Source: Yuukianura sp. NJ FZ-2021 (Eukaryota). From it: a DNA stretch of 64,000 bases. Under the pieces are notes generated by a model. The model saw only the letters and a list, made by a program, of their open reading frames with translations. It did no database searches and was not told where the DNA came from. The stretch's first letter is position 1, and each line of letters starts with the position of its first letter. The DNA is taken from NCBI GenBank assembly GCA_046563655.1, contig CM102289.1, forward strand, positions 1 to 64,000, in the 5' to 3' direction. Of the stretch, positions 1 through 64,000 are shown piece after piece. The translations under genes and the position numbers were made by a program.

Positions 1-829
1 AACCTCAGAATTTGAACAAGAAAGTGGCTCCTCCACCAGTGGATGCAAAGAAGGTGGAAGTGACGAAAGGCACTTCGCCACCGAAAGCTCCAGCCACGCA
101 ACAGCCAAAGCACAAGTTCCAGAAGAAAGATCAAGCCCAGGGAGGATTGAATAAAGTGTCTGCGAAGAGTAAGAACATTCACAAGAAAGCCCAGAAGAAG
201 AGCCGATTCCAACGCTTGACTAACGTAAGTAATCCACGCTTTTCCACTACCTTTATTCCCAATTGGTAAACTTGTGACTGCGTTTAGAAATTGGGTTCTA
301 ATCCAAGACCGGCTGGAGCCTGCGAGCGAGGAATGAAGGCGGAGCAGGAGCTGGGTCATGGTGGTCATGTGTACTTGATCAAAGTGCATGACCCTCCCAT
401 CACAGAGCAAATTGTGAAGGCGTGGCATGGCGGCATCGAAACTGCAGTCGTTGCCAAATCTGTCGAACCCACACAGTTTCTCGTCATCTTCAAGCACGAC
501 GCAGACGTCAAGAAGGGAGTGGAGGCGTTGAAGAAAGTCAAATTCGCTGGTTCAAATATCACCGTAAGTAAACATTTCCAGTTCATTCTAAAACCTCCAA
601 GTATCTCTATTCTCTTGCTTGGGTTGATAGTTATCTAACTTTGTTTTTATTCTAAGGTGGAGGAGAAACTGGACAGTGACACGCATGTGACGAATAACCC
701 TGAGCACATTGACCCATTTTGTCTCTACGTGACGAACATTCATGCAGATGTGACTAGAGAGGATGTGAAGAAACTCTTTTCCAAATGCACTACAGTCACG
801 AATCCCAGGAAACACAATCCAAAAATCGG
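1..829 (+). pseudogene. Fragment of a multi-exon gene for a Lys-rich RRM RNA-binding protein
   Basis: Exons <1-224, 288-563 and 657-829 with GT..AG introns. Exon 3 reads VEEKLDSDTHVTNNPEHIDPFCLYVTNIHADVTREDVKKLF (RNP2-like LYVTNI), then an apparent +1 frameshift in the T run at ~777-780. The next intron is fused to Dullard sequence. Confidence 0.65.
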
Positions 830-865
830 GTAAGACATCTTAATTGAAGTTTCTAAATCCCATTT

Positions 866-926
866 AAGTTGTGAATTTGAAAACAGGAGTTGCGGATGAA
901 GTGGACAAGGGGAGGAGGATGCTGGA
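866..926 (+). pseudogene. CTDNEP1: CTDNEP1/Dullard fragment: end of intron 4 and start of exon 5 (VADEVDKGRRML)
   Basis: Nearly identical to 11771-11820 and 49027-49086, which lie inside longer Dullard copies. Confidence 0.8.
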
Positions 927-3340
927 CTCTTAATTACGTTTTATTATAGCCTGGAGTGCCCAAGTCAAAGCGAAAAACACCAGTTACCGTATCGTTCCGT
1001 GACAATGAACGGCTCATTCGAGAAGATGCACTGAACGTAGCAGTTCGTTTCCCATCCAATGCTTACCTTTACTTCTTGGATCTCTTGGTAAAGAAGATTG
1101 ATAATCCAATTGTAGAGCTTTATCAAAAGAGATTTCCTTACTACAACTTAGTTCCTGATCCTGACTGTGGGACAGTTCTTTTTCAACATGACAGGTACCG
1201 TAACCTAAATCGATAACAGCTGATTGATGATTAATTATTAATTACTGATTTATCTGTTTGTAGTGAACCTTTTTATTCACCTGAGGAACTCCTTGGAATG
1301 ATTCTAAGCCAAGCGCGTGACTATGGTCAAGAGTTTGCTAGTCAACCGGTCAAGGAAGCACTCATCACCGTTCCACCTTATTTCAACCAAGCCGAAAGAC
1401 GAGCAGTTCTGCACGCATCCGAATTGGCAGATATCAATGTTCTTCTGCTCATAAACACAACCACGGTAAGTAATCTCTCACAAAATATTTGAATTTTGAT
1501 AACTTTATTCGTCGGAATGTCGTTTTTAATACACTTGAATGTTGTTAGGTGCTTTGAAGTATTGTATTTCTCGTCGAAAAGACTTCAACGAGACTCCTCA
1601 GCACCTTCTTTTGTATGACATGGGAGCATCCAGTACAGTGGCTACTGTAATCAGCTATCAGATGACGAAAACTAAGGAGAAGGGAGTAGTTGAAACTAAT
1701 CCACAGTTGACAATTCTTGGTGTTAGGTAAGTCTAGAATTTGAAATTACACTGCGAACATCATGTTTTCAGAAATAAGATGATCAGCTGATTCACTTGGT
1801 TTCAGATACGATCATACACTGGGTGGTCTGGAAATGCAACTTCGGCTGAGGGATTTTCTGGGCAAGGCTTTCAATGACCTGAAGAAGACCGAAACTAATG
1901 TTTTTACTAACCACCGTGCCCTGGCCAAATTGTTCAAGGAAACCGGCGGACTCAAAAACGTTTTGAGTGCTAACGCTGATCACTACGCTCAGGTAAAAAT
2001 TGTTTTCTACGTTTCTACTTCATTTTTTTTTACTACTTTTGAAGTATTTTCGAACCGCAACTTTTGCCTTGTTATTCCGTTCAAACTTCAAAAGTAAAAG
2101 AATGCGCTTCGGTTCATGTTACATGCAGGCTGAAGTCACCATTTGAATGATTCAACCATGAAAATATGAAAACACTTCGAAAGAACTAAATTTTGAAAAA
2201 GATGTTTGAAATGTGCTGACTTTTTGATTACAGGTTGAAGGTCTTTTGGATGAACAAGACTTCGAAACTTCCGTTTCCCGTGCCGAGTTTGAGAGTTTAT
2301 GTGAAGATCTCGTCGAACGTGTCAACTATCCAGTTGAACAAGCGTTGAAAGCCGCTGGAATTACAATGGACCTCATTGACCAAATCATTTTAGTTGGAGC
2401 TGGAACGCGTATTCCAAAAGTCCAGGAAAAACTGACTGAAGTTTTGAAACGAGAATTAGGAAAGAGTCAGAACACGGACCAGGCTGCAGCGATGGGCGCC
2501 GTTTACAAAGCAACTGATCTCAGCTCTGGATTCAAAGTCAAAAAGTTTTTGACCAGAAATGCTGTTCTCTTTCCCATTTTGGTAAGTTTTTAAAACAAAT
2601 CGCTCAAATTAGTCATCAAATAATGAAATGTTTCTTTTGCAGGTCGATTTTGAGCGGGAACTGGACGGAGAAAATGGAGCCGCCCGGCCATCCAACATTG
2701 TTCGCCGAACTCTCTTTTCTTACATGAATCCTTATCCACAGAAGAAGATCTGAACATTCAAGAAGCATGTAGACGATTTCAGTTTCTACGTCAGCTACGG
2801 CGAGTTGCAAATTCCAGCACACCAAGCCAAGTAAGATTTACTTTTAATTTGTTAATTTAAGTATCAGCTGATTTCCATTTTTATTGTTTTTAGTGCCACC
2901 GAGACTCCTACCATTACCAAAGTGAATCTGAAAGGTGTTAAAAATATTGGCGATGGTATTGAAGTGAAAGGCGTCAAAGCACATTACAATTTGGACGAAA
3001 ATGGAATCATCAGTCTCACTCTACTAGTAGAATCTGTTTTTCAGAAGAATGCAACCGTGGAAACAGTTGCTTCTCCAGAAGAGGATACCCTGTCTAAATT
3101 GGGATCAGCTTTTAGCAAGTTATTTTCAGGTTAATTTTGAAATAAGCGGGATTTAGCATTTGAATTAGATTGTGATGGAAACATTTCATTTTACAGGGAG
3201 TGGAGATGATATTCCAGCACAAACGGAGAGAACAGCGAACAGTCTGAGAATGCTGGCGGTGAAGAAAGTAAAAAAGAGGAAGGAAGCAAAGACAATGACA
3301 CTGAAACCGATTCGAAACCTAAATCTGGAGATTCTCCAGC
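927..3340 (+). pseudogene. HYOU1: HYOU1/GRP170 (ER Hsp70-family chaperone) genomic fragment with introns, disabled
   Basis: Exons ~950-1194, 1264-1465, 1549-1726, 1806-1992, 2234-2581, 2643-2830, 2893-3129 and 3197-3340. Motifs: SKRKTPVTVSFRDNER, ITVPPYFNQAERRA, YDMGASST, IILVGAGTRIPKVQ, AAMGAVY, SSGFKVKKF, GVKAHYNLDENG. In-frame TGA at 2751-2753, deletion after PGVP, no N- or C-terminus. Confidence 0.9.
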
Positions 3341-3684
3341 CTGGAGACGAGATACTGGCGACAACACTGCACTCTTCACTTGGGTTCCTTCTCGAAGGAT
3401 CTGTCCATCATTTCCAATGGTCTCAACTCCATATTTATTCTGGACAACTCACCAGAAGCTTATCGCTCTTACCCGGCTAACTTAACCTCAAGAGCTGATT
3501 CAGTCCAAATGACTATTTAACTAACTAGTGGTCTGTGCCTGTAGCCAATGCAATGCTGATCAAATCCTGGTTCACAGATGCTACCGCCCTCCTCATCCTC
3601 AAAGTATTAGACGCCTCGACATTCACTCAAGATGTACGCAGTATTCTGAGTCGAAATCTGCACGTCCATCGACCTTCGTGGTGA
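3341..3684 (+). pseudogene. CTDNEP1: CTDNEP1/Dullard 3' fragment (rest of exon 5 and last exon)
   Basis: [35 protein letters not shown], then [20 protein letters not shown] ending at TGA 3682-3684, matching the Dullard C-terminus. The splice donor is mutated (gctaac). Confidence 0.85.
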
Positions 3685-3727
3685 AACGTAGACATAAGTT
3701 TAAAACATAGGTGCAACGTAGGTTTAA

Positions 3728-3992
3728 TACTCATAGAATGTAGTCACCTTAAGAAAGAAAAATTTTCAAAAATTTTATTCTCATAGTATGTAATCACCTT
3801 AAAAGAAATCTTTTTCAAAAATATAATTCTCAGAGTATGTAATCACCTTAAGAGAGAAACTTTTTCAAAAATTTAATTCTTACGTTACAGTATGTATAAT
3901 TACCTTAAAAGAAAAACTTTTTTCCAAAAAATTTATTCTCACAGTATGTAATCACCTTAACAGATAAACTTTTTCCAAAAACTTTATTTTCA
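3728..3992. repeat. Degenerate ~50-60-bp tandem repeat, 4-5 copies
   Basis: Recurring ttctcatagtatgtaatcaccttaa..tttttcaaaaa. Confidence 0.75.
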
Positions 3993-4359
3993 CCTATTTG
4001 GACTTCCATTTTGAGTTGAAACTGAGGCGTTTGGAGTCCCATTTGGACTTCCGTTTTGAAGTCCCATTTGGACTTCATTTTGTTTGAAATTGGGACAGTG
4101 CTTTCGGAGTCCAATTTCTACTTCCACTTAGGAGTAAAATTAGGAGAGGGCATTGGGAGTCGACTTTGGGATTCCATTTGGAGTTGAAATTGGGACAGTG
4201 CTTTGGGAGTCCATTTTCGACTTCCATTTTGAAGTCCCTTTTGGACGTCCATTTTGAAGTCCCATTTTGACTTTCATTTTGGGTTGAAATTAGGAGAGAA
4301 TTTAGGAGTCCATTTGGAGTTCCATTTTGAGTTGAAATGAAGGGCTGTCGTACTTGGAC

Positions 4360-4539
4360 TGTTCAGGTTAAAAGGCAGAATTTCAGAGCAGGAAAGTACT
4401 GTGTCTGGGTAGCTCAATGGTGAGAGCGGTTACCCCGGAATGGTAATGATGTGGGTTCGAGTCCCACTCCAGCCACGTATTTTTCCTTGCTCTTTCTTGC
4501 CATATACAGTCGGTGCAAACCAACTGTGTATCGATTGCA
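4360..4539 (+). mobile_element. 180-bp solo-LTR-like insertion (TG..CA) with a 5-bp TSD, containing a tRNA-like cassette
   Basis: Starts tgttcagg and ends gattgca, flanked by tggac at 4355-4359 and 4540-4544. Removing it restores one unit of the host minisatellite. Confidence 0.7.
4403..4475 (+). ncRNA. tRNA-like Pol III cassette (A and B boxes, cloverleaf), probably not a functional tRNA
   Basis: A box tagctcaatgg, D stem gctc/gagc, stem ttacc/ggtaa with loop ccggaat, T arm gtggg-ttcgagt-cccac, acceptor gtctggg/tccagcc. It lacks U33, and a GGA anticodon with a short variable arm is atypical. Followed by TTTTT. Confidence 0.7.
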
Positions 4540-5713
4540 TGGACTTAAATTTTGAATTAAAACTGAGGGGTTTGGAGTCGCTTCCATTTTGGAGTCCCAT
4601 TTTGACTTCCATTTTGAGTTGAAACTAACCCCTTTAGGAGTCCCATTTTGACTTCCATTTTGGAGTCCCATTTTGACTTCCATTTTGAGTTGAAACTAAC
4701 CCCTTTAGGAGTCCCATTTTGACTTCCATTTTGGAATCCCAAATTAAGTTCCACTTTGGAATCCCATTTTGAGTTTAAACAACTCTTTGGGAGTCTAATT
4801 GGACGTCCATTTTGGAGTCCCATATTGACATCCATTTTGAGTTGAAACTAACCCGTTTAGGAGTCCCATTTCGACTTCCATTTTGGAATCCCAAATTGAC
4901 TTCCATTTTGGAATCCCGCATAAACACGATAAGAAGCTTCCTACTTTTTCCGTGTATATTTTGTTTCAAAGTAAATTCGAGCATCAGAATTTTGAGGATA
5001 ATATAACTTGTAGCGTGCATGTTTCATAAGATTATTGTAAAAGAAATTTTTTACACCACCCCAATTCCATTGCTTGGACTTGAAAGATGTAGTATTAAAG
5101 GATTCAACTAATTCGCAAACCCTTTTCCACTTGTATTGATTCCTTCCAAGTGACCGCATTCCGCTGATTTGAGCCACCTCATAAATAGAGTCAAATAATC
5201 GTTTTTCATCTATATTTTTGAGTAGGCCTCTCGGAGTATGCTCCCTACAAATGACAAATTTATAAACAAAAAGTGCATTGAAATTAAAAAAAATTAAAGT
5301 CGAAGGAACAAGATTTTGGTTACTAACCTATGACAATTTTCATTTACTGTAACAAATGATGCTTGGCTGCATGCAACAGTAGTATCGTTCATTTCCAGAG
5401 CAGCAGGAATAACATTAACTGCTTTTTTAACATCATTATTTTTTGAGGCTCCTGTGCAGTTAGAATTTCTAAAATAAATAAAAGCAAGTAGTTAGAAACG
5501 CAACCTCAATAATTATAATTAAAGAAAAATCTCAATTTATCATAATTTCATGAAAATCCTACTCCAAATCATCCAGTTCGGTTCGACTATGGTCGTCGTC
5601 TTGTGTCTCCACTGACTCCATGATGGGAGGAGTAACCGTTGGGTCAAGTGCCCTGTTTTCAATCGTATCCGTACAAGCAGATGATGTTGTGCTAAAGACA
5701 AATGATGCTAACG

Positions 5714-6130
5714 TTAAATAGGTTCGTTAACTTGGACCCAGTTTTGAGTAGTTCGTATAACAAACAAATCATACCTCTTGGAATCCTCGAATTTACCACC
5801 AACTAAAGTGGAAAATTTAATACCAGAACTTGCATTCCTTCCCGCATCAGCGCTTCTAGGTTTCAAACCTCTAACTTTCTTCTTTGTAAATTCTTCTTTA
5901 TAAAATTTATCATTGGGTGTTTCGTCTTCGATCAAATAAGCAAAAGACACAGCTTTTTGCGCGTAAGTAGGCTCGTCCTCGATCGAACAGCAACTTCTGG
6001 ACTGTCCGACTGCACATTTCCCATACTTCAATTTATACATTTCCATATACTTGCTGCGAACTGGCTTGGATGCAGGTCCAAACAGCATACTTACTGAAAC
6101 ACTTGCTACTAACTCGTATTCAACTCTCAC
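5714..6130 (-). other. Unassigned 138-codon ORF, possibly an exon of an unknown gene or TE fragment spanning ~4940-6170
   Basis: Protein-like composition, with a further same-strand ORF at 4941-5177. No motif recognised. Confidence 0.3.
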
Positions 6131-6406
6131 ACCATCTGCGATAGGTCCAGGCCGAATAAGCTCCTACAAAAGACTGAACGATATTATAGTCCTGACAAAG
6201 AATATTGAGCCAGCTTTTGTGGTTTGAGAGTAAGACATTGACATTACTTCTTACTACTCACTCACGCATCTATCATTTTGGCATCCATTCCTTTCTTCTT
6301 AAATCAAATACTAAAAGTATTTTTTTTTATAATAAGTTTTGCCTAGTTAATGAATACAAGCGCTATAAAAATTTTATGGTTATCTATAAAATAAAGAGCA
6401 GTGATC

Positions 6407-6604
6407 CAAAGGGCCTTACCGGGTTTCTATAAGGCTGGGCCCAGAGAGCGAGTTGCATTGCGAGAGATGGGCGATGAGATGAGAGAAATGTATGGGAAAA
6501 GAGTTTTTCTCCTCTCCGTGTATTTCCTCCCATCTCGCTCAATGCAAAACCTCCATGTGGCCCAAAGAATCTCATTCTTATGGGAATTCCGGTATGGTCC
6601 TTTG
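6407..6604. mobile_element. Small degenerate inverted-repeat element (MITE-like)
   Basis: caaagggccttaccgggtttctataag versus cttatgggaattccggtatggtcctttg, an imperfect ~27-bp IR. No TSD seen. Confidence 0.45.
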
Positions 6605-6773
6605 ACATTTTGTTGTAAAATGATAATAAATGTTGAATATTAAGCTTAATTCTTTTCTAAGCGGGGAATGATACAAAAATTCGGGAATTTGGCCACGGTG
6701 ACTTAAGCGCTATGGTCTTCCACATTTTAGACACCTCTAACTTTTGCAGCTTTCAGCAGTGATTCTGCTTTGG

Positions 6774-9311
6774 TTTTGGGAATTTTGCTCTTTAGGTTTT
6801 TAGTGTTTTAGGACTTTAGAATTTTGGGAATTTTGCTCTTTAGGTTTTTAGTGTTTTAGGATTTTCGGATTTTGGGAATTTTGCTCTTTAGGTTTTTAGT
6901 GTTTTAGGATTTTCGGATTTTGGGAATTTTGCTTTTTAGGTTTTTAGTGTTTTAGGATTTTCGGATTTTGGGAATTTTGCTTCTTCGTGTTTTAGGATTT
7001 TCGGATTTTGGGAGTTTTGCTCTTTAGGATTTTAGTGTTTTAGGATTTTCGGATTTTGGGAGTTTTGCTCTTTAGGATTTTAGTGTTTTAGGATTTTCGG
7101 AATTTGGGAGTTTTGCTCTTTAGGATTTTAGTGTTTTAGGATTTTCGGATTTTGGAAGTTTTGCTCTTTAGGTTTTTAGTGTTTTAGGATTTTCGGATTT
7201 TGGGAATTTTGCTCTTTAGGTTTTTAGTGTTTTAGGATTTTCGGATTTTGGGAATTTTGCTCTTTAGGTTTTTAGTGTTTTAGGATTTTCGGATTTTGGG
7301 AATTTTGCTCTTTAGGTTTTTAGTGTTTTAGGATTTTCGGATTTTGGGAATTTTGCTCTTTAGGTTTTTAGTGTTTTAGGATTTTCGGATTTTGGGAATT
7401 TTGCTCTTTAGATTTTTAGTGTTTTAGGATTTTCGAATTTTGAGAATTTTGCTCCTTCGTGTTTTAGGATTTTCGGATTTTGGGAATTTTGCTCTTTAGG
7501 TTTTTAGTGTTTTAGGATTTTCGGATTTTGGGAATTTTGCTCTTTAGGTTTTTAGTGTTTTAGGATTTTCGGATTTTGGGAATTTTGCTCTTTAGATTTT
7601 TAGTGTTTTAGGATTTTCGAATTTTGAGAATTTTGCTCCTTCGTGTTTTAGGATTTTCGGATTTTGGGAATTTTGCTCTTTAGGTTTTTAGTGTTTTAGG
7701 ATTTTCGGATTTTGGGAATTTTGCTCTTTAGGTTTTTAGTGTTTTAGGATTTTCGGATTTTGGGAATTTTGCTCTTTAGGTTTTTAGTGTTTTAGGATTT
7801 TCGGATTTTGGGAATTTTGCTTTTTAGGTTTTTAGTGTTTTAGGATTTTCGGATTTTGGGAATTTTGCTTCTTCGTGTTTTAGGATTTTCGGATTTTGGG
7901 AGTTTTGCTCTTTAGGATTTTAGTGTTTTAGGATTTTCGGATTTTGGGAGTTTTGCTCTTTAGGTTTTTAGTGTTTTAGGATTTTCGGATTTTGGGAATT
8001 TTGCTCTTTAGGTTTTTAGTGTTTTAGGATTTTCGGATTTTGGGAATTTTGCTCTTTAGGTTTTTAGTGTTTTAGGATTTTCGGATTTTGGGAATTTTGC
8101 TCTTTAGATTTTTAGTGTTTTAGGATTTTCGAATTTTGAGAATTTTGCTCCTTCGTGTTTTAGGATTTTCGGATTTTGGGAATTTTGCTCTTTAGGTTTT
8201 TAGTGTTTTAGGATTTTCGGATTTTGGGAATTTTGCTCTTTAGGTTTTTAGTGTTTTAGGATTTTCGGATTTTGGGAATTTTGCTCTTTAGGTTTTTAGT
8301 GTTTTAGGATTTTCGGATTTTGGGAATTTTGCTCTTTAGGTTTTTAGTGTTTTAGGATTTTCGGATTTTGGGAATTTTGCTCTTTAGGTTTTTAGTGTTT
8401 TAGGATTTTCGGATTTTGGGAATTTTGCTCTTTAGGTTTTTAGTGTTTTAGGATTTTCGGATTTTGGGAATTTTGCTCTTTAGGTTTTTAGTGTTTTAGG
8501 ATTTTCGGATTTTGGGAATTTTGCTCTTTAGGTTTTTAGTGTTTTAGGATTTTCGGATTTTGGGAATTTTGCTCTTTAGGTTTTTAGTGTTTTAGGATTT
8601 TCGGATTTTGGGAATTTTGCTCTTTAGGTTTTTAGTGTTTTAGGATTTTCGGATTTTGGGAATTTTGCTCTTTAGGTTTTTAGTGTTTTAGGATTTTCGG
8701 ATTTTGGGAATTTTGCTCTTTAGGTTTTTAGTGTTTTAGGATTTTCGGATTTTGGGAATTTTGCTCTTTAGATTTTTAGTGTTTTAGGATTTTCGAATTT
8801 TGAGAATTTTGCTCCTTCGTGTTTTAGGATTTTCGGATTTTGGGAATTTTGCTCTTTAGGTTTTTAGTGTTTTAGGATTTTCGGATTTTGGGAGTTTTGC
8901 TCTTTAGGATTTTAGTAGGGGTCAACCATTTCCTCGCAGAAAATTGCAGTGGCACTCTCGCACTTGATCAGCTGTTGGTAAAGTGCGAGCGATCGCAGAT
9001 TTTTTGAGTTCGCCTGTACCCGCCTGTACCCAACAGACAATCAGGAGAAGTGCAATTTTCTTTTTCCAACTCAAAAATCTGCGACCCTCAGAGGCTTCTA
9101 TAAATATCTCTTTCGCACTCTCGCACTCTCGCAGATTTCCAACTGCCAACTCAAACTGCGATGAAGTGCAAAGAAATGGTTGACCCCTAGTGTTTTAGGA
9201 TTTTCGGAATTTGGGAGTTTTGCTCTTTAGGATTTTAGTGTTTTAGGATTTTCGGATTTTGGGAGTTTTGCTCTTTAGGTTTTTAGTGTTTTAGGATTTT
9301 GGGAATTTTGC
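6774..9311. repeat. 48-bp satellite (ttttgggaattttgctctttaggtttttagtgttttaggattttcgga) with 40-bp deletion variants
   Basis: Direct tandem array with ~8-bp T4-based substructure, interrupted by a MITE. Confidence 0.97.
8917..9188. mobile_element. 272-bp MITE with 16-bp TIR aggggtcaaccatttc and 3-bp TSD AGT (PIF/Harbinger-like)
   Basis: Perfect TIRs; agt at 8914-8916 and 9189-9191; the satellite resumes in phase after it. Confidence 0.88.
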
Positions 9312-9570
9312 CATTCCCATATCACATTACGAACCCTGTTTTTCCAAATTCTAGTATTGCAGCATGAGCTTGAGTGTTCATCGACCAAGCGTTCTTGCAT
9401 GCGCGTTCATCGTTCATCCACCAAGCATTAGTCCTTATGCGTTCATTGAGAACCCATTCGATGAACCAACTCGATGAACACTGAACCTATCCAAACCTAC
9501 TCTAACCCTACCCCCCAAACAAACAACACGGGGGGTAGGAGAGCCTGGTGCATAGCTACGGCGTCTCTAA

Positions 9571-9651
9571 ATACCCACACCGCTGGGTGGACTCGAACCA
9601 CCGTCCATAGTGCTAAACAGGCCCCGCTCTAAACCTGTAAGCTACTATGCC
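9571..9651 (-). mobile_element. tRNA-derived (SINE-head-like) sequence
   Basis: The minus strand reads tagcttacaggtttagagc (A box/D arm) ... ggtgg-ttcgagt-ccacc (B box/T arm). Acceptor and anticodon arms pair poorly. Confidence 0.55.
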
Positions 9652-9891
9652 AACACTGAAAGCGAAGGAATCAAAACTTGTATTTATGTTGTGTTTTTTC
9701 GCAAAAAAATCATGTTTTTTGCAAAAAAAAAACTGCAAAATCCACCGATAGGCGAGATTTTGGTGTCAAAATCGATACTATTTTAAATTTCCGATCTTTT
9801 GACACCAAATTCGGCCATCTCCGAAACGTTTTTCCGACGAAAAAAGCGTTTTTTTCACAATAGCGTTAAGACAATAGAGCTAAACGTCATC

Positions 9892-10620
9892 TTAAAATTC
9901 TGGAATACGTAATACGGCAAAGAACTAATCAATTACAAGTCGAGATAACGTATTCCAGAATTTTAATTTGCATAGTTACTGAATAATTAAGCAAAAACTG
10001 AATTTGAGGACAATAGGCGCTAATTAGCTTAATTATGCAAATTAAAATTCTGGAATACGTCATTTGGCAAAGAACTAATCGATTACAAGCTGATATAACA
10101 CATTTCAGGATTTTAAATCGATTACTTTAGGCGTAATCAGCAATCGTAGAAATCGCAAGTACTGGCGATCAAGATTTTGGTTCAATAGTGAAAAATGAAG
10201 CTAATTAAGCACTTTAAAACTCCGGAATACGTTATATGGGAAAGAACTAATGAATTACAAGTCGATTTAACACATTTCAGGATTTTAAATCGATTACTCT
10301 ACGAGTAATCTGCAATCGCAGACATCGCAGGTACATGCGATCGTGAGTTTGGCACAAAAGTGAAAATTAAAGCTAATTAAGCATTTTAAAACTCTGGAAT
10401 ACGTTATACGGCAAAGAACCAATCGATTACAAGCTGACATAACACATTTCAGGATTTTAAATCGATTACTTAAGGTGTAATCAGCAATCGTAGTTATCGC
10501 AAGTAGCTGCGACCATGGATTTGGTACAATAGTAGAAATTAGACTAATTACGCATGTTAAAACTCCGGAATACGTTATATCACAAAGAATACATTATGTT
10601 TGATGTCAGATAACAAATCC
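9892..10620. repeat. ~172-bp palindromic tandem repeat, ~4.5 copies
   Basis: aaaa(t/c)tc(t/c)ggaatacgt starts at 9894, 10044, 10216, 10388 and 10559. The first unit has a perfect 19-bp IR (ttaaaattctggaatacgt / acgtattccagaattttaa). Confidence 0.85.
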
Positions 10621-11118
10621 CGTAGTTCTATATGCTTTAATTAAAGAGTAATCAAGTAATTAATTTAATTAATGGTGCTTTGCAGTTTTTGTGGCTGTGA
10701 AGTGCGAGGCGCCGACCTCTACTCAAAATTTTCAATTTTGTTATTGCGAGTGCGCGCATGCGCCAGCTGATTTTACTTTTAAAAGTTATAGATTTCAGTT
10801 GTTTTGTTCATTTCTTCCTTCTTTAGTAGTGCAAAGTTCACGATTAACTAATTAATTAAACCGATTAACTGAGTTTTAGTTAATCTACAACCAGCACAAC
10901 TACAAACTGAAGCTGGATCAAGCATTTTTCAAAGGTTAAGGTAAGGAACAACACAATTAAAGTCAAGTAAAAGTAGTTGACTGGAATCCACTCATTTGGT
11001 CATCGATTATTCTCATAGTTTGGACTATTCTTTCTCCAGTCCAGATCCACAATCCGAGGAGCAACGTTTGATTGGACTTCCACACGTTTCGTCGTTTCTT
11101 CTGGAGATTGACGTTGCG

Positions 11119-11941
11119 ATGTGGAAATATGCGGAAGTGGCCATTAGACATGTCCTACTTTTTCTCAACAGAATTTGGAACTGCCTCACCTATTTCATGA
11201 AGAAGAACGCAAGGAAGGTAAGGCAACCAAATCCAAGCACATTGTGTAATTGACTGCCCCATTTCCACTGTTTTAGATTATTCAACATCAAGCAGTCAAG
11301 TATGAGGAGATCCCATTGTCACCTTTATCTAAACATAGGCTGTCAGTCGTTCGGAGGAAAGTACTCGTACTGGACCTGGACGAAACACTCATCCATTCTT
11401 ATCACGATGGAGTTCAAAGGTACTGTCTGGAACTCGTACTTTGAATTAGCATCTCCATCAATCTCTACTTTGTTTAGGCAAACCGTTAAGCCAGGGACGC
11501 CTCCGGACTTTATACTCAAAGTAACGATTGAGCGGCACCCAGTTCGGTTTTTTGTCCACAAACGACCACACGTCGACTACTTCCTGGATGTCGTAAGTTT
11601 TAATGCATAAAGACAACATGCATGATAACAAATGAATTCCTTTGCGTAGGTTTCCAAATGGTTCGAGTTGGTCGTGTTCACTGCCTCAATGGACATCTAC
11701 GGTGCAGGTATGTTTATTCAAAATTAAAGTCGGATTTAGAGTGGTATTTGTAAGTAGGATAAAGTTAATGAAGTTGTTAATTTGAAAACAGGAGTTGGAG
11801 ATGAAGTGGACAAGGGGAGGAACCGACAACGCTGTACTCTTGACTTGGGTTCCTACACGAAGGATCTGTCCAACATTTCCCATGACCTCAGCACCATATT
11901 TATTCTGGACGGCTGACCAGGAGCCTATCGCTCTTACCCGG
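11119..11941 (+). pseudogene. CTDNEP1: CTDNEP1/Dullard phosphatase copy, exons 1-5, disabled
   Basis: MWKYAEVAIRHVLLFLNRIW.. / [35 protein letters not shown] (HAD DxDxT) / [32 protein letters not shown] / WFELVVFTASM. Exon 5 has a deletion at ~11820 and a TGA at ~11914; the last exon is absent. Confidence 0.92.
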
Positions 11942-12199
11942 GTAACTTAACCTCAACAGCTGATTGAATCCAAATAATTTTTGAATTGGTTCTGTTTTTA
12001 CAGGGTAGAGAATAAGGTACGAAGGGATGAACCCGAGGAGGAGAGGAGGTCAATTGCAACTAAACCAGCGTAAGTGAAGTGTCCATCATAAGATTAAGTT
12101 CGATTAGTAATTGATTGTTTTCTGTTTGTAACTCTGCTCCTCCACCCACTTTTAAAAGTTCCAATGGAGCCAGTGGTGTCGAGAGTGGACCCAATCCAT

Positions 12200-12968
12200 A
12201 AGAAGGGAGTGGAGGCGTTGAAGAAAGTCAAATTCGCTGGTTCAAATATCACCGTAAGTAAACACTTCCATGTCATTCCTAAACCTCCAAGTATCCTTAT
12301 TCTCTTGCTTGGGTTGATAGTTATCTAACTTTGTTTTTATTCTAAGGTGGAGGAGAAACTGGACAGTGCCACGCGTGTGACGAATAACCCTACATTGACC
12401 CATTTTGTCTCTACGTGACGAACATTCATGCAGATGTGACTAGAGAGAATGTGAAGAAACTCTTTCCCAAATGCACTACAGTCACGAGTCCCAGGAAACA
12501 CAATCCAAAAATCGGGTAAGAGATCTTAATTGAAGTTTCTAAATCCCATTTAACTTGTGAATTTGAAAACAGGAGTTGCGGATGAAGTGGACAAGGGGAG
12601 GAGGATGCTGGACTCTTAATACGTTTTATTATAGCCTGGAGTGACCGAGTCAAAGCGGAAAACACCAGTTACCGTATCGTTCCGTGACAATGAGCGGCCT
12701 ATTGGAGAAGATGCACTGAACGTAGCAGTTCGTTTCCCATCCAATGCTTACGTTTACTTCTTGGATCTCTTGGTAAAGAAGATTGATAATCCAATTGTAG
12801 AGCCTTATCAAAAGAGATTTCCTTACTACAACTTAGTTCCTGATCCTGACTGTGGGACAGTTCTTTTTCTACATGACAGGTACCGTAACCTAAATCGATA
12901 ACAGCTGATTGATGATTAATTATTAATTACTGATTTATCTGTTTGTAGTGAACCTTTTTATTCACCTG
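12200..12968 (+). pseudogene. Second copy of the RRM-Dullard-HYOU1 chimera (duplicate of 510-1283)
   Basis: Colinear, highly similar sequence including both chimeric junctions. Ends at the TIR element. Confidence 0.95.
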
Positions 12969-14370
12969 GAGCCGAGAGCTGTCCTTCCTGATTAGATTAG
13001 GCAATAGCTTAATCTACTCCTAAGCAAAAGAAAAACCGGGTTTTATTTGGAGATCATACTCCAAAAAGAGTTTAGATTAAGCTAATTTTTGGCTTAGCTT
13101 TAATCCAACTTTCCGTTCCCCCACGTAGCGCGCCGGAGAGTGTTCCCAGTGGAAACTTTCTCTTAAGGGAGACGACTGTGAGTTCAAAACCTGCAGCAGA
13201 TGTATTTTTTTTTTTATTTTGTCCGAACATGCCCACTCATATAATATTGCCTTTCAGGGATGGCAGGTGACCCCAACATGTCCAAGAAAGGTCAAAGGTC
13301 AAGCCAAATTCGGTTGACCCCACGTGACCTCAAATATTAACTGCACAAAAGGGTTTCCTTAAGAAAACACTCACCCTACGCATAACACAAGAACATGCGT
13401 GACCCAGCTGAGGTCAACAGGTCATTCTTAACTTGAAGTGACCTGACCTTTGACCTTGAAGGAGTGTAACTAGCTCGTGCATAGCATTGAACAACAAATT
13501 GAGACAGACCAGCATTAAAGCACTCATTTTAGATGCCAAGTTGGGTCATTCGCTGTTGACCTCACGTTTGACCTCAACAAGGGGTGGCGGGAATATGTAT
13601 CGTACACAAGAAAGATTATCTAGTTAATGGAAACAAGTTTTGTGTAGGTCATTTCATAGGTCAAAGGCGTCAAATTCGCCAATAAACGAAAGTTTTTGCC
13701 TTAACCCAAAAGATAAAGCTGGTCCGGAGTGGTTTTTGTTTTAGCATCAAAATCTGATTAGATTTGTGAGGTGTGATCTCTGAAAATCTTAAACCCAGTG
13801 TTGGTGGACGCTTAAACGTCCAGTGGCTTAATTGCCACTTCCAGTGGATATCCACTGGAAGAAACGCGCCCCAAATGGACGAAACTAAAAGTGGATGGAA
13901 GAAATCACAAATTTTGCGCGAAATTCAAATTAATTCAAATTTAAATTTACGAAATAATATCAGAAAGCTTTACTTTCGTGATTATAGTTAATATATTATT
14001 TAAAACGTATTCAAAAACTATATTTACATAGTTTTTGCACTGTGTTTTTATGTTTTTTAGTTTTTTCTAGCCAATTAATTCAAATTCGGAGGGCAAAGCT
14101 CCGCCCCTTTGGATTAATCCATTTCGTCCATTTCTTCCACTGGATATCCAGCCGTGGACGAAATGTCGAAAAAGTGGATATCCACCAACACTGCTTAAAC
14201 CGTATTAACTTCCCGGGTGATCACACCCTAATCACTTTTTTTTGTGTTAACACAAGATTATCTCGAGTTTAGCGAAAATCCGAAAAAAAGAGATTAGCGG
14301 TTTTGGTGTGCTCGTCGTTTCTTCTTAATCCGGAAATAAATTTCGCTAATACCGGCACAGCTCTCGGCTC
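12969..14370. mobile_element. Non-autonomous TIR element (TIR gagccgagagctgt) flanked by CTG/CAG, Harbinger-like
   Basis: Perfect 14-bp TIR at 12969-12982 and 14357-14370, internal ggtca/tgacc repeats, no transposase ORF. Confidence 0.75.
13796..14193. mobile_element. hAT-type MITE nested in the TIR element
   Basis: 13-bp TIR cagtgttggtgga / tccaccaacactg; 8-bp TSD cttaaacc at 13788-13795 and 14194-14201; subterminal gtggatatccac motifs. Confidence 0.92.
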
Positions 14371-14984
14371 CAGAGGTCTACAATTTTTGTATAGAAACGT
14401 CCGTAAGGAAGAGTTTGCCAAAATTGTTTTGGGAAAAAACTAAATGAGAAGGCTACTTTTTTCAAAATGAATTAAACTTGATGCAGTTGTCAGGGAAGAT
14501 GGTTTGATGATTTGTACCAATTTTTAGCCCTCTAGAAGCAAAGGGTAAAGTGTGACGGGGCTTCAAATGTTGCCATTTCATCTTATGACGACCGCATGCA
14601 AGTAGCATATCATTGGAAAGGGTTTGACTTCCTGATGCAGAAAATGTATATATGTTGCTATGTGTGACGTAAGACATGGCTAATCCAGAGGTCTACAATT
14701 TTTGTATAGAAAAGTCCGTAAGGAAGAGTTTGCCAAAATTGTTTTGGGAAAAAACTAAATGAGAAGGCTACTTTTTTCAAAATGAATTAAACTTGATGCA
14801 GTTGTCAGGGAAGATGGTTTGATGATTTGTACCAATTTTTAGCCCTCTAGAAGCAAAGGGTAAAGTGTGACGGGGCTTCAAATGTTGCCATTTCATCTTA
14901 TGACGACCGCATGCAAGTAGCATATCATTGGAAAGGGTTTGACTTCCTGATGCAGAAAATGTATATATGTTGCTATGTGTGACG
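14371..14984. repeat. 315-bp direct tandem duplication (second copy truncated)
   Basis: cagaggtctacaattttt at 14371 and 14686, nearly identical copies. Confidence 0.95.
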
Positions 14985-14985
14985 G

Positions 14986-15017
14986 TTAGGTTAGGTTAGG
15001 TTAGGTTAGTTAGTTAG
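14986..15017 (+). repeat. Interstitial telomere-type (TTAGG)4 followed by (TTAG)3
   Basis: Read directly; TTAGG is the ancestral arthropod telomere repeat. Confidence 0.85.
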
Positions 15018-15025
15018 TAACAACT

Positions 15026-18000
15026 AGTTGATTTTCAACTTGAGCTGAGTTGATTTTCAACTTGAGCTGAGTTGATTTTCAACTTGAGCTGAGTTGATTT
15101 TCACCTTGAGCTGAGTTGATTTTCAACTTGAGCTGAGTTGATTTTCAACTTGAGCTGAGTTGATTTTCACCTTGAGTTGAATTGATTTTCAACTTGAGCT
15201 GAGTTGATTTTCACCTTGAGCTGAGTTGATTTTCAACTTGAGCTGAGTTGATTTTCAACTTGAGCTGAGTTGATTTTCAACTTGAGCTGAGTTGATTTTC
15301 AACTTGAGCTGAGTTGATTTTCAACTTTAGCTGAGTTGATTTTCAACTTGAGCTGAGTTGATTTTCAACTTGAGCTGAGTTGATTTTCAACTTGAGCTGA
15401 GTTGATTTTCAACTTGAGCTGAGTTGATTTTCAACTTGAGCTGAGTTGATTTTCAACTTGAGCTGAGTTGATTTTCAACTTGAGCTGAGTTGATTTTCAA
15501 CTTGAGCTGAGTTGATTTTCAACTTGAGCTGAGTTGATTTTCAACTTGAGCTGAGTTGATTTTCAACTTGAGCTGAGTTGATTTTCAACTTGAGCTGAGT
15601 TGATTTTCAACTTGAGCTGAGTTGATTTTCACCTTGAGTTGAATTGATTTTCAACTTGAGCTGAGTTGATTTTCAACTTGAGCTGAGTTGATTTTCAACT
15701 TGAGCTGAGTTGATTTTCAACTTGAGCTGAGTTGATTTTCAACTTGAGCTGAGTTGATTTTCAACTTGAGCTGAGTTGATTTTCAACTTGAGCTGAGTTG
15801 ATTTTCAACTTGAGCTGAGTTGATTTTCAACTTGAGCTGAGTTGATTTTCAACTTGAGCTGAGTTGATTTTCAACTTGAGCTGAGTTGATTTTCAACTTG
15901 AGCTGAGTTGATTTTCAACTTGAGCTGAGTTGATTTTCAACTTGAGCTGAGTTGATTTTCAACTTGAGCTGAGTTGATTTTCAACTTGAGCTGAGTTGAT
16001 TTTCAACTTGAGCTGAGTTGATTTTCAACTTGAGCTGAGTTGATTTTCAACTTGAGCTGAGTTGATTTTCAACTTGAGCTGAGTTGATTTTCAACTTGAG
16101 CTGAGTTGATTTTCAACTTGAGCTGAGTTGATTTTCAACTTGAGCTGAGTTGATTTTCACCTTGAGCTGAGTTGATTTTCAACTTGAGCTGAGTTGATTT
16201 TCAACTTGAGCTGAGTTGATTTTCACCTTGAGTTGAATTGATTTTCAACTTGAGCTGAGTTGATTTTCACCTTGAGCTGAGTTGATTTTCAACTTGAGCT
16301 GAGTTGATTTTCAACTTGAGCTGAGTTGATTTTCAACTTGAGCTGAGTTGATTTTCAACTTGAGCTGAGTTGATTTTCAACTTGAGCTGAGTTGATTTTC
16401 AACTTGAGCTGAGTTGATTTTCAACTTGAGCTGAGTTGATTTTCAACTTGAGCTGAGTTGATTTTCAACTTGAGCTGAGTTGATTTTCAACTTGAGCTGA
16501 GTTGATTTTCAACTTGAGCTGAGTTGATTTTCAACTTGAGCTGAGTTGATTTTCAACTTGAGCTGAGTTGATTTTCAACTTGAGCTGAGTTGATTTTCAA
16601 CTTGAGCTGAGTTGATTTTCAACTTGAGCTGAGTTGATTTTCACCTTGAGCTGAGTTGATTTTCAACTTGAGCTGAGTTGATTTTCAACTTGAGCTGAGT
16701 TGATTTTCAACTTGAGCTGAGTTGATTTTCACCTTGAGCTGAGTTGATTTTCACCTTGAGCTGAGTTGATTTTCACCTTGAGCTGAGTTGATTTTCACCT
16801 TGAGCTGAGTTGATTTTCACCTTGAGCTGAGTTGATTTTCACCTTGAGCTGAGTTGATTTTCAACTTGAGCTGAGTTGATTTTCAACTTGAGCTGAGTTG
16901 ATTTTCAACTTGAGCTGAGTTGATTTTCACCTTGAGCTGAGTTGATTTTCACCTTGAGCTGAGTTGATTTTCAGCTTGAGCTGAGTTGATTTTCACCTTG
17001 AGCTGAGTTGATTTTCAACTTGAGCTGAGTTGATTTTCACCTTGAGCTGAGTTGATTTTCAACTTGAGCTGAGTTGATTTTCAACTTGAGTTGAATTGAT
17101 TTTCAACTTGAGCTGAGTTGATTTTCAACTTGAGCTGAGTTGATTTTCAACTTGAGCTGAGTTGATTTTCAACTTGAGCTGAGTTGATTTTCAACTTGAG
17201 CTGAGTTGATTTTCAACTTGAGCTGAGTTGATTTTCAACTTGAGCTGAGTTGATTTTCACCTTGAGCTGAGTTGATTTTCACCTTGAGCTGAGTTGATTT
17301 TCAACTTGAGCTGAGTTGATTTTCACCTTGAGCTGAGTTGATTTTCACCTTGAGCTGAGTTGATTTTCAACTTGAGCTGAGTTGATTTTCAACTTGAGCT
17401 GAGTTGATTTTCAACTTGAGCTGAGTTGATTTTCAACTTGAGCTGAGTTGATTTTCAACTTGAGCTGAGTTGATTTTCACCTTGAGTTGAATTGATTTTC
17501 ACCTTGAGCTGAGTTGATTTTCACCTTGAGCTGAGTTGATTTTCAACTTGAGCTGAGTTGATTTTCAACTTGAGCTGAGTTGATTTTCAACTTGAGCTGA
17601 GTTGATTTTCAACTTGAGCTGAGTTGATTTTCAACTTGAGCTGAGTTGATTTTCACCTTGAGCTGAGTTGATTTTCACCTTGAGCTGAGTTGATTTTCAA
17701 CTTGAGCTGAGTTGATTTTCACCTTGAGCTGAGTTGATTTTCAACTTGAGCTGAGTTGATTTTCACCTTGAGCTGAGTTGATTTTCACCTTGAGCTGAGT
17801 TGATTTTCACCTTGAGCTGAGTTGATTTTCAACTTGAGCTGAGTTGATTTTCAACTTGAGCTGAGTTGATTTTCAACTTGAGCTGAGTTGATTTTCAACT
17901 TGAGCTGAGTTGATTTTCAACTTGAGCTGAGTTGATTTTCACCTTGAGCTGAGTTGATTTTCAGCTTGAGCTGAGTTGATTTTCAACTTGAGCTGAGTTG

Positions 18001-21000
18001 ATTTTCACCTTGAGCTGAGTTGATTTTCAACTTGAGCTGAGTTGATTTTCAACTTGAGCTGAGTTGATTTTCAACTTGAGCTGAGTTGATTTTCAACTTG
18101 AGCTGAGTTGATTTTCACCTTGAGCTGAGTTGATTTTCAACTTGAGCTGAGTTGATTTTCAACTTGAGCTGAGTTGATTTTCAACTTGAGCTGAGTTGAT
18201 TTTCAACTTGAGCTGAGTTGATTTTCAACTTGAGCTGAGTTGATTTTCAACTTGAGCTGAGTTGATTTTCAACTTGAGCTGAGTTGATTTTCACCTTGAG
18301 CTGAGTTGATTTTCACCTTGAGCTGAGTTGATTTTCAGCTTGAGCTGAGTTGATTTTCAACTTGAGTTGAATTGATTTTCACCTTGAGCTGAGTTGATTT
18401 TCACCTTGAGCTGAGTTGATTTTCACCTTGAGCTGAGTTGATTTTCAACTTGAGCTGAGTTGATTTTCAACTTGAGTTGAATTGATTTTCACCTTGAGCT
18501 GAGTTGATTTTCACCTTGAGCTGAGTTGATTTTCACCTTGAGCTGAGTTGATTTTCAACTTGAGCTGAGTTGATTTTCAACTTGAGCTGAGTTGATTTTC
18601 ACCTTGAGCTGAGTTGATTTTCAACTTGAGCTGAGTTGATTTTCAACTTGAGCTGAGTTGATTTTCACCTTGAGCTGAGTTGATTTTCACCTTGAGCTGA
18701 GTTGATTTTCACCTTGAGCTGAGTTGATTTTCAACTTGAGCTGAGTTGATTTTCAACTTGAGCTGAGTTGATTTTCAACTTGAGCTGAGTTGATTTTCAA
18801 CTTGAGCTGAGTTGATTTTCAACTTGAGCTGAGTTGATTTTCAACTTGAGCTGAGTTGATTTTCAACTTGAGCTGAGTTGATTTTCAACTTGAGCTGAGT
18901 TGATTTTCAACTTGAGCTGAGTTGATTTTCACCTTGAGCTGAGTTGATTTTCAACTTGAGCTGAGTTGATTTTCACCTTGAGCTGAGTTGATTTTCACCT
19001 TGAGCTGAGTTGATTTTCAGCTTGAGCTGAGTTGATTTTCAACTTGAGTTGAATTGATTTTCACCTTGAGCTGAGTTGATTTTCACCTTGAGCTGAGTTG
19101 ATTTTCACCTTGAGCTGAGTTGATTTTCAACTTGAGCTGAGTTGATTTTCAACTTGAGTTGATTTGATTTTCACCTTGAGCTGAGTTGATTTTCACCTTG
19201 AGCTGAGTTGATTTTCACCTTGAGCTGAGTTGATTTTCAACTTGAGCTGAGTTGATTTTCAACTTGAGCTGAGTTGATTTTCACCTTGAGCTGAGTTGAT
19301 TTTCAACTTGAGCTGAGTTGATTTTCAACTTGAGCTGAGTTGATTTTCACCTTGAGCTGAGTTGATTTTCACCTTGAGCTGAGTTGATTTTCACCTTGAG
19401 CTGAGTTGATTTTCAACTTGAGCTGAGTTGATTTTCAACTTGAGCTGAGTTGATTTTCACCTTGAGCTGAGTTGATTTTCACCTTGAGCTGAGTTGATTT
19501 TCACCTTGAGCTGAGTTGATTTTCAACTTGAGCTGAGTTGATTTTCACCTTGAGCTGAGTTGATTTTCAACTTGAGCTGAGTTGATTTTCAACTTGAGCT
19601 GAGTTGATTTTCAACTTGAGCTGAGTTGATTTTCAACTTGAGCTGAGTTGATTTTCAACTTGAGCTGAGTTGATTTTCAACTTGAGCTGAGTTGATTTTC
19701 AACTTGAGCTGAGTTGATTTTCAACTTGAGCTGAGTTGATTTTCAACTTGAGCTGAGTTGATTTTCAACTTGAGCTGAGTTGATTTTCAACTTGAGCTGA
19801 GTTGATTTTCAACTTGAGCTGAGTTGATTTTCAACTTGAGCTGAGTTGATTTTCACCTTGAGCTGAGTTGATTTTCAACTTGAGCTGAGTTGATTTTCAA
19901 CTTGAGCTGAGTTGATTTTCAACTTGAGCTGAGTTGATTTTCACCTTGAGCTGAGTTGATTTTCACCTTGAGCTGAGTTGATTTTCACCTTGAGCTGAGT
20001 TGATTTTCACCTTGAGCTGAGTTGATTTTCACCTTGAGCTGAGTTGATTTTCACCTTGAGCTGAGTTGATTTTCACCTTGAGCTGAGTTGATTTTCAACT
20101 TGAGCTGAGTTGATTTTCAACTTGAGCTGAGTTGATTTTCAACTTGAGCTGAGTTGATTTTCACCTTGAGCTGAGTTGATTTTCACCTTGAGCTGAGTTG
20201 ATTTTCAGCTTGAGCTGAGTTGATTTTCACCTTGAGCTGAGTTGATTTTCAACTTGAGCTGACTTGATTTTCACCTTGAGCTGAGTTGATTTTCAACTTG
20301 AGCTGAGTTGATTTTCAACTTGAGCTGAGTTGATTTTCAACTTGAGCTGAGTTGATTTTCAACTTGAGCTGAGTTGATTTTCACCTTGAGTTGAGTTGAT
20401 TTTCAACTTGAGCTGAGTTGATTTTCACCTTGAGCTGAGTTGATTTTCAACTTGAGCTGAGTTGATTTTCAACTTGAGCTGAGTTGATTTTCAACTTGAG
20501 CTGAGTTGATTTTCAACTTGAGCTGAGTTGATTTTCAACTTGAGCTGAGTTGATTTTCAACTTGAGTTGAATTGATTTTCACTTTGAGCTGAGTTGATTT
20601 TCAACTTGAGCTGAGTTGATTTTCAACTTGAGCTGAGTTGATTTTCAACTTGAGTTGAATTGATTTTCAACTTGAGCTGAGTTGATTTTCAACTTGAGCT
20701 GAGTTGATTTTCAACTTGAGCTGAGTTGATTTTCAACTTGAGCTGAGTTGATTTTCAACTTGAGCTGAGTTGATTTTCAACTTGAGCTGAGTTGATTTTC
20801 AACTTGAGCTGAGTTGATTTTCAACTTGAGCTGAGTTGATTTTCAACTTGAGCTGAGTTGATTTTCAACTTGAGCTGAGTTGATTTTCAACTTGAGCTGA
20901 GTTGATTTTCAACTTGAGCTGAGTTGATTTTCAACTTGAGCTGAGTTGATTTTCAACTTGAGCTGAGTTGATTTTCAACTTGAGCTGAGTTGATTTTCAA

Positions 21001-24000
21001 CTTGAGCTGAGTTGATTTTCAACTTGAGCTGAGTTGATTTTCAACTTGAGCTGAGTTGATTTTCAACTTGAGCTGAGTTGATTTTCACCTTGAGCTGAGT
21101 TGATTTTCACCTTGAGCTGAGTTGATTTTCAACTTGAGCTGAGTTGATTTTCACCTTGAGCTGAGTTGATTTTCAACTTGAGCTGAGTTGATTTTCAACT
21201 TGAGCTGAGTTGATTTTCAACTTGAGCTGAGTTGATTTTCAACTTGAGCTGAGTTGATTTTCACCTTGAGCTGAGTTGATTTTCAACTTGAGCTGAGTTG
21301 ATTTTCAACTTGAGCTGAGTTGATTTTCAACTTGAGCTGAGTTGATTTTCACCTTGAGCTGAGTTGATTTTCAACTTGAGCTGAGTTGATTTTCACCTTG
21401 AGCTGAGTTGATTTTCAACTTGAGCTGAGTTGATTTTCAACTTGAGCTGAGTTGATTTTCAACTTGAGCTGAGTTGATTTTCAACTTGAGCTGAGTTGAT
21501 TTTCAACTTGAGCTGAGTTGATTTTCAACTTGAGTTGAATTGATTTTCACTTTGAGCTGAGTTGATTTTCAACTTGAGCTGAGTTGATTTTCAACTTGAG
21601 CTGAGTTGATTTTCAACTTGAGCTGAGTTGATTTTCAACTTGAGCTGAGTTGATTTTCACCTTGAGCTGAGTTGATTTTCAACTTGAGTTGAATTGATTT
21701 TCAACTTGAGCTGAGTTGATTTTCAACTTGAGCTGAGTTGATTTTCAACTTGAGCTGAGTTGATTTTCAACTTGAGCTGAGTTGATTTTCAACTTGAGCT
21801 GAGTTGATTTTCACCTTGAGCTGAGTTGATTTTCAACTTGAGCTGAGTTGATTTTCAACTTGAGCTGAGTTGATTTTCAACTTGAGCTGAGTTGATTTTC
21901 ACCTTGAGCTGAGTTGATTTTCAACTTGAGCTGAGTTGATTTTCAACTTGAGCTGAGTTGATTTTCAACTTGAGCTGAGTTGATTTTCAACTTGAGCTGA
22001 GTTGATTTTCAACTTGAGCTGAGTTGATTTTCACCTTGAGCTGAGTTGATTTTCAACTTGAGCTGAGTTGATTTTCAACTTGAGCTGAGTTGATTTTCAA
22101 CTTGAGCTGAGTTGATTTTCAACTTGAGCTGAGTTGATTTTCAACTTGAGCTGAGTTGATTTTCACCTTGAGCTGAGTTGATTTTCACCTTGAGCTGAGT
22201 TGATTTTCACCTTGAGCTGAGTTGATTTTCACCTTGAGCTGAGTTGATTTTCACCTTGAGCTGAGTTGATTTTCACCTTGAGCTGAGTTGATTTTCAACT
22301 TGAGCTGAGTTGATTTTCAACTTGAGCTGAGTTGATTTTCAACTTGAGCTGAGTTGATTTTCACCTTGAGCTGAGTTGATTTTCACCTTGAGCTGAGTTG
22401 ATTTTCACCTTGAGCTGAGTTGATTTTCACCTTGAGCTGAGTTGATTTTCAACTTGAGCTGACTTGATTTTCACCTTGAGCTGAGTTGATTTTCAACTTG
22501 AGCTGAGTTGATTTTCAACTTGAGCTGAGTTGATTTTCAACTTGAGCTGAGTTGATTTTCAACTTGAGCTGAGTTGATTTTCACCTTGAGTTGAATTGAT
22601 TTTCAACTTGAGCTGAGTTGATTTTCACCTTGAGCTGAGTTGATTTTCAACTTGAGCTGAGTTGATTTTCAACTTGAGCTGAGTTGATTTTCAACTTGAG
22701 CTGAGTTGATTTTCAACTTGAGCTGAGTTGATTTTCAACTTGAGCTGAGTTGATTTTCACCTTGAGTTGAATTGATTTTCACCTTGAGCTGAGTTGATTT
22801 TCAACTTGAGCTGAGTTGATTTTCAACTTGAGCTGAGTTGATTTTCAACTTGAGCTGAGTTGATTTTCAACTTGAGCTGAGTTGATTTTCAACTTGAGCT
22901 GAGTTGATTTTCAACTTGAGCTGAGTTGATTTTCACCTTGAGCTGAGTTGATTTTCACCTTGAGCTGAGTTGATTTTCAACTTGAGCTGAGTTGATTTTC
23001 ACCTTGAGCTGAGTTGATTTTCAACTTGAGCTGAGTTGATTTTCACCTTGAGCTGAGTTGATTTTCACCTTGAGCTGAGTTGATTTTCAACTTGAGCTGA
23101 GTTGATTTTCAACTTGAGCTGAGTTGATTTTCAACTTGAGCTGAGTTGATTTTCAACTTGAGCTGAGTTGATTTTCAACTTGAGCTGAGTTGATTTTCAA
23201 CTTGAGCTGAGTTGATTTTCAACTTGAGCTGAGTTGATTTTCAACTTGAGCTGAGTTGATTTTCAACTTGAGCTGAGTTGATTTTCAACTTGAGCTGAGT
23301 TGATTTTCAACTTGAGCTGAGTTGATTTTCAACTTGAGCTGAGTTGATTTTCAACTTGAGCTGAGTTGATTTTCACCTTGAGCTGAGTTGATTTTCACCT
23401 TGAGCTGAGTTGATTTTCACCTTGAGCTGAGTTGATTTTCAACTTGAGCTGAGTTGATTTTCAACCTTGAGCTGAGTTGATTTTCACCTTGAGCTGAGTT
23501 GATTTTCAACTTGAGCTGAGTTGATTTTCAACTTGAGCTGAGTTGATTTTCAACTTGAGCTGAGTTGATTTTCACCTTGAGCTGAGTTGATTTTCACCTT
23601 GAGCTGAGTTGATTTTCAGCTTGAGCTGAGTTGATTTTCAACTTGAGCTGAGTTGATTTTCACCTTGAGCTGAGTTGATTTTCACCTTGAGCTGAGTTGA
23701 TTTTCACCTTGAGCTGAGTTGATTTTCAACTTGAGCTGAGTTGATTTTCAACTTGAGCTGAGTTGATTTTCACCTTGAGCTGAGTTGATTTTCAACTTGA
23801 GCTGAGTTGATTTTCAACTTGAGCTGAGTTGATTTTCACCTTGAGCTGAGTTGATTTTCACCTTGAGCTGAGTTGATTTTCACCTTGAGCTGAGTTGATT
23901 TTCAACTTGAGCTGAGTTGATTTTCACCTTGAGCTGAGTTGATTTTCACCTTGAGCTGAGTTGATTTTCACCTTGAGCTGAGTTGATTTTCAACTTGAGC

Positions 24001-27000
24001 TGAGTTGATTTTCACCTTGAGCTGAGTTGATTTTCAACTTGAGCTGAGTTGATTTTCAACTTGAGCTGAGTTGATTTTCAACTTGAGCTGAGTTGATTTT
24101 CAACTTGAGCTGAGTTGATTTTCACCTTGAGCTGAGTTGATTTTCAACTTGAGCTGAGTTGATTTTCAACTTGAGTTGAATTGATTTTCAACTTGAGCTG
24201 AGTTGATTTTCAACTTGAGCTGAGTTGATTTTCAACTTGAGCTGAGTTGATTTTCAACTTGAGCTGAGTTGATTTTCAACTTGAGTTGAATTGATTTTCA
24301 CTTTGAGCTGAGTTGATTTTCAACTTGAGCTGAGTTGATTTTCAACTTGAGCTGAGTTGATTTTCACCTTGAGCTGAGTTGATTTTCAACTTGAGTTGAA
24401 TTGATTTTCAACTTGAGCTGAGTTGATTTTCAACTTGAGCTGAGTTGATTTTCAACTTGAGCTGAGTTGATTTTCAACTTGAGCTGAGTTGATTTTCAAC
24501 TTGAGCTGAGTTGATTTTCAACTTGAGCTGAGTTGATTTTCAACTTGAGCTGAGTTGATTTTCAACTTGAGCTGAGTTGATTTTCACCTTGAGCTGAGTT
24601 GATTTTCAACTTGAGCTGAGTTGATTTTCAACTTGAGCTGAGTTGATTTTCAACTTGAGCTGAGTTGATTTTCAACTTGAGCTGAGTTGATTTTCAACTT
24701 GAGCTGAGTTGATTTTCACCTTGAGCTGAGTTGATTTTCAGCTTGAGCTGAGTTGATTTTCACCTTGAGCTGAGTTGATTTTCACCTTGAGCTGAGTTGA
24801 TTTTCAACTTGAGCTGAGTTGATTTTCACCTTGAGCTGAGTTGATTTTCAACTTGAGCTGAGTTGATTTTCAACTTGAGCTGAGTTGATTTTCACCTTGA
24901 GCTGAGTTGATTTTCACCTTGAGCTGAGTTGATTTTCACCTTGAGCTGAGTTGATTTTCAACTTGAGCTGAGTTGATTTTCAACTTGAGCTGAGTTGATT
25001 TTCACCTTGAGCTGAGTTGATTTTCAACTTGAGCTGAGTTGATTTTCACCTTGAGCTGAGTTGATTTTCACCTTGAGCTGAGTTGATTTTCAACTTGAGC
25101 TGAGTTGATTTTCACCTTGAGCTGAGTTGATTTTCAACTTGAGCTGAGTTGATTTTCAACTTGAGCTGAGTTGATTTTCAACTTGAGCTGAGTTGATTTT
25201 CAACTTGAGCTGAGTTGATTTTCACCTTGAGCTGAGTTGATTTTCAACTTGAGCTGAGTTGATTTTCACCTTGAGCTGAGTTGATTTTCAACTTGAGCTG
25301 AGTTGATTTTCAACTTGAGCTGAGTTGATTTTCAACTTGAGCTGAGTTGATTTTCAACTTGAGCTGAGTTGATTTTCACCTTGAGCTGAGTTGATTTTCA
25401 ACTTGAGCTGAGTTGATTTTCACCTTGAGCTGAGTTGATTTTCAACTTGAGTTGAATTGATTTTCACCTTGAGCTGAGTTGATTTTCACCTTGAGCTGAG
25501 TTGATTTTCACCTTGAGCTGAGTTGATTTTCAACTTGAGCTGAGTTGATTTTCAACTTGAGCTGAGTTGATTTTCACCTTGAGCTGAGTTGATTTTCAAC
25601 TTGAGCTGAGTTGATTTTCAACTTGAGCTGAGTTGATTTTCACCTTGAGCTGAGTTGATTTTCACCTTGAGCTGAGTTGATTTTCACCTTGAGCTGAGTT
25701 GATTTTCAACTTGAGCTGAGTTGATTTTCACCTTGAGCTGAGTTGATTTTCAACTTGAGCTGAGTTGATTTTCAACTTGAGCTGAGTTGATTTTCAACTT
25801 GAGCTGAGTTGATTTTCAACTTGAGCTGAGTTGATTTTCACCTTGAGTTGAATTGATTTTCAACTTGAGCTGAGTTGATTTTCAACTTGAGCTGAGTTGA
25901 TTTTCAACTTGAGCTGAGTTGATTTTCAACTTGAGCTGAGTTGATTTTCAACTTGAGCTGAGTTGATTTTCAACTTGAGCTGAGTTGATTTTCAACTTGA
26001 GCTGAGTTGATTTTCACTTTGAGCTGAGTTGATTTTCAACTTGAGCTGAGTTGATTTTCAACTTGAGCTGAGTTGATTTTCAACTTGAGCTGAGTTGATT
26101 TTCAACTTGAGCTGAGTTGATTTTCACCTTGAGTTGAATTGATTTTCACCTTGAGCTGAGTTGATTTTCACCTTGAGCTGAGTTGATTTTCAACTTGAGC
26201 TGAGTTGATTTTCAACTTGAGCTGAGTTGATTTTCAACTTGAGCTGAGTTGATTTTCACCTTGAGCTGAGTTGATTTTCACCTTGAGCTGAGTTGATTTT
26301 CAACTTGAGCTGAGTTGATTTTCAACTTGAGTTGAATTGATTTTCACCTTGAGCTGAGTTGATTTTCACCTTGAGCTGAGTTGATTTTCACCTTGAGCTG
26401 AGTTGATTTTCACCTTGAGCTGAGTTGATTTTCAACTTGAGCTGAGTTGATTTTCACCTTGAGCTGAGTTGATTTTCAACTTGAGCTGAGTTGATTTTCA
26501 ACTTGAGCTGAGTTGATTTTCAACTTGAGCTGAGTTGATTTTCAACTTGAGCTGAGTTGATTTTCACCTTGAGTTGAATTGATTTTCAACTTGAGCTGAG
26601 TTGATTTTCAACTTGAGTTGAATTGATTTTCAACTTGAGCTGAGTTGATTTTCAACTTGAGCTGAGTTGATTTTCAACTTGAGCTGAGTTGATTTTCAAC
26701 TTGAGCTGAGTTGATTTTCAACTTGAGTTGAATTGATTTTCACTTTGAGCTGAGTTGATTTTCAACTTGAGCTGAGTTGATTTTCAACTTGAGCTGAGTT
26801 GATTTTCAACTTGAGCTGAGTTGATTTTCAACTTGAGCTGAGTTGATTTTCACCTTGAGCTGAGTTGATTTTCAACTTGAGCTGAGTTGATTTTCAACTT
26901 GAGCTGAGTTGATTTTCAACTTGAGCTGAGTTGATTTTCAACTTGAGCTGAGTTGATTTTCACCTTGAGTTGAATTGATTTTCACCTTGAGCTGAGTTGA

Positions 27001-30000
27001 TTTTCAACTTGAGCTGAGTTGATTTTCAACTTGAGCTGAGTTGATTTTCAACTTGAGCTGAGTTGATTTTCAACTTGAGCTGAGTTGATTTTCAACTTGA
27101 GCTGAGTTGATTTTCAACTTGAGCTGAGTTGATTTTCACCTTGAGTTGAATTGATTTTCACCTTGAGCTGAGTTGATTTTCAACCTTGAGCTGAGTTGAT
27201 TTTCAACTTGAGCTGAGTTGATTTTCAACTTGAGCTGAGTTGATTTTCAACTTGAGCTGAGTTGATTTTCAACTTGAGCTGAGTTGATTTTCAACTTGAG
27301 CTGAGTTGATTTTCACCTTGAGCTGAGTTGATTTTCACCTTGAGCTGAGTTGATTTTCAACTTGAGCTGAGTTGATTTTCACCTTGAGCTGAGTTGATTT
27401 TCAACTTGAGCTGAGTTGATTTTCACCTTGAGCTGAGTTGATTTTCACCTTGAGCTGAGTTGATTTTCAACTTGAGCTGAGTTGATTTTCAACTTGAGCT
27501 GAGTTGATTTTCAACTTGAGCTGAGTTGATTTTCAACTTGAGCTGAGTTGATTTTCACCTTGAGCTGAGTTGATTTTCAGCTTGAGCTGAGTTGATTTTC
27601 AACTTGAGCTGAGTTGATTTTCACCTTGAGCTGAGTTGATTTTCAACTTGAGCTGAGTTGATTTTCAACTTGAGCTGAGTTGATTTTCAACTTGAGCTGA
27701 GTTGATTTTCACCTTGAGCTGAGTTGATTTTCACCTTGAGCTGAGTTGATTTTCACCTTGAGCTGAGTTGATTTTCACCTTGAGCTGAGTTGATTTTCAC
27801 CTTGAGCTGAGTTGATTTTCACCTTGAGCTGAGTTGATTTTCAACTTGAGCTGAGTTGATTTTCAACTTGAGCTGAGTTGATTTTCAACTTGAGCTGAGT
27901 TGATTTTCACCTTGAGCTGAGTTGATTTTCACCTTGAGCTGAGTTGATTTTCAGCTTGAGCTGAGTTGATTTTCAACTTGAGCTGAGTTGATTTTCACCT
28001 TGAGCTGAGTTGATTTTCACCTTGAGCTGAGTTGATTTTCACCTTGAGCTGAGTTGATTTTCAACTTGAGCTGAGTTGATTTTCAACTTGAGCTGAGTTG
28101 ATTTTCACCTTGAGCTGAGTTGATTTTCACCTTGAGCTGAGTTGATTTTCACCTTGAGCTGAGTTGATTTTCAACTTGAGCTGAGTTGATTTTCAACTTG
28201 AGCTGAGTTGATTTTCACCTTGAGCTGAGTTGATTTTCAGCTTGAGCTGAGTTGATTTTCAACTTGAGTTGAATTGATTTTCACCTTGAGCTGAGTTGAT
28301 TTTCACCTTGAGCTGAGTTGATTTTCACCTTGAGCTGAGTTGATTTTCAACTTGAGCTGAGTTGATTTTCAACTTGAGCTGAGTTGATTTTCACCTTGAG
28401 CTGAGTTGATTTTCACCTTGAGCTGAGTTGATTTTCACCTTGAGCTGAGTTGATTTTCAACTTGAGCTGAGTTGATTTTCAACTTGAGCTGAGTTGATTT
28501 TCACCTTGAGCTGAGTTGATTTTCAACTTGAGCTGAGTTGATTTTCAACTTGAGCTGAGTTGATTTTCACCTTGAGCTGAGTTGATTTTCACCTTGAGCT
28601 GAGTTGATTTTCACCTTGAGCTGAGTTGATTTTCAACTTGAGCTGAGTTGATTTTCACCTTGAGCTGAGTTGATTTTCAACTTGAGCTGAGTTGATTTTC
28701 AACTTGAGCTGAGTTGATTTTCAACTTGAGCTGAGTTGATTTTCAACTTGAGCTGAGTTGATTTTCACCTTGAGCTGAGTTGATTTTCAACTTGAGCTGA
28801 GTTGATTTTCACCTTGAGCTGAGTTGATTTTCAACTTGAGCTGAGTTGATTTTCAACTTGAGCTGAGTTGATTTTCAACTTGAGCTGAGTTGATTTTCAA
28901 CTTGAGCTGAGTTGATTTTCAACTTGAGCTGAGTTGATTTTCAACTTGAGCTGAGTTGATTTTCACCTTGAGCTGAGTTGATTTTCAACTTGAGCTGAGT
29001 TGATTTTCAACTTGAGCTGAGTTGATTTTCAACTTGAGCTGAGTTGATTTTCACCTTGAGCTGAGTTGATTTTCACCTTGAGCTGAGTTGATTTTCAACT
29101 TGAGCTGAGTTGATTTTCAACTTGAGCTGAGTTGATTTTCAACTTGAGCTGAGTTGATTTTCACCTTGAGCTGAGTTGATTTTCAACTTGAGCTGAGTTG
29201 ATTTTCAACTTGAGCTGAGTTGATTTTCAACTTGAGCTGAGTTGATTTTCAACTTGAGCTGAGTTGATTTTCAACTTGAGCTGAGTTGATTTTCAACTTG
29301 AGCTGAGTTGATTTTCAACTTGAGCTGAGTTGATTTTCACCTTGAGCTGAGTTGATTTTCACCTTGAGCTGAGTTGATTTTCAACTTGAGCTGAGTTGAT
29401 TTTCACCTTGAGCTGAGTTGATTTTCAACTTGAGCTGAGTTGATTTTCAACTTGAGCTGAGTTGATTTTCAACTTGAGCTGAGTTGATTTTCAACTTGAG
29501 CTGAGTTGATTTTCAACTTGAGCTGAGTTGATTTTCAACTTGAGCTGAGTTGATTTTCAACTTGAGCTGAGTTGATTTTCACCTTGAGCTGAGTTGATTT
29601 TCACCTTGAGCTGAGTTGATTTTCAACTTGAGCTGAGTTGATTTTCAACTTGAGCTGAGTTGATTTTCACCTTGAGCTGAGTTGATTTTCAACTTGAGCT
29701 GAGTTGATTTTCACCTTGAGCTGAGTTGATTTTCAACTTGAGCTGAGTTGATTTTCAACTTGAGCTGAGTTGATTTTCACCTTGAGCTGAGTTGATTTTC
29801 AACTTGAGCTGAGTTGATTTTCAACTTGAGCTGAGTTGATTTTCAACTTGAGCTGAGTTGATTTTCAACTTGAGCTGAGTTGATTTTCACCTTGAGCTGA
29901 GTTGATTTTCAACTTGAGCTGAGTTGATTTTCAACTTGAGCTGAGTTGATTTTCACCTTGAGCTGAGTTGATTTTCAACTTGAGCTGAGTTGATTTTCAC

Positions 30001-31331
30001 CTTGAGCTGAGTTGATTTTCAACTTGAGCTGAGTTGATTTTCAACTTGAGCTGAGTTGATTTTCAACTTGAGCTGAGTTGATTTTCAACTTGAGCTGAGT
30101 TGATTTTCAACTTGAGCTGAGTTGATTTTCAACTTGAGCTGAGTTGATTTTCAACTTGAGCTGAGTTGATTTTCAACTTGAGCTGAGTTGATTTTCACCT
30201 TGAGCTGAGTTGATTTTCACCTTGAGCTGAGTTGATTTTCAACTTGAGCTGAGTTGATTTTCACCTTGAGCTGAGTTGATTTTCACCTTGAGCTGAGTTG
30301 ATTTTCAACTTGAGCTGAGTTGATTTTCAACTTGAGTTGAATTGATTTTCACCTTGAGCTGAGTTGATTTTCACCTTGAGCTGAGTTGATTTTCAACTTG
30401 AGCTGAGTTGATTTTCAACTTGAGCTGAGTTGATTTTCAACTTGAGCTGAGTTGATTTTCACCTTGAGCTGAGTTGATTTTCACCTTGAGCTGAGTTGAT
30501 TTTCACCTTGAGCTGAGTTGATTTTCAACTTGAGCTGAGTTGATTTTCAACTTGAGCTGAGTTGATTTTCACCTTGAGCTGAGTTGATTTTCAACTTGAG
30601 CTGAGTTGATTTTCAACTTGAGCTGAGTTGATTTTCACCTTGAGCTGAGTTGATTTTCAACTTGAGCTGAGTTGATTTTCACCTTGAGCTGAGTTGATTT
30701 TCAACTTGAGCTGAGTTGATTTTCAACTTGAGCTGAGTTGATTTTCACCTTGAGCTGAGTTGATTTTCACCTTGAGCTGAGTTGATTTTCACCTTGAGCT
30801 GAGTTGATTTTCAACTTGAGCTGAGTTGATTTTCAACTTGAGCTGAGTTGATTTTCAACTTGAGCTGAGTTGATTTTCAACTTGAGCTGAGTTGATTTTC
30901 AACTTGAGCTGAGTTGATTTTCAACTTGAGCTGAGTTGATTTTCAACTTGAGCTGAGTTGATTTTCAACTTGAGCTGAGTTGATTTTCAACTTGAGCTGA
31001 GTTGATTTTCACCTTGAGCTGAGTTGATTTTCACCTTGAGCTGAGTTGATTTTCAACTTGAGCTGAGTTGATTTTCAACTTGAGCTGAGTTGATTTTCAA
31101 CTTGAGCTGAGTTGATTTTCAACTTGAGCTGAGTTGATTTTCACCTTGAGTTGAATTGATTTTCACCTTGAGCTGAGTTGATTTTCAACTTGAGCTGAGT
31201 TGATTTTCAACTTGAGCTCAGTTGATTTTCAACTTGAGCTGAGTTGATTTTCAACTTGAGCTGAGTTGATTTTCAACTTGAGCTGAGTTGATTTTCAACT
31301 TGAGCTGAGTTGATTTTCAACTTGAGCTGAG
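15026..31331. repeat. 22-bp satellite (gttgattttcaacttgagctga), ~740 copies
   Basis: Homogeneous tandem array; main variants are caac/cacc and gagctgag/gagttgaa. Confidence 0.99.
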
Positions 31332-31827
31332 ATCTGGAAATATTTGGACATACCTGTATGTATGAAGGACTAAAACCATGATGCCCTCACAGATTAAAAA
31401 ATTAAGCCTTGACAATCTTTTTCTGTAGAAGCTGATGGGATAAATTTTTTGGCAAAGTGAGGTCAATGGAAGTAGAAGTGCTAAAAGTTTTTGCTGCCTA
31501 TTGTTTTACTAGTTGCCAATTTATCTTGTCCATGCAATTTTCAAAGCTTTTTGCAAATTTTATGACACCATTACCTAACTCACTATTATCAATCTGATAC
31601 TGTGATAATCCAAAAAAAAATTATAGCAGAATGAAATCAGCACCAACTGAACACAAATTTACTAAAAGCAGTTCATGGTCAAGTCCAAAGTGTAAAAACA
31701 TCGACACAAAAACAACAATTTCAGGACAATTAAATCAAATTCTGTTTATGTTTAACACATTTTACGACAATTTTATGTACCTATGTATATAGAGTTGTGT
31801 AAATTTCAAAAAAAAATTATTGGGATG

Positions 31828-32005
31828 TTGGACTTCCATTTTGGAGACCCATTTCGAGTTCCATTTTGGAGTCCTATTTGGAGTGGTATTCGGACTTCCA
31901 GACTTCCACCTTGAAGTTCTATTTGGAAATCCAGTTTAAATCCCCATTTGGACTTCCATTTTGAGTTGAAATGGAGGGCTTTCTAAGTCCAAACTGGACT
32001 GCCAT
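31828..32005. repeat. Second patch of the ttggacttccattttgagttgaaa minisatellite family
   Basis: Shares motifs with 3996-4916. Confidence 0.75.
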
Positions 32006-32192
32006 TCGTTGGGAGATTGGGTTGAGAAAGGCCAACCCTAACAAGTTCACTTAGCTAACCAAACCTCGGTTCCCCCGTTTTCTATGTGTTCTTGTATGAC
32101 TAAGCTTGCCGTTCACCGAGTAGGTTGAGCCTAAGAAGGTTGGGTGAACACAAAACCTATCGCACCTATCTCTAACGGTTAGGTTAGCCAAC

Positions 32193-35100
32193 CGGTTGGT
32201 TGGTCAAATAGGTTGATGAGTTTAGTGGGTCGGTTGGTTGGTCAAATAGGTTGATGAGTTTAGTGGGTCGGTTGGTTGGTCAAATAGGTTGATGAGTTTA
32301 GTGGGTCGGTTGGTTGGTCAAATAGGTTGATGAGTTTAGTGGGTCGGTTGGTTGGTCAAATAGGTTGATGAGTTTAGTGGGTCGGTTGGTTGGTCAAATA
32401 GGTTGATGAGTTTAGTGGGTCGGTTGGTTGGTCAAATAGGTTGATGAGTTTAGTGGGTCGGTTGGTTGGTCAAATAGGTTGATGAGTTTAGTGGGTCGGT
32501 TGGTTGGTCAAATAGGTTGATGAGTTTAGTGGGTCGGTTGGTTGGTCAAATAGGTTGATGAGTTTAGTGGGTCGGTTGGTTGGTCAAATAGGTTGATGAG
32601 TTTAGTGGGTCGGTTGGTTGGTCAAATAGGTTGATGAGTTTAGTGGGTCGGTTGGTTGGTCAAATAGGTTGATGAGTTTAGTGGGTCGGTTGGTTGGTCA
32701 AATAGGTTGATGAGTTTAGTGGGTCGGTTGGTTGGTCAAATAGGTTGATGAGTTTAGTGGGTCGGTTGGTTGGTCAAATAGGTTGATGAGTTTAGTGGGT
32801 CGGTTGGTTGGTCAAATAGGTTGATGAGTTTAGTGGGTCGGTTGGTTGGTCAAATAGGTTGATGAGTTTAGTGGGTCGGTTGGTTGGTCAAATAGGTTGA
32901 TGAGTTTAGTGGGTCGGTTGGTTGGTCAAATAGGTTGATGAGTTTAGTGGGTCGGTTGGTTGGTCAAATAGGTTGATGAGTTTAGTGGGTCGGTTGGTTG
33001 GTCAAATAGGTTGATGAGTTTAGTGGGTCGGTTGGTTGGTCAAATTGGTTTCTGAGTTTAGTGGGTCGGTTGGTTGGTCAAATAGGTTGATGAGTTTAGT
33101 GGGTCGGTTGGTTGGTCAAATAGGTTGATGAGTTTAGTGGGTCGGTTGGTTGGTCAAATAGGTTGATGAGTTTAGTGGGTCGGTTGGTTGGTCAAATAGG
33201 TTGATGAGTTTAGTGGGTCGGTTGGTTGGTCAAATAGGTTGATGAGTTTAGTGGGTCGGTTGGTTGGTCAAATTGGTTTCTGAGTTTAGTGGGTCGGTTG
33301 GTTGGTCAAATAGGTTGATGAGTTTAGTGGGTCGGTTGGTTGGTCAAATAGGTTGATGAGTTTAGTGGGTCGGTTGGTTGGTCAAATAGGTTGATGAGTT
33401 TAGTGGGTCGGTTGGTTGGTCAAATAGGTTGATGAGTTTAGTGGGTCGGTTGGTTGGTCAAATAGGTTGATGAGTTTAGTGGGTCGGTTGGTTGGTCAAA
33501 TAGGTTGATGAGTTTAGTGGGTCGGTTGGTTGGTCAAATAGGTTGATGAGTTTAGTGGGTCGGTTGGTTGGTCAAATAGGTTGATGAGTTTAGTGGGTCG
33601 GTTGGTTGGTCAAATAGGTTGATGAGTTTAGTGGGTCGGTTGGTTGGTCAAATAGGTTGATGAGTTTAGTGGGTCGGTTGGTTGGTCAAATAGGTTGATG
33701 AGTTTAGTGGGTCGGTTGGTTGGTCAAATAGGTTGATGAGTTTAGTGGGTCGGTTGGTTGGTCAAATAGGTTGATGAGTTTAGTGGGTCGGTTGGTTGGT
33801 CAAATAGGTTGATGAGTTTAGTGGGTCGGTTGGTTGGTCAAATAGGTTGATGAGTTTAGTGGGTCGGTTGGTTGGTCAAATAGGTTGATGAGTTTAGTGG
33901 GTCGGTTGGTTGGTCAAATAGGTTGATGAGTTTAGTGGGTCGGTTGGTTGGTCAAATAGGTTGATGAGTTTAGTGGGTCGGTTGGTTGGTCAAATAGGTT
34001 GATGAGTTTAGTGGGTCGGTTGGTTGGTCAAATAGGTTGATGAGTTTAGTGGGTCGGTTGGTTGGTCAAATTGGTTGATGAGTTTAGTGGGTCGGTTGGT
34101 TGGTCAAATAGGTTGATGAGTTTAGTGGGTCGGTTGGTTGGTCAAATAGGTTGATGAGTTTAGTGGGTCGGTTGGTTGGTCAAATAGGTTGATGAGTTTA
34201 GTGGGTCGGTTGGTTGGTCAAATAGGTTGATGAGTTTAGTGGGTCGGTTGGTTGGTCAAATAGGTTGATGAGTTTAGTGGGTCGGTTGGTTGGTCAAATA
34301 GGTTGATGAGTTTAGTGGGTCGGTTGGTTGGTCAAATAGGTTGATGAGTTTAGTGGGTCGGTTGGTTGGTCAAATAGGTTGATGAGTTTAGTGGGTCGGT
34401 TGGTTGGTCAAATAGGTTGATGAGTTTAGTGGGTCGGTTGGTTGGTCAAATTGGTTGATGAGTTTAGTGGGTCGGTTGGTTGGTCAAATAGGTTGATGAG
34501 TTTAGTGGGTCGGTTGGTTGGTCAAATAGGTTGATGAGTTTAGTGGGTCGGTTGGTTGGTCAAATAGGTTGATGAGTTTAGTGGGTCGGTTGGTTGGTCA
34601 AATAGGTTGATGAGTTTAGTGGGTCGGTTGGTTGGTCAAATAGGTTGATGAGTTTAGTGGGTCGGTTGGTTGGTCAAATAGGTTGATGAGTTTAGTGGGT
34701 CGGTTGGTTGGTCAAATAGGTTGATGAGTTTAGTGGGTCGGTTGGTTGGTCAAATAGGTTGATGAGTTTAGTGGGTCGGTTGGTTGGTCAAATAGGTTGA
34801 TGAGTTTAGTGGGTCGGTTGGTTGGTCAAATAGGTTGATGAGTTTAGTGGGTCGGTTGGTTGGTCAAATAGGTTGATGAGTTTAGTGGGTCGGTTGGTTG
34901 GTCAAATAGGTTGATGAGTTTAGTGGGTCGGTTGGTTGGTCAAATAGGTTGATGAGTTTAGTGGGTCGGTTGGTTGGTCAAATAGGTTGATGAGTTTAGT
35001 GGGTCGGTTGGTTGGTCAAATAGGTTGATGAGTTTAGTGGGTCGGTTGGTTGGTCAAATAGGTTGATGAGTTTAGTGGGTCGGTTGGTTGGTCAAATAGG

Positions 35101-38100
35101 TTGATGAGTTTAGTGGGTCGGTTGGTTGGTCAAATAGGTTGATGAGTTTAGTGGGTCGGTTGGTTGGTCAAATAGGTTGATGAGTTTAGTGGGTCGGTTG
35201 GTTGGTCAAATAGGTTGATGAGTTTAGTGGGTCGGTTGGTTGGTCAAATTGGTTTCTGAGTTTAGTGGGTCGGTTGGTTGGTCAAATAGGTTGATGAGTT
35301 TAGTGGGTCGGTTGGTTGGTCAAATAGGTTGATGAGTTTAGTGGGTCGGTTGGTTGGTCAAATAGGTTGATGAGTTTAGTGGGTCGGTTGGTTGGTCAAA
35401 TAGGTTGATGAGTTTAGTGGGTCGGTTGGTTGGTCAAATAGGTTGATGAGTTTAGTGGGTCGGTTGGTTGGTCAAATAGGTTGATGAGTTTAGTGGGTCG
35501 GTTGGTTGGTCAAATAGGTTGATGAGTTTAGTGGGTCGGTTGGTTGGTCAAATAGGTTGATGAGTTTAGTGGGTCGGTTGGTTGGTCAAATAGGTTGATG
35601 AGTTTAGTGGGTCGGTTGGTTGGTCAAATAGGTTGATGAGTTTAGTGGGTCGGTTGGTTGGTCAAATAGGTTGATGAGTTTAGTGGGTCGGTTGGTTGGT
35701 CAAATAGGTTGATGAGTTTAGTGGGTCGGTTGGTTGGTCAAATAGGTTGATGAGTTTAGTGGGTCGGTTGGTTGGTCAAATAGGTTGATGAGTTTAGTGG
35801 GTCGGTTGGTTGGTCAAATAGGTTGATGAGTTTAGTGGGTCGGTTGGTTGGTCAAATAGGTTGATGAGTTTAGTGGGTCGGTTGGTTGGTCAAATAGGTT
35901 GATGAGTTTAGTGGGTCGGTTGGTTGGTCAAATAGGTTGATGAGTTTAGTGGGTCGGTTGGTTGGTCAAATAGGTTGATGAGTTTAGTGGGTCGGTTGGT
36001 TGGTCAAATTGGTTTCTGAGTTTAGTGGGTCGGTTGGTTGGTCAAATAGGTTGATGAGTTTAGTGGGTCGGTTGGTTGGTCAAATAGGTTGATGAGTTTA
36101 GTGGGTCGGTTGGTTGGTCAAATAGGTTGATGAGTTTAGTGGGTCGGTTGGTTGGTCAAATAGGTTGATGAGTTTAGTGGGTCGGTTGGTTGGTCAAATA
36201 GGTTGATGAGTTTAGTGGGTCGGTTGGTTGGTCAAATAGGTTGATGAGTTTAGTGGGTCGGTTGGTTGGTCAAATAGGTTGATGAGTTTAGTGGGTCGGT
36301 TGGTTGGTCAAATAGGTTGATGAGTTTAGTGGGTCGGTTGGTTGGTCAAATAGGTTGATGAGTTTAGTGGGTCGGTTGGTTGGTCAAATTGGTTTCTGAG
36401 TTTAGTGGGTCGGTTGGTTGGTCAAATAGGTTGATGAGTTTAGTGGGTCGGTTGGTTGGTCAAATAGGTTGATGAGTTTAGTGGGTCGGTTGGTTGGTCA
36501 AATAGGTTGATGAGTTTAGTGGGTCGGTTGGTTGGTCAAATTGGTTTCTGAGTTTAGTGGGTCGGTTGGTTGGTCAAATTGGTTTCTGAGTTTAGTGGGT
36601 CGGTTGGTTGGTCAAATTGGTTGATCAGTTTAGTGGGTCGGTTGGTTGGTCAAATAGGTTGATGAGTTTAGTGGGTCGGTTGGTTGGTCAAATTGGTTTC
36701 TGAGTTTAGTGGGTCGGTTGGTTGGTCAAATAGGTTGATGAGTTTAGTGGGTCGGTTGGTTGGTCAAATAGGTTGATGAGTTTAGTGGGTCGGTTGGTTG
36801 GTCAAATAGGTTGATGAGTTTAGTGGGTCGGTTGGTTGGTCAAATAGGTTGATGAGTTTAGTGGGTCGGTTGGTTGGTCAAATAGGTTGATGAGTTTAGT
36901 GGGTCGGTTGGTTGGTCAAATAGGTTGATGAGTTTAGTGGGTCGGTTGGTTGGTCAAATAGGTTGATGAGTTTAGTGGGTCGGTTGGTTGGTCAAATAGG
37001 TTGATGAGTTTAGTGGGTCGGTTGGTTGGTCAAATAGGTTGATGAGTTTAGTGGGTCGGTTGGTTGGTCAAATAGGTTGATGAGTTTAGTGGGTCGGTTG
37101 GTTGGTCAAATAGGTTGATGAGTTTAGTGGGTCGGTTGGTTGGTCAAATTGGTTTCTGAGTTTAGTGGGTCGGTTGGTTGGTCAAATAGGTTGATGAGTT
37201 TAGTGGGTCGGTTGGTTGGTCAAATAGGTTGATGAGTTTAGTGGGTCGGTTGGTTGGTCAAATAGGTTGATGAGTTTAGTGGGTCGGTTGGTTGGTCAAA
37301 TTGGTTTCTGAGTTTAGTGGGTCGGTTGGTTGGTCAAATAGGTTGATGAGTTTAGTGGGTCGGTTGGTTGGTCAAATAGGTTGATGAGTTTAGTGGGTCG
37401 GTTGGTTGGTCAAATAGGTTGATGAGTTTAGTGGGTCGGTTGGTTGGTCAAATTGGTTTCTGAGTTTAGTGGGTCGGTTGGTTGGTCAAATAGGTTGATG
37501 AGTTTAGTGGGTCGGTTGGTTGGTCAAATAGGTTGATGAGTTTAGTGGGTCGGTTGGTTGGTCAAATAGGTTGATGAGTTTAGTGGGTCGGTTGGTTGGT
37601 CAAATAGGTTGATGAGTTTAGTGGGTCGGTTGGTTGGTCAAATAGGTTGATGAGTTTAGTGGGTCGGTTGGTTGGTCAAATAGGTTGATGAGTTTAGTGG
37701 GTCGGTTGGTTGGTCAAATAGGTTGATGAGTTTAGTGGGTCGGTTGGTTGGTCAAATAGGTTGATGAGTTTAGTGGGTCGGTTGGTTGGTCAAATAGGTT
37801 GATGAGTTTAGTGGGTCGGTTGGTTGGTCAAATAGGTTGATGAGTTTAGTGGGTCGGTTGGTTGGTCAAATAGGTTGATGAGTTTAGTGGGTCGGTTGGT
37901 TGGTCAAATAGGTTGATGAGTTTAGTGGGTCGGTTGGTTGGTCAAATAGGTTGATGAGTTTAGTGGGTCGGTTGGTTGGTCAAATAGGTTGATGAGTTTA
38001 GTGGGTCGGTTGGTTGGTCAAATAGGTTGATGAGTTTAGTGGGTCGGTTGGTTGGTCAAATAGGTTGATGAGTTTAGTGGGTCGGTTGGTTGGTCAAATT

Positions 38101-41100
38101 GGTTTCTGAGTTTAGTGGGTCGGTTGGTTGGTCAAATAGGTTGATGAGTTTAGTGGGTCGGTTGGTTGGTCAAATAGGTTGATGAGTTTAGTGGGTCGGT
38201 TGGTTGGTCAAATAGGTTGATGAGTTTAGTGGGTCGGTTGGTTGGTCAAATAGGTTGATGAGTTTAGTGGGTCGGTTGGTTGGTCAAATAGGTTGATGAG
38301 TTTAGTGGGTCGGTTGGTTGGTCAAATAGGTTGATGAGTTTAGTGGGTCGGTTGGTTGGTCAAATAGGTTGATGAGTTTAGTGGGTCGGTTGGTTGGTCA
38401 AATAGGTTGATGAGTTTAGTGGGTCGGTTGGTTGGTCAAATTGGTTTCTGAGTTTAGTGGGTCGGTTGGTTGGTCAAATTGGTTTCTGAGTTTAGTGGGT
38501 CGGTTGGTTGGTCAAATTGGTTGATCAGTTTAGTGGGTCGGTTGGTTGGTCAAATAGGTTGATGAGTTTAGTGGGTCGGTTGGTTGGTCAAATTGGTTTC
38601 TGAGTTTAGTGGGTCGGTTGGTTGGTCAAATAGGTTGATGAGTTTAGTGGGTCGGTTGGTTGGTCAAATAGGTTGATGAGTTTAGTGGGTCGGTTGGTTG
38701 GTCAAATAGGTTGATGAGTTTAGTGGGTCGGTTGGTTGGTCAAATAGGTTGATGAGTTTAGTGGGTCGGTTGGTTGGTCAAATAGGTTGATGAGTTTAGT
38801 GGGTCGGTTGGTTGGTCAAATAGGTTGATGAGTTTAGTGGGTCGGTTGGTTGGTCAAATAGGTTGATGAGTTTAGTGGGTCGGTTGGTTGGTCAAATAGG
38901 TTGATGAGTTTAGTGGGTCGGTTGGTTGGTCAAATAGGTTGATGAGTTTAGTGGGTCGGTTGGTTGGTCAAATAGGTTGATGAGTTTAGTGGGTCGGTTG
39001 GTTGGTCAAATAGGTTGATGAGTTTAGTGGGTCGGTTGGTTGGTCAAATAGGTTGATGAGTTTAGTGGGTCGGTTGGTTGGTCAAATTGGTTTCTGAGTT
39101 TAGTGGGTCGGTTGGTTGGTCAAATTGGTTGATCAGTTTAGTGGGTCGGTTGGTTGGTCAAATAGGTTGATGAGTTTAGTGGGTCGGTTGGTTGGTCAAA
39201 TAGGTTGATGAGTTTAGTGGGTCGGTTGGTTGGTCAAATAGGTTGATGAGTTTAGTGGGTCGGTTGGTTGGTCAAATAGGTTGATGAGTTTAGTGGGTCG
39301 GTTGGTTGGTCAAATAGGTTGATGAGTTTAGTGGGTCGGTTGGTTGGTCAAATAGGTTGATGAGTTTAGTGGGTCGGTTGGTTGGTCAAATAGGTTGATG
39401 AGTTTAGTGGGTCGGTTGGTTGGTCAAATAGGTTGATGAGTTTAGTGGGTCGGTTGGTTGGTCAAATAGGTTGATGAGTTTAGTGGGTCGGTTGGTTGGT
39501 CAAATAGGTTGATGAGTTTAGTGGGTCGGTTGGTTGGTCAAATAGGTTGATGAGTTTAGTGGGTCGGTTGGTTGGTCAAATAGGTTGATGAGTTTAGTGG
39601 GTCGGTTGGTTGGTCAAATAGGTTGATGAGTTTAGTGGGTCGGTTGGTTGGTCAAATAGGTTGATGAGTTTAGTGGGTCGGTTGGTTGGTCAAATTGGTT
39701 TCTGAGTTTAGTGGGTCGGTTGGTTGGTCAAATAGGTTGATGAGTTTAGTGGGTCGGTTGGTTGGTCAAATAGGTTGATGAGTTTAGTGGGTCGGTTGGT
39801 TGGTCAAATAGGTTGATGAGTTTAGTGGGTCGGTTGGTTGGTCAAATTGGTTTCTGAGTTTAGTGGGTCGGTTGGTTGGTCAAATTGGTTTCTGAGTTTA
39901 GTGGGTCGGTTGGTTGGTCAAATAGGTTGATGAGTTTAGTGGGTCGGTTGGTTGGTCAAATAGGTTGATGAGTTTAGTGGGTCGGTTGGTTGGTCAAATT
40001 GGTTTCTGAGTTTAGTGGGTCGGTTGGTTGGTCAAATTGGTTTCTGAGTTTAGTGGGTCGGTTGGTTGGTCAAATTGGTTGATCAGTTTAGTGGGTCGGT
40101 TGGTTGGTCAAATAGGTTGATGAGTTTAGTGGGTCGGTTGGTTGGTCAAATTGGTTTCTGAGTTTAGTGGGTCGGTTGGTTGGTCAAATAGGTTGATGAG
40201 TTTAGTGGGTCGGTTGGTTGGTCAAATAGGTTGATGAGTTTAGTGGGTCGGTTGGTTGGTCAAATAGGTTGATGAGTTTAGTGGGTCGGTTGGTTGGTCA
40301 AATAGGTTGATGAGTTTAGTGGGTCGGTTGGTTGGTCAAATAGGTTGATGAGTTTAGTGGGTCGGTTGGTTGGTCAAATAGGTTGATGAGTTTAGTGGGT
40401 CGGTTGGTTGGTCAAATAGGTTGATGAGTTTAGTGGGTCGGTTGGTTGGTCAAATAGGTTGATGAGTTTAGTGGGTCGGTTGGTTGGTCAAATAGGTTGA
40501 TGAGTTTAGTGGGTCGGTTGGTTGGTCAAATAGGTTGATGAGTTTAGTGGGTCGGTTGGTTGGTCAAATAGGTTGATGAGTTTAGTGGGTCGGTTGGTTG
40601 GTCAAATAGGTTTCTGAGTTTAGTGGGTCGGTTGGTTGGTCAAATAGGTTGATGAGTTTAGTGGGTCGGTTGGTTGGTCAAATAGGTTGATGAGTTTAGT
40701 GGGTCGGTTGGTTGGTCAAATAGGTTGATGAGTTTAGTGGGTCGGTTGGTTGGTCAAATAGGTTGATGAGTTTAGTGGGTCGGTTGGTTGGTCAAATTGG
40801 TTTCTGAGTTTAGTGGGTCGGTTGGTTGGTCAAATTGGTTTCTGAGTTTAGTGGGTCGGTTGGTTGGTCAAATAGGTTGATGAGTTTAGTGGGTCGGTTG
40901 GTTGGTCAAATAGGTTGATGAGTTTAGTGGGTCGGTTGGTTGGTCAAATTGGTTTCTGAGTTTAGTGGGTCGGTTGGTTGGTCAAATAGGTTGATGAGTT
41001 TAGTGGGTCGGTTGGTTGGTCAAATAGGTTGATGAGTTTAGTGGGTCGGTTGGTTGGTCAAATAGGTTGATGAGTTTAGTGGGTCGGTTGGTTGGTCAAA

Positions 41101-44100
41101 TAGGTTGATGAGTTTAGTGGGTCGGTTGGTTGGTCAAATAGGTTGATGAGTTTAGTGGGTCGGTTGGTTGGTCAAATAGGTTGATGAGTTTAGTGGGTCG
41201 GTTGGTTGGTCAAATAGGTTGATGAGTTTAGTGGGTCGGTTGGTTGGTCAAATAGGTTGATGAGTTTAGTGGGTCGGTTGGTTGGTCAAATAGGTTGATG
41301 AGTTTAGTGGGTCGGTTGGTTGGTCAAATAGGTTGATGAGTTTAGTGGGTCGGTTGGTTGGTCAAATAGGTTGATGAGTTTAGTGGGTCGGTTGGTTGGT
41401 CAAATTGGTTGATGAGTTTAGTGGGTCGGTTGGTTGGTCAAATTGGTTTCTGAGTTTAGTGGGTCGGTTGGTTGGTCAAATAGGTTGATGAGTTTAGTGG
41501 GTCGGTTGGTTGGTCAAATAGGTTGATGAGTTTAGTGGGTCGGTTGGTTGGTCAAATAGGTTGATGAGTTTAGTGGGTCGGTTGGTTGGTCAAATTGGTT
41601 TCTGAGTTTAGTGGGTCGGTTGGTTGGTCAAATAGGTTGATGAGTTTAGTGGGTCGGTTGGTTGGTCAAATAGGTTGATGAGTTTAGTGGGTCGGTTGGT
41701 TGGTCAAATAGGTTGATGAGTTTAGTGGGTCGGTTGGTTGGTCAAATAGGTTGATGAGTTTAGTGGGTCGGTTGGTTGGTCAAATAGGTTGATGAGTTTA
41801 GTGGGTCGGTTGGTTGGTCAAATAGGTTGATGAGTTTAGTGGGTCGGTTGGTTGGTCAAATAGGTTGATGAGTTTAGTGGGTCGGTTGGTTGGTCAAATA
41901 GGTTGATGAGTTTAGTGGGTCGGTTGGTTGGTCAAATAGGTTGATGAGTTTAGTGGGTCGGTTGGTTGGTCAAATAGGTTGATGAGTTTAGTGGGTCGGT
42001 TGGTTGGTCAAATAGGTTGATGAGTTTAGTGGGTCGGTTGGTTGGTCAAATAGGTTGATGAGTTTAGTGGGTCGGTTGGTTGGTCAAATAGGTTGATGAG
42101 TTTAGTGGGTCGGTTGGTTGGTCAAATAGGTTGATGAGTTTAGTGGGTCGGTTGGTTGGTCAAATAGGTTGATGAGTTTAGTGGGTCGGTTGGTTGGTCA
42201 AATAGGTTGATGAGTTTAGTGGGTCGGTTGGTTGGTCAAATAGGTTGATGAGTTTAGTGGGTCGGTTGGTTGGTCAAATAGGTTGATGAGTTTAGTGGGT
42301 CGGTTGGTTGGTCAAATAGGTTGATGAGTTTAGTGGGTCGGTTGGTTGGTCAAATAGGTTGATGAGTTTAGTGGGTCGGTTGGTTGGTCAAATAGGTTGA
42401 TGAGTTTAGTGGGTCGGTTGGTTGGTCAAATAGGTTGATGAGTTTAGTGGGTCGGTTGGTTGGTCAAATAGGTTGATGAGTTTAGTGGGTCGGTTGGTTG
42501 GTCAAATAGGTTGATGAGTTTAGTGGGTCGGTTGGTTGGTCAAATAGGTTGATGAGTTTAGTGGGTCGGTTGGTTGGTCAAATAGGTTGATGAGTTTAGT
42601 GGGTCGGTTGGTTGGTCAAATAGGTTGATGAGTTTAGTGGGTCGGTTGGTTGGTCAAATAGGTTGATGAGTTTAGTGGGTCGGTTGGTTGGTCAAATAGG
42701 TTGATGAGTTTAGTGGGTCGGTTGGTTGGTCAAATAGGTTGATGAGTTTAGTGGGTCGGTTGGTTGGTCAAATAGGTTGATGAGTTTAGTGGGTCGGTTG
42801 GTTGGTCAAATAGGTTGATGAGTTTAGTGGGTCGGTTGGTTGGTCAAATAGGTTGATGAGTTTAGTGGGTCGGTTGGTTGGTCAAATAGGTTGATGAGTT
42901 TAGTGGGTCGGTTGGTTGGTCAAATAGGTTGATGAGTTTAGTGGGTCGGTTGGTTGGTCAAATAGGTTGATGAGTTTAGTGGGTCGGTTGGTTGGTCAAA
43001 TAGGTTGATGAGTTTAGTGGGTCGGTTGGTTGGTCAAATAGGTTGATGAGTTTAGTGGGTCGGTTGGTTGGTCAAATAGGTTGATGAGTTTAGTGGGTCG
43101 GTTGGTTGGTCAAATAGGTTGATGAGTTTAGTGGGTCGGTTGGTTGGTCAAATAGGTTGATGAGTTTAGTGGGTCGGTTGGTTGGTCAAATAGGTTGATG
43201 AGTTTAGTGGGTCGGTTGGTTGGTCAAATAGGTTGATGAGTTTAGTGGGTCGGTTGGTTGGTCAAATTGGTTTCTGAGTTTAGTGGGTCGGTTGGTTGGT
43301 CAAATAGGTTGATGAGTTTAGTGGGTCGGTTGGTTGGTCAAATAGGTTGATGAGTTTAGTGGGTCGGTTGGTTGGTCAAATAGGTTGATGAGTTTAGTGG
43401 GTCGGTTGGTTGGTCAAATTGGTTGATGAGTTTAGTGGGTCGGTTGGTTGGTCAAATTGGTTGATGAGTTTAGTGGGTCGGTTGGTTGGTCAAATAGGTT
43501 GATGAGTTTAGTGGGTCGGTTGGTTGGTCAAATAGGTTGATGAGTTTAGTGGGTCGGTTGGTTGGTCAAATAGGTTGATGAGTTTAGTGGGTCGGTTGGT
43601 TGGTCAAATAGGTTGATGAGTTTAGTGGGTCGGTTGGTTGGTCAAATAGGTTGATGAGTTTAGTGGGTCGGTTGGTTGGTCAAATAGGTTGATGAGTTTA
43701 GTGGGTCGGTTGGTTGGTCAAATAGGTTGATGAGTTTAGTGGGTCGGTTGGTTGGTCAAATAGGTTGATGAGTTTAGTGGGTCGGTTGGTTGGTCAAATA
43801 GGTTGATGAGTTTAGTGGGTCGGTTGGTTGGTCAAATAGGTTGATGAGTTTAGTGGGTCGGTTGGTTGGTCAAATTGGTTTCTGAGTTTAGTGGGTCGGT
43901 TGGTTGGTCAAATAGGTTGATGAGTTTAGTGGGTCGGTTGGTTGGTCAAATAGGTTGATGAGTTTAGTGGGTCGGTTGGTTGGTCAAATAGGTTGATGAG
44001 TTTAGTGGGTCGGTTGGTTGGTCAAATAGGTTGATGAGTTTAGTGGGTCGGTTGGTTGGTCAAATTGGTTTCTGAGTTTAGTGGGTCGGTTGGTTGGTCA

Positions 44101-47100
44101 AATAGGTTGATGAGTTTAGTGGGTCGGTTGGTTGGTCAAATAGGTTGATGAGTTTAGTGGGTCGGTTGGTTGGTCAAATAGGTTGATGAGTTTAGTGGGT
44201 CGGTTGGTTGGTCAAATTGGTTTCTGAGTTTAGTGGGTCGGTTGGTTGGTCAAATAGGTTGATGAGTTTAGTGGGTCGGTTGGTTGGTCAAATAGGTTGA
44301 TGAGTTTAGTGGGTCGGTTGGTTGGTCAAATAGGTTGATGAGTTTAGTGGGTCGGTTGGTTGGTCAAATAGGTTGATGAGTTTAGTGGGTCGGTTGGTTG
44401 GTCAAATAGGTTGATGAGTTTAGTGGGTCGGTTGGTTGGTCAAATAGGTTGATGAGTTTAGTGGGTCGGTTGGTTGGTCAAATAGGTTGATGAGTTTAGT
44501 GGGTCGGTTGGTTGGTCAAATAGGTTGATGAGTTTAGTGGGTCGGTTGGTTGGTCAAATAGGTTGATGAGTTTAGTGGGTCGGTTGGTTGGTCAAATAGG
44601 TTGATGAGTTTAGTGGGTCGGTTGGTTGGTCAAATAGGTTGATGAGTTTAGTGGGTCGGTTGGTTGGTCAAATAGGTTGATGAGTTTAGTGGGTCGGTTG
44701 GTTGGTCAAATAGGTTGATGAGTTTAGTGGGTCGGTTGGTTGGTCAAATAGGTTGATGAGTTTAGTGGGTCGGTTGGTTGGTCAAATAGGTTGATGAGTT
44801 TAGTGGGTCGGTTGGTTGGTCAAATTGGTTTCTGAGTTTAGTGGGTCGGTTGGTTGGTCAAATAGGTTGATGAGTTTAGTGGGTCGGTTGGTTGGTCAAA
44901 TAGGTTGATGAGTTTAGTGGGTCGGTTGGTTGGTCAAATAGGTTGATGAGTTTAGTGGGTCGGTTGGTTGGTCAAATAGGTTGATGAGTTTAGTGGGTCG
45001 GTTGGTTGGTCAAATAGGTTGATGAGTTTAGTGGGTCGGTTGGTTGGTCAAATAGGTTGATGAGTTTAGTGGGTCGGTTGGTTGGTCAAATAGGTTGATG
45101 AGTTTAGTGGGTCGGTTGGTTGGTCAAATAGGTTGATGAGTTTAGTGGGTCGGTTGGTTGGTCAAATAGGTTGATGAGTTTAGTGGGTCGGTTGGTTGGT
45201 CAAATAGGTTGATGAGTTTAGTGGGTCGGTTGGTTGGTCAAATAGGTTGATGAGTTTAGTGGGTCGGTTGGTTGGTCAAATAGGTTGATGAGTTTAGTGG
45301 GTCGGTTGGTTGGTCAAATAGGTTGATGAGTTTAGTGGGTCGGTTGGTTGGTCAAATAGGTTGATGAGTTTAGTGGGTCGGTTGGTTGGTCAAATAGGTT
45401 GATGAGTTTAGTGGGTCGGTTGGTTGGTCAAATAGGTTGATGAGTTTAGTGGGTCGGTTGGTTGGTCAAATAGGTTGATGAGTTTAGTGGGTCGGTTGGT
45501 TGGTCAAATAGGTTGATGAGTTTAGTGGGTCGGTTGGTTGGTCAAATAGGTTGATGAGTTTAGTGGGTCGGTTGGTTGGTCAAATAGGTTGATGAGTTTA
45601 GTGGGTCGGTTGGTTGGTCAAATTGGTTGATGAGTTTAGTGGGTCGGTTGGTTGGTCAAATAGGTTGATGAGTTTAGTGGGTCGGTTGGTTGGTCAAATT
45701 GGTTGATGAGTTTAGTGGGTCGGTTGGTTGGTCAAATAGGTTGATGAGTTTAGTGGGTCGGTTGGTTGGTCAAATAGGTTGATGAGTTTAGTGGGTCGGT
45801 TGGTTGGTCAAATAGGTTGATGAGTTTAGTGGGTCGGTTGGTTGGTCAAATAGGTTGATGAGTTTAGTGGGTCGGTTGGTTGGTCAAATAGGTTGATGAG
45901 TTTAGTGGGTCGGTTGGTTGGTCAAATAGGTTGATGAGTTTAGTGGGTCGGTTGGTTGGTCAAATAGGTTGATGAGTTTAGTGGGTCGGTTGGTTGGTCA
46001 AATAGGTTGATGAGTTTAGTGGGTCGGTTGGTTGGTCAAATAGGTTGATGAGTTTAGTGGGTCGGTTGGTTGGTCAAATAGGTTGATGAGTTTAGTGGGT
46101 CGGTTGGTTGGTCAAATAGGTTGATGAGTTTAGTGGGTCGGTTGGTTGGTCAAATAGGTTGATGAGTTTAGTGGGTCGGTTGGTTGGTCAAATAGGTTGA
46201 TGAGTTTAGTGGGTCGGTTGGTTGGTCAAATAGGTTGATGAGTTTAGTGGGTCGGTTGGTTGGTCAAATTGGTTTCTGAGTTTAGTGGGTCGGTTGGTTG
46301 GTCAAATAGGTTGATGAGTTTAGTGGGTCGGTTGGTTGGTCAAATAGGTTGATGAGTTTAGTGGGTCGGTTGGTTGGTCAAATTGGTTTCTGAGTTTAGT
46401 GGGTCGGTTGGTTGGTCAAATTGGTTTCTGAGTTTAGTGGGTCGGTTGGTTGGTCAAATAGGTTGATGAGTTTAGTGGGTCGGTTGGTTGGTCAAATAGG
46501 TTGATGAGTTTAGTGGGTCGGTTGGTTGGTCAAATAGGTTGATGAGTTTAGTGGGTCGGTTGGTTGGTCAAATAGGTTGATGAGTTTAGTGGGTCGGTTG
46601 GTTGGTCAAATAGGTTGATGAGTTTAGTGGGTCGGTTGGTTGGTCAAATAGGTTGATGAGTTTAGTGGGTCGGTTGGTTGGTCAAATAGGTTGATGAGTT
46701 TAGTGGGTCGGTTGGTTGGTCAAATAGGTTGATGAGTTTAGTGGGTCGGTTGGTTGGTCAAATAGGTTGATGAGTTTAGTGGGTCGGTTGGTTGGTCAAA
46801 TAGGTTGATGAGTTTAGTGGGTCGGTTGGTTGGTCAAATAGGTTGATGAGTTTAGTGGGTCGGTTGGTTGGTCAAATAGGTTGATGAGTTTAGTGGGTCG
46901 GTTGGTTGGTCAAATTGGTTTCTGAGTTTAGTGGGTCGGTTGGTTGGTCAAATTGGTTTCTGAGTTTAGTGGGTCGGTTGGTTGGTCAAATAGGTTGATG
47001 AGTTTAGTGGGTCGGTTGGTTGGTCAAATAGGTTGATGAGTTTAGTGGGTCGGTTGGTTGGTCAAATAGGTTGATGAGTTTAGTGGGTCGGTTGGTTGGT

Positions 47101-48450
47101 CAAATAGGTTGATGAGTTTAGTGGGTCGGTTGGTTGGTCAAATAGGTTGATGAGTTTAGTGGGTCGGTTGGTTGGTCAAATAGGTTGATGAGTTTAGTGG
47201 GTCGGTTGGTTGGTCAAATAGGTTGATGAGTTTAGTGGGTCGGTTGGTTGGTCAAATAGGTTGATGAGTTTAGTGGGTCGGTTGGTTGGTCAAATAGGTT
47301 GATGAGTTTAGTGGGTCGGTTGGTTGGTCAAATAGGTTGATGAGTTTAGTGGGTCGGTTGGTTGGTCAAATAGGTTGATGAGTTTAGTGGGTCGGTTGGT
47401 TGGTCAAATAGGTTGATGAGTTTAGTGGGTCGGTTGGTTGGTCAAATAGGTTGATGAGTTTAGTGGGTCGGTTGGTTGGTCAAATAGGTTGATGAGTTTA
47501 GTGGGTCGGTTGGTTGGTCAAATAGGTTGATGAGTTTAGTGGGTCGGTTGGTTGGTCAAATAGGTTGATGAGTTTAGTGGGTCGGTTGGTTGGTCAAATA
47601 GGTTGATGAGTTTAGTGGGTCGGTTGGTTGGTCAAATAGGTTGATGAGTTTAGTGGGTCGGTTGGTTGGTCAAATTGGTTTCTGAGTTTAGTGGGTCGGT
47701 TGGTTGGTCAAATAGGTTGATGAGTTTAGTGGGTCGGTTGGTTGGTCAAATAGGTTGATGAGTTTAGTGGGTCGGTTGGTTGGTCAAATAGGTTGATGAG
47801 TTTAGTGGGTCGGTTGGTTGGTCAAATAGGTTGATGAGTTTAGTGGGTCGGTTGGTTGGTCAAATTGGTTGATGAGTTTAGTGGGTCGGTTGGTTGGTCA
47901 AATAGGTTGATGAGTTTAGTGGGTCGGTTGGTTGGTCAAATAGGTTGATGAGTTTAGTGGGTCGGTTGGTTGGTCAAATTGGTTGATGAGTTTAGTGGGT
48001 CGGTTGGTTGGTCAAATAGGTTGATGAGTTTAGTGGGTCGGTTGGTTGGTCAAATAGGTTGATGAGTTTAGTGGGTCGGTTGGTTGGTCAAATAGGTTGA
48101 TGAGTTTAGTGGGTCGGTTGGTTGGTCAAATTGGTTTCTGAGTTTAGTGGGTCGGTTGGTTGGTCAAATAGGTTGATGAGTTTAGTGGGTCGGTTGGTTG
48201 GTCAAATAGGTTGATGAGTTTAGTGGGTCGGTTGGTTGGTCAAATAGGTTGATGAGTTTAGTGGGTCGGTTGGTTGGTCAAATTGGTTTCTGAGTTTAGT
48301 GGGTCGGTTGGTTGGTCAAATAGGTTGATGAGTTTAGTGGGTCGGTTGGTTGGTCAAATAGGTTGATGAGTTTAGTGGGTCGGTTGGTTGGTCAAATAGG
48401 TTGATGAGTTTAGTGGGTCGGTTGGTTGGTCAAATAGGTTGATGAGTTTA
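32193..48450. repeat. 38-bp satellite (ggttggttggtcaaataggttgatgagtttagtgggtc), ~428 copies
   Basis: Homogeneous tandem array with a linked variant aaattggtttctgag. Confidence 0.99.
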
Positions 48451-49178
48451 GGTAAGGCACCAAACTGAACCAAATCCAAACACATTGGTTTAATTGACTC
48501 CTCTATTTCCATTGTTTTTAGATTATTGAGCATGAGACAGTCAAGTATGAGGAGATTCCATTGTCGCCTTTATCCAAACACAGGCTGTCAGCTGTTCGGA
48601 GGAAAGTACTTGCACTGGATGTGGACGAAACACTCATCCATTCTCATCACGATGCAATTCAAAGGTAATGTCTGGAACTGGTATTTTTAATTGTCATCTC
48701 CATCAATCTCTACTTTGTTTAGGGAAAGCGTTAAGCCAGAGGCACCTCCTGACTTTATACTAAAAGTAACGATAGAGCGACACCGAGTTCGGTTTTTCGT
48801 CCACAAACGACCACACGTCGACTACTTCCTGGATGTCGTAAGTTTTAATGCATAAAAGACAACATGCATGATAAACAAAACAAATGAGGAATTCCTTTGC
48901 GTAGGTTTCCAAATGGTTCGAGTTGGTCATGTTCACTGCCTCAATGAAGATCTACGGTGCAGGTATGTTTATTCCAAATTAATGTCGGATTTTAGAGTGG
49001 AATTTGTAAGTAGGGTAAAGTTATTGAAGTTGTTAATTTGAAAACAGAGTTGGGGATGAAGTGGACAAGGGGAGGAGGATGCTGGAGACGAGATACTAGC
49101 GACCACACTGCACTCTCCACTTGGTTTCCTACACGAGGGATCTGTCCAACATTTTGTTGTGGACAACTGACCAGGAGC
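48451..49178 (+). pseudogene. CTDNEP1: Third CTDNEP1/Dullard copy (intron 1 to exon 5), disabled
   Basis: [38 protein letters not shown] and [18 protein letters not shown]. Exon 5 has a TAG at ~49097 plus deletions, and a damaged acceptor. Confidence 0.9.
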
Positions 49179-49320
49179 ATCAAAATGGACTGGAAAGAAA
49201 GTGACAGAAATAAAATGGAAATGAGAGAAACGATTGTTTCGGAGTTTGTGCTTTATTCATTGGCTGCAGTGGGAGATGTAGTGTTGACCATGTGAACTGT
49301 TGATTGTGGGACTGAATTTC

Positions 49321-50572
49321 TTAAGGGCTCCGATCGTCAGTCAGGGTTTGTTGGAAGTGTTGGGTGGTTGATTTCTCTTTGGCGGGCGAGGTTCCTGAGG
49401 CCTCCATCCGTTGGGGACTGGATGATAGGTGGGTCTTGGATGGGGAGACCAAGGAATGGACACATTCTGACTCCCCCGTCCATACAGTCCGCCCCACCCC
49501 CACGACTCAGCCGCTTCCGCCCAACGACCCAGGCCAGACCCACCACCCCGCCCCCAACTCCCCTCTCCACCCGAACTCCACACCCACGGCCAACCTGCAA
49601 ACAAAAGAAACGTTGTACTGACGTTGAGGTGTTTTTGTTGACAAGGAACAAGACCTCTGCGTTAGAGACACTTCTGAAGTGAGGTTGTGGTGGAATGTGC
49701 TGGATCCAGGAATGAGACTCCACCAAATCCCCACCCACTGACCACCATCACCCAAGCAGCACAAAAGCATCAAACAATCTTAGCCCGAAACCCGAACTAG
49801 TGTTCAACTTGGCCCCACCTTCGAAGGGGACTTGGGACTAAAAGAGTGAAAGTGGCTTACCAAAGTCTCCTCTGCCCATTGGTCCACCACGCATCACCCC
49901 TCTTCCTCTCAGTCCCAGTCCCAGTGGAGGCACAATCCTACAACACAGCCACATTAGACTGGAGTTGGAAAGTGAAACGATTCCCACTTACGCCATGTTC
50001 CTCTGCTGGGCCATGGCTGCCATCATTCTGCGCTCTCTCGCTCTGAGCACTACCTCCTTTTTCCGTTTGTCAGATGGAGGTTTGGCCAGTAAAATGTCCA
50101 TCAGAGACCCACACACCTCCTTCCCACTCAGACTCTCCAGAGCACTCTCCGCTGACTCACGACTCTCGTAGTGCACAAAGGCATAATCCTAAGGAAACAA
50201 AGGAAGAGTGAACATTTGTCAAAGTGAAAGCAGAAAGTAGTCCTTACTTTGATTTTCTTGACTCGATCCACATGTCCATGAGCCTCAAACACTTCCTTGA
50301 GCCTCTCCTCACTCACATCCTGCGTCAGATTCTTTACGTAGAGCACTTTCACTTTGGCCATTGTGTCTTCATCTGGTTCCTCCTGAGGGTCAGCCCAGTC
50401 TACTGCACAACCACAACAAATAAGACGGAGCCCCACACTTTGACTCGAGAGGTGCCGAGTCGTCGCTTGGCGAGAGACGCTGATTTGTGAGACTCGTACT
50501 CTAGGAAACAGAATCCTCGATTCTTCTTCCTGTCGTCCGGTGAACTGTAAATGATGATCTCTTTCAGTCCCG
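49321..50572 (-). pseudogene. SYNCRIP: SYNCRIP/hnRNP R (Syp) 3' genomic fragment, RRM2-RRM3 to RGG-like tail
   Basis: IIYSSPDDRKKNRGFCFLEYESHKSASLAKRRL, VDWADPQEEPDEDTMAKVKVLYVKNL, YAFVHYESRE, LAKPPSDKRKKE..RERR. Frameshift near 50430, introns retained, 5' part missing. The 3' boundary is approximate. Confidence 0.88.
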
Positions 50573-50589
50573 CTGAAGCAATCAGTCCA

Positions 50590-50634
50590 TTAGGTTAGGT
50601 TAGGTAAAGCCTAACCCTAAACCTAACCTAACCT
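50590..50634. repeat. (TTAGG)3 followed by inverted CCTAA-type repeats
   Basis: ttaggttaggttaggtaaagcctaaccctaaacctaacctaaccta read directly. Confidence 0.85.
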
Positions 50635-53600
50635 AGCTTTGGGATTGAGCTCTGGGATTGAGCTTTGGGATTGGGCTTAGGGATTGAGCTTTGGGATTAA
50701 TCTTTGGGATTGAGCTTAGGGATTGAGGTTTGGGATTGAGCTTTGGGATTGAGCTCTGGGATTGAGCTTTGGGATTGAGGTTTGGGATTGAGCTTTGGGA
50801 TTGAGCTCTGGGATTGAGCTCTGGGATTGAGCTTAGGGATTGAGCTTTGGGATTGAGGTTTGGGATTGAGCTTTGGGATTGAGCTCTGGGATTGAGCTTA
50901 GGGATTGAGCTTTGGGATTGATCTTTGGGATTGAGCTTTGGGATTGAGGTTTGGGATTGAGCTTTGGGATTGAGCTCTGGGATTGAGCTTAGGGATTGAG
51001 CTTTGGGATTAATCTTTGGAATTGATCTTTGGGATTGAGCTTTGGGATTGAGGTTTGGGATTGAGGTTTGGGATTGAGCTCTGGGATTGAGCTTAGGGAT
51101 TGAGCTTTGGGATTGAGCTCTGGGATTGAGCTTTGGGATTGAGCTCTGGGATTGAGCTTAGGGATTGAGCTTTGGGATTGAGGTTTGGGATTGAGCTTTG
51201 GGATTGAGCTCTGGGATTGAGCTTAGGGATTGAGCTTTGGGATTGATCTTTGGGATTGAGGTTTGGGATTGAGCTCTGGGATTGAGCTTAGGGATTGAGC
51301 TTTGGGATTGAGCTCTGGGATTGAGCTCTGGGATTGAGCTTAGGGATTGAGCTTTGGGATTGAGCTCTGGGATTGAGCGTAGGGATTGAGCTTTGGGATT
51401 GAGCTCTGGGATTGAGCTCTGGGATTGAGCTTAGGGATTGAGCGTAGAGATTGAGCTTTGGGATTGAGCTTTGGGATTGAGCTCTGGGATTGAGCTTAGG
51501 GATTGAGCTTTGGGATTGAGCTCTGGGATTGAGCTCTGTGATTGAGCTTAGGGATTGAGCGTAGGGATTGAGCTTAGGGATTGAGCTTTGGGATTGAGGT
51601 TTGGGATTGAGCTTTGGGATTGAGCTCTGGGATTGAGCTTAGGGATTGAGCTTTGGGATTGATCTTTGGGATTGAGCTTTGGGATTGAGGTTTGGGATTG
51701 AGCTTTGGGATTGAGCTCTGGGATTGAGCTTAGGGATTGAGCTTTGGGATTAATCTTTGGGATTGATCTTTGGGATTGAGCTTTGGGATTGAGGTTTGGG
51801 ATTGAGCTTTGGGATTGAGCTCTGGGATTGAGCTTAGGGATTGAGCTTTGGGATTGAGCTCTGGGATTGAGCTCTGGGATTGAGCTTAGGGATTGAGCTT
51901 TGGGATTGATCTTTGGGATTGAGCTTTGGGATTGAGGTTTGGGATTGAGCTTTGGGATTGAGCTCTGGGATTGAGCTTAGGGATTGAGCTTTGGGATTAA
52001 TCTTTGGGATTGATCTTTGGGATTGAGCTTTGGGATTGAGGTTTGGGATTGAGCTTTGGGATTGAGCTCTGGGATTGAGCTTAGGGATTGAGCTTTGGGA
52101 TTGAGCTCTGGGATTGAGCTTTGGGATTGAGCTCTGGGATTGAGCTTAGGGATTGAGCTTTGGGATTGAGGTTTGGGATTGAGCTTTGGGATTGAGCTCT
52201 GGGATTGAGCTTAGGGATTGAGCTTTGGGATTGATCTTTGGGATTGAGGTTTGGGATTGAGCTCTGGGATTGAGCTTAGGGATTGAGCTTTGGGATTGAG
52301 CTCTGGGATTGAGCTCTGGGATTGAGCTTAGGGATTGAGCGTAGGGATTGAGCTTTGGGATTGAGCTTTGGGATTGAGCTCTGGGATTGAGCTCTGGGAT
52401 TGAGCTCTGGGATTGAGCTTAGGGATTGAGCTTTGGGATTGAGGTTTGGGATTGAGCTTTGGGATTGAGCTCTGGGATTGAGCTTAGGGATTGAGCTTTG
52501 GGATTGAGCTTTGGGATTGAGCTCTGGGATTGAGCTTTGGGATTGAGGTTTGGGATTGAGCTATGGGATTGAGCTCTGGGATTGAGCTTAGGGATTGAGC
52601 TTTGGGATTAATCTTTGGGATTGATCTTTGGGATTGAGCTTTGGGATTGAGGTTTGGGATTGAGCTTTGGGATTGAGCTCTGGGATTGAGCTTAGGGATT
52701 GAGCTTTGGGATTGAGCTCTGGGATTGAGCTTTGGGATTGAGCTCTGGGATTGAGCTTAGGGATTGATCTTTGGGATTGAGCTTTGGGATTGAGGTTTGG
52801 GATTGAGCTTTGGGATTGAGCTCTGGGATTGAGCTTAGGGATTGAGCTTTGGGATTAATCTTTGGAATTGATCTTTGGGATTGAGCTTTGGGATTGAGGT
52901 TTGGGATTGAGGTTTGGGATTGAGCTCTGGGATTGAGCTTAGGGATTGAGCTTTGGGATTGAGCTCTGGGATTGAGCTTTGGGATTGAGCTCTGGGATTG
53001 AGCTTAGGGATTGAGCTTTGGGATTGAGGTTTGGGATTGAGCTTTGGGATTGAGCTCTGGGATTGAGCTTAGGGATTGAGCTTTGGGATTGATCTTTGGG
53101 ATTGAGGTTTGGGATTGAGCTCTGGGATTGAGCTTAGGGATTGAGCTTTGGGATTGAGCTCTGGGATTGAGCTCTGGGATTGAGCTTAGGGATTGAGCTT
53201 TGGGATTGAGCTCTGGGATTGAGCTCTGGGATTGAGCTTAGGGATTGAGCGTAGGGATTGAGCTTTGGGATTGAGCTTTGGGATTGAGCTCTGGGATTGA
53301 GCTCTGGGATTGAGCTCTGGGATTGAGCTTAGGGATTGAGCTTTGGGATTGAGGTTTGGGATTGAGCTTTGGGATTGAGCTTAGGGATTGAGCTTTGGGA
53401 TTGAGCTTTGGGATTGAGCTCTGGGATTGAGCTTTGGGATTGAGCTCTGGGATTGAGCGTAGGGATTGAGCTTTGGGATTGAGCTCTGGGATTGAGCTCT
53501 GGGATTGAGCTTAGGGATTGAGCGTAGAGATTGAGCTTTGGGATTGAGCTTTGGAATTGAGCTCTGGGATTGAGCTTAGGGATTGAGCTTTGGGATTGAG

Positions 53601-55563
53601 CTCTGGGATTGAGCTCTGTGATTGAGCTTAGGGATTGAGCGTAGGGATTGAGCTTAGGGATTGAGCTTTGGGATTGAGGTTTGGGATTGAGCTTTGGGAT
53701 TGAGCTCTGGGATTGAGCTTAGGGATTGAGCTTTGGGATTGATCTTTGGGATTGAGCTTTGGGATTGAGGTTTGGGATTGAGCTTTGGGATTGAGCTCTG
53801 GGATTGAGCTTAGGGATTGAGCTTTGGGATTAATCTTTGGGATTGATCTTTGGGATTGAGCTTTGGGATTGAGGTTTGGGATTGAGCTTTGGGATTGAGC
53901 TCTGGGATTGAGCTTAGGGATTGAGCTTTGGGATTGAGCTCTGGGATTGAGCTCTGGGATTGAGCTTAGGGATTGAGCTTTGGGATTGATCTTTGGGATT
54001 GAGCTTTGGGATTGAGGTTTGGGATTGAGCTTTGGGATTGAGCTCTGGGATTGAGCTTAGGGATTGAGCTTTGGGATTAATCTTTGGGATTGATCTTTGG
54101 GATTGAGCTTTGGGATTGAGGTTTGGGATTGAGCTTTGGGATTGAGCTCTGGGATTGAGCTTAGGGATTGAGCTTTGGGATTGAGCTCTGGGATTGAGCT
54201 TTGGGATTGAGCTCTGGGATTGAGCTTAGGGATTGAGCTTTGGGATTGAGGTTTGGGATTGAGCTTTGGGATTGAGCTCTGGGATTGAGCTTAGGGATTG
54301 AGCTTTGGGATTGATCTTTGGGATTGAGGTTTGGGATTGAGCTCTGGGATTGAGCTTAGGGATTGAGCTTTGGGATTGAGCTCTGGGATTGAGCTCTGGG
54401 ATTGAGCTTAGGGATTGAGCGTAGGGATTGAGCTTTGGGATTGAGCTTTGGGATTGAGCTTTGGGATTGAGCTCTGGGATTGAGCTCTGGGATTGAGCTC
54501 TGGGATTGAGCTTAGGGATTGAGCTTTGGGATTGAGGTTTGGGATTGAGCTTTGGGATTGAGCTCTGGGATTGAGCTTAGGGATTGAGCTTTGGGATTGA
54601 GCTTTGGGATTGAGCTCTGGGATTGAGCTTTGGGATTGAGGTTTGGGATTGAGCTTTGGGATTGAGCTCTGGGATTGAGCTTAGGGATTGAGCTTTGGGA
54701 TTAATCTTTGGGATTGATCTTTGGGATTGAGCTTTGGGATTGAGGTTTGGGATTGAGCTTTGGGATTGAGCTCTGGGATTGAGCTTAGGGATTGAGCTTT
54801 GGGATTGAGCTCTGGGATTGAGCTTTGGGATTGAGCTCTGGGATTGAGCTTAGGGATTGAGCTTTGGGATTGAGGTTTGGGATTGAGCTTTGGGATTGAG
54901 CTCTGGGATTGAGCTTAGGGATTGAGCTTTGGGATTGATCTTTGGGATTGAGGTTTGGGATTGAGCTCTGGGATTGAGCTTAGGGATTGAGCTTTGGGAT
55001 TGAGCTCTGGGATTGAGCTCTGGGATTGAGCTTAGGGATTGAGCGTTTGGGATTGAGCTTTGGGATTGAGCTCTGGGATTGAGCTCTGGGATTGAGCTCT
55101 GGGATTGAGCTTAGGGATTGAGCTTTGGGATTGAGGTTTGGGATTGAGGTTTGGGATTGAGCTTTGGGATTGAGCTCTGGGATTGAGCTTAGGGATTGAG
55201 CTTTGGGATTGAGCTTTGGGATTGAGCTCTGGGATTGAGCTTTGGGATTGAGCTCTGGGATTGAGCGTAGGGATTGAGCTTTGGGATTGAGCTCTGGGAT
55301 TGAGCTCTGGGATTGAGCTTAGGGATTGAGCGTAGAGATTGAGCTTTGGGATTGAGCTTTGGGATTGAGCTCTGGGATTGAGCTCTGGGATTAAGCTCTG
55401 GGATTGAGCTTAGGGATTGAGCTTAGGGATTGAGCTTAGGGATTGAGCTTTGGGATTGAGGTTTGGGATTGAGCTTTGGGATTGAGCTTTGGGATTGAGC
55501 TCTGGGATTGAGCTCTGGGATTGAGCTTAGGGATTGAGCTTAGGGATTGAGCTTTGGGATTGA
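50635..55563. repeat. 13-bp satellite gggattgagct(tt/ct/ta), left arm
   Basis: Tandem 13-mers with a small set of variants arranged in higher-order blocks. Confidence 0.98.
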
Positions 55564-55670
55564 TGTATGTTTTTCAGAGGGATCTCTAAGTGCATTAGGC
55601 ACAGAGAGGATCACGGCGATGAGGCGCACTGTCGGGCCTATTTCGCTCTCTCCATAACACCAATTTAATT

Positions 55671-58600
55671 TCAGGGAATAACTCTCCCGCCACTAACCTT
55701 CGCTCTTTTTAATTGTCGGACGAATTCCGTTAGTTCAGAGAGAGAAGTGTTTTTAAGATCCTCTTTTCTCAAGAGGTATACCCCAAATGCCATTAGCCTT
55801 GGGTTCATGTGTGCCTCACACTCCATCAGTAGGTGATCACGGGTCTCTTCCTTATATCCACAGTGTGGACATAAAGGCGACTCCGCGATCCCTATCCTAT
55901 AGAGGTGTTTGGCATATTGTCCATGTCCTGTGATCAATTCTGTTAGAGATTTAAGATCTTCTCTATTTAGTTTTAAGCAGTGCTTAGCATTTTTACTATA
56001 TATTTTTGTGAGGACTTTTTTGGAGTCCTCACATCCTTGTTGTGCACGCCATCTTTTTTCATGACAGGTTCTGGAATAGTCATTGATTGCAGTTACTATT
56101 GTGCTGTATGGGATTGGTAATATTGGTTCTGGTCCAATACATTTTGTGTAAGCAGCCGCCTTCGCTAAACTGTCCACTATTTCATTGCCTACGTACCCCT
56201 TATGTGCTGGTATCCAGTTAACATTTACCGGACATATTGTGTTGATTTTGTTAAGTGTTCTGTGGGACTGATAAATAAGGGTTGTACTCTCATCATTTTT
56301 GCCCATTAGGCTTTTAACAACTCCTTGGTTGTCGATATAAATTTCAACAAGTGTTATGTTCTTATATTCTGATTGGTCTGTAGACAGGGTCTTTTCAACC
56401 CAATCAACAGCCGAGAGTAAAGCGTACGCCTCCGCTTGAAAGACGCTTGTACACTGTCCAAGGGGATATAGTTCACTTTGTAGTATTTTGTTACCATTCA
56501 GTACTACATATGCAGCACCGGAAGAATTTATTTTAGATCCATCAGTAAAGACCTGGAGGACCGAAGCGCTACGCCTCGGCTCCCCCTCCTCTTCCCAATG
56601 TTTCCGTTTCTTTATTAGTATATTGTAATTAGGTGAGATTTGATTTATGAATTTTGTTTCAGTTGGTAGCATGAGGAGTGGGAGATTATTTCTCCATTCC
56701 TCACATTGTTTTATATGGGTATTTCTTTTTAGAAGCCCCATGGATTTCCATGGTAGCCAGTCTTTATGGTCAATTAACCTTAACATTGTTTTAATGCACA
56801 ATGTCATGATGTGAAGGTCGATTGGGCGTATGTCTATAATACACTCCATGCTCGCAGTTGGCGTAGATCGCATTGCCCCTGTGATGTTGAGCAATGCGGC
56901 CCTTTGCGCTTTTTGCAACATGGTTAGTGTATTTTGTTTGGTTACTGCAGTTGCCCAGCAAACGCACGCATGCGTGATCCTCGGGCGGACAATAGCAGTA
57001 TAAATCCAGCAACATATTTTAGGATTGAGCCCCCACGTTGTGGATATGGCTCGTTTACACTGATGCAGGGTGATTACTCCTGCAAGTGCTTTGGTTTTAC
57101 AATGTTCAGTCCATGTTAGTTTGGAATCAAGCCATACACCAAGGTGCTTGACTACCTTACCGTAAGATATGCTTATACCATTTAGTTGTAATATAGAGTT
57201 TGGTATTTTTCTACTGTTTGTGAATAGTACAGCTTCAATTTTATTGGGGTTTACCCCCAGTCGAATCGTTTTGCACCATTTGTCAACAGTGTTTAGACTT
57301 TGTTGCATTATGTTGGCAATTGTCGACATATCCTTGCCACATTGTAGTAAGGAAACATCGTCCGCAAACCCTTGCGTGTTAATCTGCGGAAATTTAGTTC
57401 TTAGAATATACAGTAGTTCATCCAGAACCATATTCCATAGGAGAGGTGAAAGAACGCCGCCTTGCGGGCATCCTTTCTGTACAGTTCTGTGTATTACTTT
57501 TCCATTCAGTTCACTGTATACGGTTCTGTTTGTTAACATGGACGATATCCAGTTGATAACCGTCTTGTCAACTTCGAATCGATTCAGTGCCTCTAGCATT
57601 GATTTGAATGTTGCTGCTGAGAACGCTCCCTCTATATCCAAGAACATGCCTAAAGCATGCTCGCTGGATTTCAGTGAGCGTTCAATTCTGCCTACCAGAT
57701 TGTGCAGGGCAGAGTCGCAGCTGCGTCCCTTAAGGTAGGCATATTGTCCATTTTGTTCTAGCCTGGCTACAACATCAGGAGTTTTGATGTAGTTACTTAT
57801 TAGTTTTTCCATAACCTTTAAAAGGAATGATGTTAATGTGATTGGCCTCCAAGATCCAACTTTGGTATAGCTGTCTTTTCCTGGCTTTGGTATGAAGACA
57901 ACCCTTGCCCTGTTCCACAACATTGGAGTATATCCAAGTTGCAGGCATGCTCGGGCTATTAAGTTGAGATATTTTATCATTTTTAGTGGTGCTTTCTGCA
58001 GCAAGGCTGGGAATATGTTGTCAGGCCCTGGGCTCTTGAATGCTTGAAAGCTGTTTATGCATGCTAGTATTTTTGCATCACTAACAATTTTGTTGATGGT
58101 CTCAGTATCATTTGATACTCCATCAGTATTATAGTTTAAGCCCGCTAACTCGCTTTGAGCCTGCGGGTCGTTTGGAAAGTGATGATTCAGGAGACAATCT
58201 AAAGTTGCTTCCGGTGAGGCAGTATAACTCCCATTCTCTAGCTGTATAGGACCCAGAGCTATGACTCTGTCTCCAGCTAGTATTTTGGTAGCCCTGGAGG
58301 CCTGTGGAACTTTTTCCACTTGACTGCAATAGTCTCTCCAGGCTCTGCGCTTTTCATTTCGCAGTTCTGCATTGTATTTATTGCGTGAATCTTGGTACAG
58401 CAACCAGGATTCATATGAGTAATTATTTTGTTGCGTTAAACGATGCAGCTTTCTGGATGCTTTCCTCATCAATGTGAGGGTTGATGTCCAATAGCTTTTC
58501 GTTGGTCCAGTTTTGCGTACCCGTTTTAACGGGCAGCTTCTCTCAAAGCATTTTGTTAGAATTTCACTAACAGTGCTAACTGCCTTATCAAGTTGCTCAA

Positions 58601-59441
58601 CATTGAGTGGTTGTGTCATTTCCACATTTTGAAGTTCCTCCTCAACTAAGAAGTTGTAGTAGTCAAATTCTGTTTTTCTTTTATTTCGGTAAAATTCATT
58701 TTTGGGACTTTCAAGACCAAGTTCCCATTTTATGTACTTATGGTCAGAGAAGGACTCTTCTTCCCCTACTCTCCATTTTGTTATTAAACCAATAACTTCC
58801 GTTGAAGCAATGGTGAGATCAATAACCTCCCTTCTACTTCTTGTAACGAAAGTTGGTTTATGTCCTTTGTTTACTACATGTAAATCTTTCTGTTCTAGAA
58901 ATTCTAGTAATTGTTCACCCCTTGCATTACTGCCAGTGCTGCCCCATAACACGTGATGTGCGTTTGAGTCGCAGCCAATAATCAGGGGTAATTCAGCCTT
59001 TTTACAATATTGAATTAATTTTGTTACGGTTTCAGACTCTACTGTACCGTCGTAAGGGAAATATACCGAAGCTAATACTAATGCGTTGCCACCGCAAGTT
59101 AGTTTAATAGCCATACAGTCTTTGTCTGAAACGTCTAGTATAGGCCAAACGTCCAACCCGTCTGAGACTACCACGCATGCGCGGGGCCTTTCGCCAGATT
59201 TAACGTAGTAACAGCCCTTTTTAGCAAAATAGCAAACGCTATCCTTTCGTGTTGTTGGTTCCTGTATGAGTGCTACATAAGTACCCTCATGCATGAGCAT
59301 TCTGCATAGTGAGGAGGCTGCTGCGGCTGCCCTATGTAAATTTATTTGAGTTATGCAAATTTTTTTGTAGTCTGGAGTAATGTTTTTAGTGTGCAGAGAA
59401 GCAGTGGATTCAACGTTACTACTTAGTGATGCTCTTGTCAT
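55671..59441 (-). CDS. ORF2: APE endonuclease, reverse transcriptase, RNase H and CCHC knuckle (1256 aa, intact)
   Basis: APE: QINLH, LIQEP, GCDSNAHH, SDH. RT: KSPGPD, WRPITLTS, FLDIEGAF, GCPQGGVLSPLLW, FADD. RNase H: FTDGS, VFQAE, WIPAHKG..GNE..D. Knuckle: CPHC..ETRDHLLMEC. Confidence 0.97.
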   Translation of the reverse strand: MTRASLSSNVESTASLHTKNITPDYKKICITQINLHRAAAAASSLCRMLMHEGTYVALIQEPTTRKDSVCYFAKKGCYYVKSGERPRACVVVSDGLDVWPILDVSDKDCMAIKLTCGGNALVLASVYFPYDGTVESETVTKLIQYCKKAELPLIIGCDSNAHHVLWGSTGSNARGEQLLEFLEQKDLHVVNKGHKPTFVTRSRREVIDLTIASTEVIGLITKWRVGEEESFSDHKYIKWELGLESPKNEFYRNKRKTEFDYYNFLVEEELQNVEMTQPLNVEQLDKAVSTVSEILTKCFERSCPLKRVRKTGPTKSYWTSTLTLMRKASRKLHRLTQQNNYSYESWLLYQDSRNKYNAELRNEKRRAWRDYCSQVEKVPQASRATKILAGDRVIALGPIQLENGSYTASPEATLDCLLNHHFPNDPQAQSELAGLNYNTDGVSNDTETINKIVSDAKILACINSFQAFKSPGPDNIFPALLQKAPLKMIKYLNLIARACLQLGYTPMLWNRARVVFIPKPGKDSYTKVGSWRPITLTSFLLKVMEKLISNYIKTPDVVARLEQNGQYAYLKGRSCDSALHNLVGRIERSLKSSEHALGMFLDIEGAFSAATFKSMLEALNRFEVDKTVINWISSMLTNRTVYSELNGKVIHRTVQKGCPQGGVLSPLLWNMVLDELLYILRTKFPQINTQGFADDVSLLQCGKDMSTIANIMQQSLNTVDKWCKTIRLGVNPNKIEAVLFTNSRKIPNSILQLNGISISYGKVVKHLGVWLDSKLTWTEHCKTKALAGVITLHQCKRAISTTWGLNPKICCWIYTAIVRPRITHACVCWATAVTKQNTLTMLQKAQRAALLNITGAMRSTPTASMECIIDIRPIDLHIMTLCIKTMLRLIDHKDWLPWKSMGLLKRNTHIKQCEEWRNNLPLLMLPTETKFINQISPNYNILIKKRKHWEEEGEPRRSASVLQVFTDGSKINSSGAAYVVLNGNKILQSELYPLGQCTSVFQAEAYALLSAVDWVEKTLSTDQSEYKNITLVEIYIDNQGVVKSLMGKNDESTTLIYQSHRTLNKINTICPVNVNWIPAHKGYVGNEIVDSLAKAAAYTKCIGPEPILPIPYSTIVTAINDYSRTCHEKRWRAQQGCEDSKKVLTKIYSKNAKHCLKLNREDLKSLTELITGHGQYAKHLYRIGIAESPLCPHCGYKEETRDHLLMECEAHMNPRLMAFGVYLLRKEDLKNTSLSELTEFVRQLKRAKVSGGRVIP

Positions 59442-59627
59442 CCCACTCCAGTAGCATTCAATGAACTATACACTGCTTCATTTATGTGTATTATTAGACT
59501 ATCGTCGTAAATACTGTTGCTACATATAGGTTTTACATATTTTTTATTGCGATGTACTGTAGTACAAAGTAGGGAAACTATTGTGTAGTTTTGTTGGTAA
59601 GAAGATAGAACTGAGTAGCCTATACTA

Positions 59628-60175
59628 TTATTCAGTAGTAGCATCGGGGGCTTCTACTTCGCCTTCTTGCGGGGCTGCTTTGGTGCGTCTAAGATCAAGA
59701 CGCCGCAGCCCAAAGTATGGCCGAAACTTCAGTTCTTCTTCTAGTACCTTCATAGAGTTTGGATCTGCATCCACAAAAATTGTGTGACCTGGCGGGCCTT
59801 TCTGTGACGGAATTGGTTTTCTCCATCTCCATTTTTGACATTCTAGTCCAGGATTCTGCGTTTTTAGTGCTTCTAAGAATTCTTGAGATACCGGAGCATT
59901 TCCTGCAATCCAGCACCACAGTCTTGTAAGATTCAATTCTGGTATTTGAGAAGGATCGACACCCTCGTAAGTGCCTCCAAGTATTTTCTGTAGTTTAGTC
60001 TTGATCCAATCTGCTGAGTTGCTGTCGGCACAGATAAATCTGCCTCGACCCCCAGAGACGAACCGACATTCTTCAATTCTAACTGCTGTTTGTCTTTCCG
60101 CAAGAATTTCAATTTCTAGAACAGCCTTGAGCCCGACGTAGTCGCTGTACTGCATAGCTGCCTCGTGATCAGCAC
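59628..60175 (-). CDS. C-terminal part of retrotransposon ORF1 (5'-truncated; DUF4780-like by recollection)
   Basis: Same strand, upstream of ORF2, with the frame open to the element boundary. LKTQNPGL..W motif resembles LOA-type ORF1. Confidence 0.75.
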
Positions 60176-63100
60176 CTTTGGGATTGAGGTTTGGGATTGA
60201 GCTTTGGGATTGAGCTCTGGGATTGAGCTTAGGGATTGAGCTTTGGGATTGAGCTCTGGGATTGAGCTCTGGGATTGAGCTTAGGGATTGAGCTTAGGGA
60301 TTGAGCTTTGGGATTGAGGTTTGGGATTGAGCTTTGGGATTGAGCTCTGGGATTGAGCTTAGGGATTGAGCTTTGGGATTGAGCTCTGGGATTGAGCTCT
60401 GGGATTGAGCTTAGGGATTGAGCTCAGGGATTGAGCTTAGGGATTGAGCTTATTGATTGAGCTTTGGGATTGAGGTTTGGGATTGAGCTTTGGGATTGAG
60501 CTCTGGGATTGAGCTTAGGGATTGAGCTTTGGGATTGAGCTCTGGGATTGAGCTCTGGGATTGAGCTTAGGGATTGAGCTTAGGGATTGAGCTTTGGGAT
60601 TGAGGTTTGGGATTGAGCTTTGGGATTGAGCTCTGGGATTGAGCTTAGGGATTGAGCTTTGGGATTGAGCTCTGGGATTGAGCTCTGGGATTGAGCTTAG
60701 GGATTGAGCGTAGGGATTGAGCTTTGGGATTGAGCTTTGGGATTGAGCTCTGGGATTGAGCTCTGGGATTGAGCGTAGGGATTGAGCTTTGGGATTGAGC
60801 TTTGGGATTGAGCTCTGGGATTGAGCTCTGGGATTGAGCTCTGGGATTAAGCTTAGGGATTGAGCTTTGGGATTGAGCTCTGGGATTGAGCTTAGGGATT
60901 GAGCTTTGGGATTGAGGTTTGGGATTGAGCTTTGGGATTGAGCTCTGGGATTGAGCTTAGGGATTGAGCTTTGGGATTGAGCTTTGGGATTGAGCTCTGG
61001 GATTGAGCTTTGGGATTGAGGTTTGGGATTGAGCTTTGGGATTGAGCTCTGGGATTGAGCTTAGGGATTGAGCTTTGGGATTAATCTTTGGGATTGATCT
61101 TTGGGATTGAGCTTTGGGATTGAGGTTTGGGATTGAGCTTTGGGATTGAGCTCTGGGATTGAGCTTAGGGATTGAGCTTTGGGATTGAGCTCTGGGATTG
61201 AGCTTTGGGATTGAGCTCTGGGATTGAGCTTAGGGATTGAGCTTTGGGATTGAGGTTTGGGATTGAGGTTTGGGATTGAGCTCTGGGATTGAGCTTAGGG
61301 ATTGAGCTTTGGGATTGATCTTTGGGATTGAGGTTTGGGATTGAGCTCTGGGATTGAGCTTAGGGATTGAGCTTTGGGATTGAGCTCTGGGATTGAGCTC
61401 TGGGATTGAGCTTAGGGATTGAGCGTTTGGGATTGAGCTTTGGGATTGAGCTCTGGGATTGAGCTCTGGGATTGAGCTCTGGGATTGAGCTTAGGGATTG
61501 AGCTTTGGGATTGAGGTTTGGGATTGAGGTTTGGGATTGAGCTTTGGGATTGAGCTCTGGGATTGAGCTTAGGGATTGAGCTTTGGGATTGAGCTTTGGG
61601 ATTGAGCTCTGGGATTGAGCTTTGGGATTGAGCTCTGGGATTGAGCGTAGGGATTGAGCTTTGGGATTGAGCTCTGGGATTGAGCTCTGGGATTGAGCTT
61701 AGGGATTGAGCGTAGAGATTGAGCTTTGGGATTGAGCTTTGGGATTGAGCTCTGGGATTGAGCTCTGGGATTAAGCTCTGGGATTGAGCTTAGGGATTGA
61801 GCTTAGGGATTGAGCTTAGGGATTGAGCTTTGGGATTGAGGTTTGGGATTGAGCTTTGGGATTGAGCTTTGGGATTGAGCTCTGGGATTGAGCTCTGGGA
61901 TTGAGCTTAGGGATTGAGCTTAGGGATTGAGCTTTGGGATTGAGGTTTGGGATTGAGCTTTGGGATTGAGCTCTGGGATTGAGCTTAGGGATTGAGCTTT
62001 GGGATTGAGCTCTGGGATTGAGCTCTGGGATTGAGCTTAGGGATTGAGCTTAGGGATTGAGCTTTGGGATTGAGGTTTGGGATTGAGCTTTGGGATTGAG
62101 CTCTGGGATTGAGCTTAGGGATTGAGCTTTGGGATTGAGCTCTGGGATTGAGCTCTGGGATTGAGCTTAGGGATTGAGCTCAGGGATTGAGCTTAGGGAT
62201 TGAGCTTATTGATTGAGCTTTGGGATTGAGGTTTGGGATTGAGCTTTGGGATTGAGCTCTGGGATTGAGCTTAGGGATTGAGCTTTGGGATTGAGCTCTG
62301 GGATTGAGCTCTGGGATTGAGCTTAGGGATTGAGCTTAGGGATTGAGCTTTGGGATTGAGGTTTGGGATTGAGCTTTGGGATTGAGCTCTGGGATTGAGC
62401 TTAGGGATTGAGCTTTGGGATTGAGCTTTGGGATTGAGCTCTGGGATTGAGCTTAGGGATTGAGCGTAGGGATTGAGCTTTGGGATTGAGCTTTGGGATT
62501 GAGCTCTGGGATTGAGCTCTGGGATTGAGCGTAGGGATTGAGCTTTGGGATTGAGCTTTGGGATTGAGCTCTGGGATTGAGCTCTGGGATTGAGCTCTGG
62601 GATTGAGCTCTGGGATTAAGCTTAGGGATTGAGCTTTGGGATTGAGCTCTGGGATTGAGCTTAGGGATTGAGCGTAGGGATTGAGCTTTGGGATTGAGCT
62701 TTGGGATTGAGCTCTGGGATTGAGCTCTGGGATTGAGCTCTGGGATTGAGCTTAGGGATTGAGCTTAGGGATTGAGCTTTGGGATTGAGCTTTGGGATTG
62801 AGCCCTGGGATTGAGCTCTGGGATTAAGCTTAGGGATTGAGCTTTGGGATTGAGCTCTGGGATTGAGCTTAGGGATTGAGCTTAGGGATTGAGCTTAGGG
62901 ATTGAGCTTTGGGATTGAGCTTTGGGATTGAGCTCTGGGATTGAGCTCTGGGATTAAGCTTAGGGATTGAGCTTTGGGATTGAGCTCTGGGATTGAGCTT
63001 AGGGATTGAGCGTAGGGATTGAGCTTTGGGATTGAGCTTTGGGATTGAGCTCTGGGATTGAGCTCTGGGATTGAGCTCTGGGATTGAGCTTTGGGATTGA

Positions 63101-63321
63101 GCTTTGGGATTGAGCTCTGGGATTGAGCTCTGGCATTGAGCTTAGGGATTGAGCTTTGGGATTGATCTTTGGGATTGAGCTTTGGGATTGAGGTTTGGGA
63201 TTGAGCTTTGGGATTGAGCTCTGGGATTGAGCTCTGGGATTGAGCTTAGGGATTGAGCTTTGGGATTGTGCTTTGGGATTGAGCTTAGGGATTGAGCTTT
63301 GGGATTGAGCTGATGGATTGA
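60176..63321. repeat. 13-bp satellite, right arm
   Basis: Continues the left arm in register; ends ..tgatggattgaggttagg. Confidence 0.98.
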
Positions 63322-64000
63322 GGTTAGGAATACGAAGCATTGAAGGTGAGGCGAGAATTTTAAATGTATGAAAATTTGAGAATATTAATCTTTGACCAAA
63401 AACAATATGGTTAGGTTAGTTACAAATTCAAATTAGGTTACAAATTCAAAATCAACAAAGTGCCAATCGTTTTTAGTTGAACTAGTTCAACTAAATTTGT
63501 GCGCGTTGTCCCAGGTAACGCCATGGTTGACATAAACCGGGGGACGCAAATGTTCCGAGACATTTGATAAATAATTTGTCTTAATTTACATTAATTAAAA
63601 ATACATTTATTTTAGTCATTTATTTATTATATTTGACGAGAATCCCATGTGATTGAACTTGAAGAGCTCATCATGAAAGCAGAGAATATTGCAGAAGATT
63701 GTACTCGGATCACACAAGAGCGCATCGTTTTTTTAGGTTTTAGGTTTAGGTTTAGGTTAGTAGTTTTTTTATTCCGAACCTGAATCTGGTTCGGAATCGA
63801 ATTCCGAATAGTTTCCCTCGTTTTTCTATTCTCGTTTTTCTATTTGTATAAACATACCTTTCAGTGTAAGTTATTCCTTAAACAAAACTAATACGATTTT
63901 AGGCCTAATGGCGTGGTTCGCTTTTTTTTTGTTCTATTTGTTTATTACCAAATAATTCATGGCTAAATTGCTTAAAAATTAGCTTTCGGGATTCGAGCTC

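Follow-up and report, generated by a model that had tools for sequence, protein, structure and literature searches.

The window analysed here, that is, the whole stretch of 64,000 nucleotides at positions 1 to 64,000 of contig CM102289.1 (assembly GCA_046563655.1, Yuukianura sp. NJ FZ-2021), is poor in genes, a patchwork of transposons, satellites and fragments of dead genes (CTDNEP1, HSP70, hnRNP Q). Four satellites, with units of 48, 22, 38 and 13 bp, lie among the following features:

6774..9310, + strand: 48-bp satellite, 45.6 copies, interrupted at 8917-9187 by a MITE-like insert of 271 bp
14369..14984, + strand: direct repeat of 315 bp, present twice; copy 2 ends 14 nt short of a full unit
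15026..31331, + strand: 22-bp satellite, 741 copies, 97% matches, 16,306 bp
31332..32176, + strand: non-array tail of 845 bp, partly related to the CTTCCATTTTGA-type repeat at 4060-4917
32193..48451, + strand: 38-bp satellite, 428 copies, 98% matches, 16,259 bp
48452..50589: duplicated, dead fragment that spans two converging genes, CTDNEP1-like (+ strand) and hnRNP Q/SYNCRIP-like (- strand)
50635..55563, + strand: first part of the 13-bp satellite, 379 copies, 90% matches
55564..60175, - strand: non-LTR retrotransposon, a bystander inserted into the 13-bp array, both ORF1 and ORF2 intact
60176..63322, + strand: 13-bp satellite, second part, 242 copies, with decayed last units, ending in ...GAGGTTAGGAAT
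63409-63419, 63433-63440 and 63733-63760, + strand: further short TTAGG-type tracts right of the 13-bp array

A tRNA-like match at 4403-4476 was the only match returned by the Rfam and tRNA scans.

The CTDNEP1-like part of the gene fragment starts at the first base of intron 1 and carries in-frame TAG and TGA codons as well as a 22-nt deletion; the RRM exons of the hnRNP Q/SYNCRIP-like part are cut within an intron at 50589. Since the stops are common to two CTDNEP1 copies, and given the deletion, the gene fragments are dead copies. The window contains three partial copies of the CTDNEP1 fragment. Relative to the unique part, the summed word depth of this fragment is higher, as a rough figure, by a factor of several to about 40.

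The satellite arrays

All four satellites are rich in G+T on the + strand (0.78, 0.64, 0.77 and 0.73; non-array DNA, 0.51), as a preliminary description of this DNA had noted, but four arrays would agree in polarity by chance in 1 of 8 cases (two-sided), and the agreement carries no statistical weight. The same description had pointed to telomere-like motifs in the arrays themselves. The motif tttagg does occur twice in the 48-bp unit, which is uninformative, and the 13-bp array does end in ggttagg (63322). The rest of that array contains GGTTAGG 0 times, but its last two units each differ from the consensus by about two changes, and the motif is probably a decayed last unit. The right edge of the 22-bp array is a plain junction and that of the 38-bp array shows a 2-nt (AG) microhomology to the gene fragment, both without telomeric repeat.

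Derivation of the satellites from the telomere repeat was considered and rejected, as the units align to (TTAGG)n no better than composition-matched shuffles do (a fraction of 0.12-0.85 of the shuffles scores at least as high, for the + strand and with crude alignment settings). Birth of the arrays from their own flanks was likewise rejected: the comparison of 8 flanks with 4 units on 2 strands gave one weak match only (z 5.2), which pairs the reverse 22-bp unit with 63423-63456, a stretch to the right of the 13-bp array, and which we treat as unproven. No higher-order repeat periodicity, a possible trace of rolling-circle copying, stands out. Relative to the unique part, the 38-bp and 13-bp arrays have a roughly 300- to 1,800-fold summed word depth, a rough measure that is not copy number, and 428 and 621 units are assembled; this hints that both satellites are largely confined to the locus. 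Metagenome scans with the 38-bp unit and with a dimer of the 22-bp unit gave 0 matches each.

Structure of the three array junctions

The starts of the 22-bp, 38-bp and 13-bp arrays, here called J1, J2 and J3, each lie at a boundary between blocks and are built as follows:

14984..15017, + strand: J1 telomeric tract, GG(TTAGG)4(TTAG)3, its first G common to the broken flank
15018..15025, + strand: J1 filler TAACAACT, 8 nt, followed by the 22-bp array from 15026
32177..32187, + strand: J2 telomeric tract, GGTTAGGTTAG
32188..32192, + strand: J2 filler CCAAC, followed by the 38-bp array from 32193
50590..50605, + strand: J3 left tract, (TTAGG)3T, preceded by 46 nt of hnRNP Q/SYNCRIP-like intron
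50606..50609, + strand: J3 spacer AAAG, separating two opposed tracts
50610..50635, - strand: J3 right tract, 26 nt, reading CCTAAC CCTAAA CCTAA CCTAA CCTA on the + strand and adjoining the 13-bp array

The preliminary description held that the large arrays each begin at a TTAGG tract. This is so for the 22-, 38- and 13-bp arrays, with a tract 0-30 nt before the start, but not for the 48-bp array, at whose start (6774) a tract was looked for and is absent. The tract said to precede the 38-bp array is indeed there, with CCAAC intervening. The (TTAGG)3 reported before the 13-bp array is present at 50590, but J3 is a head-to-head junction, which the earlier description missed: its right tract consists of minus-strand TTAGG-type repeats, including two variant units, and forms a 16-bp stem with the left one. 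Because the spacer and then CCTAA-type repeats follow the left tract, the 13-bp array is in contact with an inverted tract and not with TTAGG.

The junction tracts measure 11-34 nt, or about 2 to 7 units, and at every junction there is a filler of 4-8 nt (8 at J1, 5 at J2 and 4 at J3). Moreover, perfect palindromes are centred on the first array base at two arrays: CAACT|AGTTG at J1 (15021-15030), made of the last 5 nt of the filler and the first array bases, and the 12-nt CCAACC|GGTTGG at J2 (32188-32199), made of the filler and the array start. For comparison, arms of at least 5 nt occur at 36 of 21,210 centres and arms of at least 6 nt at 17 of them. Signatures of end joining are thus present, as fillers at all three junctions and as palindromes centred on the array starts at J1 and J2. 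At J1, the junction for which an ancestral sequence is at hand, one G of the tract is in register with it.

Frequency and placement of TTAGG tracts

The sequence TTAGGTTAGG occurs 6 times against 0.15 expected, and none of 100 shuffles reached 6. Periodic TTAGG tracts of at least 9 nt number 6 in the 21,216 nt of non-array DNA, as against 0.56 expected from 300 simulations (maximum 4), while tracts of at least 8 nt were found inside none of the arrays. All five isolated tracts are on the + strand, and three of these five end no more than 30 nt upstream of one of the 4 array starts (binomial P ~2e-6); the tracts at 63409..63760 are followed by no large array within the window. The association between tracts and arrays is therefore real and beyond chance.

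Flanking sequences and read-contig support

Two of the arrays had been described as following abruptly broken sequence, and comparison with sister copies bears this out at 14984 and at 50589. The 315-bp repeat said to be cut mid-unit is truncated, 14 nt short of its unit end, although it is present in two copies only: 14369-14669 and 14684-14984 are 99.7% identical over 301 nt, after which copy 1 goes on through 14 other nt into the next repeat unit, and copy 2 stops. At J3, a 1171-nt contig from run X1 agrees with 50100-50589 apart from 7 differences, beyond which its remaining 681 nt are unlike the window; a contig from X5, which represents a second organism and study, likewise ends its match at 50589. 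The left flank is thus cut relative to a continuing sister copy at J1 and J3, the two junctions that the truncation comparison covers. An empty locus, in which the flanks are contiguous in an ITS-less copy, was not found for J1 or J3, where the right flanks are satellite arrays. Since left and right flanks are unrelated, J1-J3 are rearrangement junctions and not simple insertions.

The comparison with read contigs covered J3. Among the 2,424 contig pieces placed, 32 are listed, of which none bridges it, and 24 of the 60 loose contig ends are among those listed. Run X2 has the window's own letters beside J3, and the bin that holds J3 has depth in all four runs. As J3 is unbridged among the listed pieces, runs X1-X3 probably represent the assembly's own sample, and J1 and J2 lie outside the comparison, the three junctions stand without independent read support.

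Discussion

We consider it somewhat probable that the TTAGG tracts are scars of ends that were seeded by telomerase and then end-joined to broken satellite arrays. TTAGG is the telomere motif of Collembola, as stated in a published account (PMC8977481), and the cut flanks of J1 and J3, each followed by the repeat that telomerase of this lineage produces, uphold the earlier suggestion of a break followed by seeding with telomeric repeats. A broken DNA end on the left would have been extended, presumably by telomerase, with two to seven repeats, too few for a working telomere, and the seeded end would then have been joined, with few filler bases, to a free end inside a satellite array. At J3 both ends would have been seeded, giving the opposed TTAGG and CCTAA tracts. 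The joining may have been of the NHEJ or polymerase-theta type, and satellites would be the partners for being break-prone and thus supplying many free ends. Precedents appear in earlier reports: short ITS inserted during break repair with changes of the NHEJ type, and head-to-head tracts attributed to another telomerase at work on the opposite side of the break (PMC7215372, PMC8537989), as well as neotelomere fusions and fusions of telomeres to centromere repeats (PMC11293586). Random end joining does not account for the satellite identity of all three right partners or for the + orientation of all five isolated tracts.

That shared orientation is what a stack of fossil chromosome ends would give, in which the terminus lay at J1, later at J2 and later still at J3, each having healed as a working neo-telomere, shortened and been buried by distal capture through translocation, break-induced replication or fusion. 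We regard this as possible but rather unlikely. The position of the tracts at block boundaries and the subtelomere-like mosaic of dead, multi-copy gene fragments agree with it, as do human subtelomeres, where internal (TTAGGG)n is found at duplicon boundaries, usually facing the telomere, with one head-to-head case (PMC2323237). The tracts of the window, however, are tiny beside the 150-200 bp given there for typical human islands, and a stack of single orientation, as first proposed, is weakened by J3, where the 13-bp array has an opposite-strand seed of its own. A further reading, in which the arrays are substitute telomeres, a minimal telomerase seed being extended after each terminal break not with more TTAGG but by a recombinational or rolling-circle (ALT-like) process that polymerised a new, locus-private, G/T-rich satellite of the same 5'-to-3' polarity, seems to us improbable. 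The other proposal of the preliminary description, a mobile module that carries satellites and is tipped with TTAGG, whether of the Helentron type or borne by a terminal-retroelement-type carrier, would explain why an array follows a tract in three cases, but the three arrays, their spacers and their flanks have no sequence in common, and no transposon protein domain or terminal structure is found at the boundaries, Pfam on 55 of the 177 non-array frames of at least 45 codons having returned host-gene fragments only, the bystander retrotransposon excepted. The left flanks at J1 and J3 have no fixed terminus, being truncated pieces of host or repeat sequence, and the word depth of the 38-bp and 13-bp arrays, which is not copy number, leaves little room for many other copies. 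We judge such a module very unlikely.

To the scar reading may also be opposed the view that the junctions of different loci were stitched together by collapsed or mis-joined arrays during assembly. The near-equal lengths of the two large arrays could mean collapse, and the lack of a bridging piece for J3 among those listed points the same way. Mis-joins do not, however, produce short exact TTAGG tracts with filler, each junction spans a few tens of nt and is within the reach of one long read, and the window's letters beside J3 in X2 and the depth over J3 in the four runs also speak against an artefact, to which we give very little credence. The least plausible account, and a very unlikely one, is that the tracts arose by chance or by the local expansion of TTAGG-like microsatellites where array edges have decayed: the satellites are G/T-rich and the motif at 63322 is of this type, but the excess and the placement of the tracts, the telomere-likeness of the units, no greater than in shuffles, and the lack of tracts inside the arrays are all against it.

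If the pattern recurs genome-wide, short TTAGG scars would provide a nucleotide-resolution record of chromosome breaks and of the placement of satellite arrays, in a hexapod lineage that branched early and on whose telomeres and satellites almost nothing has been published, and would indicate that telomerase acts at internal breaks outside vertebrates. Should the arrays instead be substitute telomeres, three neo-telomere caps, formed one after another on a hexapod chromosome, would be preserved in the window, which would show the birth of new satellites at chromosome ends. Telomeric tracts at the starts of satellite arrays in springtails are not described in the literature searched, outside which most subscription journals lie.

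Comparison with known systems

The short ITS of primates, rodents and horse likewise consist of few exact telomeric repeats at an internal site, with deletions, random additions and short inverted duplications at the junctions and occasional head-to-head tracts, ascribed to telomerase on both sides of the break, that resemble J3 (PMC7215372, PMC8537989). In contrast to their flanks, which are contiguous in the empty locus, those of the window are unrelated and each tract marks a rearrangement. The fusion ITS at human 2q13, mentioned in the same reports (PMC7215372, PMC8537989), shares the opposed TTAGG/CCTAA orientation with J3 only, and J3 differs from it in that the left flank is the broken intron of a dead gene copy and not subtelomeric DNA, and in that the tracts are 16 and 26 nt; on both counts we rejected J3 as the fusion of two mature chromosome ends.

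In human subtelomeres (PMC2323237), tracts at duplicon boundaries also lie between unrelated blocks and amid multi-copy dead gene fragments, mostly in one orientation. Human islands are mostly degenerate, whereas the tracts described here are nearly exact, and the human blocks are shared duplicons, in contrast to the long and apparently local satellite arrays that form the blocks of the window. The cancer rearrangements (PMC11293586) offer breaks that were healed with telomeric repeats before fusing to another site, as well as telomeric repeats that adjoin a centromeric satellite directly; those events are somatic with kilobase tracts, whereas ours are germline-fixed and tiny. The Sultan and Suber subtelomeric repeats of Chlamydomonas carry telomere-like sequence at their telomere-facing edge, discussed as a primer for healing, but the seed lies in every repeat unit there and at the array boundary only here (PMC8287924). 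Overall, the pattern matches that of short ITS and of human subtelomeric duplicon boundaries, and on this comparison the single window is best regarded as an example of a known process and not as a new mechanism.

Telomeric tracts at the starts of satellite arrays

Tandem Repeats Finder yielded four large satellites, all on the + strand. The 13-bp array is interrupted by a minus-strand non-LTR retrotransposon of 4.6 kb.

Large satellite arrays (Tandem Repeats Finder) and the interrupting retrotransposon
6774-8916, resuming at 9188-9310, + strand: 48-bp satellite
15026-31331, + strand: 22-bp satellite, 741 copies, 97% matches
32193-48451, + strand: 38-bp satellite, 428 copies, 98% matches
50635-55563 and 60176-63322, + strand: 13-bp satellite, 379 + 242 copies, 90-91% matches
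55564-60175, - strand: non-LTR retrotransposon, ORF1 of 175 aa (DUF4780), ORF2 of 1256 aa

The preliminary description had the large arrays begin at short TTAGG tracts, and this holds for the 22-, 38- and 13-bp arrays (junctions J1, J2 and J3, respectively) but not for the 48-bp array, whose start lacks a tract. The motif TTAGGTTAGG is found 6 times where 0.15 occurrences are expected, a count reached in 0 of 100 shuffles. Likewise, non-array DNA (21,216 bases) contains 6 periodic tracts of at least 9 nt, five of them + strand and one - strand, as against 0.56 expected from a first-order simulation (300 runs, maximum 4), and none of at least 8 nt lies inside any array. Three of the five + strand tracts stop 17, 6 and 30 nt upstream of an array start, four such starts counting as independent (binomial P ~2e-6, 0.57% of non-array positions being equally near). 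The association of tract and array start is real for three of the four arrays.

Two further claims fared less well. All four satellites are indeed G+T-rich on the + strand (0.64-0.78, vs 0.51 in non-array DNA), but with four satellites a shared polarity arises by chance in 1 of 8 cases (two-sided). The GGTTAGG closing the 13-bp array at 63322 is present, and otherwise absent from the ~620 units of that array, but it probably belongs to a decayed last unit, the last two units carrying about two changes each. To the right of this array, 63409-63456 holds a duplicated TTAGG-plus-TTACAAATTCAAA motif, together with a stretch weakly resembling one inverted 22-bp unit (z 5.2); these motifs, like the T-rich TTTAGG run at 63733-63760, are telomere-like scraps on the + strand. 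The final 20 bases of the window (63980-64000) resemble a variant 13-bp unit, and a related array may therefore resume just past it.

Anatomy of the junctions

To the left of J1 lies a 315-bp direct repeat in two copies (14369-14669 and 14684-14984; 99.7% identity across 301 nt). Copy 1 runs 14 bases further before the next unit, while copy 2 ends at 14984, where a cut had been proposed; by this comparison the left flank of J1 is broken. There follow GG(TTAGG)4, TTAG three times, an 8-nt filler (TAACAACT) and the 22-bp array. At J2, GGTTAGGTTAG (32177-32187) precedes a CCAAC filler, after which the 38-bp array begins. The filler end and array start form an inverted copy at both junctions, CAACT|AGTTG at J1 and CCAACC|GGTTGG at J2, centred at most 1 base from the array start; palindromes of this type occur at 36 (arms of at least 5) and 17 (arms of at least 6) of 21,210 non-array centres. 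The short inverted fillers may stem from templated, polymerase-theta-type snap-back synthesis. The comparison of left flanks with sister copies covered J1 and J3, the J2 flank having no sister copy.

The J3 flank carries a minus-strand exon of an RRM protein, starting after a ...tttacag acceptor near 50543, whose closest solved relative is hnRNP Q/SYNCRIP (6kor, E 6.8e-14). After 46 intron bases come (TTAGG)3T at 50590-50605, AAAG and a 26-nt tract at 50610-50635 (CCTAAC CCTAAA CCTAA CCTAA CCTA) that directly adjoins the 13-bp array. J3 is thus head-to-head, because the inverted CCTAA half opposes (TTAGG)3T and the two form a 16-bp stem (-14 kcal/mol vs -6.4 +/- 1.9 in shuffles, matched by 0 of 200), and the array touches the opposite-strand tract; the (TTAGG)3 described at 50590 stands, but the preliminary description lacks the inverted half, and the array does not directly follow (TTAGG)3. 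Contigs of four public read runs were aligned to 48300-50800. One of 1171 nt, from a run (X1) that is probably of the assembly's own sample, matches 50100-50589 with 7 differences and continues with 681 nt unlike the window, and a contig from X5, a run with a different organism label and study, also loses its match at 50589. Judged by these contigs, the left flank of J3 is broken, in agreement with the SYNCRIP intron having been described as cut at ~50590. None of the contig pieces listed (32 of 2,424) bridges J3. Within the minus-strand hnRNP Q-like fragment, a 23-nt stretch at ~50403-50425 shifts the frame between ...KVWGS and VDWADPQ..., and looks like what is left at the end of a mostly deleted intron, or like one more lesion in a dead copy.

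On their right, the 22- and 38-bp arrays end in plain junctions that carry no telomeric repeats. The right edge of the 38-bp array meets a CTDNEP1-like copy at the first base of its intron 1, with an overlap of 2 nt (AG), as read from alignment to a second such copy (11150-11975) that retains the upstream exon; an X5 contig also extends upstream into this exon.

Surroundings of the junctions

Between the 38- and 13-bp arrays lies a dead 2.1-kb duplicate of a convergent gene pair. Its CTDNEP1-like part (best solved relative 8ujl, E 5.3e-16) carries an in-frame TAG and a deletion of 22 nt; it also has a TGA, which the copy at 11.8 kb shares. As the TGA is common to the 11.8-kb and 49.1-kb copies, the CTDNEP1-like copy was already dead when duplicated; as other contigs in the four-run alignment have 199 additional bases at 49178/49179, the copy between the arrays is internally deleted too. 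Further fragments of CTDNEP1 and HSP70 are found at 950-3517 and at 11225-12968, making three partial CTDNEP1-like copies with that at 48468-49178, intermingled with HSP70 fragments. At several to ~40 times that of the hnRNP Q part, the summed word depth of the CTDNEP1 part points to several, and up to a few tens of, copies in the genome. For the 38- and 13-bp arrays it is ~300-1,800 times that of the unique part, vs 428 and 621 units assembled, a hint, from a depth that is not copy number, that these satellites are mostly local.

ORF2 of the retrotransposon comprises endonuclease, reverse transcriptase, RNase H and a zf-RVT tail; the element lies in phase with the 13-bp array, lacks a target duplication (one G is missing) and a poly(A) tail, and is apparently young. 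The window is thus pieced together from dead copies of genes, from transposons and from arrays that are young and homogeneous. Inside the 48-bp array sits a 271-bp MITE-like insert (8917-9187), bounded by terminal inverted repeats of 16 nt that match perfectly, and with what appears to be a target duplication of 3 bp. At 4403-4476, amid CTTCCATTTTGA-type minisatellites, a tRNA-like sequence (ARAGORN Ser-GGA; Rfam tRNA, 51 bits) could be either the head of a SINE or a tRNA pseudogene. The unrelated 22- and 38-bp arrays (15026-31331 and 32193-48451) are nearly equal in length, 16,306 vs 16,259 bp, which may be coincidence or assembly collapse to about read length.

Origin of the junctions

A chance origin of the tracts was excluded by their counts and their placement (P ~2e-6). 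The anatomy of the junctions is that of a broken flank (presumed at J2), a few telomeric repeats, a filler of 4-8 nt and an unrelated DNA end, and because it resembles vertebrate end joining of telomerase-seeded ends, we lean towards J1-J3 being telomerase-seeded ends joined to ends within satellite arrays. A broken end would have been seeded by telomerase, which we infer to be the maker of the tracts, and then end-joined to an end inside a satellite array; at J3 both sides would have been seeded before joining. That the junctions were once real ends of the chromosome, one after another, on the model of human subtelomeres, where internal (TTAGGG)n tracts are described at duplicon boundaries, mostly telomere-pointing with one head-to-head case (PMC2323237), is a possibility to which we give clearly less weight: the + orientation of all five isolated tracts and the dead-gene mosaic around the junctions fit it, but the tracts are tiny. 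It is unlikely that the arrays polymerised onto the seeds as substitute telomeres, a reading that gains nothing from the arrays, which have no higher-order periodicity and whose units are not more telomere-like than composition-matched shuffles.

The TTAGG-tipped mobile module carrying satellites that the preliminary description offered is very improbable, since the three junctions share no sequence, show no transposon hallmark among the 55 of 177 frames scanned and, at J1 and J3, have truncated host or repeat sequence as their left flank. An assembly artefact would be unable to produce exact short tracts with filler, and we consider it just as remote, although some doubt comes from the near-equal array lengths and from there being no contig among the pieces listed that bridges J3.

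TTAGG is reported as the telomeric motif in Collembola (PMC8977481). Our literature search turned up no description of springtail satellite arrays that start at telomeric tracts; features of this kind are well described elsewhere. Cancer genomes contain neotelomeres that went on to fuse with a second site, as well as fusions between telomeric and centromeric repeats (PMC11293586). Head-to-head tracts, for their part, have been ascribed to telomerase having also extended the opposite side of the break (PMC8537989). Short interstitial telomeric sequences are described as born when breaks are repaired, and as accompanied by deletions, by random additions and by inverted duplications (PMC7215372). 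J1-J3 resemble those of vertebrates in their few telomeric repeats and their filler, and J1 and J2 also in their inverted copies.
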